Part shown: piece after piece, positions 1 through 64,000 of the stretch | Numbering within the stretch: the first letter of the stretch is position 1 | Layout of the letters: each line of letters begins with the position of its first letter | IMG/VR virus record: IMGVR_UViG_3300035682_000004 | Direction: 5' to 3' (one strand) | Origin: a virus | Length of the DNA: 64,000 nt | Notes under the pieces: model-generated | Database searches by the model: none | What the model saw: the letters and a program-made list of their open reading frames with translations, nothing else | Told to the model about the DNA's origin: nothing | Made by a program: the position numbers and the translations under genes

Positions 1-1
1 T

Positions 2-808
2 TCATCATCATTCGCAGTTCCAAATGCTCAAGATAACAGTAGTATTGTTATTCCTGAAATCAACGTGAAAATGCAATCACAAGCCATCACTGCCAAAACT
101 AAAAAATTGAAAGCAGTATGGACACCTGAATTCTCACAAGATTTAGCTGCTTACCAAAACATTGATGCTGAAGCGGAAGTAACAAACATCATGTCTGAGT
201 ATATTTCAATGGAAATTGACCTTGAAATCTTAGATATGTTGATCGAAGACGCAGCAGCAGGTACTGAATACTGGTCAACTATTAACAACAACGTTTATAA
301 CCCAGGTACAGGTACTTTCTCAACAGCTGGTTCAGCGTTCTACAACACACAAGGCCAATGGTTCCAAACTTTAGGAACTAAAATCCAAAAATTAAGCAAC
401 AAAATTCACCAATTAACTTTAAGAGGTGGTGCTAACTTCATCGTTACATCTCCAACTGTAGCTACAGTATTAGAATCAATCCCAGGATTTGCTTCTAACA
501 ACAATGGTGATGCTGCTCAAATGGAATACGCTTTCGGTGTACAAAAAGCAGGTCAATTAAATGGCCGTTACACAGTTTACAAAAACCCTTACATGACTGA
601 AAACATCATGTTATTAGGTTACAGAGGTTCACAATTCTTAGAAGCTGGTGCTGTATTTGCTCCATACGTTCCATTAATTATGACTCCACTTGTGTACGAT
701 CCAGATACATTTACTCCACGTAAAGGTTTATTAACTCGTTACGCTAAGAAAATGTTAAGACCAGAATTTTATGGTAAGATCTACATTAACGGATTAAACA
801 CTATCTAA
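2..808 (+). CDS. Major capsid protein, T4 gp23-like (C-terminal part; 5' end lies outside the window)
   Basis: The frame is open from position 2 (SSSFAVPNAQDNSSIVIPEINVKM...). Motifs IPEI, AKTKKLKAVWTPEFSQDLAAY, RGGANFIVTSP, FAPYVPL and DPDTFTPRKGLLTRYA are typical of gp23-type capsid proteins. Confidence 0.93.
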   Translation, partial: SSSFAVPNAQDNSSIVIPEINVKMQSQAITAKTKKLKAVWTPEFSQDLAAYQNIDAEAEVTNIMSEYISMEIDLEILDMLIEDAAAGTEYWSTINNNVYNPGTGTFSTAGSAFYNTQGQWFQTLGTKIQKLSNKIHQLTLRGGANFIVTSPTVATVLESIPGFASNNNGDAAQMEYAFGVQKAGQLNGRYTVYKNPYMTENIMLLGYRGSQFLEAGAVFAPYVPLIMTPLVYDPDTFTPRKGLLTRYAKKMLRPEFYGKIYINGLNTI

Positions 809-825
809 TTCTAAATTAATAGAAT

Positions 826-861
826 AAAAAGAAGGGACTCGCATTGCGAGTCCTTTTTTTT
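826..861 (+). terminator. Intrinsic terminator after the capsid gene
   Basis: Hairpin AGGGACTCGC-ATT-GCGAGTCCTT followed by a T run, with an A run upstream. Confidence 0.85.
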
Positions 862-891
862 GTCTATATTTATTGAAAACTAATAAGTTTT

Positions 892-1050
892 ATGAGTGGA
901 AATATTGCAAGAATACCGCTTATTATCAATTTGAATATTAATATACGCAACTATATTATCTCCTATTTACCCACTGTATTAGACGGGTTAATCAACAAAT
1001 CAACAATTTTATTCACTAAACGACTGTATTATGAGTTCAAACCATCATGA
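892..1050 (+). CDS. Possible small ORF (52 aa, MSGNIARIPLII...), not in the ORF track
   Basis: ATG lies 18 nt after an ATATTTAT motif (866-873) and the stop overlaps the phoH start. No recognisable motif. Confidence 0.25.
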   Translation: MSGNIARIPLIINLNINIRNYIISYLPTVLDGLINKSTILFTKRLYYEFKPS

Positions 1051-1744
1051 GGACGAGATCTTCAAAGAGAAACGCAAACCTAAAACTCCAATTAAATTTA
1101 AAATTCAATTAAACGAAGAACAGAAACAAGCAAAAGAAAAAATTTTAAATAATACAGTTACATTATTAGCTGGTTCAGCTGGTTCAGGTAAAACTTTATT
1201 AGCATGTCAAATAGCATTAGAAAAGCTATTTATGAAAGAAGTAGAAAAAGTAATTATTACTAGACCTACAGTATCAAAAGAAGAAATTGGTTTTTTACCT
1301 GGTGATTTAAGAGAAAAAATGGATCCTTGGGTTCAACCAATTTATCAAAACATGTTTTTACTATATGATAAAGTTGCTATAGAAAAACACATTAATGAAG
1401 GTAATATAGAAATTGTACCTGTATCATTTATGCGTGGTAGAACATTTGTTAACTCAATTGTTATTGTAGATGAGGCTCAAAATGTGACACATGAACAAAT
1501 GGAAATGATTGTTACTCGTATTGGTATTGATTCTAAAATGATAGTATGTGGTGATGATAATCAAGTAGATTTAAAAAATAAACGTGACTCTGGATTTAAA
1601 TTCTTATATACAGCAGCGTCAAAAATTAAAAACTTAATTGGAATTAAATTAACTACTAACCATAGAAATCCAATAGTTGAAGATTTAATTGAATTATATA
1701 ATGATGCTTACGAAAGAGGCATGACCAATGTTAAAGTTAAGTAA
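1031..1744 (+). CDS. phoH: PhoH-family ATPase
   Basis: Walker A GSAGSGKT, plus ITRP, IGFLPGDLREK, FMRGRTF, DEAQN and GDDNQVDL motifs. Confidence 0.93.
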   Translation: MSSNHHEDEIFKEKRKPKTPIKFKIQLNEEQKQAKEKILNNTVTLLAGSAGSGKTLLACQIALEKLFMKEVEKVIITRPTVSKEEIGFLPGDLREKMDPWVQPIYQNMFLLYDKVAIEKHINEGNIEIVPVSFMRGRTFVNSIVIVDEAQNVTHEQMEMIVTRIGIDSKMIVCGDDNQVDLKNKRDSGFKFLYTAASKIKNLIGIKLTTNHRNPIVEDLIELYNDAYERGMTNVKVK

Positions 1745-1780
1745 GGAACCATATTTTTTTGATATTTATAATTAAAAGGC

Positions 1781-2215
1781 ATGGCAACTTTCACTTCCCA
1801 AATATTTGAAATTTTAACTTTAAATGGAGATAACGTAGGATCTTCTGTTACTAACACAATTAATGATATTAATTATGTAGATAACAGAATCCTTAGCATC
1901 CCTACTGGGTCAGTTACTACATTATTTTCGATGGATTCAGTACCAGGTGCTGGAACCTTTGTAACAAGTAGTGTTAAATATATTAGAGTAACTAATAATT
2001 CAACTATTACACCTATTAAATTAATTGTATCTTCTTCAACAGAAGCTATGAGTTATTTAATTTCTGCTGGTAGTTCATATATGATATCTACAAGTAAAAT
2101 GACAGGAAGTGTAAGTGTTGGTACTGGTAGCTTTAATTTTAGTGACATCCAATCAGTTAAAGCACAACCTTCATCAAGCGCTGCTTCAATAGAATATTAT
2201 ATCATAACAACTTAA
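1781..2215 (+). CDS. Hypothetical virion structural protein (Ser/Thr-rich, beta-rich)
   Basis: Lies in the head-neck cluster, is preceded by ATATTTAT, and has a low-charge composition. Confidence 0.6.
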   Translation: MATFTSQIFEILTLNGDNVGSSVTNTINDINYVDNRILSIPTGSVTTLFSMDSVPGAGTFVTSSVKYIRVTNNSTITPIKLIVSSSTEAMSYLISAGSSYMISTSKMTGSVSVGTGSFNFSDIQSVKAQPSSSAASIEYYIITT

Positions 2216-2224
2216 TAAAATAAT

Positions 2225-3445
2225 ATGAATATACCTATTTGGCCTGGTTCTAGTTCATTTGCTCAAGTATCAGCTTCTTACTATAATGTTCCTTCATCAG
2301 GAATCCCTCCTACCCCGTTTGGATTTTATGATAATGAAGCCCAATTTAAAACAGACGCTGATAGTGTAGCTATGTTTGTTACTCGTAGATTAGGATATCC
2401 TATTATGGATATTGAATTACAAGATATTAACATATATGCTGCTTTTGAAGAGGCAGTTACTACATACGGTAATGAATTATATGCTTTTTTAACTAGAGAT
2501 AATTATCTTTCGTTTGAAGGAGCTTCAACATCTATTGACGCTGATAATGCTTTAATTACTCCTTCAATGGCTAATATTGTTAGATTATCTGAACAATATG
2601 GAGAAGAAGCAGGCTCAGGAGGTAATGTTACTTGGAGAAAAGGTAGATTAACTTTAATTCCTGGAGTACAAAGATATGATTTAAAAGCTTGGGCTGAGTC
2701 TCAAGGTATTGTAGGTGGAATTGAAATTAAAAGAGTATTTTACCAACCTCCTCCAGCTGTATCTCAAATGTTTGCTCCTTTCTTAGGAACAATGGCAGGA
2801 GGTTTAGGCGGAGTACCAGCAGCTGGTGCTTATGGTTTAGGAATGGGTTATACAAATTATTTAATGATGCCTACAAGTTTTACAGCTCAAACTATTCAAG
2901 CTATTGAGATGCAAAACACTATAACATTATCTAACTATACTTTTGAAATTACAAATAATGTAATCTCAGTATTTCCAGTTCCTGGAACTGGTTTCTTTAA
3001 TGAAGAAATGGATTCTAGTTTAGATTATGGTATTTATTTAAATTTTGACTATATTGTATTACAAGAAAGATTAGATTCAGCATTTGGTGATGGCACAAAT
3101 AAAATTACTAATACATCAAATGTACCTTATACTAATCCAAACTATAATGCTTTAAATTCAGTAGGTAGAAGTTGGATATATGAATACACTTTAGCTTTAA
3201 CTAAAGAAATATTAGGATATGTCAGAGGAAAATACAGTAGTGTTCCTATTCCTAATTCTGAAGTAACTTTAAATCAACAAGATTTATTATCTTCAGCTAC
3301 AGCTACTAAAGACGCGTTAATTTTAAGATTAAGAGAATATTTTGATCAAACTTCACGCCAAGCATTGCTTGAAAGAAGAGCAGCTGAATCAGCAGCCCGT
3401 GTAACAGAAATAAATCAAGTACCAATGGTAATTTATATAGCATAA
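2225..3445 (+). CDS. Neck / head-tail adaptor protein (gp13-like)
   Basis: RRLGYPIMDIEL near the N-terminus and YTLALTKEILGYVRGKYSSVPIP near the C-terminus; synteny with T4-like neck genes. Confidence 0.7.
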   Translation: MNIPIWPGSSSFAQVSASYYNVPSSGIPPTPFGFYDNEAQFKTDADSVAMFVTRRLGYPIMDIELQDINIYAAFEEAVTTYGNELYAFLTRDNYLSFEGASTSIDADNALITPSMANIVRLSEQYGEEAGSGGNVTWRKGRLTLIPGVQRYDLKAWAESQGIVGGIEIKRVFYQPPPAVSQMFAPFLGTMAGGLGGVPAAGAYGLGMGYTNYLMMPTSFTAQTIQAIEMQNTITLSNYTFEITNNVISVFPVPGTGFFNEEMDSSLDYGIYLNFDYIVLQERLDSAFGDGTNKITNTSNVPYTNPNYNALNSVGRSWIYEYTLALTKEILGYVRGKYSSVPIPNSEVTLNQQDLLSSATATKDALILRLREYFDQTSRQALLERRAAESAARVTEINQVPMVIYIA

Positions 3446-3446
3446 A

Positions 3447-3995
3447 ATGGCATTATTTGGAAGTACAAGAGATGTTTCAGCTTTAAGATTTATTAATAGA
3501 GAATTAATGGGTAATATTATTACCCAACAGGTTGCTTATTATAAATTTAATCTAGGTCAAACTAGAGTTAATATGTATGGTGAAAACGTAGAGGGTAAAT
3601 TTTATATTGGACCAGTTCTATTAAGTTGTTTAATTGAAAGAAATGATCAATTATTTCCTACAAGTGATTTAGGTCCTGATTTAGTATATGGAATAGATGT
3701 AGCATTTTTAAAAGATGATTTATTAAATAAAAATTATGATTTTAATATTGATACTGAGTTTTATGGTGCTAATTTAGTTCCACAAGTAGGAGATATTATA
3801 ATGTTCCAAGAAGGATATTTTGAAGTAGATAATGTTGTAAATAATCAATTATTTGTAGGTAAAGATCCTGAATATCCAAACAGTGTAAATCCTTTAAATC
3901 CAGGATTACAAAACTTTGGTTGGGATATTTCAATACTTTGCAAAACACATTATGTACCACAAGATAGAGTAAATATAACTAAAGCAAGATTATAA
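3447..3995 (+). CDS. Neck / head-closure protein (gp14-like)
   Basis: NMYGE and PQVGDII motifs; sits between gp13-like and gp15-like genes. Confidence 0.6.
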   Translation: MALFGSTRDVSALRFINRELMGNIITQQVAYYKFNLGQTRVNMYGENVEGKFYIGPVLLSCLIERNDQLFPTSDLGPDLVYGIDVAFLKDDLLNKNYDFNIDTEFYGANLVPQVGDIIMFQEGYFEVDNVVNNQLFVGKDPEYPNSVNPLNPGLQNFGWDISILCKTHYVPQDRVNITKARL

Positions 3996-4864
3996 TGGCA
4001 GGAAGAATACCTATACCTAAAACACAAAAAGAGATACTTGTAGATCAACAAGTACCTTTTGATGTTGAAAGAGGTAACCCTAATAAGTCTAATAATCCTA
4101 ATAGAGCTACACAAACTTCTTTTAGAAATGATAATACTAAACCATTTAGTATTGGTCTTCAAGATATTGATGGAGCTATTATGTATTACTTTCAAAATGT
4201 TATTAAACCTTTTGTAGTACAAAATGAAGAAAGAATAGAAGTTCCTGTTATATATGGTTCACCTGAAAAATGGAAATCATATCAAAAGGATGGTTACTAT
4301 AGAGATGTAAACGGTGCTATTATGGCTCCGCTTATTATGTTTAAAAGAGATAGTATAGAAAAAAATAGGACTGTAGCTAATAAATTAGATGCTAATAAAC
4401 CTAATAATTATACAGTAACAGAAAAACAATACTCTCAAGGTAATGTATATAGTAATTTTAATGTTTTAACTAACAGAGCACCAACTACTACATATTATGC
4501 TTCAGTAGTACCTGATTATTTAACATTAACTTATAGTTGTGTAGTATTTACTTACTATGTAGCTCAATTAAATAAAATAGTAGAGGCAATTGAATATGCC
4601 TCAGATGCGTATTGGGGTAACCCAGAACAATTTCAATTCCAAACTCGTATTGACACATTTAATACAGTAACAGAATTACAAAATGATGCTGAACGATTAG
4701 TTAGAAGTACATTTAATATTAAAGTATATGGATATATAGTTCCAGAAGTATTACAAAAAGATTTAAACTCTATCAAGAAATTTTCAAGTAAGAGTAAAAT
4801 AATTATAAATTTAGAATCAACAATAACAAACCCAACAAACGAAATACAATATGGCCAGAATTAA
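3995..4864 (+). CDS. Tail terminator / sheath stabiliser (gp15-like)
   Basis: [18 protein letters not shown] and VPDYLTLTY motifs; synteny. Confidence 0.65.
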
Positions 4865-7800
4865 TAACTCCATACCTAGAAATAATGTACGATTTTTAGA
4901 TCAAGTATCTATAGCTTCTTTTGAAGTGCCTACTTCAGAAGGTAGTAGTGGTATTGGTACATCTGGACTTTCAGGTTTATCAGGTATTTCAGGCCTAAGT
5001 GGTACTGGTGGTTCAGGTCTTTCAGGCTTAAGTGGCATTGGTAGTTCAGGTATTTCAGGTTTATCAGGAACAGGTACATCAGGTATCTCAGGACTAAGTG
5101 GTACTGGAACATCTGGTTTAAGTGGTTTATCAGGAACAAATGGTACAAATGGTACTTCAGGACTTTCAGGTTTAGAAGGCTTATCAGGTATAAGTGGCTT
5201 ATCAGGTATAAATGGTACTTCAGGACTTTCAGGCTTAGAAGGTTTGTCAGGTTTAAGTGGTACTGGAACTTCAGGCTTATCAGGATTAAGTGGAACTGGC
5301 ACCTCAGGATTAAGCGGTTTATCAGGAATTAATGGTATTTCAGGTTTAAGTGGATTAGAAGGTCTTTCAGGTCTTAGTGGTATTGGCACTTCAGGACTTT
5401 CAGGTTTAAGCGGTATTAGCTCATCTGGTATATCTGGCTTAAGTGGAATAGGTACATCAGGTATCTCAGGATTAAGCGGTTTATCAGGAACTAATGGTAC
5501 CAATGGTACTTCAGGCCTTTCAGGATTAGACGGTGTATCAGGATTAAGTGGTACAGGTATATCTGGTTTATCAGGTTTAAGTGGTGCTTTAGGTATTTCA
5601 GGTTTAAGTGGTTTATCAGGCACAAATGGTAACTCAGGACTTTCAGGTCTTGAAGGTACATCAGGACTTTCAGGACTAAGTGGTACTGGAACATCAGGAT
5701 TGTCAGGTTTAAGTGGAATAGGAACATCAGGTCTTTCTGGTTTATCTGGTACTAATGGAGCATCAGGTCTTTCAGGCCTAGAAGGTACATCAGGTATTTC
5801 AGGACTAAGTGGTACCGGAATCTCAGGACTTTCAGGTCTTAGTGGTATTAGTACTTCAGGCCTTTCAGGTTTATCAGGTATTAATGGTACTTCAGGACTT
5901 TCAGGTCTAGAAGGTACATCAGGTATAAGTGGATTAAGTGGTACTGGTCTATCTGGTCTTTCAGGATTAAGTGGTACAATTGGTACATCCGGCTTATCAG
6001 GTATTAATGGTATTTCAGGAACAAGTGGAACGGATGGTTTAAGTTGTTTAAGTTATACTGTAACCTATCAAGTAGGTGGCGGTGATTTATATTTTGATTA
6101 CAATGATTGCTCGGGTGCTTTAGTAAGTGTGGGGCCTGTAACAAGTGGTTCTTTAACATTTTGTGCGCTTAGTTTCGGGAGTTCTCCCAGCATAGTTATA
6201 ATTTCGGGTAATGCTACGATTTTAAGTAACGGAGTTTGCGTAGGCACAAGTGGTTTATCTGGTTTAAGCGGAACAGGAACATCAGGACTTTCAGGTCTTA
6301 GTGGAATAGGAACATCAGGTCTTTCTGGTTTATCAGGTATTAGTGGTACAAACGGAACTTCAGGTTTATCAGGTTTAGAAGGTACATCAGGTTTATCTGG
6401 TTTAAGCGGAATAGGAACTTCAGGTATTTCAGGTCTAAGTGGAATTAGTACATCAGGCTTATCAGGTATAAGTGGTTTAGAAGGTAATTCAGGCTTAAGT
6501 GGTTTATCAGGTACATCAGGTTTAAGTGGTACATTAGGTATTTCAGGATTAAGTGGTTTATCAGGAACTAGTGGTGATTCAGGTCTTTCAGGTCTATCAG
6601 GTTTAAGTGGTAATTCAGGTCTAAGTGGTACCTCAGGTCTTTTAGGTAATTCAGGTCTTTCAGGTTTAGAAGGTACATCTGGTTTAAGTGGAATAGGAAC
6701 TTCAGGCTTATCAGGTATAAGTGGCTTATCAGGTACATCAGGTATAAATGGTATTTCAGGTTTAGAAGGTACTTCAGGATTAAGTGGAATAGGAACATCA
6801 GGTCTTTCAGGTACTTCAGGTTTAAGTGGTGAAAGTGGTTTATCAGGTATAAATGGCACGTCAGGACTTTCAGGTGTATCAGGCATCTCAGGTCTAAGTG
6901 GTACTAATGGAGAGTCAGGTTTAAGTGGATTAAGTGGTACAGTAGGTACTTCAGGTATAAGTGGTTTATCCGGTCTAGAAGGTATATCAGGTTTAAGTGG
7001 TACATCAGGTTTAAATGGTACTTCAGGTATTTCTGGTTTAAGTGGCACTTTAGGTTTATCAGGTATAAGTGGCTTATCAGGTTTAGATGGCAATTCAGGT
7101 CTTTCAGGACTTTCAGGTTTAAGTGGCTTAAATGGTACATCAGGTTTATCAGGTTTAAGTGGTATTTCAGGTATAAACGGTGACTCAGGTCTTTCAGGTC
7201 TAAGTGGTACATCTGGAATTTCAGGAACATCAGGATTGTCAGGTATATCAGGTATAAACGGTGACTCAGGTCTTTCAGGCTTGTCAGGTACAAGTGGTAT
7301 TTCTGGTTTAAGTGGTACATTAGGTATATCTGGTTTATCAGGTACATCAGGTATTTCAGGATTAAATGGTGACTCAGGTCTTTCAGGTGTAAGTGGTTTA
7401 TCAGGTCTCTTAGGTACATCAGGTATTTCAGGTCTAGAAGGTATATCAGGAATTTCAGGTTTATTAGGAACTTCAGGTATAAGTGGATTAAGTGGTACTT
7501 TAGGTGTAAGTGGTCTATCAGGTATTTCAGGTTTAGAAGGTACATCAGGAATTTCAGGTTTAAGTGGTACAGTAGGTACCTCAGGCCTATCAGGTTTAAG
7601 CGGCACATCAGGTATATCAGGTATAAATGGTGACTCAGGTCTTTCAGGATTATCAGGCATCTCAGGTACAAATGGTATTTCTGGTTTAAATGGCATATCA
7701 GGTTTATCAGGTGAAAGTGGTTTATCCGGCTTATCAGGTACATTAGGACTTTCAGGATTATCAGGTACAAGTGGCATTTCAGGATTATCAGGTGAATTAG

Positions 7801-10800
7801 GTTTATCCGGGTTAAGTGGTACATCAGGTTTATCAGGAACGAGCGGCATTTCAGGTTTATTAGGTACTTCAGGTTTAAGTGGTACATCAGGTCTTTCAGG
7901 TTTATCAGGAACTTTAGGTATAAGTGGATTAAGTGGTGAGTCTGGCTTGTCTGGAACTTCAGGCTTATCAGGTTTAAATGGTACATCAGGACTTTCTGGT
8001 TTATCAGGTACAAGCGGTATCTCAGGTACAAGCGGTATATCAGGCTTAAGTGGTACATCAGGTTTAGGATTCACAGCACAAACTGTTGGTCAATCTTTTG
8101 TAACTAATGGTTCTTTAGTAGGTACAAATATTAATTTTTATGTTGCTGATTACGGAGCATTTGCAGTAGGTAATTTTATTAATTTAGTTGACCAAACTAG
8201 TGGTAGTACATTCTACTATAATGGTAAAATAACATTAATTCAATTTGCTGGAGGATTTGGATGGGCTATCCATATGGATGTGTTAGGTTATGGTGGAACA
8301 CCAATTTCATCTCCATCTAATAGTTGGTTAATGGAATTAACAGGAGCAACGGGTACATCAGGAATTTCAGGCTTAAGTGGCTCATCTGGTCTTTCAGGTG
8401 TATCCGGTTTATCAGGAGAATCAGGTCTTTCAGGTATATCAGGAACTTCAGGACTTTCAGGCTTATCCGGTTTATCTGGTTTAAGTGGTATAGGTACATC
8501 AGGTATATCAGGACTTTCAGGTATGTCAGGTACCTCAGGTTTAAGCGGTTTATCAGGACTTTCTGGTATAGATGGTATATCAGGTCTTTCAGGAATATCA
8601 GGCTTATCAGGATTAAGTGGCACCTCAGGATTGTCAGGTACAAGCGGTATTTCAGGCTTATCAGGTGAATCAGGCATTTCAGGATTATCAGGAACATTAG
8701 GTATAAGTGGTTTAAGTGGCACATCAGGTCTTTCAGGTTTATTAGGTGAAAGTGGTTTATCCGGTCTTAGTGGTACCTTAGGTCTCTCAGGCTTAAGTGG
8801 TGAATCAGGTTTATCAGGTACAAGCGGTATTTCAGGTTTAAGTGGTACTTCAGGCATATCAGGTTTATCAGGTGAATCAGGTTTATCTGGTCTATCAGGT
8901 TTAAGTGGTACTTCAGGTTTATTAGGAACAAGTGGCATTTCAGGCCTATCAGGTGAAAGCGGATTATCTGGTCTATCAGGTACAAGCGGTATTTCAGGTC
9001 TAAGCGGTACATCAGGTTTATCAGGTGATTCAGGACTTTCTGGTTTAAGTGGTTTATCAGGTACAAGTGGAATATCTGGTCTAAGTGGTACTTTAGGTAT
9101 AAGTGGCTTAAGTGGTGACTCAGGTCTTTCAGGATTATCAGGATTATCAGGTACATCAGGATTTTCAGGTTTAAGTGGTATATCAGGACTTTCAGGAATT
9201 GATGGTACATCAGGTCTTTCAGGATTATCAGGTACAAGCGGTATTTCAGGACTTTCAGGTTTATCAGGTGAATTAGGTTTAAGTGGTTTATCCGGCTTAA
9301 GTGGCTCATCAGGTATTTCAGGTATAAATGGTGACTCAGGTCTTTCAGGTTTAAGTGGTACTTCAGGCATATCAGGATTAAGTGGTACTTCAGGTACATC
9401 AGGTTTATCAGGTACAAGCGGTATTTCAGGTCTATCAGGTGAAAGTGGTTTATCAGGATTATTAGGTTTATCAGGTTTATCAGGTATAAACGGTATTTCA
9501 GGTTTATCAGGTATTTCAGGTTTAAGCGGTGAATCCGGCTTATCAGGTACAAGTGGTACTTCAGGACTTTCAGGTTTAAGTGGTACATCTGGTTTATTAG
9601 GAGAGTCAGGATTGTCAGGTACAAGTGGTATTTCAGGCATAAATGGTAATTCAGGTTTGTCCGGGTTAAATGGTACATCAGGCTTAAGTGGTTTATCAGG
9701 TACATCAGGCATCTCAGGATTAAGTGGTGAATCAGGTTTATCCGGAACATTAGGTATATCAGGTTTATCAGGTCTTTCAGGACTTAGTGGTTTAGAAGGT
9801 ACATCAGGTCTTTCAGGACTAAGTGGCACTTCAGGACTTAGTGGTTTAGAAGGTACGTCAGGTCTCTCAGGACTAAGTGGCACTTCAGGACTTAGTGGTT
9901 TAGAAGGTACGTCAGGTCTCTCAGGACTAAGTGGTATATCAGGAACATCAGGTATAAGTGGTCTTAATGGAGAAGCTCAATCTGGAGCATCAGGTACAAG
10001 TGGTATTTCAGGATTAAGTGGTAATGTAGGAACATCAGGACTTTCAGGTCTAAGTGGTACAGTTGGTACTTCAGGCTTATCAGGTCTTTCAGGTACTAAT
10101 GGTACAAACGGAGAATCAGGATTAAGTGGTTTAAGTGGTACAATAGGTACTAGTGGTCTTTCAGGTTTAAGTGGAGCATCAGGAACAGGAGGTGGAAGTG
10201 GTACTTCAGGTCTTTCAGGTTTATCAGGTATAGATGGAACATCAGGTTTAAGTGGTACTTCAGGTATTGAAGGAATATCAGGACTTTCAGGTATAAGCGG
10301 CTTATCAGGTACATCAGGACTTTCAGGTCTTTCAGGTACATCAGGTTTAGATGGTACCGGAGGAACATCAGGTTTAAGTGGTACAAGTGGTCTATCAGGC
10401 TTAAGTGGTATTAGTGGCTTAAGTGGCACAAGTGGTCTTTCAGGAACATCAGGTTTAGATGGTACAGGAGGAACTAGTGGTTTAAGTGGTACATCAGGAT
10501 TATCAGGAATATCAGGTTTATCTGGTCAAAGTGGTCTTTCAGGAACATCAGGACTTTCAGGTGAATCAGGTTTATCAGGTCAATCAGGTATAAATGGAAC
10601 TTCAGGTTTAAGTGGTATTAGTGGTTTAAGTGGTACAAGCGGTTTATCAGGTATAAGTGGTTTAGATGGTACAGGAGGAACTTCAGGATTAAGTGGTACT
10701 AGTGGTTTAAGTGGTACAAGTGGTCTATCAGGAATATCAGGTATTGATGGAACATCAGGACTAAGTGGTTTATCAGGAACTAGTGGCTTAAGTGGTACAA

Positions 10801-11924
10801 GTGGTCTTTTAGGTACATCAGGTTTATCTGGTATCTCAGGATTAAGTGGTGAATCAGGTTTAAGTGGATTAAGTGGTACTATAGGAACTTCAGGCATCTC
10901 AGGATTAAGTGGTACTTCAGGTATAAGTGGTACAAATGGAGAATCAGGATTAAGTGGTTTATCAGGTTTAAGTGGTACAAGTGGCATTTCAGGTTTATCA
11001 GGTATAAGCGGTATTGATGGAACTTCAGGATTAAGTGGTACATCTGGTTTAAGTGGTCTTTCAGGTATAAATGGAACTTCAGGTTTATCAGGTATATCAG
11101 GTTTATCAGGTGAAAGTGGTTTATCAGGTTTAAGTGGTACTTTAGGTTTATCAGGTCTTTCAGGCCAATCAGGTATTTCAGGTTTATCAGGAACTTCAGG
11201 TATAAGTGGTACAAACGGAGAATCAGGATTAAGTGGTACTTCAGGTCTTTCAGGAACAATAGGAACTTCAGGACTTTCAGGACTAAGTGGAATCTCAGGA
11301 ACTAATGGTACAAGTGGAGAGTCAGGTCTATCAGGTTTAAGTGGTACAGTAGGAACAAGCGGTCTGTCAGGATTAAGCGGTATATCAGGCTTATCAGGTA
11401 CATCAGGAATTTCAGGATTAAGTGGTACTTCAGGTACAAATGGTGAATCAGGACTAAGTGGAATTTCAGGTCTTTCAGGAACAATAGGTACAAGTGGTAT
11501 CTCAGGCTTATCAGGTACATCAGGTATTTCAGGTCTAAGTGGTACAGTTGGCACATCAGGACTTTCAGGCACATCAGGCTTATCAGGTATATCAGGTACT
11601 CTAGCTTTAACAGGTACAACAGATAATGGTGTGATTACTTATATAAGTTCTTCAAATTCAGGACAAGTAGAAGCTAATTTTACATTTAATGGTACTAGTT
11701 TATCATTAACAGGAAGTCTTACTTCATCAGGAGACATAACAGCACCTTATATTTCCGCATCAAGTGGTATATATGATAATTCAGGAGCAGCCGCTATACA
11801 ATTTGTATATATATCATCATCTAAATTATTGACATATATAACACCTTTAACAGATGGTGATATACTCCAGTATAGTGGAAGTGTGATGACTGGTTCAAAT
11901 CTTATTGACGGAGGTACATTCTAG
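4851..11924 (+). CDS. Giant (Ser-Gly-X)n collagen-like fibre protein 1 (2357 aa)
   Basis: Gly at every third residue over most of its length (SGL/SGT/SGI), two non-repeat inserts, and a C-terminal IDGGTF motif typical of phage fibre proteins. Confidence 0.8.
9777..9934 (+). repeat. About 3 tandem copies of a 54-bp unit inside fibre gene 1
   Basis: TCAGGACTTAGTGGTTTAGAAGGTAC... starts at 9777, 9831 and 9885. Confidence 0.85.
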
Positions 11925-11973
11925 GTATATTTATACGAGACCTATATAGGTATCCTTTATATAAACCATAGAT

Positions 11974-14900
11974 ATGGCCCAAAAAATAAAATTACGCAGA
12001 AGTTCTGTAGCAGGGAATGCCCCTACTACAACCCAATTAGAACTGGGAGAGTTAGCTATCAATACAAATGATGGTAAAATATATTTTGAAAAATCATCTT
12101 CAGTAGGAGAATCAATTCAACAAATAGTTGTAACAGATGCTTGGATTACAGGGTCAGTTAATGTATCAGGATCAATTGCTGTATCAGGTAGTGTAACCTT
12201 TCCTAATATTCCTCAAGGTACAACTGAAACTAATATTGTATTAAAAGACTCTAATGGTAATTTAGTTTATAGATCAGATTTAAATATATCAGGTCTATCT
12301 GGTCTTTCAGGTACTTCAGGATTAAGTGGAACAAGTGGACTATCAGGTCAATCAGGACTTTCAGGTGCAAGTGGTTTATCAGGTACATCAGGTATTGATG
12401 GTACAAGTGGATTATCAGGCTTAAGTGGTACTTCAGGACTTTCAGGAACATCAGGTCAAAATGGTGCTTCAGGTCAGGTTGGTACAAGCGGTTTAAGTGG
12501 AACTTCAGGTTTATCAGGTGTATCAGGTACAAGTGGCTTAAGTGGCACTTCAGGTATAGATGGTACTTCAGGTTTAAGTGGTACATCAGGTCTTTCAGGA
12601 ACATCAGGTCAAAATGGTACTTCAGGACAAGTAGGAACAAGTGGCTTAAGTGGTACATCAGGTCTATCAGGAACATCAGGTATAGATGGTACTTCAGGTC
12701 TTTCAGGTACATCAGGTATAAGTGGTAGAAGTGGTATTTCAGGTTTATCAGGTACATCTGGTTTATCCGGTGATTCTGGTTTATCAGGTTTATCAGGTAC
12801 TTCAGGGTTAAGTGGTATTTCAGGAACAAATGCTGGTATAACATCTTATACCAATCCAGGTAATGACCGTGTTATAACATCAGTAAATGCAAGTACAATA
12901 AATTCTGAAGCTAATTTAACATTTAATGGTTCACTTTTAAGAGTATCATCTTCAATACGGATTACTAGTGGTTCTGAAAGTTTTGACATAAATCAAGGAG
13001 CAAATCCTACCCAATCAATAGCTATTGGTGGTACTATATTAACAAATAATACAATAGGACAATTAAATATTGGTATAGGTGATGGAGCTCTTACAAACAA
13101 TACTACAGGTCAAGAAAATACTGCTATTGGTTTATATGCATTACAAGTAAACTCAACTGGCAATTATAATGTAGCTGTAGGTAATTTAGCTTTACAAAAT
13201 ACATCAGGTAGTAATAATACAGCACTTGGATATTCAGCAGGAGGTGGTGGAGGTGTTGATTCATCAACATCAGCTTCAGTATTTATAGGTTATAATACTA
13301 CTCCTAATAGTAATAATCAAGTTAACCAAATTGTTATAGGAGCAGATGCTGGAGGTAATGGTTCTAACACAACAGTAATAGGTAATTCAAATACTGTTAG
13401 TACACAATTACGAGGAACTATAACAGGTTCAGGAGTAAAATTAACAGCTATACCAGTAGGTACAACTGAAGATAGAATATTAGTATCAAATAATTCAGGA
13501 AATATATTCTATAGAACTAATTTAAGTCTATCAGGTTCATCTGGTTTATCAGGAACTTCAGGATTAAGTGGTACTTCAGGTTTATCAGGACAATCAGGAA
13601 TCTCAGGTTTAGAAGGTATATCAGGTTTAAGTGGTCGTTCAGGTTTATCCGGTCTCTCAGGTTTATCCGGTGTTGATGGAATTTCTGGTATATCAGGTTT
13701 AAGTGGTCAAGTTGGAACTTCAGGTCAAGTTGGAACAAGTGGTATTTCAGGTTTAAGTGGTGCAGTAGGCACATCGGGTATCTCAGGTCTAAGTGGTCAA
13801 ATAGGCGCTTCAGGACAAATTGGAACTTCAGGCTTAAGTGGATTAAGCGGTCAAGTAGGAGCATCAGGACAAATTGGTACTTCAGGATTAAGTGGTACTT
13901 CAGGTCTATCAGGAACATCAGGACAAGTAGGTGCTTCAGGCCAAGTAGGAACTTCAGGCTTAAGCGGTACGTCAGGATTAAGTGGCACAAGTGGTCTTTC
14001 AGGAACATCAGGTCAAAATGGGGCTTCAGGTCAAGTAGGAACATCAGGTCTTTCAGGCCAATCAGGTATAAATGGTACAAGTGGTTTAAGTGGAACTTCA
14101 GGCTTATCAGGCACAAGTGGTTTATCAGGAACTTCAGGACAAAATGGTGCCTCAGGTCAAGTCGGAACTTCAGGTCTTTCAGGCACAAGTGGTATTTCAG
14201 GTACATCGGGTATCTCAGGTCAATCAGGACAAGTTGGAGCATCAGGCCAAATAGGAACAAGTGGTTTAAGTGGTACATCAGGTTTATCAGGTACAAGTGG
14301 TCTTTCAGGTCAATCAGGCCAAGTAGGAGCCTCAGGACAAGTTGGTACTTCAGGTTTAAGTGGTACAAGTGGTTTAAGCGGTACTTCAGGACTTTCAGGC
14401 ACAAGTGGTATATCAGGAGCTTCAGGCCAAGTTGGAGCATCAGGCCAAATTGGAACATCAGGACTTTCAGGAACTTCAGGTTTATCAGGTCAATCAGGTA
14501 TTAATGGTGCCTCAGGCCAAGTTGGTACTTCAGGCTTAAGTGGTACTAGTGGCTTAAGTGGTACTTCTGGTTTAAGTGGTACAAGCGGTTTATCAGGAAC
14601 ATCAGGTCAAAATGGAGCTTCGGGTCAAGTTGGTACAAGCGGTTTATCAGGAACATCAGGACTTTCAGGTACATCAGGTCAAGTAGGTGCATCAGGTCAA
14701 GTAGGAACAAGTGGTATTTCAGGTCTAAGTGGCCAAGTTGGTGCCTCAGGACAAGTAGGAGCATCAGGTCAAGTAGGAACAAGCGGTATATCAGGACTTT
14801 CAGGCCAATCAGGTCAAATTGGCGCTTCAGGCCAAATAGGTACAAGTGGTATTTCAGGACTAAGTGGTACAAGTGGCATATCAGGTTTAAGTGGCACATC

Positions 14901-17900
14901 AGGTATATCAGGACTTTCAGGCCAATCAGGTCAAGTAGGCGCTTCAGGACAAGTAGGAACAAGTGGTATTTCAGGCCTAAGTGGCCAAGTAGGCGCTTCA
15001 GGCCAAGTAGGTACATCAGGTATAAGTGGTTTAAGTGGTCAAGTTGGCGCATCGGGTCAAGTAGGTGCTTCAGGCCAAGTTGGAACTAGTGGCATTTCAG
15101 GTTTATCAGGACAATCAGGTCAAGTTGGTACATCAGGCCAAATAGGAACATCAGGTATAAGTGGTCTTTCAGGTCAAGTCGGCGCTTCAGGACAAGTCGG
15201 AGCATCAGGACAAGTTGGAACATCAGGACTTTCAGGTCAAGTAGGTGCTTCAGGACAAGTCGGAGCCTCAGGACAGGTGGGTACAAGTGGTCTTTCAGGC
15301 CAAGTTGGCGCCTCAGGTCAAGTAGGTGCATCAGGTCAAGTTGGTACAAGTGGTATTTCAGGTTTAAGTGGCCAAGTAGGAGCATCAGGTCAAGTAGGAA
15401 CAAGCGGTATATCAGGACTTTCAGGCCAATCAGGTCAAGTCGGTGCTTCAGGTCAAGTTGGAACTAGTGGCATAAGTGGATTAAGCGGTCAAGTCGGTGC
15501 TTCAGGCCAAGTTGGAGCATCAGGACAAGTAGGTACTTCAGGACTTTCAGGCCAAGTTGGTGCTTCAGGCCAAGTCGGCGCTTCAGGCGCAGTAGGTGCT
15601 TCAGGTGCTGTAGGTATTTCAGGACTTTCAGGCCAAGTAGGAGCATCAGGACAGGTAGGTACAAGTGGCCTTTCAGGTCAAGTAGGTGCTTCAGGTCAAG
15701 TAGGTGCTTCAGGTCAAGTTGGAACAAGTGGTCTTTCAGGCTTAAGCGGTCAAGTTGGTGCGTCAGGACAAGTTGGAGCATCAGGCCAAGTTGGAACTAG
15801 TGGCATAAGTGGATTAAGCGGTCAAGTCGGTGCTTCAGGCCAAGTTGGTGCTTCAGGACAAGTCGGAGCTTCAGGAGCAGTAGGTGCTTCAGGACAAGTA
15901 GGAGCGTCAGGTCAAGTTGGAACAAGTGGTCTCTCAGGACAAGTTGGTGCTTCAGGACAGGTAGGAGCATCAGGTCAAGTTGGTACATCAGGTTTATCAG
16001 GAACATCAGGTCTTTCGGGTTTAGTAGGTCCTGTAGCAGGATCAGCAAACCAAGTGGTTTATAAAAATGGATCTAATGTAGCTGCAGGTTCAAATAACTT
16101 TAGTTTTGAGGACGTAACTCAAGTTTTATTTGTAAGTGGAAGTATTGCATCAGCAACTAAGATGACTACTCCAAATATTAGATTAAATAATGTAGGAGCA
16201 GGAAGTACTGAAAATAAAATTTTATTATTAGATGCATCAAATGATATAGTATATAGAACTGATTTATCTTTATCTGGTTTATCAGGTACATCAGGTTTAT
16301 CAGGTCAATCAGGCCAAGTTGGTGCTTCAGGACAGGTAGGAGCATCAGGTCAAGTAGGTGCCTCAGGCCAAGTTGGAACATCTGGTTTAAGTGGTCAAGT
16401 CGGAGCTTCAGGTCAAGTCGGAGCTTCAGGACAGGTAGGTACTTCAGGTCTCTCAGGACAAGTTGGTGCTTCAGGCCAAGTAGGCGCCTCAGGACAAGTA
16501 GGAGCTTCAGGACAAGTAGGAACAAGTGGTCTCTCAGGACAAGTTGGTGCTTCAGGTCAAGTTGGAGCTTCAGGCCAAGTTGGTACTTCAGGTCTAAGTG
16601 GTCAAGTTGGAGCTTCAGGTCAAGTCGGTGCTTCAGGACAGGTAGGTACTTCAGGTCTCTCAGGACAAGTAGGAGCATCAGGTCAAGTAGGCGCTTCAGG
16701 CCAAGTAGGCGCCTCAGGACAAGTCGGTGCTTCAGGACAGGTAGGTACTTCAGGTCTCTCAGGCCAAGTTGGAGCTTCAGGTCAAGTTGGTGCTTCAGGT
16801 CAAGTTGGAACAAGTGGTCTTTCAGGTCAAGTTGGAGCTTCAGGACAAGTAGGAGCGTCAGGTCAAGTAGGTGCTTCAGGCCAAGTTGGTACAAGTGGTC
16901 TGTCAGGCCAAGTTGGAGCTTCAGGTCAAGTTGGAGCTTCAGGACAGGTAGGTACAAGTGGTCTTTCAGGCCAAGTCGGTGCTTCAGGACAAGTTGGTGC
17001 TTCAGGACAGGTAGGCGCATCAGGTCAAGTTGGCGCCTCAGGTGCAGTAGGTATTTCAGGTCTAAGTGGTCAAGTAGGTGCTTCAGGTCAAGTCGGAGCC
17101 TCAGGTGCAGTAGGAGCGTCAGGTGCAGTAGGTGCTTCAGGTGCTGTAGGTATTTCAGGACTTTCAGGTCAAGTAGGTGCTTCAGGTGCCTCAGGTGCTT
17201 CAGGTGCGGTAGGTATATCAGGTATATCAGGTCTAGTAGGTCCGGTAGCCGGATCAGCAAATGAAGTAGTTTACAAAGATGGATCTAACAATCCAGCAGG
17301 CTCAGCTAATTTAGAATTTAATGGAACAAATTTATCAATAGCAGGAGCAGCAGAATTATTGCGTTTAAAAAATGATAGTGCTTATATAGCATTCTTTAAC
17401 ACAGCTAATAATACTCGTACTGGATACCTGCAATATAATGCTGGCGGTGGAGGTGATTTAAGAATAATGGGTGAAGTTGTTGCTAATTTAGCATTAGGAA
17501 CTGGTGGTGTAGATAGATTAAAAATTTCTAGTGCAGGTAATGTAGGTATTGGAACTACACCATCTGCTAAATTAACAGTTTCCGGAGATATTACAGCAAC
17601 TGGAAACATCACAGCATATTTCTCAGATGAAAGACTTAAAAAAGGATTAGAACCAATTAAAAGTGCTTTAAATAAAATTAAATCATTAAGAGCGGTAACT
17701 TATTACCAAAATGAATTAGCAGATACTTATTTTGAACCTAATACAGAAAGACAAGTCGGAGTTATAGCTCAAGATATACAAAAAATATTACCAGAAGCAG
17801 TAAAACCAGCACCTTTTGATGTTATTAGAGATGAAAATGATAAAATAGTTAGTAAATCAGGTAAAAATTACTTAACAGTACAATACGAAAAAGTAGTACC

Positions 17901-17973
17901 ATTATTAATTGCTGGTATTCAAGAATTAAATGATAAGGTAAATAATTTAGAAGAACAACTTAAAAATAAATAG
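11974..17973 (+). CDS. Giant (Ser-Gly-X)n tail fibre protein 2 with C-terminal peptidase S74-type intramolecular chaperone (1999 aa)
   Basis: N-terminal KIKLRRS...[16 protein letters not shown] baseplate-binding-type motif; GXS and GQVGAS repeats; NTAIG-type repeats; C-terminal SDERLKK...[15 protein letters not shown]...[15 protein letters not shown]. Confidence 0.85.
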
Positions 17974-17975
17974 TT

Positions 17976-18560
17976 ATGACTATAACAGGTTCAGGTAATC
18001 CACTTTCATTAAATGATTTAAATGTAGAATTTAATAGAGGAGCCACTTCTCAACTTTCACTTTCTCAATCATTTGCTGGTACTTATGCTCAATATGGTGC
18101 TATAAATAGAAATACTAGCCCCGGTCAAAATGTAACTAATGTATTTAATGTAGGTACTGATTTTGATATATATTGGTTTTATGATTATAATGACACAGAA
18201 AATAATTATTGGGATTATACATTTACTAATGACTCTGTAAATGATGTTGGACAAATACAAATTTCAATTGGAGGAACAGATATCTATTTGTACAATACTT
18301 TTCCTTGTTGTAATTTCCAAGACGCTACATCAGGATTTATTGATACTACAACATCAGCAACTACAGGAGCTAATTTAGATCTAGCTATAAAAAACACCTA
18401 TGGTATCGCGTATGTAGATATATTAGTTATTGATCCTGACACATCAGCTACTATATACACTGTAACTGGTGATGATCCAAATAACTATGGTTCTTTTCCT
18501 ACTTTAGCTACATTATACGGATATCAAAGAATGCAATGGACTATGACTTTTTATGATTAA
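17976..18560 (+). CDS. Hypothetical fibre-associated protein (possible tip or adhesin)
   Basis: The N-terminus GSGNPLSLNDLNVEF resembles small proteins that follow S74 fibres; start is tightly coupled to the fibre stop. Confidence 0.55.
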   Translation: MTITGSGNPLSLNDLNVEFNRGATSQLSLSQSFAGTYAQYGAINRNTSPGQNVTNVFNVGTDFDIYWFYDYNDTENNYWDYTFTNDSVNDVGQIQISIGGTDIYLYNTFPCCNFQDATSGFIDTTTSATTGANLDLAIKNTYGIAYVDILVIDPDTSATIYTVTGDDPNNYGSFPTLATLYGYQRMQWTMTFYD

Positions 18561-18581
18561 TAATATTTATAATAAAACAAA

Positions 18582-18905
18582 ATGGCAATACAAGTAACAA
18601 ATTTCAACCCCGTATGGAAATACGAAAATGTAAGAAATGAAAATCTAGCTCAAGTTGAGTACACAGATGGCTCTTATATCTTTATTAACTGCGAAACAAT
18701 TAATAGAACCTCAGTAACTATTAATACAATAGTTTATGATAAAAATTCTTCTATAACAGATGCAAAATTAAGAGGACGTATAACATATGAATTTGTTCCT
18801 ATGAATGTTGAAGGAAACTTATTAGGATTAGCTCATGATTATGTTATAGCTCAATTAACAACTCTTAATCCTGGAGTAACATTTACTAAAGTAAGTTTAA
18901 TTTAA
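18582..18905 (+). CDS. Hypothetical protein
   Basis: ORF preceded by ATATTTAT at 18563. Confidence 0.6.
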   Translation: MAIQVTNFNPVWKYENVRNENLAQVEYTDGSYIFINCETINRTSVTINTIVYDKNSSITDAKLRGRITYEFVPMNVEGNLLGLAHDYVIAQLTTLNPGVTFTKVSLI

Positions 18906-18907
18906 AC

Positions 18908-18939
18908 TTGGATATCTAAAACCAAGTTATTATATTTAT
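18908..18939 (+). promoter_or_regulatory. Bacteroidota-type promoter (TTGG ... TATATTT), overlapping an ATATTTAT motif
   Basis: TTG at 18908, 20-nt spacer, TATATTT at 18931; lies upstream of the glycosyltransferase pair. Confidence 0.6.
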
Positions 18940-18958
18940 TAGTAAATACAATTAAGTT

Positions 18959-20272
18959 ATGACCCAAAATGATAAAATAACTGTTATCATTCACACGGAG
19001 AATGAAACTAAGTTATCAACTTTATTAGATCAATTACATCAACATCCCTTAAAATCTCAATTTCAAACTTTACAAGTTAATTGTAAAGGCATCACTCCTT
19101 GGTTAGAACCAAATATGTTAAACAAGTTAACAACACTTGCTTATCAAAATTATGTTATTACACCTACTCAAAGTCAACCTGTATCTTCAATTGTAGAACT
19201 TATATCTAAAACTAAAACTGAATATAGTTTAATTATAGATGAGTCTAATACACACTTTGACGTTAAAGAATGGAATACACTGTATAATACCATTTTATTA
19301 GCACAAACAAATGACTTATTACGCCTTAATTGGGATACTAATTATCAATCTATAACATGGTTTATAGCGGATTTAATTAGTCAAAAAACAAGACATAAAT
19401 TTAACCTAGATGACACTTCAGACTCAGAACGATATTTTAAAAAAATAGACCATCCATTATTTTATGAACGTATTATTTATGTTGATGGTGGATTAGGTGA
19501 CCATGTTATGGCATATCCATTACTAGAAAAAATAGGAAGTGATTGTTATGTTTGTTCTATTTATCCTTTTTCTATAAATCACATTAATATTAAAGGATTT
19601 ATTAATTGGACTGATGAATTATTTGGTGGATATAAACGATTTGTTTACACTTACGGTTCATCAAATAACTCTCCTACAATTATAGACGCATTTTTTGAAA
19701 TGTATGGAGAAAAAAGACATACAACTAATATTTTAAAATATACAGGAGTTAAAACTAAATTTGAAAATCCAACAGGTAAACCATTAGCTTTAATAAGTAC
19801 AACAGCAGCTAAAATCCAGAATCAAGATTCAAATAAAGACTGGGTTGATGTTAGATGGTTTAAATTAATATTTGAATTAAAAAAATTAGGTTTTCATGTT
19901 ATTCAAGTAGGTTCTCATAAAGATGATCAAATTCCTCTTTCACCAGCTCCAGCCGGAGTTGATGGTAAATTTTTAGATAAATCTATTCCTGAATTAGCAG
20001 GATTAATTGATGAAGCTAAATTGTGGTTAAGTGTGGATACATTTGTTCATCACTTTGCAGCTTCTGTAAACCCACATTCTGGAATTTGTTTAACTCCATT
20101 TTATAACAATCATGCTAAACATCCAGGTGTAAAGTATATTGAAAAAGATTGTGGTAAAAATTACTATGATAGAAGATGGTGGTTAGATTTACAACAACCA
20201 GAAAGAAAAGAATGTATGAATCTAATTAAATTAGATGATGTATTAAATGTTATTAAAAGTAAAATAAAATAA
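18959..20272 (+). CDS. Glycosyltransferase, GT9 / heptosyltransferase-like (GT-B fold)
   Basis: GGLGDHVMAYP, NKDW, VIQVG and LSVDTFVHHFAA motifs. Confidence 0.7.
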   Translation: MTQNDKITVIIHTENETKLSTLLDQLHQHPLKSQFQTLQVNCKGITPWLEPNMLNKLTTLAYQNYVITPTQSQPVSSIVELISKTKTEYSLIIDESNTHFDVKEWNTLYNTILLAQTNDLLRLNWDTNYQSITWFIADLISQKTRHKFNLDDTSDSERYFKKIDHPLFYERIIYVDGGLGDHVMAYPLLEKIGSDCYVCSIYPFSINHINIKGFINWTDELFGGYKRFVYTYGSSNNSPTIIDAFFEMYGEKRHTTNILKYTGVKTKFENPTGKPLALISTTAAKIQNQDSNKDWVDVRWFKLIFELKKLGFHVIQVGSHKDDQIPLSPAPAGVDGKFLDKSIPELAGLIDEAKLWLSVDTFVHHFAASVNPHSGICLTPFYNNHAKHPGVKYIEKDCGKNYYDRRWWLDLQQPERKECMNLIKLDDVLNVIKSKIK

Positions 20273-22101
20273 TGAAACCATTATCATTAACAACACCTAT
20301 TTACAATAATGTAAATAATAATAAAACAGCTAAATTAACTTGGTTAGCTAAATATGATGATTATGCATCAATGGGAATTTTGTCTCAACGTTTATTAGAA
20401 CAATTAAATGATACTATAGATTTATCTTGTGAAGCTATAATTGGAAAAACAGAAACTAAAAACCCATTAATTCATACTTTATTAGATAAACCATTAAATA
20501 CTGATTTAGGTATTATGTTCTCTTATCCTGATATGGTACGATATTTAGATAATTTTAAAACTAAAGTAATTTACACTGGAGTTGATACAACAGGTGAAGC
20601 TGGTAATTTTGTAGCTAATGGGAACTCAGCAGATTTTTTATTAACACCTTCTAACATATCAAAAAATAGAATAAAAAATATGGGTATCACTAAACCTATA
20701 TTTGTATTACCACATGGAATTGATCCTAAAATATTTAAATATACACCTAGAATTAAAGGAGATAAATTTAAATTTTTATATGTTGGAGAATGTTCAGATA
20801 GAAAAGGTATATTTCATACTTTAAACGCTTTTATTAATTTATTTGGAAATAGTGATAGTGTAGAATTACATATTAAATCAAATGATGCTATGTTGTTTTA
20901 CAACAGTAAAGAAGTAAAAGACATTATAAAAGATTACACTAATATATTTTGGCATATAAGTGATGAAGGACATGATAGAGTAATTGAATTATATAAAGAA
21001 TGTCATGCTTATGTTTATCCATCTAGAGGTGATTCGTTTGGAATGACTCTATTAGAAGCAATAGCTTGTGGTTTACCAACAATAGCAACTTCAGAACCAG
21101 GTGCAACAGAATTAATTAAAGGTAGATACTATAATGTTTCTACTAAATCAGTACCTGTTAAAAATCATCCTTGGTTTATTGGTAATTGGGGTGAACCAAA
21201 TCTTAAAGATTTAATAAAACATATGAAATATGTTTATGACTATTATGATTTAATTATTGAAAGTAAAGAGTTAAAAGAAAACTCAGACTATGTCAGAGAA
21301 AATTATTCTTGGGAAAAAATAGCTAATATGTTTAAAAATGATATTTTACCTAAATTAATTAAACCAACTAAAGTACTTACATTATTAACATCATATGATA
21401 GACCTCATCATATTAAAAATGTTATTAATTCATTAAAAAATATTCAAGAACCAGGAATTATAAATGATATTTATATTGTTGAAAATTCACATCCTGAATA
21501 TAAAAATGAAGCACTAAAAACTATTAAAGAAAACATTAATGAACGATTTAAAGTTCATAACTCAGAATTTAATATGGGTCAAAGAGCAGCAATGCTTCAA
21601 ATGTTTGATGATATGAATATTGATGATTATGATTTTATTCAATTTACAGACCAAGATAATTTATTTGTTGAACCTATAAGTACGTATTGTAATATATTAA
21701 ATCAATTCCCAGACAAATATGTTACTACAGGTTATATGAGTAAAGAACATGGTGAATTAGGATGGATAAAAACTCAATTTGGAAACTTATGTGAAAAAAC
21801 AGCTTGCAGAGCCGGACATATGGTTATGCGAGTTAAAGATATTAAAAATATGATGCCTATTCATTTAGATAGAATGCATAATAATTCATATGTAAATTCA
21901 TCATGGAATGCTGGTTTAGATTGGGAATTAACTCATTGGAATCCAAAATCACCAGGAGCACAAGGTAAACAAAATTTTATATTATGTGTTCCTGGAGGAG
22001 TACTACATAAAGGTACAGATAGTACAATGTATGACTGGCCAGTAGAAGAAAATGAGTATAAATTAGAAGAGTTAATAGAATTAAGAAAAAATAAACTTTA
22101 A
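20272..22101 (+). CDS. Two-domain glycosyltransferase (N-terminal GT4 plus C-terminal GT2-like)
   Basis: GT4 motifs RKG, YVYPSRGDSFGMTLLEAIACGLP and YSWEK; C-terminal LLTSYDRP...IVEN...FTDQD (DxD). Confidence 0.8.
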   Translation: MKPLSLTTPIYNNVNNNKTAKLTWLAKYDDYASMGILSQRLLEQLNDTIDLSCEAIIGKTETKNPLIHTLLDKPLNTDLGIMFSYPDMVRYLDNFKTKVIYTGVDTTGEAGNFVANGNSADFLLTPSNISKNRIKNMGITKPIFVLPHGIDPKIFKYTPRIKGDKFKFLYVGECSDRKGIFHTLNAFINLFGNSDSVELHIKSNDAMLFYNSKEVKDIIKDYTNIFWHISDEGHDRVIELYKECHAYVYPSRGDSFGMTLLEAIACGLPTIATSEPGATELIKGRYYNVSTKSVPVKNHPWFIGNWGEPNLKDLIKHMKYVYDYYDLIIESKELKENSDYVRENYSWEKIANMFKNDILPKLIKPTKVLTLLTSYDRPHHIKNVINSLKNIQEPGIINDIYIVENSHPEYKNEALKTIKENINERFKVHNSEFNMGQRAAMLQMFDDMNIDDYDFIQFTDQDNLFVEPISTYCNILNQFPDKYVTTGYMSKEHGELGWIKTQFGNLCEKTACRAGHMVMRVKDIKNMMPIHLDRMHNNSYVNSSWNAGLDWELTHWNPKSPGAQGKQNFILCVPGGVLHKGTDSTMYDWPVEENEYKLEELIELRKNKL

Positions 22102-22170
22102 TTTGGATCTTTAAAATATCTTTGTATATTTATATATATAAACTTAACCCATAAACCCCATTAAAAAATT

Positions 22171-22428
22171 ATGTCAACACTTTTAATTTTTATTATAATT
22201 ACGGTATTAGTATTAACTGGTATCTTATTTGTAATCGTAGGAAAAGAAAATACACCTACAAACAAAAAACCTAATTCTTTATTCCCAGTTGAGGACTTTC
22301 CATCATTTGAAGATGCTCCTGTAGTTGAAGAAAAACCATTTACTGAACATACTCAATCAGCTAAAAAGAAAAAACATTACTATAGTAATAAAACAAAAAA
22401 ACCAAAACAAGTTAAAGCTAATCAATAA
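22171..22428 (+). CDS. Small membrane-anchored hypothetical protein
   Basis: Hydrophobic N-terminal helix and basic C-terminus. Confidence 0.6.
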   Translation: MSTLLIFIIITVLVLTGILFVIVGKENTPTNKKPNSLFPVEDFPSFEDAPVVEEKPFTEHTQSAKKKKHYYSNKTKKPKQVKANQ

Positions 22429-22862
22429 TGGCTCATATCCATTTATCATTACAAGAAATCTATAAACTTGATTCAGAGCTTAATGGTTTTGTAAATCAAG
22501 AAACAGGTGAAATTTTATCATTAGGATTATTAAGTGAAAATTTAAGTTTACCTACTAAATATTGGTTAACTAATTTAGCTAAAAGAACATCATCTGAAAA
22601 ATCTATTATTAATCAATTAAAAGAAGATTTAATTGTAAAATATGGTACTAAAGATAAAAATGATAATTTTGAAATTCCTGTATGGACTGATGAAACTAAA
22701 ACAAATTTTAATCCATTATATATACAATTTCAAGAAGAATTCAATGGTTTATTACAAGAAGTAAAAGAAATTGAATATCATGAATTTAAATTAGAAGAAT
22801 TTAATGATGTTAAAACATCAGATAATTATATTATATTTTATAAATTAATCCAAATAGATTAA
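22428..22862 (+). CDS. Hypothetical protein
   Basis: Coupled ORF with codon usage like neighbouring genes. Confidence 0.65.
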   Translation: MAHIHLSLQEIYKLDSELNGFVNQETGEILSLGLLSENLSLPTKYWLTNLAKRTSSEKSIINQLKEDLIVKYGTKDKNDNFEIPVWTDETKTNFNPLYIQFQEEFNGLLQEVKEIEYHEFKLEEFNDVKTSDNYIIFYKLIQID

Positions 22863-22884
22863 TATATTATTATGTGATATTTAT

Positions 22885-22908
22885 AAACCGCTAGCAGTAG
22901 CGGTTTTT
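22885..22908 (+). terminator. Intrinsic terminator
   Basis: AAACCGCTA-GCAG-TAGCGGTTT followed by T residues. Confidence 0.75.
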
Positions 22909-22943
22909 CTCTTATCTTTCCATATTTATAATAAAACTATTAA

Positions 22944-25900
22944 ATGGCATTAACTTTATCTAGCGCAAGTATATCTACTGGACAAACAGTACAAGCATCC
23001 CAAATAACTCAATCTATTGATGCTTTAACAGGTACAGTAGCTTATGATATAACAATAAGCGGTTCATTAACTGTTACAGGATCATTAGGTGTAAATGGTA
23101 CATTAAATGCGACAGCTTCTAACGCAGTTTCATCTTCTTATGCTTTAACAGCATCATTTGCTTTAAATGGCGGTGGAGGAAGTGGTACATCAGGTATTTC
23201 AGGTTTAAGTGGTCTTTCAGGTACAAGCGGTCTTTCAGGTTTAAGTGGCACTGGTACTTCAGGTTTATCTGGTACAAGCGGTCTTTCAGGTTTAAGTGGA
23301 GCTGGTACTTCAGGTTTATCAGGAACTTCAGGCTTAAGTGGCCTTTCAGGAGCTACAGGTACAGGTACAAGTGGTTTAAGTGGAACTTCAGGTTTATCAG
23401 GTACAAGTGGTACAAATGGTAACTCAGGTTTATCTGGTATATCAGGTTTAAGTGGTCAATCAGGTCAATCAGGTATAAGTGGTCAAAGTGGTATTGATGG
23501 AAATGGCCAATCAGGTATTTCAGGAACAAGTGGTTTATCTGGTTTATCTGGAGCTACAGGTTCTGGTACAAGTGGTTTATCAGGCACAAGTGGTCTTTCA
23601 GGATTAAATGGTCAAAGTGGTACAAACGGAGACTCAGGTCTCTCAGGTACAAGCGGTCTTTCAGGATTAAATGGTCAAAGTGGTACAAACGGAGACTCAG
23701 GTCTCTCAGGTACAAGCGGTCTTTCAGGATTAAGTGGCCAAAGTGGTACTAATGGAAGTGGTACATCAGGTATAAGTGGAACTTCAGGTTTATCAGGTCA
23801 AAGTGGTCAAAATGGTACTAATGGAGATTCAGGCTTATCTGGTATCTCAGGTTTATCAGGCTTAAGTGGTACATCAGGTATAAATGGTAACTCAGGTCTA
23901 TCAGGAACATCAGGTATTTCAGGAACATCAGGTATAAGTGGTATTAATGGTGATGGCCAATCAGGAGCATCAGGATTAAGTGGCACATCAGGCTTGTCAG
24001 GTACATCAGGACTTTCAGGCTTAAGTGGTACATCAGGTACTAATGGTAATTCAGGATTAAGTGGAACTTCAGGTTTAAGTGGTTTATCAGGTATATCAGG
24101 TTTAAACGGTACTAATGGAGACTCAGGTCTTTCAGGTACAAGTGGTCTTTCAGGCTTATCAGGAGCTACAGGTTCTGGTACAAGCGGTTTATCAGGTACA
24201 AGTGGCTTATCAGGTACAAGTGGTACTAATGGAAACTCAGGCTTAAGTGGTACATCAGGTTTATCCGGATTATCAGGTCAAAGTGGTACAAATGGTAATA
24301 ACGGAGACTCAGGTCTTTCAGGTACAAGTGGTCTTTCAGGATTAAGTGGAACTTCAGGTTTATCAGGTACATTAGGTATTTCAGGAATTTCAGGTACAAG
24401 TGGTACTAATGGAAACTCAGGTCTTTCAGGTACAATTGGTCAATCAGGATTAAGTGGTACATCTGGTATTTCAGGTACATCAGGTATAAGTGGTATTAAT
24501 GGTGATGGTCAATCAGGTATTTCAGGAACATCAGGTTTATCCGGTTTATCAGGTACATCAGGTTTATCAGGTCTAAGTGGTACTTTAGGTTTATCAGGTA
24601 TTTCAGGTACAAGTGGTCAAAATGGCACAAACGGAGATTCAGGTATTTCAGGTACAAGCGGTTTATCTGGTCTTTCAGGAACTTCAGGTTTATCAGGAAC
24701 ATCAGGTTTAAGCGGTACATTAGGTCTTTCAGGTATAAGTGGTCAAAATGGTACAAACGGAGACTCAGGTATATCAGGAACAAGTGGCTTATCAGGTACA
24801 TCAGGTTTATCAGGTTTAAGTGGTATATCAGGTACATCAGGTACAAATGGAGACTCAGGACTTTCAGGTACATCAGGTCTTTCTGGTTTAAGTGGTACTT
24901 TAGGTTTATCAGGTATTTCAGGAACATCAGGTATAAGTGGTATTAATGGTGATGGCCAATCAGGTCTTTCAGGAACTTCAGGTTTATCCGGTTTATCAGG
25001 TACATCAGGTATTTCAGGCTTAAGTGGTACAAGTGGTATTTCAGGTCAATCAGGTATTTCAGGTCAAAATGGTACTAATGGAGATTCAGGTATCTCAGGT
25101 ATAAATGGTCTCTCAGGTATTTCAGGTCAAAATGGTACTAATGGAGACTCAGGTATTTCAGGCTTAAGTGGTACAAGTGGTATTTTAGGACTTTCAGGTT
25201 TAAGTGGTACTTCAGGTTTGAGTGGTACTAATGGAGACTCAGGTTTATCAGGTCAATCAGGTTTATCAGGAACAAGTGGTCTTTCAGGTCAATCAGGTAT
25301 ATCAGGTGAATCAGGCTTATCAGGAACAAGTGGTCTTTCAGGCCAATCAGGTATATCAGGTATTTCAGGTGAATCAGGCTTATCAGGAACAAGTGGTCTT
25401 TCAGGCCAATCAGGTATATCAGGACAATCAGGTCTTTCAGGTGAGTCTGGTCTATCAGGTTTAAGCGGTACTTCAGGCTTATCAGGAACAAGTGGTCTTT
25501 CAGGCCAATCAGGCTTAAGTGGTACTTCAGGCTTATCAGGCCAATCAGGTATTTCAGGTGAGTCTGGTCTATCAGGCTTATCAGGAACAAGTGGTTTAAG
25601 TGGTACCTCAGGCTTAAGTGGCACTTCAGGCTTATCAGGTACATCAGGACTTTCAGGTTTAAGCGGCACTTCAGGCTTATCAGGAACAAGTGGTTTAAGT
25701 GGTACCTCAGGCTTATCAGGTCTCTCAGGTACATCAGGTTTATCAGGAATATCAGGTCTTTCAGGTACATCAGGTTTAAGTGGTACTTCAGGTATATCAG
25801 GAGCAACAGGTCCTGTAGCAGGTTCAGCTAATCAAGTAGTTTGGAAAAACGCTTCTAATATAGCTACTGGCTCAGTAGGATTAACATTTGATGGTACTGT

Positions 25901-26879
25901 TTTAAATGTTACCGGTCGAATAACAAGTAGTGGAGATATATTAGTTAATGGTATAACAGTAGGTAATGGAGCTAATTCTACAGATTCTAATACTGCTGTA
26001 GGTCAAGCTGCTTTAGGTGCTAATTCAACAGGAACAGCTAATACCGCTATAGGAGGAAATGCATTATATCTTTCAAGTGGAGGAAGTGCTAATACAGCAG
26101 TAGGATTTGCTGCAGGGCAAGATATAGAAGGTGAGGGTAATACAGCTCTAGGTAGAGCAACTTTATCCGCAACTAATTTAGCAGGAAGTTACAATATAGG
26201 AATAGGATATTATGCCGGATTAGCAGTCACCGCAGGAAGTGGTAACATATTAATAGGCTCAGGTTCAGGTAAACTTATAACTAATGGTAGTGATAATGTT
26301 ATTATAGGTGGACATCCAGGTTCTGCTTCTTTAACTAAAGTTGTAGCTTTAACTGATGCTTCAGGTAGTGTTATTTTATGGGGTACAGGAAGTAAAGTAA
26401 CTATAGGAGCAGCAGCTACACCAAATGCTACCTTAGATGTTAGAGGTGATACTATAATCACAGGTTCATTAACTGTAACAGGACCTATAAGAAATATTGT
26501 GAATGATGGATTTGTAAGTTGTAGTCTATCAGTAACAGGAACAGCACAAGGACGAACCATATTAGCCGAATTTGAGGAAGTAGATGGTACACCTTTAAGT
26601 AATCCTCGCCAGCTAATACATTGGTGGACATCAACTACTCAATATGGAGCTGCTTCTATACCAGCAATATCATCACCTACATATTCAATAATCTCAGGAA
26701 GTCAAGTTGTAGCTAATACAACAGGCTCAATAAATCACGCTGTAACAAATACATCAGGTGCATTTGCTGTACGAATATCAACCCCAGCTGATTTAGGAAC
26801 AACAACAGTATGGTTTAATACAGAAGTACAAGGTATAATATACTCAATAAGTACTACGTTAGCTACATCAGTATCGTAA
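22944..26879 (+). CDS. (Ser-Gly-X)n collagen-like fibre protein 3 (1311 aa)
   Basis: About 880 aa of Gly-periodic repeat, then a [11 protein letters not shown] module, NTAVG-type repeats and a globular C-terminus. Confidence 0.8.
23592..23733 (+). repeat. 63-bp tandem duplication inside fibre gene 3
   Basis: GGTCTTTCAGGATTAA... starts at 23592, 23655 and 23718 (last copy partial). Confidence 0.8.
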
Positions 26880-26899
26880 TTAACAATAATATAAAAGTC

Positions 26900-27151
26900 A
26901 TGAAAGTAGAAAAATTAACAGAACAAGAAATTTCATCAGTAAAAGAAATTCAAAAATTAAGAGCTGAATTAATTGATAAATATGGATTAATTGAAATGTC
27001 AATCCAAGATTTAAAATTACAAAAGCAAGAAGTAACTGAAGAACTTAAAGAAATTAAAATAACAGAATTAAAATTAAGTCAAGAACTTCAATCAAAATAC
27101 GGTGTAGGAACCATTAATATAGATAGTGGAGAATTCATCGGAAACGAATGA
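26900..27151 (+). CDS. Small coiled-coil hypothetical protein
   Basis: Heptad pattern with C-terminal YGVGTINIDSGEF; lies directly before the sheath gene. Confidence 0.65.
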   Translation: MKVEKLTEQEISSVKEIQKLRAELIDKYGLIEMSIQDLKLQKQEVTEELKEIKITELKLSQELQSKYGVGTINIDSGEFIGNE

Positions 27152-27205
27152 TTTTAAGATTCCTTAATATATTTATAATAAACATTAAACTTATTAACAA
27201 ATAAC

Positions 27206-29269
27206 ATGGCAGAAACATTAATTTCCCCTGGTGTATTAGCAAGAGAAAACGATTCATCGTTTATCAGACAACAACCAGTTAACGTAGGTGCAGCAATTAT
27301 CGGTCCTACAGTTTTAGGTCCCGTTGAAATTCCAACTGTTGTTACCTCATACAGCGATTACGTAAATAAATTTGGCGCAGGATTCCAAAGTGGTAGTGAT
27401 AATGTATCATTCTTCACTTCAATTGCTGCTTATAATTATTTTAATAATGGTGGTACATCATTATTAGTAGCTAGAGTTGTAAGTGCAAGTAATACTTGGA
27501 CACCAGCAACTAGTACAAATATTGAAAATAATACATTTGCAACTACAGCTTCATTCACATTTGATAGTGCTAGTATTGCTAATTTTATTCAACCAACTGG
27601 TTCATTTAATGTAAATGGTGTTATTATAGCAGTAACTGGTAGCCCAGCACCTGCAAACACAACAAATACAATTTTTGTAGCTTCAGGTTCAACACCAGCA
27701 AATACTATCACAGCAATTGTAGCAGCATTTAATGTTAGTAAATCTATTGCTCCATATAGTGCTTCATTACAGTATATAACTTCAAGTGTATCAGCATCAA
27801 CAGGTATATTCTTTAATACAGTTAGTCCAGTTGGACCAGCTGGAGATTTATACTATGTAACTTCAGGAAGTACTACATCATACTTTACAGGTGGTTCAGG
27901 TGCTACAGCATTTGTTTTAACTACATTATCTGAAGGTATTATTATGAACAGTTCTTCATCAATAGATATAAGTGGTTCATTAGCTTCAGGTTCAGCAGAT
28001 AATATTAGATATCAAATTTTAAATTCTGATACAGCTTCTGGAACATTTAGTTTATTAATTCGTCAAGGTAATGATAATACAAATAATCCAATTGTATTAG
28101 AAACTTGGACTGGATTATCATTAGATCCATTTGCTGCTAATTTTATTTCAAGAGTACTTGGAGATCAAGATCAAAATTATAACCCAACAACAAATCAAAT
28201 TGAAGTATCTGGTTCTTACTTTAACGCTTCACGTTATGTAAGAGTTTCAGCAGTTAATACTCCAACTCCATATTATTTTGATAATACAGGGGTAGCTAAA
28301 TCACAATACACATCATCAATTCCATTTAACTCAAGTGGTTCATTTACAGGTGGTGTAGGACAAGTAGCAGCAGGAGCTAATTTTTACGAAACTATTAATG
28401 GTACAAATACACAAGGTTTAGTAGGTGCAGATTATAATAATATGATCAACTTATTAGCTAACCAAGATGAATACAAATTTAACATCTTATTTGCTCCAGG
28501 ATTATATAACTCAGGATATACATCACAATGTACATCAATGATTAATAATACTCAAACAAGAGGAGATAGTTTATTTGTATTAGACTTAGTACCTTATAAC
28601 ACTACTATTTCAACAGTAACATCTCAAGCTAATTCAAGAAATACTTCATACGCGGCTTCATACTGGCCTTGGGTTCAAATGATTGATCCTGCTACAGGAA
28701 AGAATGTTTGGGTTCCAGCATCAACAGTAATGGCAGGTGTGTTTGCATTTAATGATACAGTAGCTGAGCCTTGGTTTGCACCAGCAGGTATTAACAGAGG
28801 TGGATTACAAGTAATTAGAGCAGAACAAAAATTACCACAAACAAGTAGAGATACTTTATATACAAACAAAGTAAATCCTATTGCTACATTCCCTGGAACA
28901 GGTACAGTAGTATATGGTCAGAAAACATTACAAACTCAAGCATCAGCTTTAGATAGAGTAAATGTTAGAAGATTGTTAATTGCTCTTAAGAACTATATTT
29001 CACAAATTGCTAATACATTAGTATTTGAACAAAATTCAACAGCAACAAGAAACGTATTCTTATCACAAGTAAATCCATACTTAGAATCAGTTCAACAAAA
29101 ACAAGGTTTATACGCGTTTAGAGTAATTATGAATGAAACAAATAATACAGCAGACGTAATTGATAGAAATGAGTTAATCGGACAAATTTATATCCAACCT
29201 ACAAGAACAGCTGAATTTATTTACTTAGATTTCAACATCTTACCTACAGGAGCAACATTCCCAGCGTAA
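27206..29269 (+). CDS. Contractile tail sheath protein
   Basis: ISPGVLARE, YWPWV, WFAPAGINRG, VNPIATFPG, GQKTLQ and LDRVNVRRLL motifs. Confidence 0.95.
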   Translation: MAETLISPGVLARENDSSFIRQQPVNVGAAIIGPTVLGPVEIPTVVTSYSDYVNKFGAGFQSGSDNVSFFTSIAAYNYFNNGGTSLLVARVVSASNTWTPATSTNIENNTFATTASFTFDSASIANFIQPTGSFNVNGVIIAVTGSPAPANTTNTIFVASGSTPANTITAIVAAFNVSKSIAPYSASLQYITSSVSASTGIFFNTVSPVGPAGDLYYVTSGSTTSYFTGGSGATAFVLTTLSEGIIMNSSSSIDISGSLASGSADNIRYQILNSDTASGTFSLLIRQGNDNTNNPIVLETWTGLSLDPFAANFISRVLGDQDQNYNPTTNQIEVSGSYFNASRYVRVSAVNTPTPYYFDNTGVAKSQYTSSIPFNSSGSFTGGVGQVAAGANFYETINGTNTQGLVGADYNNMINLLANQDEYKFNILFAPGLYNSGYTSQCTSMINNTQTRGDSLFVLDLVPYNTTISTVTSQANSRNTSYAASYWPWVQMIDPATGKNVWVPASTVMAGVFAFNDTVAEPWFAPAGINRGGLQVIRAEQKLPQTSRDTLYTNKVNPIATFPGTGTVVYGQKTLQTQASALDRVNVRRLLIALKNYISQIANTLVFEQNSTATRNVFLSQVNPYLESVQQKQGLYAFRVIMNETNNTADVIDRNELIGQIYIQPTRTAEFIYLDFNILPTGATFPA

Positions 29270-29320
29270 GGATTAAATTAAATAATATTTATAATAAAGA
29301 ATAAATAACAAAAAATAAAC

Positions 29321-29809
29321 ATGGCAGTATTAGATCCAAACGAAATATTTTTCACAGCGTTCGAACCGAAACAACAGAACCGTTTCATTTTATACATGGA
29401 TGGTATTCCAGCGTATATTATCAAAGGAGTAAATGCGGTAACGTTAACACAAGATACAGTAGTATTAAACCACATTAACGTTCAACGCTTTGTAAAAGGT
29501 AAAAGTAAATGGGGTGAAATTCAAATGACATTATTTGACCCTATCACTCCTTCAGGAGCTCAGGCAGTAATGGAATGGGTGCGTTTACATCACGAATCAG
29601 TAACTGGTAGAGATGGTTATAGTGATTTCTATAAGAAAGACTTAACATTAGACGTATTAGGACCAGTAGGTGATATCGTTTCAGAATGGATTATTAAAGG
29701 TGCTATTATTACAAATGCAAACTTTGGAGATTACAGTTGGGATAACGAGTCAGCGGCTCAAAATATCCAATTAACTGTACAACCAGATTATTGTATCTTA
29801 AATTTCTAA
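29321..29809 (+). CDS. Tail tube protein
   Basis: Follows the sheath gene; FEPKQQNRF, DPITPSGAQAVMEW and YKKDLTLDVLGPVG motifs. Confidence 0.88.
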   Translation: MAVLDPNEIFFTAFEPKQQNRFILYMDGIPAYIIKGVNAVTLTQDTVVLNHINVQRFVKGKSKWGEIQMTLFDPITPSGAQAVMEWVRLHHESVTGRDGYSDFYKKDLTLDVLGPVGDIVSEWIIKGAIITNANFGDYSWDNESAAQNIQLTVQPDYCILNF

Positions 29810-29840
29810 ACCTCCCCCTCCCGAAATACAGGATTAAGAT

Positions 29841-29868
29841 GGCTCGCCTTTTGGTGAGCTTCTTTTTT
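29841..29868 (+). terminator. Intrinsic terminator overlapping a TTGG promoter element
   Basis: GCTCGCC-TTTT-GGTGAGC followed by TTCTTTTTT. Confidence 0.7.
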
Positions 29869-29915
29869 CTTCATATATTTATATATATAAACATAGTTAT
29901 AAACAAATCAAATTT

Positions 29916-30668
29916 ATGGAAGAAAACAAATTTAAGGTCCCAACCGAAACTATAGAACTACCGTCACAAGGACTTCTATATCCCGAATCACACCCGTTAT
30001 CAAGCGGTAAACTTGAAATGAAATATATGACAGCGAGAGAAGAAGATATTCTAACTAACTCGGCTTATATCAAACAAGGTACAGTAATTGATAAATTATT
30101 ACAATCATTAATTGTTACTAAATTTGATTATAATGATTTGTTAGTAGGTGATAAAAACTCATTAATGATTGCTGCTCGTGTATTAGCATATGGTAAAGAT
30201 TATGAATTTAATTATGATGGAACAGAACAAAAAGTTGATTTATCATTATTAAACCCAAAACCAGTATCACCAGAAGTAAAAGCAAGTAAAGGAGCTAATA
30301 TGTTTAATTATACTTTACCTGATTCAGGTAATGTAATTACATTTAAATTATTAACTCACGGTGACGAACAAAAAATTGATGCTGAAGTAAAAGGTTTAAA
30401 AAAATTAAACAAAGACGCATCAAATGAAGGTATAGTAAGACTATGTCATATGATTACAGCTGTTAATGGTGACTCAGAAACTAAATCAATTCGTGATTTT
30501 ATTAATAATTACTTATTAGCTAAAGAAGCTAGAGCATTTAGACAACATTACGCATCTATATCACCAGACATTGATTTAACTACATCAGTTACTAATTCTA
30601 GAGGTGCAGAGGAGGACATCGAAGTTCCTATTACTATTAACTTTTTTTGGCCTGACGCCCGAGTATAG
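29916..30668 (+). CDS. T4 gp26-like baseplate hub / tail assembly chaperone
   Basis: IELPSQG, MTAREEDIL, LLVGD and C-terminal NFFWP motifs; lies between tube and tape measure genes. Confidence 0.75.
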   Translation: MEENKFKVPTETIELPSQGLLYPESHPLSSGKLEMKYMTAREEDILTNSAYIKQGTVIDKLLQSLIVTKFDYNDLLVGDKNSLMIAARVLAYGKDYEFNYDGTEQKVDLSLLNPKPVSPEVKASKGANMFNYTLPDSGNVITFKLLTHGDEQKIDAEVKGLKKLNKDASNEGIVRLCHMITAVNGDSETKSIRDFINNYLLAKEARAFRQHYASISPDIDLTTSVTNSRGAEEDIEVPITINFFWPDARV

Positions 30669-30903
30669 ATTCTCTTTATTCACAGAAATACATGAAATAG
30701 TATTTCATGGTAATGGTGGATATGATTGGCATACAATATATAATATGCCTATATGGTTAAGAAAATTTACATTTAATAAACTTAAAGACCATTATTCTCC
30801 TAAAAAAGATGATGTTGTTGATGAGTCAATTAAAAATATGAAATTAGCATCTAAAATTCCAATACAAACACCAACATACAGTACAAGGGCATCTAAAAAA
30901 TAG
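30604..30903 (+). CDS. gp51-like / chaperone extension ORF, probably expressed by frameshift from the upstream gene
   Basis: Protein-like sequence (LFTEIHEIVFHGNGGYDWHTIYNMPIWLRKF) begins right after the T7 run. The only upstream start is a GTG inside the previous gene. Confidence 0.65.
   Translation: MQRRTSKFLLLLTFFGLTPEYRFSLFTEIHEIVFHGNGGYDWHTIYNMPIWLRKFTFNKLKDHYSPKKDDVVDESIKNMKLASKIPIQTPTYSTRASKK
30642..30648 (+). other. Putative programmed frameshift site (AAC TTT TTT T GG)
   Basis: Run of 7 T at the junction of two overlapping ORFs directly upstream of the tape measure gene. Confidence 0.6.
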
Positions 30904-30911
30904 ATGCCTTT
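30885..30911 (+). terminator. Hairpin / possible terminator before the tape measure gene
   Basis: GGCATCTA-AAAAA-TAGATGCC followed by TTT. Confidence 0.5.
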
Positions 30912-30937
30912 GATATTTATAACAAAATAACCTAATA

Positions 30938-33199
30938 ATGGCAGATAAGTTTAAAGGTTTAGATAAAGAAACATTAGCTTCAGCATTGGATATAAAAAAT
31001 TCAATGAAGGATATTGGAATAGCTACCCAAGATCTAAACAAAAGACTTCAACGTACAAATAGTATATTAGTTGATGTTGGTTCTGAATTTAATAAAATAT
31101 CAAAAGCAGCAAATAATGTAGCTGATTTACAAGAAAAAGCTAAAAAATCATCTACAGCAACTAAAGATGCGTTTACTGAGCAAATTAAACAATTAAATAT
31201 TGTTAAAACTCTTAATATTCAAATTGATAATTTATATAGAGCATCAAAAACTACATTAAAAGGTGAAATTAAAGCTAATTTAGAATTACAAGCAAAAAAT
31301 CTATCAGCCGCTAGAGATAACGCTCAAGCATTAGCTAATGATTTTAAATCAATAGCAGAAAGTTCAGCTGAATTATCTAATTCAACTCTTATATTTAGTA
31401 CTTTAGCAGAAGTCGCATCAAGTGCTAAAGGATTAAAAACATTTGCCGCTCCTTTTGAAGCAGCAGCTGAAGCATCACGAAAACAAGTACTAGAAAATGC
31501 TAAAAGCTTAAGTATTAAAGAAAGATTAAAAGAATTAACAGAAGAAGAATTAGCAACTGGTAAAGGTTTAACTAAACAAAGAATACAAGATCTAGGTTTA
31601 CAAGATATAGTAGGTAAGAGAGCAGGACCTGCAGCCGCTAACTTACTTAAGACAGCGCAAGCAACAGCTAAAACTCAGTCAGTTGGTATAGCTGGTCTAT
31701 CAGCTGGTTTTAAAGCCTTAGGTCCAATAATATCAAAAGTATTAGGTCCTGTAGGTGCAATTTTAAAACTTGTAGAAATTTTTAATTTCTTTAAAGATGC
31801 TATGTTTGAAGCTGATAAACGTGTAACAGGTATAGCTAAAAATTTAAGTGTAAGTAAAGATGTATCTCGAGCTATATATAGAAGTTTTATAGACTCAAAG
31901 TCAGTATTAACTACCCAATTATCTACTACTAAAAATATAGTTGAAGCTTTTAATGAATTATCAGACTTATCTAATTTTGTTACTTTAGCAAATACTAAAC
32001 AATTAGATACTCAAATAATATTAACTAAAGAAATAGGTGTATCTAAAGAAGCGGCTTTAGGATTTCAATCAACTTTAGCTGTTAGTAATATAGAAGCTGA
32101 TAAAGGTTTAAGTATTGTTTTTGATCAAATAGCAGCATTTGCTAATCAAAATAAAATTGTAGCTGATGGTAGAAAAACATTTGAAGAAATAAATAAAACT
32201 AGTAAATTAACTCAACTTAACTTTAGAGGTGGTTTTGAATCATTAGTAAAAACTACTTTACAAGCTAATAAATTAGGTTTAACTTTAGATCAAGTAAGTA
32301 AAGTAGGAAGTTCATTATTAAATTTTGAATCATCTATATCTGCAGAACTTGAAGCTGAATTATTAACAGGTAAAAATATTAATTTAGAAAAAGCAAGATT
32401 ATTTGCTTTAAATCATGATATTGCTGGATTAACACAAGAAATAGCGAACCAAGGTATAACTGCTGAAAAGTTTACAGCTATGAATGTTATCCAACAGGAA
32501 GCTATAGCTAAAGCTTTAGGTATGCAAGCTAGTGAATTAGGTGAATCTTTATATAATCAAAAATTAATTGAACAAACATCTCAAAATTTTACTAAAGAAT
32601 TAAGAGCTCGAGCGGCGGAAGAAGGTAAACTTGGTCATTTGCAAGAAGAAAGATTATTAATGCAAAGAGCTGAAGGTATTGAAAAAGGTTTAATACAAGG
32701 TAAAGATTTAGAAGCAGCTAAACGCTCATTAGATGTCCAAACTCAATTTGATACTGCTTTAGAACAAGCAAAAGAAATATTTAGTGATTTTGTTGATGGT
32801 GAAGCATTAAGTAATTTTGCTAAAGTTTTAACTTCATTTGTAAAATCAGTTCAAACAAAAGGTTTATTCCTTACATTAACTACAGGTATTAGTGATTCTG
32901 CGCAACTTGAAGCACAAGCTATGTTTTCTAATGAAGGTGAAAATAAACCTTATGGAGATTCATCACAACCTCCTATAATACAAACACCTACAATAGTTAC
33001 TACTCAACCATTAATAGCACCAAATACAACAACAAAAACTACAACAATTAATACTGTTAGTGATCCATTAGAAGCAAAAGCAGCGGAAACTAATAAATTA
33101 TTAACTGAATTAATATCACAAGTAAAACAAGGTGGAAATGTGTACATTGATAGTAAAATGGCTGGAACAGCTACAGCTCAAGGTACATACAGATTATAA
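30938..33199 (+). CDS. Tape measure protein
   Basis: Ala/Leu/Lys-rich and helical; LLNFESSISAELEAELLTGK motif; position after tube and chaperone genes. Confidence 0.8.
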   Translation: MADKFKGLDKETLASALDIKNSMKDIGIATQDLNKRLQRTNSILVDVGSEFNKISKAANNVADLQEKAKKSSTATKDAFTEQIKQLNIVKTLNIQIDNLYRASKTTLKGEIKANLELQAKNLSAARDNAQALANDFKSIAESSAELSNSTLIFSTLAEVASSAKGLKTFAAPFEAAAEASRKQVLENAKSLSIKERLKELTEEELATGKGLTKQRIQDLGLQDIVGKRAGPAAANLLKTAQATAKTQSVGIAGLSAGFKALGPIISKVLGPVGAILKLVEIFNFFKDAMFEADKRVTGIAKNLSVSKDVSRAIYRSFIDSKSVLTTQLSTTKNIVEAFNELSDLSNFVTLANTKQLDTQIILTKEIGVSKEAALGFQSTLAVSNIEADKGLSIVFDQIAAFANQNKIVADGRKTFEEINKTSKLTQLNFRGGFESLVKTTLQANKLGLTLDQVSKVGSSLLNFESSISAELEAELLTGKNINLEKARLFALNHDIAGLTQEIANQGITAEKFTAMNVIQQEAIAKALGMQASELGESLYNQKLIEQTSQNFTKELRARAAEEGKLGHLQEERLLMQRAEGIEKGLIQGKDLEAAKRSLDVQTQFDTALEQAKEIFSDFVDGEALSNFAKVLTSFVKSVQTKGLFLTLTTGISDSAQLEAQAMFSNEGENKPYGDSSQPPIIQTPTIVTTQPLIAPNTTTKTTTINTVSDPLEAKAAETNKLLTELISQVKQGGNVYIDSKMAGTATAQGTYRL

Positions 33200-33237
33200 T
33201 AAATTAATATTTATAATAAAATTAAAAACATAAAATT

Positions 33238-33507
33238 ATGAGCTTATTAGACAAATTAAAAACACAAGGTTCAAACCAAAGTAAATATGGAGTTAACACT
33301 CCACCAGTTAATCCATTAGCAACTAAAGAATCAAAAATGCATGCATTTGGAGAAGCACCAGGCTATTCATTAAATGGCGCTTTTAACTCAAATGTAACAA
33401 GCGATTACAATAAGTATAATGATGGTACATTAAATATATTACCTCGTCCATCAAATCTTGACATCAAAACACCAGCACAAAAATACGTAGACGTTAAACC
33501 AGCGTAA
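33238..33507 (+). CDS. Hypothetical virion protein
   Basis: Preceded by ATATTTAT at 33207; MSLLDKL start. Confidence 0.6.
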   Translation: MSLLDKLKTQGSNQSKYGVNTPPVNPLATKESKMHAFGEAPGYSLNGAFNSNVTSDYNKYNDGTLNILPRPSNLDIKTPAQKYVDVKPA

Positions 33508-35399
33508 TGGGATTAAGAGATATCTTTACTAACCCCGGTAAATTTGTATTTTACGGAGGGACAGGTTATCCTACACCAAATGTTAACACAGGTGGTGTAA
33601 ATGGGGTAGAGCCTTTGTTAACTCTTAAATACGGTAAAGATTCTCCAGGTGCAGGAGCAAGTAGACAACCATTTATAGTAACTCCAATTCCCGGAGCTTC
33701 AGCTACTTTTAATACTAATGGATTAGTTATAGCTCGTTCAGCTACTGATGTAGAACGTTTAGCTAAATTTTTTACTACTACACCAGGTTTACTTTTTATA
33801 GCTAAACAAAACGTTTTATCTCAAACAAACGTTAGAACACAAGCTGCTGATTTTCATGAACCTAAAATACAACCAAATAATGGTCCGTATTTACCAACCA
33901 ATACATTAGCACAGGTAGGATTATCAGTAGCTGGTTCTCATTTTTATAAACAAGGTTTATTACCAGATGGTTATTTTTCTCCTAAGTATACTGACGCTGT
34001 AAAGACAGATCAAGAAGTCTTTACTAATAGATTATATAATTTATATTATAATAAAATAGTAGGTACAGGATTAAACAGTATACAAGGTTTACTAAGACCT
34101 AAACCTGCCAACTCAGTATCTCTATTACCTACAGAAATATTAAATTATAGAGGAGGACCTGGATCATTTTTAGGTGTAGGCTCAACTTCTATACCTTTTG
34201 CTTCAGGAGTTAGAACAGGTATTAATAATCCTTTATATAAAATTAATACTGCTAATCTTCCTCTTCCTAATACTTTTTACGGTTCATTAACAGTAGGAAG
34301 TTTAACCGCTGATCCAGCAAAAGGATTAGAACAACAAGTAACTTATCAATATCAACCGGTTACTCAATTAGTTGATTTTAGAAATCATTTAAGAAATAAC
34401 ACTTTTTCATCTATACTATCTAAATCTCCTAATTATGGTGGTAGTCCTGATTATGGTCCTGATGCTAGTATTGAACAAAGAGTATTCTTAGGTGACCCAG
34501 GACGTCGTAATAAAAATATTATTTCTTATACAGCAGGAGCTATAATTAATGGAGCTAATGAAGCAGAAGCTTTAGATAAAATTAACGCTAAACCATTATA
34601 TCGTTCTCGTTTTGTAGATCCTGAGGAAACTAATGATTTAGTTAAATTTAGAATTGAAGCTATTAATAATGATGATCCTGGAGAAGGAGTATTTATACAT
34701 TTTAGGGCATTTATAGATTCATTTTCAGATAATTATAATGCTGATTGGTCTTCTACTCAATATATAGGTAGAGGTGAAAAATTTTACACATATAATAATT
34801 TTGATAGAACAATAAATATGTCTTGGACTGTTGCGGCTCAATCAAAAGATGAACTTATACCAATGTATCAAAAACTAAACTTTTTAGCTTCAAATTTAAT
34901 GCCTGATTATAATAATCAAGGATATATGAGAGGAGCTTTAGTTAGGCTTACTGTAGGAGGATATTTATATTCTCAACCAGGTTTTATAACTAGTTTAACT
35001 TATGATATACCTCAAGAAGCAACTTATGAAATAGGAATTAATGATGTAGGAGAAAGTGATCCATCAGTTAAAGAATTACCTCATATGATTAAAGTATCAA
35101 CTTTTACCTTTACTCCAATACATAATTTTGTTCCAAGAAAACAAACTAACACTTATGGAGGTAAGGATAGATTAGTAGCGACTCTTGTAGATGAAAAAAC
35201 AAAAAAGGAAACACCATATTATGCTAAAAATGTAACAAAATTTGGAGATCAAAGATTTATAGCATTAGCAGCAGGTGCAGGTAAAGAGAATAATAATTAT
35301 GATTATAATCCTTCTATAATCCAACCAAACACAGTTGATTCTCCATTATTAAGAAATCCATTACCAGGAAATCAATTTAATTCCTCTAATATAGCATAA
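33507..35399 (+). CDS. Baseplate / tube-initiator-like protein
   Basis: C-terminal tube-like segment FRAFIDSFSDNYNADW...YIGRGEKFYTY...LTVGGY; synteny. Confidence 0.6.
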   Translation: MGLRDIFTNPGKFVFYGGTGYPTPNVNTGGVNGVEPLLTLKYGKDSPGAGASRQPFIVTPIPGASATFNTNGLVIARSATDVERLAKFFTTTPGLLFIAKQNVLSQTNVRTQAADFHEPKIQPNNGPYLPTNTLAQVGLSVAGSHFYKQGLLPDGYFSPKYTDAVKTDQEVFTNRLYNLYYNKIVGTGLNSIQGLLRPKPANSVSLLPTEILNYRGGPGSFLGVGSTSIPFASGVRTGINNPLYKINTANLPLPNTFYGSLTVGSLTADPAKGLEQQVTYQYQPVTQLVDFRNHLRNNTFSSILSKSPNYGGSPDYGPDASIEQRVFLGDPGRRNKNIISYTAGAIINGANEAEALDKINAKPLYRSRFVDPEETNDLVKFRIEAINNDDPGEGVFIHFRAFIDSFSDNYNADWSSTQYIGRGEKFYTYNNFDRTINMSWTVAAQSKDELIPMYQKLNFLASNLMPDYNNQGYMRGALVRLTVGGYLYSQPGFITSLTYDIPQEATYEIGINDVGESDPSVKELPHMIKVSTFTFTPIHNFVPRKQTNTYGGKDRLVATLVDEKTKKETPYYAKNVTKFGDQRFIALAAGAGKENNNYDYNPSIIQPNTVDSPLLRNPLPGNQFNSSNIA

Positions 35400-35402
35400 T
35401 TA

Positions 35403-35699
35403 ATGAATAGATATATTAATATACCTCAAACAAAAATTAAAGGAAAACTAGTTTATAAAACTGTACGTTATCCTGAGGTACCTTTATCTTCAGAAGATAT
35501 ATATGTTTACACTCAACAAGGAGATCGTTTTGATGTTTTAGCTAGACAATATTATCAAGATAGTTCTTTATGGTGGGTAATAGCTATAGGTAATCCTCAA
35601 GTCACTTTAGGTAGTTTATTAATACCATCAGGATTACAATTAAGAATACCAGCATTCCCCGCTAATGTTGTAAATGAATATAATACAATAAACAAATAA
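35403..35699 (+). CDS. LysM / tail-X-like baseplate wedge protein
   Basis: QGDRFDVLARQYYQDSSLWWVIAIGN...GLQLRIP. Confidence 0.75.
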   Translation: MNRYINIPQTKIKGKLVYKTVRYPEVPLSSEDIYVYTQQGDRFDVLARQYYQDSSLWWVIAIGNPQVTLGSLLIPSGLQLRIPAFPANVVNEYNTINK

Positions 35700-35700
35700 T

Positions 35701-38700
35701 ATGAATATATTAGGTGAAGGTTTTAATCCAATAATATCAAAACAAATAGATGTACGCCAAAAATTATTTGGAGCTGGTTTTAACACTAATAATCCAAGAA
35801 ATCCATCTTTTATAAGTTATGCTAGAACACCTACATCTTTTGTAAGGTTAATGTCTTCAGTTTCAATAGGAGATTTAAATACTCTTAACAATCCATACAT
35901 TCAAACTTTAAAATTATCTGGTACAGCATTAGCAAAAAAAGCAATTTTATTTGGTGGTATTAAAGAATATGGAGGTACTTTAAAAGGTGGAATAACTGAT
36001 GTTACTCAAACAGGTAATCAAAGTATATTTAATGATTTTGCTTATGGGTGGGGTGGAACAGAGTATGGTTTAAGACCAATGCCTGGTATTCAATCTGCTA
36101 ATATAAAAAATGAAAGTTTAGGTTCTTTAAAAACATCAACAGTACAAATAAAAGCGTGGAATAAATCTCAATTTGAAATAATTGATATTTTATATTTACG
36201 TTTAGGATTTTATGTTATGTTAGAATGGGGTCATACTGTATATATTAATAACTCTGAAGATCTAATTACAAATGTAACATCATTGGAAAATGAATTTTTT
36301 ACTAATAATGCTAACATAGATAATTTACAAAAATCTATAATTAAAAAACGTTATGATAGTTGTGGTAATTATGATGCTATATTAGGTAGAGTAGTTAATT
36401 TTAGTTGGACATTTAATAAGGATGGTAGTTATGATATAACTCTTTTTATAAGAAGTTTAGGAGATGTTATTGAATCACTTAAAGCTAATGTTTTAACAAC
36501 ATCACCAGAACAACTATCTAACAATGATCAAGGAAAAACCCCAGCTAATATTATAAATCCAGTATTAATAATCACACCAACTCCAAATAGTGGAGAATTA
36601 CAACAACAACAACAAAATACAACTAATACACTTAGTCAATCACCATCAAATCAAATAGATCCATCATCTGCTAACATAACTAATTTAAATAATGCATGGA
36701 GTAATCAATTAATTAATTCACCGAATCCTGATGTTAATAAAAGTAATATTCATGCTCGTTTATATAAATTAAAAAATGAATTAGACCAAAAATATAGTAG
36801 TACTGATTATAGTGCTGCTTCAATATTTACTTATTTAAGTGATAATAAATTACAAGATGTAGCTTTTGCTACATTTCAAGGTAAAGTAGATGATAAGGGA
36901 AATTTTGAAAAAGAATATTATATTCGTTTTGGAGCACTTCTTAGAATTATACAAGGTGAGGTTATACCTACAATATATAAAGGAGCTACCAAATATAAAT
37001 TACTTAATATAGATTATGATGAATCTACTAATTTAATAAATTTTATAGATCTTCAAGTAAGTACTGATCCGAGTAAATTATTAATTAAACGAGATATACA
37101 ATTAAATGATATAATTGTTAATACATTTCCTGGTGTTGCTTCTTTTATCACTACTATAGGTACTGAATCATATGGTAAACTTATGAATGTTTACTTAAAT
37201 TACAATTATGTATTTCAAATAATAGAAGGTTTAATCCAAACTCCAGGTTCTAAAGTAGTATTAGTATCTTTTTTACAAAGTTTAGGAGATAGTATTGGTA
37301 AATATTTAGGAGGAATTAATAATATAGTTCCAATAATAGATGAAGATACAAATACTGTTAAATTTATAGACCAAAATTTATTATTTAAAAAGAAATCAGT
37401 GTTAGATAGTTTTGGTTTACCAACAACTCCAGGAGTATTTGATTTATATGGATATAATGCTTTAGGTTCAAGTAGTTCAGGTTCAGCAGGTTTTATTAAA
37501 GATTTTAATTTAAAAACAGAATTAACTCCGGCTTTTGCTAGTATGATTACTATAGCAGCAGCTGCTCGCTCTAAAGTAGTAGGAGAAGATGCTACTGCTT
37601 TATCTAGATTAAATGCTGGTTTAACTAGTAGTTTATTTGAACAAATTAATGATGAGTATATAGCAATTGATATTTCTTCTTCTTTAGATACCCAATATAA
37701 GACAACAGTAAGTGATTATGTTAAGTTTTTAGAGTCTATAAATATGATTCCTACAAGACCAAAATGGGATCCTGCTGCTTTTAATTCTTATAGTTTAGTT
37801 TTAAATAATTTTATAAATTACGCTCAACAATTAAAAGTAGAAGCTACAAGTTCAGCTACTACATCTACTGGTTTTATTCCTATTAATGTTTCATTAAATA
37901 TGACAGGAATGTCAGGTATGAAAATTTATCAAGAATTTAATCTTAAAACCGATTTTTTACCTTCAAACTATCAAACTCAAATGAGTTGGCTAATTAAAGG
38001 TGTAAACCATACTATTGAAAATAATATGTGGAGTACTACTATTGAATCATTATCATTACCTAACACAACAACTAAACCAGATTCTTTTGAAAAATTAGCT
38101 AATATAACACTTTCTAAATTAGCTGATGCAACTAAAATTTATCTTATACCTATATCTTATAAATCTATTGTTGAAAAAATAATAGCACGAGCTAAAGAAT
38201 TAATTGATGGGATAGATAAAGATCGATTAACTGCTATATTAACAGTAGCTCAAGCTGAATCAAATCTTAATGCTTCTAAGACTGAAAGTTTTAAATATGA
38301 TGTAAGTACACCAGAAGGAATAGCTACTGTAAAAACTATATTTAGTAAATTAAAAAATAAAACTGACGAAGAAATCAAAAATATATTTTCAAATTCTCAA
38401 ACAGCAGCAACTTTTTTATATGGAGCTAATGGTTATTTATATAGAGGTAGAGGATTAGCACAAGTAACAGGATTTGATAATTATGAAGCCGCAGATAACT
38501 TACTTGAAAGTTTATACAACTATACAAATCCATATTATGGTAATTTAGTTAAAAAACCTGAAGAAGCATTAATAGAATTCAAAGCTATTGACATTTTAAT
38601 ATTAAGTAAAAGAGAGGGTACTTTTGGTAAATCATTAAGTATAAATATGAATTACACTACTAATCCTATTGCTATACTTGATACTCAAAACCAAGAGGGC

Positions 38701-38793
38701 TACAAGGTTTCAGCAATTGTAAATCGTTACACAGAAGCATTAAATTCAATTAACCAAACAAAATGGATTCAAGAATTATTAAATAAAAAATAA
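35701..38793 (+). CDS. Baseplate hub-like protein with C-terminal GH19-like (lysozyme-fold) domain
   Basis: N-terminal RPMPGI, YLRLG and LEWG motifs; C-terminal AQAES and YRGRGLAQVTGFDNY resemble GH19 signatures. Confidence 0.65.
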   Translation: MNILGEGFNPIISKQIDVRQKLFGAGFNTNNPRNPSFISYARTPTSFVRLMSSVSIGDLNTLNNPYIQTLKLSGTALAKKAILFGGIKEYGGTLKGGITDVTQTGNQSIFNDFAYGWGGTEYGLRPMPGIQSANIKNESLGSLKTSTVQIKAWNKSQFEIIDILYLRLGFYVMLEWGHTVYINNSEDLITNVTSLENEFFTNNANIDNLQKSIIKKRYDSCGNYDAILGRVVNFSWTFNKDGSYDITLFIRSLGDVIESLKANVLTTSPEQLSNNDQGKTPANIINPVLIITPTPNSGELQQQQQNTTNTLSQSPSNQIDPSSANITNLNNAWSNQLINSPNPDVNKSNIHARLYKLKNELDQKYSSTDYSAASIFTYLSDNKLQDVAFATFQGKVDDKGNFEKEYYIRFGALLRIIQGEVIPTIYKGATKYKLLNIDYDESTNLINFIDLQVSTDPSKLLIKRDIQLNDIIVNTFPGVASFITTIGTESYGKLMNVYLNYNYVFQIIEGLIQTPGSKVVLVSFLQSLGDSIGKYLGGINNIVPIIDEDTNTVKFIDQNLLFKKKSVLDSFGLPTTPGVFDLYGYNALGSSSSGSAGFIKDFNLKTELTPAFASMITIAAAARSKVVGEDATALSRLNAGLTSSLFEQINDEYIAIDISSSLDTQYKTTVSDYVKFLESINMIPTRPKWDPAAFNSYSLVLNNFINYAQQLKVEATSSATTSTGFIPINVSLNMTGMSGMKIYQEFNLKTDFLPSNYQTQMSWLIKGVNHTIENNMWSTTIESLSLPNTTTKPDSFEKLANITLSKLADATKIYLIPISYKSIVEKIIARAKELIDGIDKDRLTAILTVAQAESNLNASKTESFKYDVSTPEGIATVKTIFSKLKNKTDEEIKNIFSNSQTAATFLYGANGYLYRGRGLAQVTGFDNYEAADNLLESLYNYTNPYYGNLVKKPEEALIEFKAIDILILSKREGTFGKSLSINMNYTTNPIAILDTQNQEGYKVSAIVNRYTEALNSINQTKWIQELLNKK

Positions 38794-39380
38794 TGTATTT
38801 CCCAGAGTCACAAATAACACCTAATCAATATACTAATGGAGGAGAATTTAAAATCAAATCCACAGGCCAAAATTATGCTGGGTATTATTTTAATACTTCA
38901 ACAGGCCAAAGATATACAGGGCGAAACCAAAATGACAACCCAGTATTAGAATTAACACCATTAACTGTTAATTTAAATAATACTAATCTTAATCTACCAG
39001 AAGTAATAACATTAGAAGATATTACTTATAATAATATAATAGCCGCCCCAACTAATATTATATATAAACCAGCTTATAATCCTAATATTCCAACACAACA
39101 AGATTATCAAATAGGAGAATACAGGCGTTATTTTTGTAAAAAAACTAATGAAATTCTTTATTTAGAAATAAATCAAAATACATTTGATAAGTTATTTTCT
39201 AAATCTTCTGATATATATTGGCAATATTATTTACCATTTTTCCTTTCTTGGAACTTAACCGGTGTTAAAGAACAAGTTGCAACAGTAAATCGTAACATAG
39301 TTTTATTAACTATGAAAAATTTATCACTACCTCAATTTGATGTTTACTTAAAATTCGACTTTACAAAGTATTATGTTTAA
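38793..39380 (+). CDS. Hypothetical protein (last gene of the baseplate cluster)
   Basis: Coupled ORF; YTNGGEF and PTQQDYQIG motifs. Confidence 0.65.
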   Translation: MYFPESQITPNQYTNGGEFKIKSTGQNYAGYYFNTSTGQRYTGRNQNDNPVLELTPLTVNLNNTNLNLPEVITLEDITYNNIIAAPTNIIYKPAYNPNIPTQQDYQIGEYRRYFCKKTNEILYLEINQNTFDKLFSKSSDIYWQYYLPFFLSWNLTGVKEQVATVNRNIVLLTMKNLSLPQFDVYLKFDFTKYYV

Positions 39381-39382
39381 AT

Positions 39383-39412
39383 TTGGCAGTCTAATTTTTA
39401 TTTAGTATATTA
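39383..39412 (+). promoter_or_regulatory. Bacteroidota-type promoter at the structural-to-replication boundary
   Basis: TTG(39383)-N20-TATATTA(39406). Confidence 0.6.
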
Positions 39413-39428
39413 TAGCCTAAAATAGGTT

Positions 39429-40706
39429 ATGTATTATATTATTGAAACATTAGATCAACTAAAAGTCTTATACAATCTTAAGACACAAAAAGCATTTGTT
39501 GAGGTAATTCCATTTAATTCTAATATTCATCCTGCCTTAAATAAAGTATCACTAGTCTATATTAGACCACTTGATGATACTAAAGGATATCTAATATGTG
39601 TCAGCCACAGTGAAACACTACACATAAGTAAAAATCATGTTGAAAGTGTTTTAAAAGACATTCCAGAATTGTGGGTACGCAATAAGAAACAATTTTTATA
39701 CTACTTTCAGATAAAAGCATGTTGTGATATATCATTAATATCTCCTACGGATATACAACCCACTTTCACACACCAACATTTTTATCAACGATTTCCACAA
39801 AAACAAGATACCAATCGTATAATACCGGTATCAAAACACTATGAACTGTGTGAAACCGTGTATAACCAAATCAAACCATTAATACCACACCATTTGCCCG
39901 AGTGGTTTGAATTTTATAATAACCGAGTTACTTTGGCTTTATTTGGGATTGAAAAAAACGGTATAACATTTAATAAACCAATATTTGAAACATACTATGA
40001 AACAAATAATGACTACTATTCAATTGACAATGATAAAATATTCACACAATATAATATCTATACTACAACTCGCAGACCCGCTAATTCCTATAATGGTATT
40101 AACTTTGCAGCACTAAAAAAAGAAACAAGGTCAAGTTTTATTCCAAGTAATGATATATTTGTAGAAATGGATATATCGGCTTATCACCCAACACTTGCTG
40201 CTCAACTAATTGGATATGATTTTGGAGACAAAGACATACACGCCTCGTTTGCCGAAATGTATGGTGTGGATTATAAAACAGCTAAGGAATTAACATTTAA
40301 ACAACTATACGGAGGAGTATTTAAGGAATATGCTCACTTAGAGTATTTTAAAAAAATTCAAATGTTTATGGATAAGGCTTGGGACACTTTACAATACGGA
40401 GGATATTATGATTGTCCTATATCTAAATACAGATATGAGTTGAAGAACCTGGATAACATGAATCCAAACAAGTTGTTTAATTATATATTACAAAATATGG
40501 AAACATCTAATAATATGAATATATTGATGGATATACATAAGGTATTAAGGGGTAAAAATACAAAAATTGTACTTTACACTTATGATTCGTTTTTATTAGA
40601 CTATGATAAAAGTGAGGATGACATTTTACCTAAAATTAGTGAAATTTTTACAAAATACAAATTACAAATTAAAACCAATACGGGTAACAGTTATGACTTT
40701 AAATAA
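39429..40706 (+). CDS. Compact, divergent family A DNA polymerase-like protein
   Basis: TTTRRP; motif A EMDISAYHP; motif B AKELTFKQLYGG; motif C YTYDSFLLD. Confidence 0.7.
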   Translation: MYYIIETLDQLKVLYNLKTQKAFVEVIPFNSNIHPALNKVSLVYIRPLDDTKGYLICVSHSETLHISKNHVESVLKDIPELWVRNKKQFLYYFQIKACCDISLISPTDIQPTFTHQHFYQRFPQKQDTNRIIPVSKHYELCETVYNQIKPLIPHHLPEWFEFYNNRVTLALFGIEKNGITFNKPIFETYYETNNDYYSIDNDKIFTQYNIYTTTRRPANSYNGINFAALKKETRSSFIPSNDIFVEMDISAYHPTLAAQLIGYDFGDKDIHASFAEMYGVDYKTAKELTFKQLYGGVFKEYAHLEYFKKIQMFMDKAWDTLQYGGYYDCPISKYRYELKNLDNMNPNKLFNYILQNMETSNNMNILMDIHKVLRGKNTKIVLYTYDSFLLDYDKSEDDILPKISEIFTKYKLQIKTNTGNSYDFK

Positions 40707-41157
40707 AAACAGCGATATGTATAATTCGATAAATTATGACTTCCAACACATTTTTAATACATTCGACGTGAATAATAGGTTACTATGTACCTTCATTGCT
40801 TTAGAGGGATTAGACGGGCTAATAAATGAGGTTTCTAAAACCTATGATATAATGTACAACAAGATTTTTGTTTTACATGTTCAAAATACAGGTGAGTATG
40901 TTATTACTTATAACATTGATCAAGGTAACGTGAACACGATACCAACAAATACAATATTAGTACATCGCAAAAAAGAATCAAACACATTATATACAATTAA
41001 TGCTCTTAATGAATTAATTAAATCATTAAATAGAGGTGTAGTTGATCCATCATTTAGAATTGATTGGCAACACTATAAAAATAGTATTTTATTAACTCAG
41101 CATAACGAACTAAAAACACTTAATACTAAAATTCATAAAATAGTAGACTTAGTGTAA
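40693..41157 (+). CDS. Hypothetical protein (start uncertain; the track start at 40603 is probably too early)
   Basis: LLCTF and HRKKESNTLYTINALN motifs; in-frame ATG at 40693 overlaps the end of the PolA-like gene. Confidence 0.7.
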   Translation: MTLNKNSDMYNSINYDFQHIFNTFDVNNRLLCTFIALEGLDGLINEVSKTYDIMYNKIFVLHVQNTGEYVITYNIDQGNVNTIPTNTILVHRKKESNTLYTINALNELIKSLNRGVVDPSFRIDWQHYKNSILLTQHNELKTLNTKIHKIVDLV

Positions 41158-41183
41158 TATTTATTATTATAAAACATATTACA

Positions 41184-41786
41184 ATGAAACAACCATTAAA
41201 TGAACAATTCCGCAGAATGCAAAAATTAGCGGGTATAATTACTGAAAACCAAATTAACGAAGTTGAAATGGACAAAGACAAAGTTGAAATGGACAAAGAC
41301 AAAGTTGAAATGAACAAAAAGACATTAATGTTACAGTTTAATGATCAATGGAAAGACCATTCACAAGAATATTTAGACTTAGTAGGTACTGATCCTATCT
41401 ATAAAGGATTAGACGCAGTAGTTAATAATCCAAAAGTTAAACAAAAAGCTTTTGATTGGGCGTATAATTTAACAGCTGAAGATGAAGATGAGGATGCTTT
41501 AAAAAGTTTTAGAGGTTATGTTCAAGATGGTATTGATTATGAAATTATGCAAGCTTTTGCTCCTCAATTAGCTGAAAATTTAATAGCTGCAGGATTTACA
41601 TTTGATAAAGATGAAGATATATGGATACTTCCTCAATCTTATTTAGATAAAACTAATGGTATGTTTGATTATTCAAATGGAGCTACATCTTATGGTATTA
41701 TATGGGATGTTTGGAATATGGATTATGATACAAGTCCAAGAGAAACAATAAGTGATTATCTAAAAGACGCTGCGGAAGCATTATAA
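41184..41786 (+). CDS. Acidic hypothetical protein with N-terminal LNE..RMQKLAGI leader (possible internal head protein)
   Basis: Preceded by ATATTTAT at 41157; LNE, ITE and INE motifs in the first 26 aa. Confidence 0.7.
   Translation: MKQPLNEQFRRMQKLAGIITENQINEVEMDKDKVEMDKDKVEMNKKTLMLQFNDQWKDHSQEYLDLVGTDPIYKGLDAVVNNPKVKQKAFDWAYNLTAEDEDEDALKSFRGYVQDGIDYEIMQAFAPQLAENLIAAGFTFDKDEDIWILPQSYLDKTNGMFDYSNGATSYGIIWDVWNMDYDTSPRETISDYLKDAAEAL
41260..41318 (+). repeat. In-frame 21-bp tandem repeat, about 2.8 copies (VEMDKDK)
   Basis: AAGTTGAAATGGACAAAGACA at 41260 and 41281, partial copy at 41302. Confidence 0.9.
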
Positions 41787-41818
41787 TATAAACACCCCAA
41801 CATATTACACAAAATCAT

Positions 41819-41843
41819 CTAAGGTCCAATTTTTGGGCCTTAG
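41819..41843 (+). terminator. Hairpin / possible terminator
   Basis: CTAAGGTCCAA-TTT-TTGGGCCTTAG followed by TTT. Confidence 0.55.
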
Positions 41844-41844
41844 T

Positions 41845-41874
41845 TTGGCCTCACATAATGTGTTCATTATATTA
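41845..41874 (+). promoter_or_regulatory. Bacteroidota-type promoter of the SSB-recA operon
   Basis: TTG(41845)-N20-TATATTA(41868). Confidence 0.6.
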
Positions 41875-41913
41875 TAGAATAATAATAGTTTTAAATTAAA
41901 CAAATATACAGTT

Positions 41914-42738
41914 ATGGATTTATCAGAAATCAAATCGAAGCTTGCGAAACTACAAGCTAAACCCGGTTCAAACAAAACCGACAAGAAAAACTCAGGTTGG
42001 AAACCATCAATCGGAAAACAAAATGTTCGTATTGTACCTAATAAGTATAATAAGAAAAACCCATTCACAGAATTATATTTCTACTATGGTATTGGCAAAA
42101 AAGTAATGATCTCTCCTCTATCGTGGGGTGATAAAGATCCAATTGCTGAATTTGCAAAACAATTACGTAGTACAAATGACAAGGAAAATTGGAGATTAGC
42201 TAAGAAATTAGATCCAAAAATGAGAATTTTTGCTCCTGTTATTGTTAGAGGTGAAGAAGCAAACGGAATCAAGTTATGGCAGTTTGGTAAGGAGTTATAT
42301 ATGGACTTCTTAAATTTAGCTGATAACGAGGACGTAGGAGACTTTACAGACGTAGCAGAAGGTAGAGACATTATTATTAATACAGTAGGACCAGATGTAA
42401 CTGGTACACAGTATAATAAATCAACAATTATGGCTCGTACAAAAGTTACTCCATTGTCTGAGGATGCTAATCAAATTCAAAATTGGTTAGATGAACAACC
42501 AAATCCAATTGAAGAGTTTAAAAAGTATTCATTTGACGAAATGAAAGCATCTTTACAAGAGTGGTTAACACCTGAAGAAGCAGAAGAAGGTTCAATCATT
42601 GATGATGAAGTTACTACTGAAGACAAAACAGATGACTTACCTTGGGAAGCAGCTCCTAAAACTCAAAATTACACTTTAACAGCTAAACCAGCTCCTAAAG
42701 CAAGTAAATTTGACGCACTATTTGATGACGAAGACTAA
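41914..42738 (+). CDS. Single-stranded DNA-binding protein (gp32-like)
   Basis: WKP...VRIVP, DPIAE, LWQFGK and DFTD...GRD motifs; acidic tail FDALFDDED. Confidence 0.8.
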   Translation: MDLSEIKSKLAKLQAKPGSNKTDKKNSGWKPSIGKQNVRIVPNKYNKKNPFTELYFYYGIGKKVMISPLSWGDKDPIAEFAKQLRSTNDKENWRLAKKLDPKMRIFAPVIVRGEEANGIKLWQFGKELYMDFLNLADNEDVGDFTDVAEGRDIIINTVGPDVTGTQYNKSTIMARTKVTPLSEDANQIQNWLDEQPNPIEEFKKYSFDEMKASLQEWLTPEEAEEGSIIDDEVTTEDKTDDLPWEAAPKTQNYTLTAKPAPKASKFDALFDDED

Positions 42739-42750
42739 TAATTAAACAAA

Positions 42751-43827
42751 ATGGCTAAAAAAGACACATCACTAGCAGCAGCGGTATCTGCTGAGTTGAG
42801 AGGTAGCTTTGACTTAAATAAATTCAAGGAAAAGAAATTATTAAGTTCAAATGTGAAATTCAAAGATCAAAAATGGATACCATTATCTAAAGCATTTCAA
42901 GATGTAACTTCGGTTCCTGGGATTCCTCAGGGTCATATAGTCCTACTAAGAGGTCATAGTGATACAGGTAAAACAACAGCGTTAATTGAAGCAGCAGTAG
43001 CTGCTCAAAAACAAAAAGTATTACCTGTATTCATTATTACTGAGATGAAGTGGAATTGGGAACATGCAATTCAGATGGGATTAGATGTTAAAACAATTGT
43101 AGACGAATCAACTGGAGAAATTTTAAATTTTGAAGGTAATTTCATTTATGTAGATAGAGAAACATTACATACAATTGAAGATGTAGCTGCTTTTATTTTA
43201 GATTTATTAGACGAACAGAAAAAAGGTAATTTACCATATGATTTATTATTCTTATGGGATTCAATTGGTTCTATACCATGTGAATTATCAATTCGTTCAA
43301 ATAAAAATAATAATGAGTGGAACGCAGGTGCAATGAGTACTCAATTTGGAAATAGTGTTAATCAAAGAATTACATTATCAAGAAAAGAAAGTTCAAAATA
43401 CACTAACACATTAGTTTGTATCAATAAAGTATGGACAGCTAAGGCTGAAATGCCTATGGGTCAACCAAAACTAATGAATAAAGGTGGATTTGCAATGTGG
43501 TTTGATGCTACATTTGTAGTAACATTTGGTAATATTTCAAATGCTGGAACATCTAAAATTAAAGCAATTAAAGATGGTAAGCAAGTAGAATTTGCTAAAC
43601 GTACAAACATCCAAATTGATAAAAATCACATTAACGGAGTTCAATCAAGAGGTAAAATCATTATGACACCTCATGGATTCATTAACGATACTGAAAAAGA
43701 ATTAAAATCTTATAAAGACGCTCACGCGAAAGAATGGATGAAAATTTTAGGCAGTTTAGATTTTGATGTCTTTGAAGAAGAAGAGGGATTTGAAGGGACT
43801 GATGTATTTTCACAAGAACCAGAATAG
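42751..43827 (+). CDS. RecA/UvsX-like recombinase
   Basis: Walker A GHSDTGKT, Walker B LFLWDSIG, CINKVW and KGG motifs. Confidence 0.85.
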   Translation: MAKKDTSLAAAVSAELRGSFDLNKFKEKKLLSSNVKFKDQKWIPLSKAFQDVTSVPGIPQGHIVLLRGHSDTGKTTALIEAAVAAQKQKVLPVFIITEMKWNWEHAIQMGLDVKTIVDESTGEILNFEGNFIYVDRETLHTIEDVAAFILDLLDEQKKGNLPYDLLFLWDSIGSIPCELSIRSNKNNNEWNAGAMSTQFGNSVNQRITLSRKESSKYTNTLVCINKVWTAKAEMPMGQPKLMNKGGFAMWFDATFVVTFGNISNAGTSKIKAIKDGKQVEFAKRTNIQIDKNHINGVQSRGKIIMTPHGFINDTEKELKSYKDAHAKEWMKILGSLDFDVFEEEEGFEGTDVFSQEPE

Positions 43828-43830
43828 AAA

Positions 43831-44871
43831 ATGAATACAGATGAATTATTTAAACTTCTTGGTAACGTAACTCAAGAAGTAAAGGACGAGCCTACCTCAA
43901 ATAAACACTCTAGAGTAGTTTTAGTAGACGGATTAAATTTGTTTCTAAGAAACTTTGCTGTATTAAATTATATCAATTCAGATGGAGTGCATATAGGAGG
44001 TTTAGGTGGATTCTTAAGATCATTAGGATTTCTGATTAACAATATTCAACCAACATCTGTATATCTAGTATTTGACGGTATAGGTTCTTCCAATAACAGG
44101 AAGAACTTATTACCTGAATACAAATCAGGAAGACATCAAACACGAGTTACTAATTGGGATACGTTTGATGATTTAGAAGATGAAAATATTTCTAAGTATA
44201 ATCAAATTTCTCGTTTAATTCATTATCTAAAATGTTTACCTGTTAAAACAGTAGCAATAGATAAAGCAGAAGCAGACGACTTAATAGCTCATTTAAGTAC
44301 TCATTTAGCTTCAACTCATGACTCTAAGGTTTATATAGTATCTTCAGATAAAGATTTCTTACAATTAGTAAATAAAAATATTATTGTTTATTCTCCAATT
44401 GAAAAAGATTTCTATGATAGTAAAACTGTAAAGAGTAAGTTTGGCACTCCGCCTGAAAATTTTATCTTATATAAAACACTATTAGGAGACAATTCAGATA
44501 AAGTACCTGGTGTTAAAGGTTTAGGTAAAGGAAAAATATTTAAATTGTTTCCTGAATTACAAACTGAAATATTAACACTAGATGATATTTTTAAAATTAG
44601 CGCTGAAAAATATAAGGAACATATTATCTATTCTAGAATAGTGTTTGAAGAAGATTCAATACGAAATTGTTTTAAAATTATGAATCTAGCTAATCCAATT
44701 ATAGATGATAATGAGAAACAGTTCCTAGAAGAACTAATAATAGAAAGTTCACCAGAATTAAGAGCAGGTGATTTCTTAAAATTATACCATGAGGATGGAA
44801 TGGGTTTTACAATTAAAAATGTAGAACACTGGTTACCTAACAATTTCAATATACTAAATAGTTACAAATAA
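43831..44871 (+). CDS. 5'-3' exonuclease / flap endonuclease (T4 RNase H-like)
   Basis: LVDGLN, VFDG, YKSGR, EADD, SSDKDFLQL and GDNSDKVPGVKGLG motifs. Confidence 0.92.
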   Translation: MNTDELFKLLGNVTQEVKDEPTSNKHSRVVLVDGLNLFLRNFAVLNYINSDGVHIGGLGGFLRSLGFLINNIQPTSVYLVFDGIGSSNNRKNLLPEYKSGRHQTRVTNWDTFDDLEDENISKYNQISRLIHYLKCLPVKTVAIDKAEADDLIAHLSTHLASTHDSKVYIVSSDKDFLQLVNKNIIVYSPIEKDFYDSKTVKSKFGTPPENFILYKTLLGDNSDKVPGVKGLGKGKIFKLFPELQTEILTLDDIFKISAEKYKEHIIYSRIVFEEDSIRNCFKIMNLANPIIDDNEKQFLEELIIESSPELRAGDFLKLYHEDGMGFTIKNVEHWLPNNFNILNSYK

Positions 44872-44878
44872 ATAAGTT

Positions 44879-46255
44879 ATGACATTACAAACGATAGATC
44901 AGTATGGGACGGGATTTCAAATTAAAGTTATATCAGCTTTATTAACTCGTAAAGAATTTTTAGTAAATATCCATGATTTATTGACTGACGAATATTTTTC
45001 AAACCAAGGTCACAAGTGGATCATTAAACAAATTCTAGATTACTATTACAAATACCATACAACACCAAGTATGGAAGTACTTAAAGTTGAGTTAAAAAAA
45101 TTAACTAACGAAGTATTACAAGTATCTATTAAAGAACAATTAAAAGAAGCATATACATCATCAGACGATGATTTAGAATATGTAGAAAATGAATTTGCTA
45201 ATTTTTGTAGAAACCAACAGCTGAAGAGAGCTCTATTAAACAGCGTTGATTTACTTAACGCCGGAGATTATGACTCTATTAGGTTATTGGTTAATAACGC
45301 GCTTAAAGCAGGACAAGACAAAAATTTGGGCCACGAATACAATAAGGATACTGAATCTCGATATAGAGAAGATAATCGTTCATTTGTACCGACACCTTGG
45401 GAACACTTAAATGTATTATTACAAGGTGGTTTAGGAGGAGGTGATTTAGGTATTATATTTGGTAATCCAGGTGGAGGTAAATCATGGTCGTTAGTTGCAT
45501 TAGGTGGCCATGCTGTTAAATTAGGATATAATGTTATACATTATACACTAGAATTAGGTGAAGATTATGTAGGAAGACGTTATGATGCATTTTTTACTAA
45601 TAAACCAGTACAAAATATTGCAAACCATAGAAAAGAAATCGAAGACATGGTACCAAAATTACCTGGTAATTTGATTATTAAAGAGTTTGCAATGGGTAAA
45701 GCAACAATTTCAATGGTTGAGTCACATATTAAAAAATGTATTGAGTTAGATTTTAAACCTGACTTAGTTATTATTGACTATATTGACTTATTACGCTCTA
45801 AACGTTTAAAAGGTGAACGTAAAGATGAAGTTGATGATTTATATGTAAGTACTAAAGGATTAGCAAGAGAATTAAATTTACCAGTTTGGTCAGTGTCTCA
45901 AGTAAATCGTGCGGGTGCTAAAGATGATGTAATTGAAGGTGATAAAGCAGCAGGTTCATATGATAAAATGATGATTTCAGATTTTGCAATGTCATTATCA
46001 AGAAAACGTTTAGACAAAACAAACGGTACTGGTAGAGTTCATATTATGAAGAACAGATATGGTATGGATGGTATGACATTTAACGCTAAAATTGATACAT
46101 CTACAGGTCATATAGACATTAATACAGCTGAAATGCATTATGAGGATTCAGAACCAGAACAAGGCTTTAAACCAGCAGGTTTATCACCAAATACTAATTT
46201 TGATTTTATGGATAAGCAGTTACTAAGTCAGAAATTTTTTGAATTAGGAAAATAA
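44879..46255 (+). CDS. dnaB: Replicative DnaB/gp41-like helicase
   Basis: Walker A GNPGGGKS; YTLEL, IIDYIDLL, SQVNR and KNRYG motifs. Confidence 0.92.
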   Translation: MTLQTIDQYGTGFQIKVISALLTRKEFLVNIHDLLTDEYFSNQGHKWIIKQILDYYYKYHTTPSMEVLKVELKKLTNEVLQVSIKEQLKEAYTSSDDDLEYVENEFANFCRNQQLKRALLNSVDLLNAGDYDSIRLLVNNALKAGQDKNLGHEYNKDTESRYREDNRSFVPTPWEHLNVLLQGGLGGGDLGIIFGNPGGGKSWSLVALGGHAVKLGYNVIHYTLELGEDYVGRRYDAFFTNKPVQNIANHRKEIEDMVPKLPGNLIIKEFAMGKATISMVESHIKKCIELDFKPDLVIIDYIDLLRSKRLKGERKDEVDDLYVSTKGLARELNLPVWSVSQVNRAGAKDDVIEGDKAAGSYDKMMISDFAMSLSRKRLDKTNGTGRVHIMKNRYGMDGMTFNAKIDTSTGHIDINTAEMHYEDSEPEQGFKPAGLSPNTNFDFMDKQLLSQKFFELGK

Positions 46256-46286
46256 AATTTAATATTTATCACCATAACCACAAAAT

Positions 46287-46766
46287 ATGTCTACAGTAGT
46301 ATTAATAGCTTGTTCAGCAACAAAATTACCTAAGCCAGCACCAGCTTTTGAATTATACTCATCAGATTTATTTCAAAAGAATTGGGCGTATGCTAAAAAA
46401 TTAGCGGAAGAAAAAGATATCTACATTTTATCTGCAAAATTTCATTTAGTACCACATGATAAAGTTATACCACCGTATAATGTGACTTTAAAAGAGTTAT
46501 CATCTGATAAACGTAAAGAATGGTCAGATGAAGTATTAAAACAAATTCAAGCAAAAGGTTATAGTTTAGATAAAGACAAGTTTATATTTTTAGCAGGAAA
46601 TGCTTACAGACAATATTTAGTACCCGAAATGAAGCACACAGAAGTACCATTTGAAGGATTAAGAATTGGTCAACAAAAGAAAGCGTTATTACAAAAATTA
46701 GAAGAAAAATTAATTAGTTTTGCAAGGTATATTATTAATGAAGTTAAAAAAATTAATTTACTATGA
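46287..46766 (+). CDS. DUF6884 / YaaA-like domain protein
   Basis: LIACSATK...PAFELY...YILSAKFHLV...PYNVTL...GLRIGQQ. Confidence 0.65.
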   Translation: MSTVVLIACSATKLPKPAPAFELYSSDLFQKNWAYAKKLAEEKDIYILSAKFHLVPHDKVIPPYNVTLKELSSDKRKEWSDEVLKQIQAKGYSLDKDKFIFLAGNAYRQYLVPEMKHTEVPFEGLRIGQQKKALLQKLEEKLISFARYIINEVKKINLL

Positions 46767-47026
46767 AATTAGAACAAACTCACATCAACAAACTAATTAC
46801 TGAGTATATCGAAGATAGTTATTCCTTCGGAGATGAAAATCCCGATCTAATTAACGAGACCTTAAACTCGTATAAACAGTTGATTTTAGAATCAAACAAA
46901 CCAGTTATTACTCTTGAAGCATTAAAATCACATGCTTCTAGTCTAACAGAATCAAAAAAAGAAGTATTTAATGATTTCATTTTATATCTTCAAATGACGG
47001 AATTAGACAACAAATTATTTAATTAG
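46763..47026 (+). CDS. Hypothetical protein with multiple (I/L)xE motifs
   Basis: LITE, LINE, LILE and LTE in 87 aa; ATGA overlap with the previous gene. Confidence 0.6.
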   Translation: MKLEQTHINKLITEYIEDSYSFGDENPDLINETLNSYKQLILESNKPVITLEALKSHASSLTESKKEVFNDFILYLQMTELDNKLFN

Positions 47027-47049
47027 TTAATTTAAAATTTTATTTAAAC

Positions 47050-48903
47050 ATGTTGACATTAGAATCACAAATTCTGAGTGAGATTACTACCCACCTTAAG
47101 TACGCGAAGTACTTACCCGAAGTAAAAAGAAGAGAAACTTGGGACGAATTAGTTACCCGAAACAAGGAAATGCATACTGAAAAGTATCCGGCATTAAAAG
47201 AAGAGATTGATTGGGCTTATAAATTTGTGTATGACAAAAAGGTATTACCTTCAATGCGTAGTTTACAATTTGGTGGTAAACCAATTCAAATAAACAATTC
47301 AAGAATATTTAATTGTTCTTATTTACCAATTGATGACATGGCTGCATTTTCTGAAATTATGTTTTTATTACTTTCAGGATGTGGAGTAGGTTATTCAGTA
47401 CAACAACACCACATTGAAAAATTACCTGAAATTAGAAAACCATTAAAATCTAAAAGATATTTAGTTGGTGACTCAATTGAAGGATGGGCTGACGCAGTTA
47501 AAGTATTAATGAAAGCTTACTTAAGAGGAGGTGCAGCACCTGCTTTTGACTTTAGAGATATTCGTCCTAAAGGAGCTGAGTTAATTACTGTAGGAGGTAA
47601 AGCACCAGGTCCAGAACCATTAAAAATTGCTTTAACACATGTACAAGCTATTTTAGACAGAAAACAAGATGGTCAAAAATTATCATCATTAGAATGTCAT
47701 GATATTATTTGTCACTTAGCTGACGCAGTATTATCAGGTGGTATTAGAAGAGCAGCATTAATTTCATTATTTAATTTAGATGATGAAGAAATGTTAACTT
47801 GTAAATTTGGAAATTGGTGGGAAGAAAATCCACAACGTGGAAGAGCAAATAACTCAGCAATGTTGTTACGTTCTAAAATTGAAAAAGATACATTTTTAAC
47901 ATTATGGAAGAAAATTGAATTAAGTAATAGTGGTGAACCTGGTTTCTTATTCTCAAACGATAAGGACGCAGGTACAAATCCATGTGCTGAAATTAATTTA
48001 AAACCAAATCAATTCTGTAACTTATGTGAAATCAATGCTTCAGATATTGATACACAAGAAGAATATAATGCGAGAGCTAAAGCAGCATCATTTATTGGAA
48101 CATTACAGGCTTCATATACTGATTTTCATTACTTAAGAGATGTTTGGAAGAAAACAACTGAAAAAGAAGCATTATTAGGTATTGGAATGACAGGTATTGC
48201 TTCAGGAGCTGTTTTAAAATTAAACATGAAAGAAGCAGCTAAAGTAGCTGTTGAAGAAAATGAACGTGTAGCTAAAATTATTGGTATTAATAGAGCAGCT
48301 CGTGTTACAACAGTTAAGCCATCAGGTACTACAAGTTTAGTATTAGGTACTTCATCTGGTATTCATGCTTGGCATGATGAGTTTTATGCTAGAAGAATTA
48401 GAGTAGGCAAAAACGAAGCGTTATATACTTACTTAAGTATCTATCACCCAGAATTATTAGAAGATGATTTCTTTAAACCAACTATTCAAGCTGTAATTTC
48501 AGTTCCACAAAAAGCACCTCAAGGAGCAATTACACGTTCAGAATCAGCTATTGATTTATTAGAACGTATTAAAACAATTAATAAAAATTGGATCAAACCA
48601 GGACATAGAAGAGGAGCTAACATGCATAATGTTTCTGCTACAGTAACTCTTAAACCTGATGAGTGGGAATCAATTGGAGAGTGGTTATTCGAAAATAAAG
48701 AATATTTTACAGCATTATCAGTTCTACCACATTCAGATCACACTTACGTTCAAGCACCATTTGAAACCATAGATGAGGACAAATTTAATGAAATGGTAAA
48801 AAGTTTACATAACATTGACTTATCTAAAGTAATAGAAATGAATGACAACACAGCAAGACAAGACGAACTCGCCTGTGCCGGAGGAAATTGCGAAGTCCAA
48901 TAA
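47050..48903 (+). CDS. nrdJ: Class II (adenosylcobalamin-dependent) ribonucleotide reductase
   Basis: FNCS, GCGVG, GGIRRAA, TNPCAE, TVKPSGT and C-terminal ACAGGNCE motifs; 617 aa with no adjacent small-subunit gene. Confidence 0.88.
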   Translation: MLTLESQILSEITTHLKYAKYLPEVKRRETWDELVTRNKEMHTEKYPALKEEIDWAYKFVYDKKVLPSMRSLQFGGKPIQINNSRIFNCSYLPIDDMAAFSEIMFLLLSGCGVGYSVQQHHIEKLPEIRKPLKSKRYLVGDSIEGWADAVKVLMKAYLRGGAAPAFDFRDIRPKGAELITVGGKAPGPEPLKIALTHVQAILDRKQDGQKLSSLECHDIICHLADAVLSGGIRRAALISLFNLDDEEMLTCKFGNWWEENPQRGRANNSAMLLRSKIEKDTFLTLWKKIELSNSGEPGFLFSNDKDAGTNPCAEINLKPNQFCNLCEINASDIDTQEEYNARAKAASFIGTLQASYTDFHYLRDVWKKTTEKEALLGIGMTGIASGAVLKLNMKEAAKVAVEENERVAKIIGINRAARVTTVKPSGTTSLVLGTSSGIHAWHDEFYARRIRVGKNEALYTYLSIYHPELLEDDFFKPTIQAVISVPQKAPQGAITRSESAIDLLERIKTINKNWIKPGHRRGANMHNVSATVTLKPDEWESIGEWLFENKEYFTALSVLPHSDHTYVQAPFETIDEDKFNEMVKSLHNIDLSKVIEMNDNTARQDELACAGGNCEVQ

Positions 48904-49045
48904 CACTCAAGATTACTATATAGAAAATGGGTATCGTGTTCTCACGGCCCATTTTCTTATTAATCGTGGTTATTGTTGTGGAAATGGTTGTCGACATTGT
49001 CCTTACCATCCACAACATATAAAAGGTACTCAAACTTTACAATAG
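48842..49045 (+). CDS. Small Cys-rich protein (DUF5522-like)
   Basis: DYYIENG...RGYCCGNGCRHCPY; the start may be the GTG at 48875. Confidence 0.7.
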   Translation: MTTQQDKTNSPVPEEIAKSNNTQDYYIENGYRVLTAHFLINRGYCCGNGCRHCPYHPQHIKGTQTLQ

Positions 49046-49047
49046 GC

Positions 49048-49080
49048 TTGGCTTCCCTAAATATCTTTGTTATGTTTAGG
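49048..49080 (+). promoter_or_regulatory. Promoter copy 1 of a near-duplicated 33-bp element
   Basis: TTGGCTTCCCTAAATATCTTTGTTATGTTTAGG; 29/33 identical to 50488-50520. Confidence 0.7.
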
Positions 49081-49082
49081 AT

Positions 49083-50255
49083 ATGAATATAGATTTAAGT
49101 AAAATAGCCAAGAAATTAATGTTAGATGAACCGTTTTATGGTTTGTTCCTATTAACATTAAACAAACGAGAAAACACAAACATTCCAACTGCTTGTGTAT
49201 CATTACAAGGTATTAACCAATCTTTAGAGATTAATCCGGAGTATTGGAATTCATTACCTGAACTTCAACGAGTAGGATTATTAAAACATGAATTGTTACA
49301 TATCATGTTTCATCACTTCCTATTAGACACAACAATGTATCCGGATGCTAAACTAAGAAACATAGCCGCAGATATAGAAATCAATCAATTTATAGACGAA
49401 CAAAACAAATCAAAGGAGTGGTTAAGTTTAACTTCAGTTCCTAATTTAGTTTTACCTGAAAAAGCGGGTACAAGAGTTTATTATGATATGATTAAGGATA
49501 AAGCATCAACTTGTCCTCAAGTTCAAGAATGGCTTGATGGATTAGGAGATGATAGTTGTGAATTTGCTGATGGTCATGAAATGTGGGGTGATCCAAATAT
49601 GGATGAAGCAACTAAAAAATTAATTGGTAAACAATTAGAACATCAAGTAAAAGAGATTGCTGAACATTTAGATAAAAAAGGTTCTAATTTTAGAGGTACA
49701 TTACCTGGTTCATTAGTAGAATGGATTGATAGTTTATTTGAATTGCCAATACCAGTTACTGATTGGAAATCATATTTTAAACGTTTTATATCATCATCAG
49801 ATAAAGTAGTTACTAAAAAATCTAGAAACAAATACAATAAACGTTTTCCAGGCAACCCAGCTCTAAAAATTAAACATAAGAAAAATATATTAGTAGCAAT
49901 TGATACTTCAGGTTCAGTTAGTAGTGATAATTTAGTTGAGTTTTTAGGTCAATTATTACATATTCATAAAACAGGTCATGAAGTAACAGTAATGGAATGT
50001 GATGCTAAAATTACTAATATATTTAAATATAAAGGAGATAAAGAGATTGCTATTACAGGTAGAGGAGGAACAGATTTTCAACCAGCAATTGATTATTTTA
50101 ATCAGCATATTCAAACATATAACACATTAGTATTTTTTACAGATGGTTATGCACCTGCTCCTACACCTCCTAAACGTCCAATGTTATGGGTAATGACAAA
50201 AGATGGTGAAACTAAAACAACAAAATTTCCAGGCAAAGTAGTACACATGAATTAA
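49083..50255 (+). CDS. Metallopeptidase-like plus vWA domain protein (DUF2201-type)
   Basis: HELLH (HExxH), NIAADIEIN, MIDAS motif DTSGS, GRGGTDF and FTDGY. Confidence 0.85.
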   Translation: MNIDLSKIAKKLMLDEPFYGLFLLTLNKRENTNIPTACVSLQGINQSLEINPEYWNSLPELQRVGLLKHELLHIMFHHFLLDTTMYPDAKLRNIAADIEINQFIDEQNKSKEWLSLTSVPNLVLPEKAGTRVYYDMIKDKASTCPQVQEWLDGLGDDSCEFADGHEMWGDPNMDEATKKLIGKQLEHQVKEIAEHLDKKGSNFRGTLPGSLVEWIDSLFELPIPVTDWKSYFKRFISSSDKVVTKKSRNKYNKRFPGNPALKIKHKKNILVAIDTSGSVSSDNLVEFLGQLLHIHKTGHEVTVMECDAKITNIFKYKGDKEIAITGRGGTDFQPAIDYFNQHIQTYNTLVFFTDGYAPAPTPPKRPMLWVMTKDGETKTTKFPGKVVHMN

Positions 50256-50256
50256 T

Positions 50257-50502
50257 ATGGAATTAGAATTTAATCTTGAATCTGTTGAACGATTAGTCAG
50301 TATGATTAAATCAGACGACCACGACAATTTAGTAATGGCTATGACCATTCTATTTAACTTAAATGATGAACAAGCTGATATTAAAGCAACTAAAACAGAG
50401 TTATATCAATTAGTAATTGATGTGCATAGTTGGGGTAAATTTATTGAGTTATATAAAAAGAACATTGAAATATATGAACCAGAAAGTTTGGCTTCCCAAT
50501 AA
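50257..50502 (+). CDS. Small helical hypothetical protein
   Basis: Shares an LxSM..S.D..N...A..IL.N motif with the 51765 ORF. Confidence 0.65.
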   Translation: MELEFNLESVERLVSMIKSDDHDNLVMAMTILFNLNDEQADIKATKTELYQLVIDVHSWGKFIELYKKNIEIYEPESLASQ

Positions 50503-50520
50503 ATCTTTGTTATATTTAGG
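50488..50520 (+). promoter_or_regulatory. Promoter copy 2 of the near-duplicated 33-bp element
   Basis: TTGGCTTCCCAATAAATCTTTGTTATATTTAGG. Confidence 0.7.
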
Positions 50521-50545
50521 TATAAAGAAATAAAAGATAAAAATT

Positions 50546-51760
50546 ATGGCAAAAGGTTCTAAAAAAAGTACGGAGACTTCATCATCAAATCAAGTATCCC
50601 TAAATCCAAAGGATTTAAAATCATTCCTAAATCACATTGTTAGTAACAATCGATTTCTTCAGGAACAAGGCAAACCAGTAGTGAGTGTTGAAGTAGTAGG
50701 AGAAAGTGGTATTGGAAAAACATCATCAATTATTCAATTATCAAAAGAGTTGAATGTAGATTTTGTTAAGTTAAATTTAGCTCAAATTGAAGAGTTAGGA
50801 GACATAGTAGGTTTTCCAATCAGACAATTTGAAGTATGTCAAAACGAGGAAGAGAAATGTGTTTGGATTGATGAACATGCAGTAGATGAATACACTAAAT
50901 TAGGGTATAAATTTACAGGTAAAAATCGAATGAGTTATTGTCCACCTGAGTGGATTAGTGGTAAAACAAAAGGTGGTATTCTATTATTAGATGACTGGAA
51001 TAGAGCTGATATGAGATTCATACAAGCTGTAATGGAGTTAATTGATAGACAAGAATACATTAGCTGGAAACTACCTAAAGACTGGCATATCATATTAACA
51101 AGTAATCCTGATACAGATGATTATATTGTTAATTCAATTGACTCCGCTCAAAAAACACGATTCATCTCAGTTAATTTAAAGTATGATGTTTCATGTTGGG
51201 CAGAATGGGCTGAACAAAATCAATTAGATAACAGATGTATTAATTTTATGTTACTACATCCTGAACTAATTACCAAAAATGTCAATCCAAGAAGTACATC
51301 AATGTTTTTTAATTCAATATCATCATTAGAATCATTTGATAAATCATTACCATTAATTCAAATGATTGGAGAAGGTAGTGTTGGTGTTGAATTTGCAAGT
51401 ATGTTCACAATGTTTATCAATAACAAATTAGATAAATTAGTAAAAATACATGATGTATTATTTCATGACAATGAAAAATATATTTTAGGTGAATTAAAAG
51501 GATGTATTGGATCTGACAAAAATTATAGAGCAGATATTGCCTCAACGTTAGCAACCAGATTAATCAATTATAGTTTATTTTATTCAAGTGATAATAAAAT
51601 AGATGATAGCTTAATTAATCGAATTAAAGAGATTATCATAGGAGATATATTTGCAGTTGATTTAAAGTACCATATTGTAAAGTCAATCTATAATGGTGAT
51701 GCTAATAAGTTTAAAAGCTTAATGTTAAAGAAAGAGTTGGTTTCATATTTAATGAAGTAA
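50546..51760 (+). CDS. MoxR-like AAA+ ATPase
   Basis: Walker A GESGIGKT, Walker B LLLDDWNRA, TSNP, DSAQKTRF and NPRS. Confidence 0.85.
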   Translation: MAKGSKKSTETSSSNQVSLNPKDLKSFLNHIVSNNRFLQEQGKPVVSVEVVGESGIGKTSSIIQLSKELNVDFVKLNLAQIEELGDIVGFPIRQFEVCQNEEEKCVWIDEHAVDEYTKLGYKFTGKNRMSYCPPEWISGKTKGGILLLDDWNRADMRFIQAVMELIDRQEYISWKLPKDWHIILTSNPDTDDYIVNSIDSAQKTRFISVNLKYDVSCWAEWAEQNQLDNRCINFMLLHPELITKNVNPRSTSMFFNSISSLESFDKSLPLIQMIGEGSVGVEFASMFTMFINNKLDKLVKIHDVLFHDNEKYILGELKGCIGSDKNYRADIASTLATRLINYSLFYSSDNKIDDSLINRIKEIIIGDIFAVDLKYHIVKSIYNGDANKFKSLMLKKELVSYLMK

Positions 51761-51764
51761 GAAC

Positions 51765-52796
51765 ATGATATATTTTTATAAAAGCGGTTGGATAGACAAC
51801 AGAAACATTATTGTAGATTCAAGTACTATATATGGTTACTTAAATGAGTCAGATGTTAATAGTTTTAAAGCTAGTTTATTTAATTTTAAAAACAATAAAA
51901 TTGAAGATGGTGATGTAGTTTGTTTTGGTAAAGATAATATTACTAGAGATAAGTTAAAAGATTTAAATGAACGAGTTAAATTTAAACGAGTAACAGATGA
52001 ATCTAAAGCTGATACATTAGTAATAGATGATATTTGGTTTTATGATAAAATAAAAGAGTCGAACTTAGTAGAATATTCATTTTTACCTTGTAATATAAAA
52101 ACTAAATTACATAGTAATGATCCATTTGTAAAAACAAATAATGTTGAAGTTTGCCTTGGAACAACAGAACATGTTAAGAGATATGGTAATCCTAAATTAT
52201 CAATTGCAAATCCAATTGTAAAATCTTATTATCAAATTGTAAATTCATATGTGTATAATAGAGATAGGTCAATTAATATAATTGTTGAAGAAGAGAGAGG
52301 AATGAATTTAGTTATATCAAAACTAAAACAAATTGCTAATTCATTAACAACAACTAAAAAAATTGTTTTAGCAAGTTCATTACAACATCAATTTAATGAA
52401 GATAGTATTGAATTAAATGAGGAAACATATGAAACGTTAAAATCTATGTTTGCATCTTCAGATACAGAAAATACATTATTAGCTTTAGAAATTTTAGCAA
52501 ACGCAAAAATACCTGAAGAAAATAGAGTGTTAGTAACATTATTATTGTATAACAATCATTATGGTATAACTCCACTTGTTAAAACAAATAATATTAATAA
52601 GTTCTTAAAATTATATAAATACGAGTATAAGTTAGGAAGAGAGCCAATGAGTCATGTGATGGGTTTATTAATGGATAAATATTACTCACCTAAATTTGAA
52701 TCATTTATTAAAGCATTAATAGTTGATTATATCAATAAGCATTTACTTAATGATAAATCGTCAAAACATAGAATCTCAGCCATAGAGTTATCTTAA
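51765..52796 (+). CDS. Hypothetical protein
   Basis: Long ORF with a helical motif shared with the 50257 ORF. Confidence 0.7.
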   Translation: MIYFYKSGWIDNRNIIVDSSTIYGYLNESDVNSFKASLFNFKNNKIEDGDVVCFGKDNITRDKLKDLNERVKFKRVTDESKADTLVIDDIWFYDKIKESNLVEYSFLPCNIKTKLHSNDPFVKTNNVEVCLGTTEHVKRYGNPKLSIANPIVKSYYQIVNSYVYNRDRSINIIVEEERGMNLVISKLKQIANSLTTTKKIVLASSLQHQFNEDSIELNEETYETLKSMFASSDTENTLLALEILANAKIPEENRVLVTLLLYNNHYGITPLVKTNNINKFLKLYKYEYKLGREPMSHVMGLLMDKYYSPKFESFIKALIVDYINKHLLNDKSSKHRISAIELS

Positions 52797-52803
52797 ATTA
52801 GGT

Positions 52804-52833
52804 TTGGCCTTCGGGCCATTCCTTATTACATTT
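52804..52833 (+). promoter_or_regulatory. Promoter overlapping a C(UUCG)G tetraloop hairpin
   Basis: TTG(52804)-N20-TACATTT(52827); hairpin TGGCC-TTCG-GGCCA at 52805-52818. Confidence 0.55.
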
Positions 52834-52838
52834 AAACA

Positions 52839-53348
52839 ATGACAGTAAAAGATATATTAAAAGAATTAGGATTTAATCATAAGATTAAAGCACCTCAAAA
52901 ACCTAAATGGAATGGAGCTAATAAATTTTATTGGTGGAGACGATTTCCAATCCATAAAGATCTCCACAAATACCAACCACTACAAAACAAAATAGATAAC
53001 GGAGATTTTGATTATACTCCTTATGCTAAGTATATAGATTATGAGCATTATTGGATGGCTGAAGAAATTTTAGCTATTAGAGAGCAAAATCTACGATTTA
53101 ACATCAGACGAGAAAAAGAAGATGAAATCATAGTATCATATGCTAAACGTTTAAAACATTTAAGAGAAGATATGATGAAAGATGAGTTTAATCGTATTAA
53201 AGATTTTAAAGAAGCATTAAGGTATCATTTAGGTGGTACTAAAGATTTAGCAAATGATTATGTTGAGGAAATAGAAGGTACTTTAACTGAGATAGCTTCA
53301 CATTATCCAAAATGGTTAGAACAAAGAAAATTAAGTTTGGCAAATTAA
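52839..53348 (+). CDS. Hypothetical protein
   Basis: FYWWRRF and KIDNGDFD motifs; has its own promoter-like element. Confidence 0.7.
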   Translation: MTVKDILKELGFNHKIKAPQKPKWNGANKFYWWRRFPIHKDLHKYQPLQNKIDNGDFDYTPYAKYIDYEHYWMAEEILAIREQNLRFNIRREKEDEIIVSYAKRLKHLREDMMKDEFNRIKDFKEALRYHLGGTKDLANDYVEEIEGTLTEIASHYPKWLEQRKLSLAN

Positions 53349-53380
53349 TAAAATCTTTTATATTTATATAAAATAAAGTT

Positions 53381-54175
53381 ATGCAAGTATCACATGAACT
53401 CCCTCTCAATTTATTAAACAAATCTTATTCATGGAATGACTATGACTATTGTCTTCCTCATTTAATTGATAAACATACAGCATATAAAGAATACTTTACT
53501 AGAGCTAGAAATCATGGTCGTTTTATAATTTGTGATAATGGTTTATTTGAAGGTGTGACTCACACTGAAAAAGATTTAATTGAAAAAATTAATCTAATCA
53601 AACCAGATATTTTTATTGTTCCTGATGAATGGAATGATACAGCTATTACTCATAGAAATGCTAAATATTGGATGAATACACTTAGAGCTCAGTTACCTGA
53701 AAAAACTGAATTAATGGTAGTAATGCAAGGACATACATTAGGAGATTTTATGAATCTATATAATCAGTGTGTTGCTTTAGGTTATACTCATTTTGCATTT
53801 AATCATTCATCTATATATTACCAACATGATGGTTATCATCCAAATCCATTAGTGAATCAAATGATAAATAGAATTTATGTAATTTCTAGATTATATAAAG
53901 AAAAAATTATTAAAGATAGTCATTATGTTCACTTATTAGGAGCCTCGTTACCTCAAGAATTCCTATATTATAATGATCCAAAATATGCTTTTATTAAGTC
54001 TGTCGACACATCTAATCCGGTTATTGTAGGCGCGTTAGGTCAGTTTTATGAGGAATATGGTTTATTAACTAAACCAAAAAATAAAATTGAAGAGTTTATG
54101 GAGAAAGAATTTAGTAAAAAAGAAATAGAAGTTATACAAAGTAACATTAACAAATTTAAATCGTTTATAAAATGA
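53381..54175 (+). CDS. Divergent TGT-fold protein, candidate DpdA-like DNA-guanine transglycosylase
   Basis: ICDNGLFE, IVPD, VVMQG, VHLLG and SVDTS echo TGT/DpdA motifs (DSG, D, QG, HxxG, DS); first gene of the que cluster. Confidence 0.55.
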   Translation: MQVSHELPLNLLNKSYSWNDYDYCLPHLIDKHTAYKEYFTRARNHGRFIICDNGLFEGVTHTEKDLIEKINLIKPDIFIVPDEWNDTAITHRNAKYWMNTLRAQLPEKTELMVVMQGHTLGDFMNLYNQCVALGYTHFAFNHSSIYYQHDGYHPNPLVNQMINRIYVISRLYKEKIIKDSHYVHLLGASLPQEFLYYNDPKYAFIKSVDTSNPVIVGALGQFYEEYGLLTKPKNKIEEFMEKEFSKKEIEVIQSNINKFKSFIK

Positions 54176-54372
54176 GAAGATTAATTGATTGGATTAAAAG
54201 AAAACAAGACATTATATTGTTTTACCTTGCAGGATTATCTGTTTGGGTTTTATTAACTGTATTTATAGAATCTTATAAACAAGATCTTAAATATAAAGAA
54301 ATGCAATACAAACGTGATAGTATAGATTACGAATTAAAGAAACAAGATTACGAATTTTTTAAACAACAATAA
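54172..54372 (+). CDS. Small membrane protein
   Basis: One hydrophobic helix; ATGA overlap with the previous gene. Confidence 0.6.
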   Translation: MRRLIDWIKRKQDIILFYLAGLSVWVLLTVFIESYKQDLKYKEMQYKRDSIDYELKKQDYEFFKQQ

Positions 54373-54373
54373 A

Positions 54374-55228
54374 ATGAAAAAACAAGCAGTATTATCATTA
54401 AGTGGAGGAATGGATAGTTCTAGCTTACTGCTTCATCTACTTGCCAATGGCTATGAAGTAACAGCATTATCCTTTGACTATGGTCAAAAACACAATGTGG
54501 AATTAGAACGAGCTAAGGAATTAGTTGATTATTTAAATAGTAAAGCAGATGAAGTTAAATACAAATCTGAAACATCAGAAGTTATTTTACATCATTTTCT
54601 TAGAGTTAAACATCAAGTAATTACTTTAGATGGTTTAGCTCAATTATTAAATTCATCATTAGTATCAGGTGGTTCTGAAGTACCTGAAGGTCATTATGCT
54701 GAAGAAAATATGAAAGCAACTGTAGTACCTAATCGTAACAAAATATTCAGTTCAATTATTCAAGCAGTTGCATTATCAATTGCTGAACAAAAGAATACTG
54801 AGTGTGTAATTGCTATGGGTATACACGCAGGTGACCATCAGATCTATCCAGATTGTAGACAAGAGTTTCGTGATATTGATTATGAAGCATTTAAAGCTGG
54901 TAATTGGGGTGCTGAGAAGGTAACATATTATACTCCGTACTTAACCGGTGATAAATACACTATATTAGAGGATGGCGCAGCGTGTTGCAATACATTAGGC
55001 CTTGACTTTAACGCAGTATATAGCCGGACTAATACGTCTTATAAGCCGTATCCGTCAGGCAATTCAGATTATAAATCAGCATCATCAGTTGAACGTGTTG
55101 AGGCATTTATTAAATTAGGTCGTCCTGATCCTGTTCAATATGAAGATGAAACTGGATTAGTTAATTGGGAAACAGTAGTTCAATATGTACAAAATATCTT
55201 AACCAGCCATGAAGCAACCAGATCCTAA
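54374..55228 (+). CDS. queC: 7-cyano-7-deazaguanine synthase (variant lacking the Zn-binding Cys residues)
   Basis: SLSGGMDS, FDYGQKH, TVVPNRN and GDHQIYPDCR motifs. Confidence 0.92.
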   Translation: MKKQAVLSLSGGMDSSSLLLHLLANGYEVTALSFDYGQKHNVELERAKELVDYLNSKADEVKYKSETSEVILHHFLRVKHQVITLDGLAQLLNSSLVSGGSEVPEGHYAEENMKATVVPNRNKIFSSIIQAVALSIAEQKNTECVIAMGIHAGDHQIYPDCRQEFRDIDYEAFKAGNWGAEKVTYYTPYLTGDKYTILEDGAACCNTLGLDFNAVYSRTNTSYKPYPSGNSDYKSASSVERVEAFIKLGRPDPVQYEDETGLVNWETVVQYVQNILTSHEATRS

Positions 55229-55364
55229 ATTACATCAATATATTAGTTTTCTTAAATCAGGAATTAGAATATTAGGTTATATTACTTTACCTTTTAACTT
55301 GGCTCTAGCAGCTGTTATACTTATATTAAGTGAGTTAATTGGTATTGTAGAGGAATTAGTATGA
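55209..55364 (+). CDS. Small membrane protein (51 aa), not in the ORF track
   Basis: MKQPDPKLHQYISFLKSGIRILGYYTLPFNLALAAVILILSELIGIVEELV; fills the gap after queC and has an ATGA overlap with the next gene. Confidence 0.7.
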   Translation: MKQPDPKLHQYISFLKSGIRILGYITLPFNLALAAVILILSELIGIVEELV

Positions 55365-55558
55365 AAAAACAAAAAGAAGAGAAACAACCATTTTATATAG
55401 TTTTGAATAAGAATGGAGAGGTGTTTGTAGGCTTATTAGGTGGTCAATCAGTTTGGTCAGCTAATTGGGATGAAGCAAAACCACTCCTATATTCAAGTAC
55501 AAAATATTTAAAACAACAAAATAAAGAAATAGAATTAATAGACGAAAAACAATTTTAA
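55361..55558 (+). CDS. Hypothetical protein
   Basis: Coupled ORF within the operon. Confidence 0.6.
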   Translation: MKKQKEEKQPFYIVLNKNGEVFVGLLGGQSVWSANWDEAKPLLYSSTKYLKQQNKEIELIDEKQF

Positions 55559-55559
55559 T

Positions 55560-55805
55560 ATGAAAGGATTTATATACTTCAGTGCTGAATGGTGTCAACC
55601 ATGTAAAATATTAGGCCCAATTATGGAACAAGTTGCTAAACAAGTTCCAGTAAATAAAGTAAATGTAGACTATGATGTCACATTAACTAAACAATATAAT
55701 ATAACAAGTGTTCCTACTGTTGTTTTAGTAGATGGAGTTGAAAAAGCTAGATTTATAGGAGTAAAACCAATAAATGATATAGTAAATTTCTATAATAATA
55801 ATTAA
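55560..55805 (+). CDS. Thioredoxin
   Basis: FSAEWCQPCK and SVPT motifs. Confidence 0.9.
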   Translation: MKGFIYFSAEWCQPCKILGPIMEQVAKQVPVNKVNVDYDVTLTKQYNITSVPTVVLVDGVEKARFIGVKPINDIVNFYNNN

Positions 55806-55806
55806 T

Positions 55807-56286
55807 ATGGCTAGATATATTTCAACGAAAGTATTTGACAATTATTCAGTTGCAATAAGACAATGGAAAGCACAGCATTCACATTGTCAATTATTACATG
55901 GTTATGGAATTTACTTTAAAGTATGGTTTGCATCTAACCAACCAGATTTAGACAAACAATTAGATGAAATGAATTGGATTGTTGATTTTGGAGGATTTAA
56001 ATCAAAACCAGTAGGAAATGGATTAAAAGATTGGATGGACCATATGTGGGACCATACATTACTAGTTGAAAAAGATGATCCATTTGCTGATGTATTTGAA
56101 CAATTAGGACAAATGGGATTAGCTAAAGTTCATTTAATGGATAAAATGGGTTGCGAATCATTAGCTAAATTAGTTTCAGATAAATTTAATGAAGTATTAT
56201 CTAATACAGATGGCGCTAGATGTAAAGTAATTAAAGTAGAGTGTTTTGAACACGGTAAGAATTCATCAATTTTTGAAGCAGAATAA
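55807..56286 (+). CDS. queD: 6-carboxytetrahydropterin synthase
   Basis: HCQLLHGY, WIVDFG, WDHT and ESLA motifs. Confidence 0.88.
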   Translation: MARYISTKVFDNYSVAIRQWKAQHSHCQLLHGYGIYFKVWFASNQPDLDKQLDEMNWIVDFGGFKSKPVGNGLKDWMDHMWDHTLLVEKDDPFADVFEQLGQMGLAKVHLMDKMGCESLAKLVSDKFNEVLSNTDGARCKVIKVECFEHGKNSSIFEAE

Positions 56287-56291
56287 TAGTT

Positions 56292-57062
56292 ATGGATAGA
56301 ATATTAGATTATAATAAAAAAATACAAGTGATAGAAATTTATCCTTGTGTTCAAAGTGAAGGTAGTAGACAAGGAAGACCTACAGTTGCTGTTAGAACAA
56401 CAGGCTGTACTCACAGATGTTGGTTTGGTGAAGGTGGATGGTGTGATTCTTGGTATACAAGTATTCACCCTGAAAAAGGTAAATTTACATTTAACGACAT
56501 CGTTAAAATATATGATGAAAATCCTCATATTAAAGAAATGATGTTAACAGGTGGTGCACCTACAATGCATCCAGCATTAGTAAACGAATTAACACATTTT
56601 GCAAATGAAAGAGGTATTCTTATCACTATGGAAACTGAAGGTAGTCACTTTATTGAGACTGATTTTCCTATCGGTCTCTTATCTATTAGCCCTAAGTTTA
56701 GCAATAGCGTTCCTAGGGTTGGGATTCTTACTCCACTTGGTAAAGAAGTGGATCAAAAGTTTGTGGACCAACATAACAAATACCGTCTTAACATTCCTGA
56801 AATTAAACAGATGATTGAATTTCATTCTGATTATCATTTAAAACCAGTATGGGATGGTACAGAAGAAAACTTAGCTGAAATTGAAGCATTTAGAGTTGAG
56901 TTAGGTATTCCTAAAAATAAAACATGGATTATGCCAGCTGGTGATACAGCAGAAGAATTAACTAGAATGTATCCAATTTCAATTGAAATGTGTACTAAAG
57001 AAGGTTATAATTGGACTGGTAGAGATCATATCATCGCTTACGGACAAAAGAGAGGTGTATAA
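56292..57062 (+). CDS. queE: 7-carboxy-7-deazaguanine synthase (radical SAM)
   Basis: QSEG...GRP..VRTTGCTHRC-x7-CDS, LTGG, ETEG and SISPK motifs. Confidence 0.9.
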   Translation: MDRILDYNKKIQVIEIYPCVQSEGSRQGRPTVAVRTTGCTHRCWFGEGGWCDSWYTSIHPEKGKFTFNDIVKIYDENPHIKEMMLTGGAPTMHPALVNELTHFANERGILITMETEGSHFIETDFPIGLLSISPKFSNSVPRVGILTPLGKEVDQKFVDQHNKYRLNIPEIKQMIEFHSDYHLKPVWDGTEENLAEIEAFRVELGIPKNKTWIMPAGDTAEELTRMYPISIEMCTKEGYNWTGRDHIIAYGQKRGV

Positions 57063-57247
57063 TGTGTTACGTTATTATTAAAAATATTAAAACAGCAAAA
57101 GCTACTATACCTGTGATCATCTTAGATGGTCACGGGGAAGTTTTAGAATTTGAAACTAAAGACAAAGCTGAAGACTTTAAAGCACTATTAGAAATCAATT
57201 CAGATTCAGGACATGAGTTTACATTACGTAAAATTCATACTCGATAA
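57062..57247 (+). CDS. Hypothetical protein
   Basis: Coupled small ORF. Confidence 0.6.
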   Translation: MCYVIIKNIKTAKATIPVIILDGHGEVLEFETKDKAEDFKALLEINSDSGHEFTLRKIHTR

Positions 57248-57258
57248 TATTTATCACC

Positions 57259-57540
57259 ATGAACAAAAAATTACTTAAAGAATCAATCCAACGTAAGGAA
57301 AAATCTATATTTTTCTTTTATACAGAATGGTGTGATCATTGCACTAAAATTAAATCTACAATAAACGAAATTGCTAAGGCAAGACCAGACCATAAATTAG
57401 TAGAAATTGATAATGATGAAGAAGAAACAGAATTTATCTCAGAATTATTTGATGTTCAGTTCTTACCTGCGGTAGTAGTTTTAAGTGAGACAGGTTACAA
57501 AAAATATGAAGGTTCTATAAAAATTAAAAAATTGTTATGA
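57259..57540 (+). CDS. Thioredoxin-like protein
   Basis: FYTEWCDHC and FLP motifs; preceded by ATATTTAT at 57247. Confidence 0.82.
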   Translation: MNKKLLKESIQRKEKSIFFFYTEWCDHCTKIKSTINEIAKARPDHKLVEIDNDEEETEFISELFDVQFLPAVVVLSETGYKKYEGSIKIKKLL

Positions 57541-58040
57541 TTGAACTATTTGGACAACAACAAATAGAAATAAGAACAAGAATACTAGCAAAAAACATTT
57601 CAGACGAACATAGAGGAGACAAAACACCAGTTGTTATGGTCTGTGTTCTAAATGGTGGTTTTATGTTTTATACTGAATTAGTAAAAGCATTAACAACAGA
57701 TATTGAATGTGATTTTGTTAGAGTAAAAAGTTATGTTTCTAAAAATAATCAAGGTGATATTAAAATTACTAAAGATTTAGAAATACCAATTAAAGGAAAA
57801 CATGTATACTTAGTAGATGATATTTTTGACTCAGGTAATACAATGAAGGCTTTAATTGAGTTCATTAAAATTAAAAATCCAAAATCAATTAATGTTGTAA
57901 CTTTAGCTAAAAGAAAAAAAACTGAACCATTAGAAAATATGGTTTGGGGATTTGAAGTAGATGAAGAGTGGTTATGCGGAATGGGAATGGATAATGAAAA
58001 TGGTCATCTTAGAAACCATCCAGTTTTATATGCCTTATAG
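57537..58040 (+). CDS. hpt: Hypoxanthine/guanine phosphoribosyltransferase
   Basis: VCVLNGGFMF, KSY, PRPP-binding LVDDIFDSGNT and GMGMD motifs. Confidence 0.88.
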   Translation: MIELFGQQQIEIRTRILAKNISDEHRGDKTPVVMVCVLNGGFMFYTELVKALTTDIECDFVRVKSYVSKNNQGDIKITKDLEIPIKGKHVYLVDDIFDSGNTMKALIEFIKIKNPKSINVVTLAKRKKTEPLENMVWGFEVDEEWLCGMGMDNENGHLRNHPVLYAL

Positions 58041-58078
58041 TTTGGCATTATTAAAATAAATTATTATAATACAGTTAT

Positions 58079-58813
58079 ATGAAAGATAAAGTTATAAACA
58101 ATAGACGTAAAACAGCTGACATTGAGAAATTAGAGACAGCACAAGCAGGTTTTGCAAATGGTATTTCATTGCAATTAAAAGACCTAATTAATAAAGGACA
58201 ACATCGTTCTTTAAATGACAAAGAAAAGAAAAAAATTATTACTAATGCTGAAAAAGCATATGGTAAATTTTTAACTGCGTTAGGTGTAGATTGGGAAAAT
58301 GATCCGAACAGTATGGAAACACCACGTCGTGTATCTAAAGCCTATGTAAATGATTTATGGAGAGGTAGGTATGAAATACCAACTGAAATCACAGCATTCC
58401 CAAGTGATGGATATAATGGTATTGTTTTAGAAAGAGATATTCCAGTAACAAGTATGTGTTCTCATCATCACCAAGCTATCTTAGGTAATGTTCATATCGC
58501 TTATATTCCAGGACCAGAAGGTAAAGTAATTGGTTTAAGTAAATTAAATCGTATTGTAGAACATTTTGGTAGAAGAGGTGCAATTCAAGAACAATTAACA
58601 GTAGCAATTCATAATGCAATTAATGAAATTTGTGAAGGCAATATTGGAGTAATGGTTATTATACATGCAGGTCACCAATGTGTTTCTTGTAGAGGAGTTA
58701 AACATCAAGGCGCCAGTATGGTCACAAGTGAAGTATCAGGTGCATTTGCAGATCATACTAAAACAGCAAAACAAGAAGTATTATCAATGATAAAATTAAA
58801 ATTATGTTGCTAA
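58079..58813 (+). CDS. folE: GTP cyclohydrolase I
   Basis: ETPRRV, SMCSHH, GLSKLNR, QEQLT and HQCVSCRGV motifs. Confidence 0.93.
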   Translation: MKDKVINNRRKTADIEKLETAQAGFANGISLQLKDLINKGQHRSLNDKEKKKIITNAEKAYGKFLTALGVDWENDPNSMETPRRVSKAYVNDLWRGRYEIPTEITAFPSDGYNGIVLERDIPVTSMCSHHHQAILGNVHIAYIPGPEGKVIGLSKLNRIVEHFGRRGAIQEQLTVAIHNAINEICEGNIGVMVIIHAGHQCVSCRGVKHQGASMVTSEVSGAFADHTKTAKQEVLSMIKLKLCC

Positions 58814-59301
58814 CAGGACATCAAGTATTCCAGTATATGGAAATGAATGGTACAGACTACCATAAAGTAAATCAAGTAGGTATTGATTTATCAGTTAAAA
58901 AAATCGAAAAAATTATTGGTGGAGTATTAGTTTTCCAAGAAAAAACAGTAGTTGATCCTTCATTATTTATTGAAATACCTTTAACAAGTATTGAAGGTAG
59001 ACAAATGTGGAGACTAGAAAGAGGAGCTTATGCTTTAACCTTTAATGAAGGTGTTTCAATTCCTTCTCATGCTACAGGATTTATCACATCACGTTCTTCT
59101 ATTTATAGAGGAGGTGCTCATATTAATTCACCTATGTGGGATCCAGGATTTATGACTAGAGAAATGGGAACTACATTAATGTTAGAAGCTGAAACTATAT
59201 TCATTGAGGAAAATGCTCGTGTATGCCAGTTTTATATGCTTACAAATCCTATTCCTCAAGACCTATATGATGGTCAGTTTCAAGGTAAAACAAATTACTA
59301 A
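58804..59301 (+). CDS. Trimeric dUTPase / dCTP deaminase-family protein
   Basis: GIDL, SRSSIYRGG, WDPGF, ARVCQ and YDGQFQG motifs. Confidence 0.8.
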   Translation: MLLTGHQVFQYMEMNGTDYHKVNQVGIDLSVKKIEKIIGGVLVFQEKTVVDPSLFIEIPLTSIEGRQMWRLERGAYALTFNEGVSIPSHATGFITSRSSIYRGGAHINSPMWDPGFMTREMGTTLMLEAETIFIEENARVCQFYMLTNPIPQDLYDGQFQGKTNY

Positions 59302-59324
59302 CTCTATCATATCTTTTATCTTTT

Positions 59325-59350
59325 AAGGCTTGGTTTTCCAAGCCTTTTTT
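59325..59350 (+). terminator. Intrinsic terminator overlapping the polB promoter
   Basis: AAGGCTTGG-TTTT-CCAAGCCTT followed by T residues; TTG(59330)-N20-TATATTA(59353). Confidence 0.75.
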
Positions 59351-59364
59351 CTTATATTAGCAAT

Positions 59365-62028
59365 ATGTATCAAAGCTGTTATTACGATTTTAACGAGAAA
59401 AAATATTATTTAAGAGATGACAAACATGGTTGGTCTGATTTTAAGTACTATCCTACTTACTATGTAAATGATATAAATGGAGACCAATACACATTAGAAG
59501 GTGATTGTGTGTTGGCTACTAAGAAAATGGATGATTGGAAAAATCCTAAGTATTATGAAAAAGATGTTGATAAAATAACTCGTTTATTAGTTGACACTTA
59601 TTATGAGACTGATGATACACCTTCATTCCAAAATATAGTTTACCTAGATATTGAGTGTGAGATATTAGGAGCATTAACCGCTGAAAGTATAAAACAAGCA
59701 TTAGCTAAAATTACTTCAGTTTCAGTATATGACGCTACTACTAAAAAATATTATTGTTTAATTTTAGATGAACAAAATAATCTAAACACTATTAACAATC
59801 CAGGTAAAGAAGTAGTTCCATTTACAACTGAATTAGAGTTATTACAAGCATTTTTAGCATTATGGGAACAACTTGATCCAACTATTGTTACAGGTTGGAA
59901 TAGTGGTTTCTTTGATATACCTTATTTGTATCATAGAATATCTAAAGTAGCAGGTGAAAGTGAAGGTAAACGTTTATCTCCAATAGGTAAAATTAAAACT
60001 GTAGAATATGATACAGAACAACCAATAGTAATAGGAGGAGTGAATCACTTAGACTATATGTTGTTGTTTAAAAAGTTTATCATGAAACAAGAACCATCAT
60101 ATCGATTAAATGATATTGGTTTAAGATATGCTGACTTAGGTAAAGTTGAATATCAAGGTTCATTAGATAACCTATTTAAAGAAGATCCAGAAAAATTTAT
60201 TGAGTATAATATTCGAGATGTTGAAATCATTGTTGAGTTAGAAAACAGAATGAAGTTTATAGACTTAACAGTTACAATTGCTCATTTATGTCATACTGAA
60301 TATGAACAAATTTATTATTCAACTATGTTGAATGAGGGTGCTATTTTAACTTACCTAAAACGAAAAGGAGTAGTTTCACCTAATAAACCTACAACTTATA
60401 ATCCATACTTAAAAGAGATTAATCCTAGAAAAGCAGAAGCACTTTATCGTAGTGGTCAAATGACTAAAGATGAGTATGATGAAATTTTAGTGTTAGCTGG
60501 TTATGCAGGTGGTTATCTAAAAGATCCAGTACCTGGATTATATGATTGGGTGATTGACTTAGACTTTACTTCGCTATATCCTTCTATAATTCGTTCTTTA
60601 AACATGGGAATAGAAACGTTAGTAGGTCGTGTTGTAAATAATGGTAAGTTTGATAACCAGTGGTCTCTGCGGGAACTAAAACAAATGGATCCTGAAAGAA
60701 AAATTAAGATTGAAAAAGTAAAAAAAGATAGAACAGTATCTACTTCTGTTACAACAGTAGGAAATCTAGTAAATCTAATTGAACATAATGACTTAATTAT
60801 ATCTGCACCTGGAGTTATATTTAAAAAAGATGTATCAAGTGTTGTTTGTGAAATTTTAACTGACTGGTTTGTAAAAAGACAGGAGTATAAAAAACTAATG
60901 AAGGACGCTTATAAAGTTAAAAATGACCCTGTATTAGGAGAATTTTATAATAGTAGACAACATGCTTATAAAATTAAGTTAAATGACGTTTATGGAGTGT
61001 TTGCTCAAAACGGATGGAGATATACTGATGGAAATAAGTTTATTAGTAAAGCAATTACTTTAACAGGTCAAAGATTGACTCAAGAATCAATTAAGTTTGT
61101 TAATGAATGGATGAATGAACAATTAGGTTCAGATGATAAAGATTATATTGTAACATCAGATACTGACTCACTATTTATTCAAGTTAAAGATTTAGCATTA
61201 AAAAGAAATCCAAATCTAATAAACGCTTCTAAAGAGGAATGGGTTAAATATATTTTAGAGATTGCAACTGAAATTCAAAAGGAAGCTAATAATCACCTAC
61301 ACACATTAGTAAAAGATTTATTCAATGTTAAATACCCAGATGAACCTCATTACTTTGAGTTAAAACAAGAGGTAGTACTTGAAAGAGGTTATTTTGCAGG
61401 TAAAAGAAGATATGCAATGCATATTGTAAATAAAGAAGGTGTACCAACAGATGAACTAGTAATGATGGGTTTAGATCTAATGAAATCTAATTTTCCACCT
61501 TTATTTAGAAACTTTGGAGAACATATTTTAAAAGAAATTATGTATGGTAAATCTAAATCTTCAATTGATGAACAATTATTAGTGTTTAGAGAGTCATTAA
61601 GAACTATTGACTGGCATCAGATACTAAAACCTACAGGATTAAAACAAATGTCTAGTTATATAGCGGCTAGACCAGGAGCCGGTGAAATATTTTCTAGATT
61701 AGCTTTAAAATGTCCTATTAACACTAAATCAGCTGTTTATTATAATGATATTTTAAGATTTAAAAAACTAGACAAACAATTCCCAACATTCCAAATAGGT
61801 GATAAAATGTATATTGCTTACCTAAAAGAAAATCCATATAAAATAGATGTTATGGGATTTAATGGTTATAATGATCCTCCTGAAATAATGGAGTTTATTG
61901 AAAAATATATTGACCGTGACCGAATATTTGAATCGGTTATGAGAAACAAATTAGAGGGAGTGTATGAAGATTTAGGATGGGGAGCTCCGATATTTAACCG
62001 TAATGTCCACAAATTTTTTAAATTTTAA
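59365..62028 (+). CDS. Family B DNA polymerase
   Basis: Exonuclease motifs DIE, GWNSGFFD and YNIRD; polymerase motifs DFTSLYPS, KIKLNDVYG, SDTDS and KRRY. Confidence 0.95.
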   Translation: MYQSCYYDFNEKKYYLRDDKHGWSDFKYYPTYYVNDINGDQYTLEGDCVLATKKMDDWKNPKYYEKDVDKITRLLVDTYYETDDTPSFQNIVYLDIECEILGALTAESIKQALAKITSVSVYDATTKKYYCLILDEQNNLNTINNPGKEVVPFTTELELLQAFLALWEQLDPTIVTGWNSGFFDIPYLYHRISKVAGESEGKRLSPIGKIKTVEYDTEQPIVIGGVNHLDYMLLFKKFIMKQEPSYRLNDIGLRYADLGKVEYQGSLDNLFKEDPEKFIEYNIRDVEIIVELENRMKFIDLTVTIAHLCHTEYEQIYYSTMLNEGAILTYLKRKGVVSPNKPTTYNPYLKEINPRKAEALYRSGQMTKDEYDEILVLAGYAGGYLKDPVPGLYDWVIDLDFTSLYPSIIRSLNMGIETLVGRVVNNGKFDNQWSLRELKQMDPERKIKIEKVKKDRTVSTSVTTVGNLVNLIEHNDLIISAPGVIFKKDVSSVVCEILTDWFVKRQEYKKLMKDAYKVKNDPVLGEFYNSRQHAYKIKLNDVYGVFAQNGWRYTDGNKFISKAITLTGQRLTQESIKFVNEWMNEQLGSDDKDYIVTSDTDSLFIQVKDLALKRNPNLINASKEEWVKYILEIATEIQKEANNHLHTLVKDLFNVKYPDEPHYFELKQEVVLERGYFAGKRRYAMHIVNKEGVPTDELVMMGLDLMKSNFPPLFRNFGEHILKEIMYGKSKSSIDEQLLVFRESLRTIDWHQILKPTGLKQMSSYIAARPGAGEIFSRLALKCPINTKSAVYYNDILRFKKLDKQFPTFQIGDKMYIAYLKENPYKIDVMGFNGYNDPPEIMEFIEKYIDRDRIFESVMRNKLEGVYEDLGWGAPIFNRNVHKFFKF

Positions 62029-62030
62029 GT

Positions 62031-62060
62031 TTGGCTTGTAGTCATATCTTCATTATATTA
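62031..62060 (+). promoter_or_regulatory. Bacteroidota-type promoter
   Basis: TTG(62031)-N20-TATATTA(62054). Confidence 0.6.
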
Positions 62061-62067
62061 TATCCAT

Positions 62068-62808
62068 ATGATAAATAAAACAGATCTAAAATCAGTTATA
62101 TCAAAATACCATATCGGTAGTTTAGTTGAGCAGGTTAAGTGGGAAATTAAAAACAATAATTTAGTAGTTAAATTTATGTCACCTAGTAAAGAAATGTTAG
62201 GTGAAGTAAAATGTTCTAAATTTCCATTAGATGATTGTAGTTTTGGAATTAGTAATACAACTCAATTAGTAAAATTAATTGACATTACTAAAGATGTTAT
62301 TCAATTAAGCACTGTTAAAGTAGGTAAAATTTGTTCTAAATTATTACTAGCTGATAATCAATTTCAACTTAATTATGCCTTAGCTGATATTTTAACTATA
62401 CCTAAAACAGGTGAAACTAATTTTGAAGAGTCATATAATATCATTACAACATTAGATTCTGAAGCAATTGGTTCAATTATTAAAGCACAAGGTGCTTTAA
62501 CAAATAGTGAGACAGTAGTTATTCAACCATCATTATCTATAGATGGTGAACCTGAATTAGAATTAACATTTGGTGGAGATGTTGAATATGCAAATAAAGT
62601 ATCATTTTACTTACCTAATCTAACTCAACAAAATGTTCCATCACAATACAAATTACATTACAATTCAGAATTAATTAAAGAGATATTATATTGTAATAAA
62701 GATATGATATCAGGAACACTAAGTATTAATTTAGAGGGTTTAATTAAATTAGAATTCCAAAACGGAATTATAAGTAGTACTTATTACTTAGTACAAAAGG
62801 AAATTTAA
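62068..62808 (+). CDS. Sliding clamp (gp45/PCNA-like)
   Basis: 246 aa, follows polB; two-domain beta-rich pattern ending GLIKLEF...STYYLV. Confidence 0.7.
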   Translation: MINKTDLKSVISKYHIGSLVEQVKWEIKNNNLVVKFMSPSKEMLGEVKCSKFPLDDCSFGISNTTQLVKLIDITKDVIQLSTVKVGKICSKLLLADNQFQLNYALADILTIPKTGETNFEESYNIITTLDSEAIGSIIKAQGALTNSETVVIQPSLSIDGEPELELTFGGDVEYANKVSFYLPNLTQQNVPSQYKLHYNSELIKEILYCNKDMISGTLSINLEGLIKLEFQNGIISSTYYLVQKEI

Positions 62809-62831
62809 GCATATTTATATAAAACAAGGTT

Positions 62832-63137
62832 ATGAAAGAAAAAGAGTTATCAAACAGCATTACAATCCGTGATCCATTTTTAGAACCATTCTATATCCAA
62901 AAGGATACATACTGCTACACAGTATTAGAGGATGCTACACCAGATCAACGTTACACTAAAAGTGTAGAAAAAATCCAAAAAACAATAGGATATTATGGTT
63001 CATTCGGATCTTGTTTAAGACGTATTGCTAGTTTAAAAACAAGTAATAAAGCCGAATATAACTCAATTTCTGAATATATTGAGGAATGGAGAATAGTAGA
63101 AAATAAAATAAACCAATTAATTAAAATAGACTTATGA
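62832..63137 (+). CDS. Hypothetical protein
   Basis: DPFLEPFYIQKD.YCYTV and GYY motifs. Confidence 0.65.
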   Translation: MKEKELSNSITIRDPFLEPFYIQKDTYCYTVLEDATPDQRYTKSVEKIQKTIGYYGSFGSCLRRIASLKTSNKAEYNSISEYIEEWRIVENKINQLIKIDL

Positions 63138-63430
63138 GATTAAAAGCAGAATTTAACGCTGTAATTGTAAAGCCTAAAGACGAACAAGAAGAAACATACG
63201 GTTCGCTTTACATTCCTGATTTAGGAAAAGAAAAAAATTTGTCAGGAGAAATCGTATCAATCGGTCCTGGTCATTATTCAGTAACTGGAGTTTGGATACC
63301 TACAGTATTAAAAGTAGGACAACAAGTAATTTTGCCTCAAATGGGTCCAGTAAAAGTAGAACATGAAGGAGTAGAATATTATGTTTGTCCTGAAAATCAA
63401 GTATTAGCAACATTAAACGAAGAAGAATAA
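63134..63430 (+). CDS. groES: Co-chaperonin GroES
   Basis: VIVKP, GSLYIPD, GEIVSIGPG, LKVGQQV and ENQVLA motifs. Confidence 0.9.
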   Translation: MRLKAEFNAVIVKPKDEQEETYGSLYIPDLGKEKNLSGEIVSIGPGHYSVTGVWIPTVLKVGQQVILPQMGPVKVEHEGVEYYVCPENQVLATLNEEE

Positions 63431-63431
63431 T

Positions 63432-64000
63432 ATGAGCAAACAAGTTATAGTAATAGGTAGTGAAGCTAGAGAGCGCTTAGTAAGTGGTATTAATACATTA
63501 GCTGATGCTGTTACAAGTACATTAGGACCAAATGGTCGAAATGTAGTTTATACAGATGGTCAGTCAGTGTTTTCTACTAAAGACGGAGTGACAGTAGCTA
63601 AAAATATTAACTACTTAGAGGATCCAATCGAGGAATTGGGTATCAAAATGATTAAACAAGCTGCTATTAAGACAGCAGACAACGCAGGTGATGGAACAAC
63701 TACATCTACTTTATTAGCACAATCAATGGTTAACGCTGGATTAAATCATTTAAACAATGGTTCAAATGCAGTTGAAATTAAAAGAGGAATTGATAGAGCA
63801 GTTAAACAATTAGTTGAGTCACTTCGTAAAGAATTAAAAGAAGATATTTCATCTGAAGAACAATTAGAACAAGTAGCTACTATTTCAGCAAACAATGATC
63901 CAGAAATTGGAAAAATGATAGCTGAAGCAATGAAAAAAGTAGGTCGTGAAGGTGTTGTTCATGTTGAAGAATCTAAAACAGGAGAAACATATCTTGAAAC
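63432..64000 (+). CDS. groEL: Chaperonin GroEL (3' end truncated by the window; not in the ORF track)
   Basis: MSKQVIVIGSEARERLVSGINTLADAVTSTLGPNGRNV, TKDGVTVAK, AGDGTTT and VATISANND. Confidence 0.95.
   Translation, partial: MSKQVIVIGSEARERLVSGINTLADAVTSTLGPNGRNVVYTDGQSVFSTKDGVTVAKNINYLEDPIEELGIKMIKQAAIKTADNAGDGTTTSTLLAQSMVNAGLNHLNNGSNAVEIKRGIDRAVKQLVESLRKELKEDISSEEQLEQVATISANNDPEIGKMIAEAMKKVGREGVVHVEESKTGETYLE

Follow-up and report, generated by a model that had tools for sequence, protein, structure and literature searches.

The window, a 64,000-nucleotide stretch of viral DNA, encodes three collagen-type, probably trimeric fibres as part of the fibre module of a T4-like freshwater myovirus, and two glycosyltransferase genes lie between the second and the third fibre gene (Table 1). 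Such fibres are paired with transferases in many phages, which makes it probable that they receive a sugar coat from these enzymes. In its full form, namely trimeric collagen-type fibres with Y-position serines O-glycosylated by the neighbouring late enzymes, the GT9-fold one starting and likely using heptose, we regard this proposal as evenly balanced between right and wrong.

Table 1. Features of the fibre-glycosyltransferase region, in window positions.
Feature	Position	Strand	Description
Fibre 1	4851..11924	+	2357 aa; 651 Gly-X-Y triplets in 17 runs
ATATTTATA motif	11927..11935	+	Upstream of fibre 2
Fibre 2	11974..17973	+	1999 aa; three collagen segments of 60, 278 and 108 triplets
S74 chaperone part of fibre 2	17623..17970	+	Starts at SDERLK motif, residue 1884
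194-aa ORF	17976..18560	+	Directly 3' of the S74 fibre gene; no Pfam/PHROG match
ATATTTATA motif	18563..18571	+	Late-promoter-like; ahead of the o107 / GT9-like / GT4-GT2 unit
107-aa ORF (o107)	18582..18905	+	First gene of putative glycosyltransferase unit; no Pfam/PHROG match
Glycosyltransferase 1, P0004	18959..20272	+	437 aa; GT-A-like 1-167, GT9-fold GT-B 169-437
Glycosyltransferase 2, P0005	20272..22101	+	609 aa; GT4 GT-B 16-365, GT2-like GT-A 366-609
Two short ORFs (85 aa, 144 aa)	22171..22862	+	Between enzymes and fibre 3; first without Pfam or PHROG match, second matches phrog_1401
ATATTTATA copies	22126, 22877, 22922	+	Before o85 and fibre 3
Fibre 3	22944..26879	+	1311 aa; 287 triplets; 77-aa N-terminus; 350-aa C-terminal domain
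ATATTTATA copies	27169, 29285, 29875, 30913	+	Before sheath, tube, hub and tape measure

The initial annotation had described three giant, nearly proline-free genes of glycine-periodic sequence, and the corresponding open reading frames were indeed found, all on the + strand and with 5667 codons in total. Counting runs of at least four triplets, Gly-X-Y repeats make up 83%, 67% and 66% of fibres 1, 2 and 3 (651, 446 and 287 triplets), with longest unbroken runs of 180, 278 and 95 triplets and with 0, 2 and 1 prolines inside the runs respectively. Serine occupies the Y position in 531 of 651, 311 of 446 and 235 of 287 triplets (70-82%), in agreement with the earlier remark that it nearly always precedes glycine, and X is chiefly Leu, Thr or Ile in fibres 1 and 3 and Gln, Leu, Thr or Ala in fibre 2, where 80 triplets are (Gly-Ala-Ser)n. 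The repeat segments matched the Pfam Collagen family PF01391 with 256, 204 and 156 bits. Fibre 1 has a 35-aa N-terminal anchor, a 106-aa C-terminal domain and two globular islands at about residues 399-486 and 1074-1164; in fibre 2 a conserved N-flank (..VYR[ST][DN]L.[IL]SG) and a conserved C-flank (GPVAGSAN..) enclose each collagen segment; in fibre 3, which also carries the GPVAGSAN cap, the triplets are broken ten times, each time by a one-residue deletion (Gly-X-Gly). Outside the repeats, the islands of fibres 1 and 3 matched nothing in Pfam or PHROGs. Copies of the repeat are just 65-82% alike at the DNA level, with GGT, GGA and GGC used for Gly and both TCN and AGY for the Y-position Ser, so that the Gly and Ser residues are kept by selection on the protein, and recent slippage is ruled out as the origin of the repeats. 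If fibre 1 is taken as straight and triple-helical throughout, with 0.286 nm per residue, its length comes to 559 nm, matching the more than 500 nm estimated before. Gene callers often pick the antisense strand of Gly-X-Ser repeats.

Fibre 2 is closed at its C-terminus by a Peptidase_S74 domain (PF13884, 57.6 bits) with the Ser-Asp-x-Arg-x-Lys motif of S74 tail fibres (SDERLK, residue 1884). We take this motif to be the cleavage site and assume, by analogy with S74 proteins, that the chaperone is probably auto-cleaved once trimerised. A trimer model of the C-terminal 320 residues (1680-1999) scored 0.93, compared with 0.00 for the best of three controls; this mark, in a calibration based on two copies and not three, was reached by 21 of 30 proteins whose solved structure is a pair of one chain and by none of 23 with a single-chain structure. 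The runs shared at least 73% of contacts, partner pLDDT was at least 77, and Gly 1699 to 1726, each third residue, were in contact across copies. Within the repeat the confident Gly contacts were few and between two copies only, and the high score may stem from S74 trimers that have already been solved. With the S74 domain and the trimer model, the collagen repeat of fibre 2 has the adjacent trimerisation domain looked for in collagen-like proteins, and together with the PF01391 matches these results agree with the long trimeric fibres that had been proposed.

Between fibres 2 and 3, a GT9-like gene and a GT4/GT2 fusion had been annotated; their positions, the GT9 fold and the GT4 match were reproduced, but P0004 has an additional N-terminal GT-A-like domain, and the 'GT2' assignment of one half of P0005 is made by deduction, as this half has no Pfam match. 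P0004 belongs to GT9 by Pfam gathering score (PF01075, 26 bits over residues 269-371 alone, the threshold being 22) and by fold. Its model (pLDDT 92.5) showed an alpha/beta, GT-A-like N-domain, and the fold search led to 3tov (Z 18.8), WaaF (Z 18.3) and TibC (4rap; Z 17.3, 287 residues aligned, rmsd 4.7 A), Z scores that do not tell LPS-type from protein-type enzymes. A G-x-G-D-H motif (G178, G180, D181, H182) is invariant among its relatives. P0004 is not itself a member of the TibC family: it gave no match to the TIGR04414 model at E < 0.01 and thus stays under the curated cut-off of 200 bits, while phage enzymes of three other contigs (G001, G003, G031) reached 285-305 bits in the same NCBIfam scan, in which the best match of P0004 was RfaQ (19.6 bits). 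It did match a profile of phage TibC-type domains weakly, including part of the Cys region (probability 77.5%, E 1.9e-5), with C398 and C419 as the sole residues aligned with the iron-finger Cys of TibC (2 of 4 positions in the profile alignment). LPS heptosyltransferase models were matched by 37 of 60 remote relatives of P0004 and TibC by 13 of 60. Searches of PDB sequences with phmmer and a family profile returned nothing useful, and the enzyme was placed only by fold search; among GenBank phages there was no DNA match to the glycosyltransferase region and no tblastn match to P0004. Residues 16-365 of P0005 are GT4 by family (PF00534, 66.4 bits) and by their GT-B fold, and a fold search of the whole protein led to BshA (Z 28.6) and chlorovirus B736L (Z 27.8); as GT4 matches filled its list, this search is uninformative on residues 366-609. 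These residues gave no Pfam match at E up to 1 (PF00535/GT2 included) and have a beta-alpha-beta GT-A topology with a D460-Q-D462 motif, retained in 26 of 32 relatives, and language-model atlas features at 0.97 to GT2 clusters.

The actual promoter-like motif of the region is ATATTTATA on the + strand, with 17 sites against 5.6 expected, a number reached in 0 of 100 shuffles. The T4 late promoter TATAAATA was rejected, as it lacked coding-strand enrichment: most of its 24 sites, with 17 expected, were antisense. At the place equivalent to that of the 194-aa ORF, most but not all related loci have an ORF of 188-197 aa.

A co-occurrence of Gly-X-Ser fibres with glycosyltransferases across phages, suggested earlier as a check, was found. 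In most related IMG/VR contigs a P0004-like gene separates the Gly-X-Ser fibre genes from the sheath gene, with a partner enzyme of 248-1382 aa, and five of seven homologues with about 50% identity to P0004 have such fibres at most 10 kb away, the other two lying near contig ends. Twelve other Gly-X-Ser contigs have transferases, and in ten of them a large multidomain transferase lies about 4 kb or less from the fibre, with differing gene order and strand relative to it. An Aah/TibC O-heptosyltransferase domain (TIGR04414) was detected in 19 of 31 Gly-X-Ser contigs, the 19 representing about ten distinct lineages (245-342 bits, cut-off 200), and in 0 of 14 control genomes above the cut-off. 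Where the sheath is 53-67% identical to that of the window, this enzyme is mostly found within the fibre-sheath module, where such sister phages have it in the slot that P0004 takes in the window; the exception is G017, with about 72 kb between transferase and fibre, although its fibre is cut by the contig start. The distance is 17 kb in G014; in G003 and G011 the fibre-transferase pair is still together though far from the sheath, and in L015 a big transferase cluster adjoins fibres of just 16-18 triplets. Two apparent cases of fibres without transferases (G012, G020) were uninformative, because these contigs end at the fibres and lack what would follow downstream. The complete genome of Flavobacterium phage immuto, a matched negative control for the pairing, has neither partner: no Gly-X-Ser run, TIGR04414 domain or P0004-like gene was found. 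As the linkage is partly inherited synteny in one broad T4-like group, the contigs are not independent trials. Homologues of heptose-1-phosphate adenylyltransferase and heptose-7-phosphate kinase adjoin the P0004 homologues in three contigs (L018, L114, L117), and in the 64-kb window no sugar-nucleotide genes were found. Strict glycine periodicity extends to 684 triplets in relatives, and X is Ser, Thr or Ala in the ten TibC-type lineages and Leu, Ile, Thr or Gln in P0004-type lineages, a split that also tracks phylogeny.

We propose the following model, in which the putative O-glycosylation of the fibres has good backing from gene context. Glycine at each third residue would pack into the core, while the side chains at X and at Y, the latter mostly Ser, would face outward. 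The trimer of fibre 2 is probably nucleated and brought into register by its flanking domains together with the C-terminal S74 chaperone. P0004 and P0005 would be made late, along with the virion proteins, and most likely assemble a short O-linked glycan on the exposed fibre serines: the conserved GT9-fold enzyme would start it, probably with heptose from ADP-heptose, and the GT-A-like, GT4 and GT2-like domains would lengthen it. The likely product is a stiff, protease-resistant, glycan-sheathed fibre of several hundred nm, which may serve host contact. A stabilisation of the helix by glycosylation, as put forward initially, was not supported: recombinant (Gly-Ala-Ser)19 of Bucl8, which carries no glycan, shows the CD signal of a triple helix (PMC7682875), and as unglycosylated (Gly-Ala-Ser)n is already triple-helical, glycosylation is not required for folding.

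Among the closest known parallels are the bacterial autotransporter heptosyltransferases (BAHT) of E. coli, TibC for TibA and Aah for AIDA-I (TIGR04414; PDB 4rap, 4rb4), which are cytoplasmic, have a GT9 fold and transfer heptose from ADP-heptose onto many repeat serines of an adhesin (PMC4358343). As there, the enzyme gene adjoins a gene for a long repetitive surface protein, and P0004 has a GT9-type fold with the catalytic-Asp motif at the start of the N-lobe (Z 17.3), while true TIGR04414 members adjoin Gly-X-Ser fibres in sister phages. In contrast to BAHT enzymes, P0004 lacks the beta-barrel, having the GT-A-like N-domain instead, retains two of the four iron-finger Cys and scores below the family cut-off; its presumed acceptor is a collagen triple helix and not a beta-helix, and three further transferase domains follow in the window. 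That a divergent GT9-fold enzyme took the TibC/Aah slot, and that heptose-first O-glycosylation of (Gly-X-Ser)n fibres is widespread and undescribed in aquatic phages, is in our view possible but falls a little short of an even chance; the type of repeat (X = Leu, Ile, Thr, Gln or Ser, Thr, Ala) would then be tuned to the enzyme. Gly-X-Y tracts between trimerising non-collagen domains in phage tail-fibre genes also link the window to prokaryotic and prophage collagen-like proteins, such as EPclA of an E. coli O157 prophage (PMC3368898) and Bucl8 of Burkholderia, whose proline-free Gly-X-Ser repeat is able to form a triple helix (PMC7682875). The tracts of the window exceed theirs in length by a factor of 10 to 30 (as many as 278 unbroken triplets against 6-38), with near-universal Ser at Y, hydrophobic X and dedicated transferases alongside. 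A glycosylated collagen-like surface fibre is known from the Bacillus exosporium, where BclA is modified on Thr of its GPT repeats. Mimivirus glycosylates its own collagen on hydroxylysine with virus-encoded collagen glycosyltransferases (PMC9546862). Like these two, the window encodes a collagen-like surface fibre along with candidate modifying enzymes, whereas the candidate acceptor is Y-position Ser, the virus a bacteriophage and the chemistry of GT9 type. Mycobacteriophages reportedly also have transferases beside structural genes that glycosylate virion proteins, with capsid and tail-tube C-termini as acceptors, other enzyme families and no collagen repeats (Freeman et al., 2023). The host recognition cluster of pelagimyophages and cyanomyophages is likewise a hypervariable island in a T4-like structural module, with similar gene content, and its description mentions neither a Gly-X-Ser fibre class nor TibC-type enzymes (PMC7029224).

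Pelagimyophage islands hold tail fibres, collagen-repeat proteins, rfaE and glycosyltransferases, and the latter have been read as modifiers of the host O-antigen, with O-chain modification proposed (PMC7029224). A host-envelope target of the transferases, be it LPS core, O-antigen or capsule, with the fibres as described, would fit this precedent as well as the similarity of P0004 and its remote relatives to LPS heptosyltransferases, which is as high as to TibC, and the ordinary GT4 and GT2 genes that phage immuto carries without linkage to fibres; such an activity might block superinfection or keep progeny off debris, and the enzymes would be part of the fibre module merely because it is a hypervariable host-recognition island. 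We nevertheless consider this unlikely, since sister lineages use a true Aah/TibC-type enzyme, of a family known solely for protein serine heptosylation (PMC4358343), fibre and transferase move together far from the sheath (G003, G011), both are absent from immuto, and the enzymes have the promoter motif of the structural genes, late expression leaving a lytic phage little time for LPS remodelling. Mycobacteriophage transferases reportedly glycosylate capsid and tail-tube C-termini (Freeman et al., 2023), and the enzymes of the window could similarly modify a different virion protein (capsid, sheath or further fibres) or synthesise a free polysaccharide, leaving bare Gly-X-Ser fibres as collagen-like trimers held by flanking domains and low temperature. 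The folding of unglycosylated (Gly-Ala-Ser)n (PMC7682875) and the many transferases next to very short collagen tracts in L015 agree with this, but the recurrent adjacency is specific to Gly-X-Ser genes and not to capsid or sheath genes, and the type of X residue matches the type of enzyme (TibC-type or P0004-type), though phylogeny gives the same split; we thus find bare fibres distinctly improbable.

Were the repeats not triple helices at all but flexible linkers of mucin type, or a different Gly-periodic fold (polyglycine-II bundles, for instance), the fibre length estimates would be meaningless. Gly/Ser-rich sequences are classic flexible linkers, and in the host-guest peptides of Persikov et al. 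(2000) Ser at Y reportedly has a low triple-helix propensity; the few confident repeat Gly contacts of the trimer model, between two copies only, point the same way. This explanation too has in our opinion only a small chance of being right, given the strict Gly period, which persists although the DNA has diverged (for as many as 278 triplets in the window and 684 in relatives), breaks of the one-residue Gly-X-Gly type known from collagens, runs flanked by conserved caps and a trimerising S74 chaperone, and the triple-helix CD signal of (Gly-Ala-Ser)n (PMC7682875), the sequence of 80 fibre 2 triplets. Glycosylation of phage DNA was rejected as very improbable: DNA glycosyltransferases are common in phages and the same genome has a 7-deazaguanine pathway (QueC, 54374-55228), but the enzymes lie in the structural cluster with the shared motif, at a great distance from the genes of replication and nucleotide metabolism (42-62 kb), their folds are GT9, GT4 and GT-A, relatives have heptose-pathway neighbours, and for the GT4 domain of P0005 the alpha-glucosyltransferase of T4 comes no higher than 42nd (Z 19.6 against 28.6).

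In the literature we found no publication that joins heptosyltransferase, phage and collagen-like protein or describes the fibre-transferase pairing. Glycosylated fibres would make this phage the first one known to sugar-coat a collagen-like fibre. They would add a second way in which phages glycosylate their virions, next to the modification of capsid and tail tube in mycobacteriophages, and would show that a virus employs the rare serine heptosylation of E. coli adhesins; with a divergent GT9 enzyme in the TibC/Aah slot, protein serine heptosylation would extend to a new enzyme family and a collagen acceptor. Glycan-sheathed or not, proline-free and hydroxyproline-free collagens of hundreds of nm are potential recombinant biomaterials. 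For abundant aquatic myophages, sugar-coated fibres would lead to the many glycosyltransferases of their tail-fibre islands being read as modifiers of the virion and not of host LPS, with relevance for the range of hosts, for how sticky the particles are and for what becomes of them in water.

The three giant open reading frames singled out in the initial annotation were recovered at exactly the positions assigned to them and add up to 5667 codons. Gly-X-Y triplets cover 83% of fibre 1 (651 triplets), 67% of fibre 2 (446) and 66% of fibre 3 (287), with longest uninterrupted runs of 180, 278 and 95 triplets respectively. Serine occupies Y in 82%, 70% and 82% of the triplets, X is mainly Leu, Thr or Ile, with Gln and Ala added in fibre 2 (101 Gly-Gln-Val triplets), and proline is as scarce in the repeats as had been noted (0, 2 and 1 residues within the runs). 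The repeat segments match Pfam Collagen with 156-256 bits. At the DNA level the repeat copies are 65-82% alike in nearly all arrays, three Gly codons are used and the Y serines derive from both TCN and AGY, indicating that the periodicity is maintained by protein-level selection and not by recent slippage. Where the periodicity breaks in fibre 3 and early in fibre 1, a single residue is missing (Gly-X-Gly), which collagens are able to tolerate. The long antisense reading frames across the repeats are composition artefacts; in one related locus (L115) the public gene call runs antisense to a Gly-X-Ser frame of 1682 aa.

Fibre 2 is modular: a conserved flank ending in ..VYR(S/T)(D/N)L.(I/L)SG precedes each of its three collagen segments, and a GPVAGSAN(Q/E)VV cap follows two of the three and recurs after the fibre 3 tract. 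At its C-terminus, an intramolecular chaperone domain of the Peptidase_S74 type (57.6 bits) carries SDERLK at residue 1884; in known tail spikes and fibres such a domain promotes trimerisation and then self-cleaves. A three-copy model of residues 1680-1999 scored 0.93, while none of three controls exceeded 0.00; the mark of the model was reached by 21 of 30 solved same-chain pairs and 0 of 23 solved single chains in a calibration on two copies, whereas the model has three. Contact agreement between runs was at least 73% and partner pLDDT at least 77; resemblance to already solved S74 trimers may be the cause of this result. In the repeat part, confident contacts, between two of the three copies only, were predicted at Gly 1699, 1702 and so on to 1726, each third residue, the spacing expected of a collagen-type core.

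The window is part of a T4-like myovirus genome (G+C about 30%). It starts inside a gp23-type major capsid gene (PF07068, 210 bits), followed by PhoH, head-tail adaptor, the fibre/transferase region, tail sheath, tube, baseplate hub and a 753-aa gene at the tape-measure position, with replication and nucleotide genes from about 42 kb onward. The closest isolate is Flavobacterium phage vB_FspM_immuto, with the same gene order and 69% nucleotide identity from sheath to hub. The 7-deazaguanine DNA-modification module also suggested initially gains support from a QueC gene (129 bits); upstream of this gene, one region encodes a class II ribonucleotide reductase and another strongly matches DUF6884.

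The GT9-like enzyme P0004 (437 aa) gives a weak Pfam GT9 match (26 bits, residues 269-371) and stays below threshold for TIGR04414, the Aah/TibC protein O-heptosyltransferase family, in an NCBIfam scan. In a structure model from 36 relatives (pLDDT 92.5), residues 169-437 superpose on the GT9 folds of 3tov (Z 18.8), WaaF (18.3), TibC (17.3) and WaaC (16.1); these scores are ties, with most residues aligned for TibC (287). Residues 1-167 fold into a GT-A-like domain, with Z about 10-11 against GlfT2, DPMS and the transferase domain of LH3. A G-x-G-D-H motif, invariant among relatives, includes D181, the putative catalytic base if it corresponds to Asp-110 of TibC. When the profile of the P0004 family was compared with that of the TibC-type enzymes, the match covered the C-lobe plus a portion of the Cys-rich region, at a probability of 77.5% (E 1.9e-5); remote P0004 relatives matched LPS heptosyltransferase models in 37 of 60 cases and TibC in 13, all weakly. 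For P0005 (609 aa), annotated as a GT4+GT2 fusion, residues 16-365 are a GT4 GT-B (BshA Z 28.6, chlorovirus B736L 27.8). The GT2 half is a reasonable assignment, given that its topology is the beta-alpha-beta one of GT-A enzymes, that 26 of 32 relatives share its D-Q-D motif and that a language model puts it at 0.97 similarity to clusters of GT2, but a Pfam search of the C-terminal 245 residues gave no match.

Both transferase genes lie downstream of one copy of ATATTTATA, a strand-specific motif with 17 sites compared to 5.6 expected (0 of 100 shuffles reach 17). It is also found upstream of fibre 2, fibre 3, sheath, tube, hub and tape measure, most checked copies lying some 10-60 nt before structural-gene starts. 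From this placement ATATTTATA is probably the late promoter core of the phage, and its sharing reads as co-expression of P0004 and P0005 with the virion genes. One further copy lies inside the P0005 gene, about 100 nt beyond the GT4/GT2-like domain boundary; in some relatives a separate 248-aa gene encodes the second domain.

P0004 and P0005 each belong to a large metagenomic family. That of P0004 is conserved end to end (46-93% identity) and frequently occurs as a fusion with methyltransferase, GT4 or GT2 domains. Its partner enzyme can be as short as 248 aa, as a GT2-like protein, or as long as 1380-2287 aa, these giants having as many as eight domains. A layout in which the first enzyme is conserved, while those that extend and tailor the product vary, fits a glycan assembly line. 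The position of the GT9-like gene between the Gly-X-Ser fibre genes and the sheath gene is shared by most related IMG/VR contigs. Co-occurrence, proposed as a check in the initial annotation, extended to distant homologues (about 50% identity), with Gly-X-Ser reading frames within 10 kb in five of seven (L019, L020, L114, L115 and L117), the remaining two sitting 3.6-4.5 kb from a contig end. In three loci (L018, L114 and L117) homologues of heptose-1-phosphate adenylyltransferase (193 bits in L018, above cut-off) and heptose-7-phosphate kinase stand beside the GT9-like gene, a neighbourhood that points to a nucleotide-heptose as putative donor. With the cupin, SDR epimerase/dehydratase and sugar acetyltransferase genes also present there, they make up a small gene set for the supply and tailoring of nucleotide-heptose; such a set is absent from the window. 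Tract length is hypervariable in close relatives (L002-L017, sheath 79-91% identical) compared with window positions 11974-26879: triplet counts run from 18 to 376 in the counterpart of fibre 3 and from 119 to at least 783 in the fibre that precedes the enzymes, and in L002 and L011 about ten reading frames of 200-340 aa replace the giant upstream fibre.

Beyond this lineage, a DNA pattern for Ser-Gly-Leu-Ser-Gly-Thr-Ser-Gly retrieved 73 stretches from about 55 viral contigs. Nearly all carry giant proline-free Gly-X-Ser reading frames, reaching at least 4021 aa and 975 triplets, with unbroken runs of up to 684; frames of this kind are thus common among viral contigs of IMG/VR (loci L021-L093). 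X is S, T or A in TibC-type lineages, L, I, T or Q in P0004-type ones and Tyr or Ile in G025, where a 2970-aa reading frame that matches GT2 five times follows the fibre gene at a distance of about 2 kb. A check for Gly-X-Ser contigs without transferases, named initially as possible counter-evidence, found GT4 or GT2 genes in all contigs at least 50% complete. In 10 of 12 contigs examined, a fibre gene has a multidomain transferase of 700-2970 aa no more than about 4 kb away, in differing order and strand, such contig counts being non-independent trials as much of the linkage is inherited synteny. Members of the P0004 family occur in 3 of 31 contigs, all from the family's own lineage. True TIGR04414 domains were detected in the enzymes of G001, G003 and G031 (285-305 bits, NCBIfam scan; cut-off 200 bits), and the cut-off was passed in 19 of the 31 Gly-X-Ser contigs, about ten distinct lineages including both genomes at least 90% complete, and in 0 of 14 control genomes. 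Members of this family heptosylate repeat serines of the adhesins TibA and AIDA-I (PMC4358343). Compared with the window's, the sheath is 79-91% identical in P0004-type and 39-67% in TibC-type contigs; in the TibC-type contigs with 53-67% the cassette is mostly in the same fibre-to-sheath module (exception G017), suggesting that in the window's clade the TibC-type enzyme appears to have been replaced in place or to have diverged beyond recognition. The complete genome of immuto, whose sheath is comparably related (69% nucleotide identity), has no run of six Gly-X-Ser triplets, no TIGR04414 domain and no P0004-like gene, and carries ordinary GT4/GT2 genes elsewhere.

The most economical reading is that the transferases would act on the fibres, because exposed Y-position serines are the sole feature common to all compared Gly-X-Ser fibre types and the enzyme families indicate serine O-heptosylation; the fibre would be O-heptosylated first and the glycan then extended. 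Modification of the host envelope instead, the chief alternative, has already been proposed for pelagimyophage tail-fibre-island glycosyltransferases (PMC7029224). It stays viable for the window because P0004 is indistinguishable from LPS-type enzymes in sequence or fold, though it is the less likely of the two readings. For glycosylated fibres, stiffening, protease protection, hydration and adhesion are equally possible purposes of the glycan. Several Y residues other than Ser give better helix stability, so serine would not be selected for this alone, which argues for a further role of its hydroxyl. Host-guest values are 33 C for (Gly-Ala-Ser) and 47 C for Pro-Hyp-Gly (PMC7682875). The earlier claim that the helix needs sugars is unsupported, since unglycosylated (Gly-Ala-Ser)19 already gives a triple-helix signal (PMC7682875).

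Positions of features in the window and in compared viral sequences
Sequence	Positions	Strand	Feature
Window	4851-11924	+	fibre 1
Window	11974-17973	+	fibre 2
Window	18959-20272	+	P0004
Window	20272-22101	+	P0005
Window	22944-26879	+	fibre 3
Window	4901-17260	-	spurious antisense reading frames, e.g. 6098-8074 (658 aa)
Window	1762, 11927, 18563, 21467, 22126, 22877, 22922, 27169, 29285, 29875, 30913, 33207, 34961, 53360, 62811	+	ATATTTATA copies
Window	46287-46766		DUF6884 match
Window	47050-48903		class II ribonucleotide reductase
Window	54374-55228		QueC
L018	9408-9887		sugar-pathway genes
L114	8505-9995		sugar-pathway genes
L117	11264-12500, 16644-18152		sugar-pathway genes
L115	2-3919		Gly-X-Ser frame called antisense
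L065	932-12994		Gly-X-Ser reading frame (IMG/VR)
L041	1052-11251		Gly-X-Ser reading frame (IMG/VR)
L067	1-8892		Gly-X-Ser reading frame (IMG/VR)
L110 (G025)	6822-15731		2970-aa reading frame (five GT2 matches)
Mel-JY01 (L118)	record start to 3052	+	Gly-Thr/Ser-Ser reading frame
Mel-JY01 (L118)	1-651, 739-2298	-	deposited "hypothetical proteins"
Mel-JY01 (L118)	4750-8430		"methyltransferase FkbM"

Phage collagen-like fibres and Pro-free (Gly-Ala-Ser)n helices are already known, as are collagen glycosylation in Mimivirus (PMC9546862) and, as reported by Freeman et al. (2023), virion glycosylation in mycobacteriophages. A pairing of giant (Gly-X-Ser)n fibres with TibC-type or divergent GT9-fold enzymes was not found in the searched literature, and its systematic occurrence, with a divergent GT9-fold glycosyltransferase in the window, appears undescribed; the window's version is a distinct enzyme variant. 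The cultured Microcystis phage Mel-JY01 (PP395634.1) has a Gly-Thr/Ser-Ser reading frame (202 triplets, about 1000 aa or more), where the deposited annotation places antisense Pro-rich proteins, and a 1226-aa protein with a C-terminal TibC-type domain 44% identical to that of G001. As a cultured carrier, this phage makes the hypothesis of fibre glycosylation directly testable.
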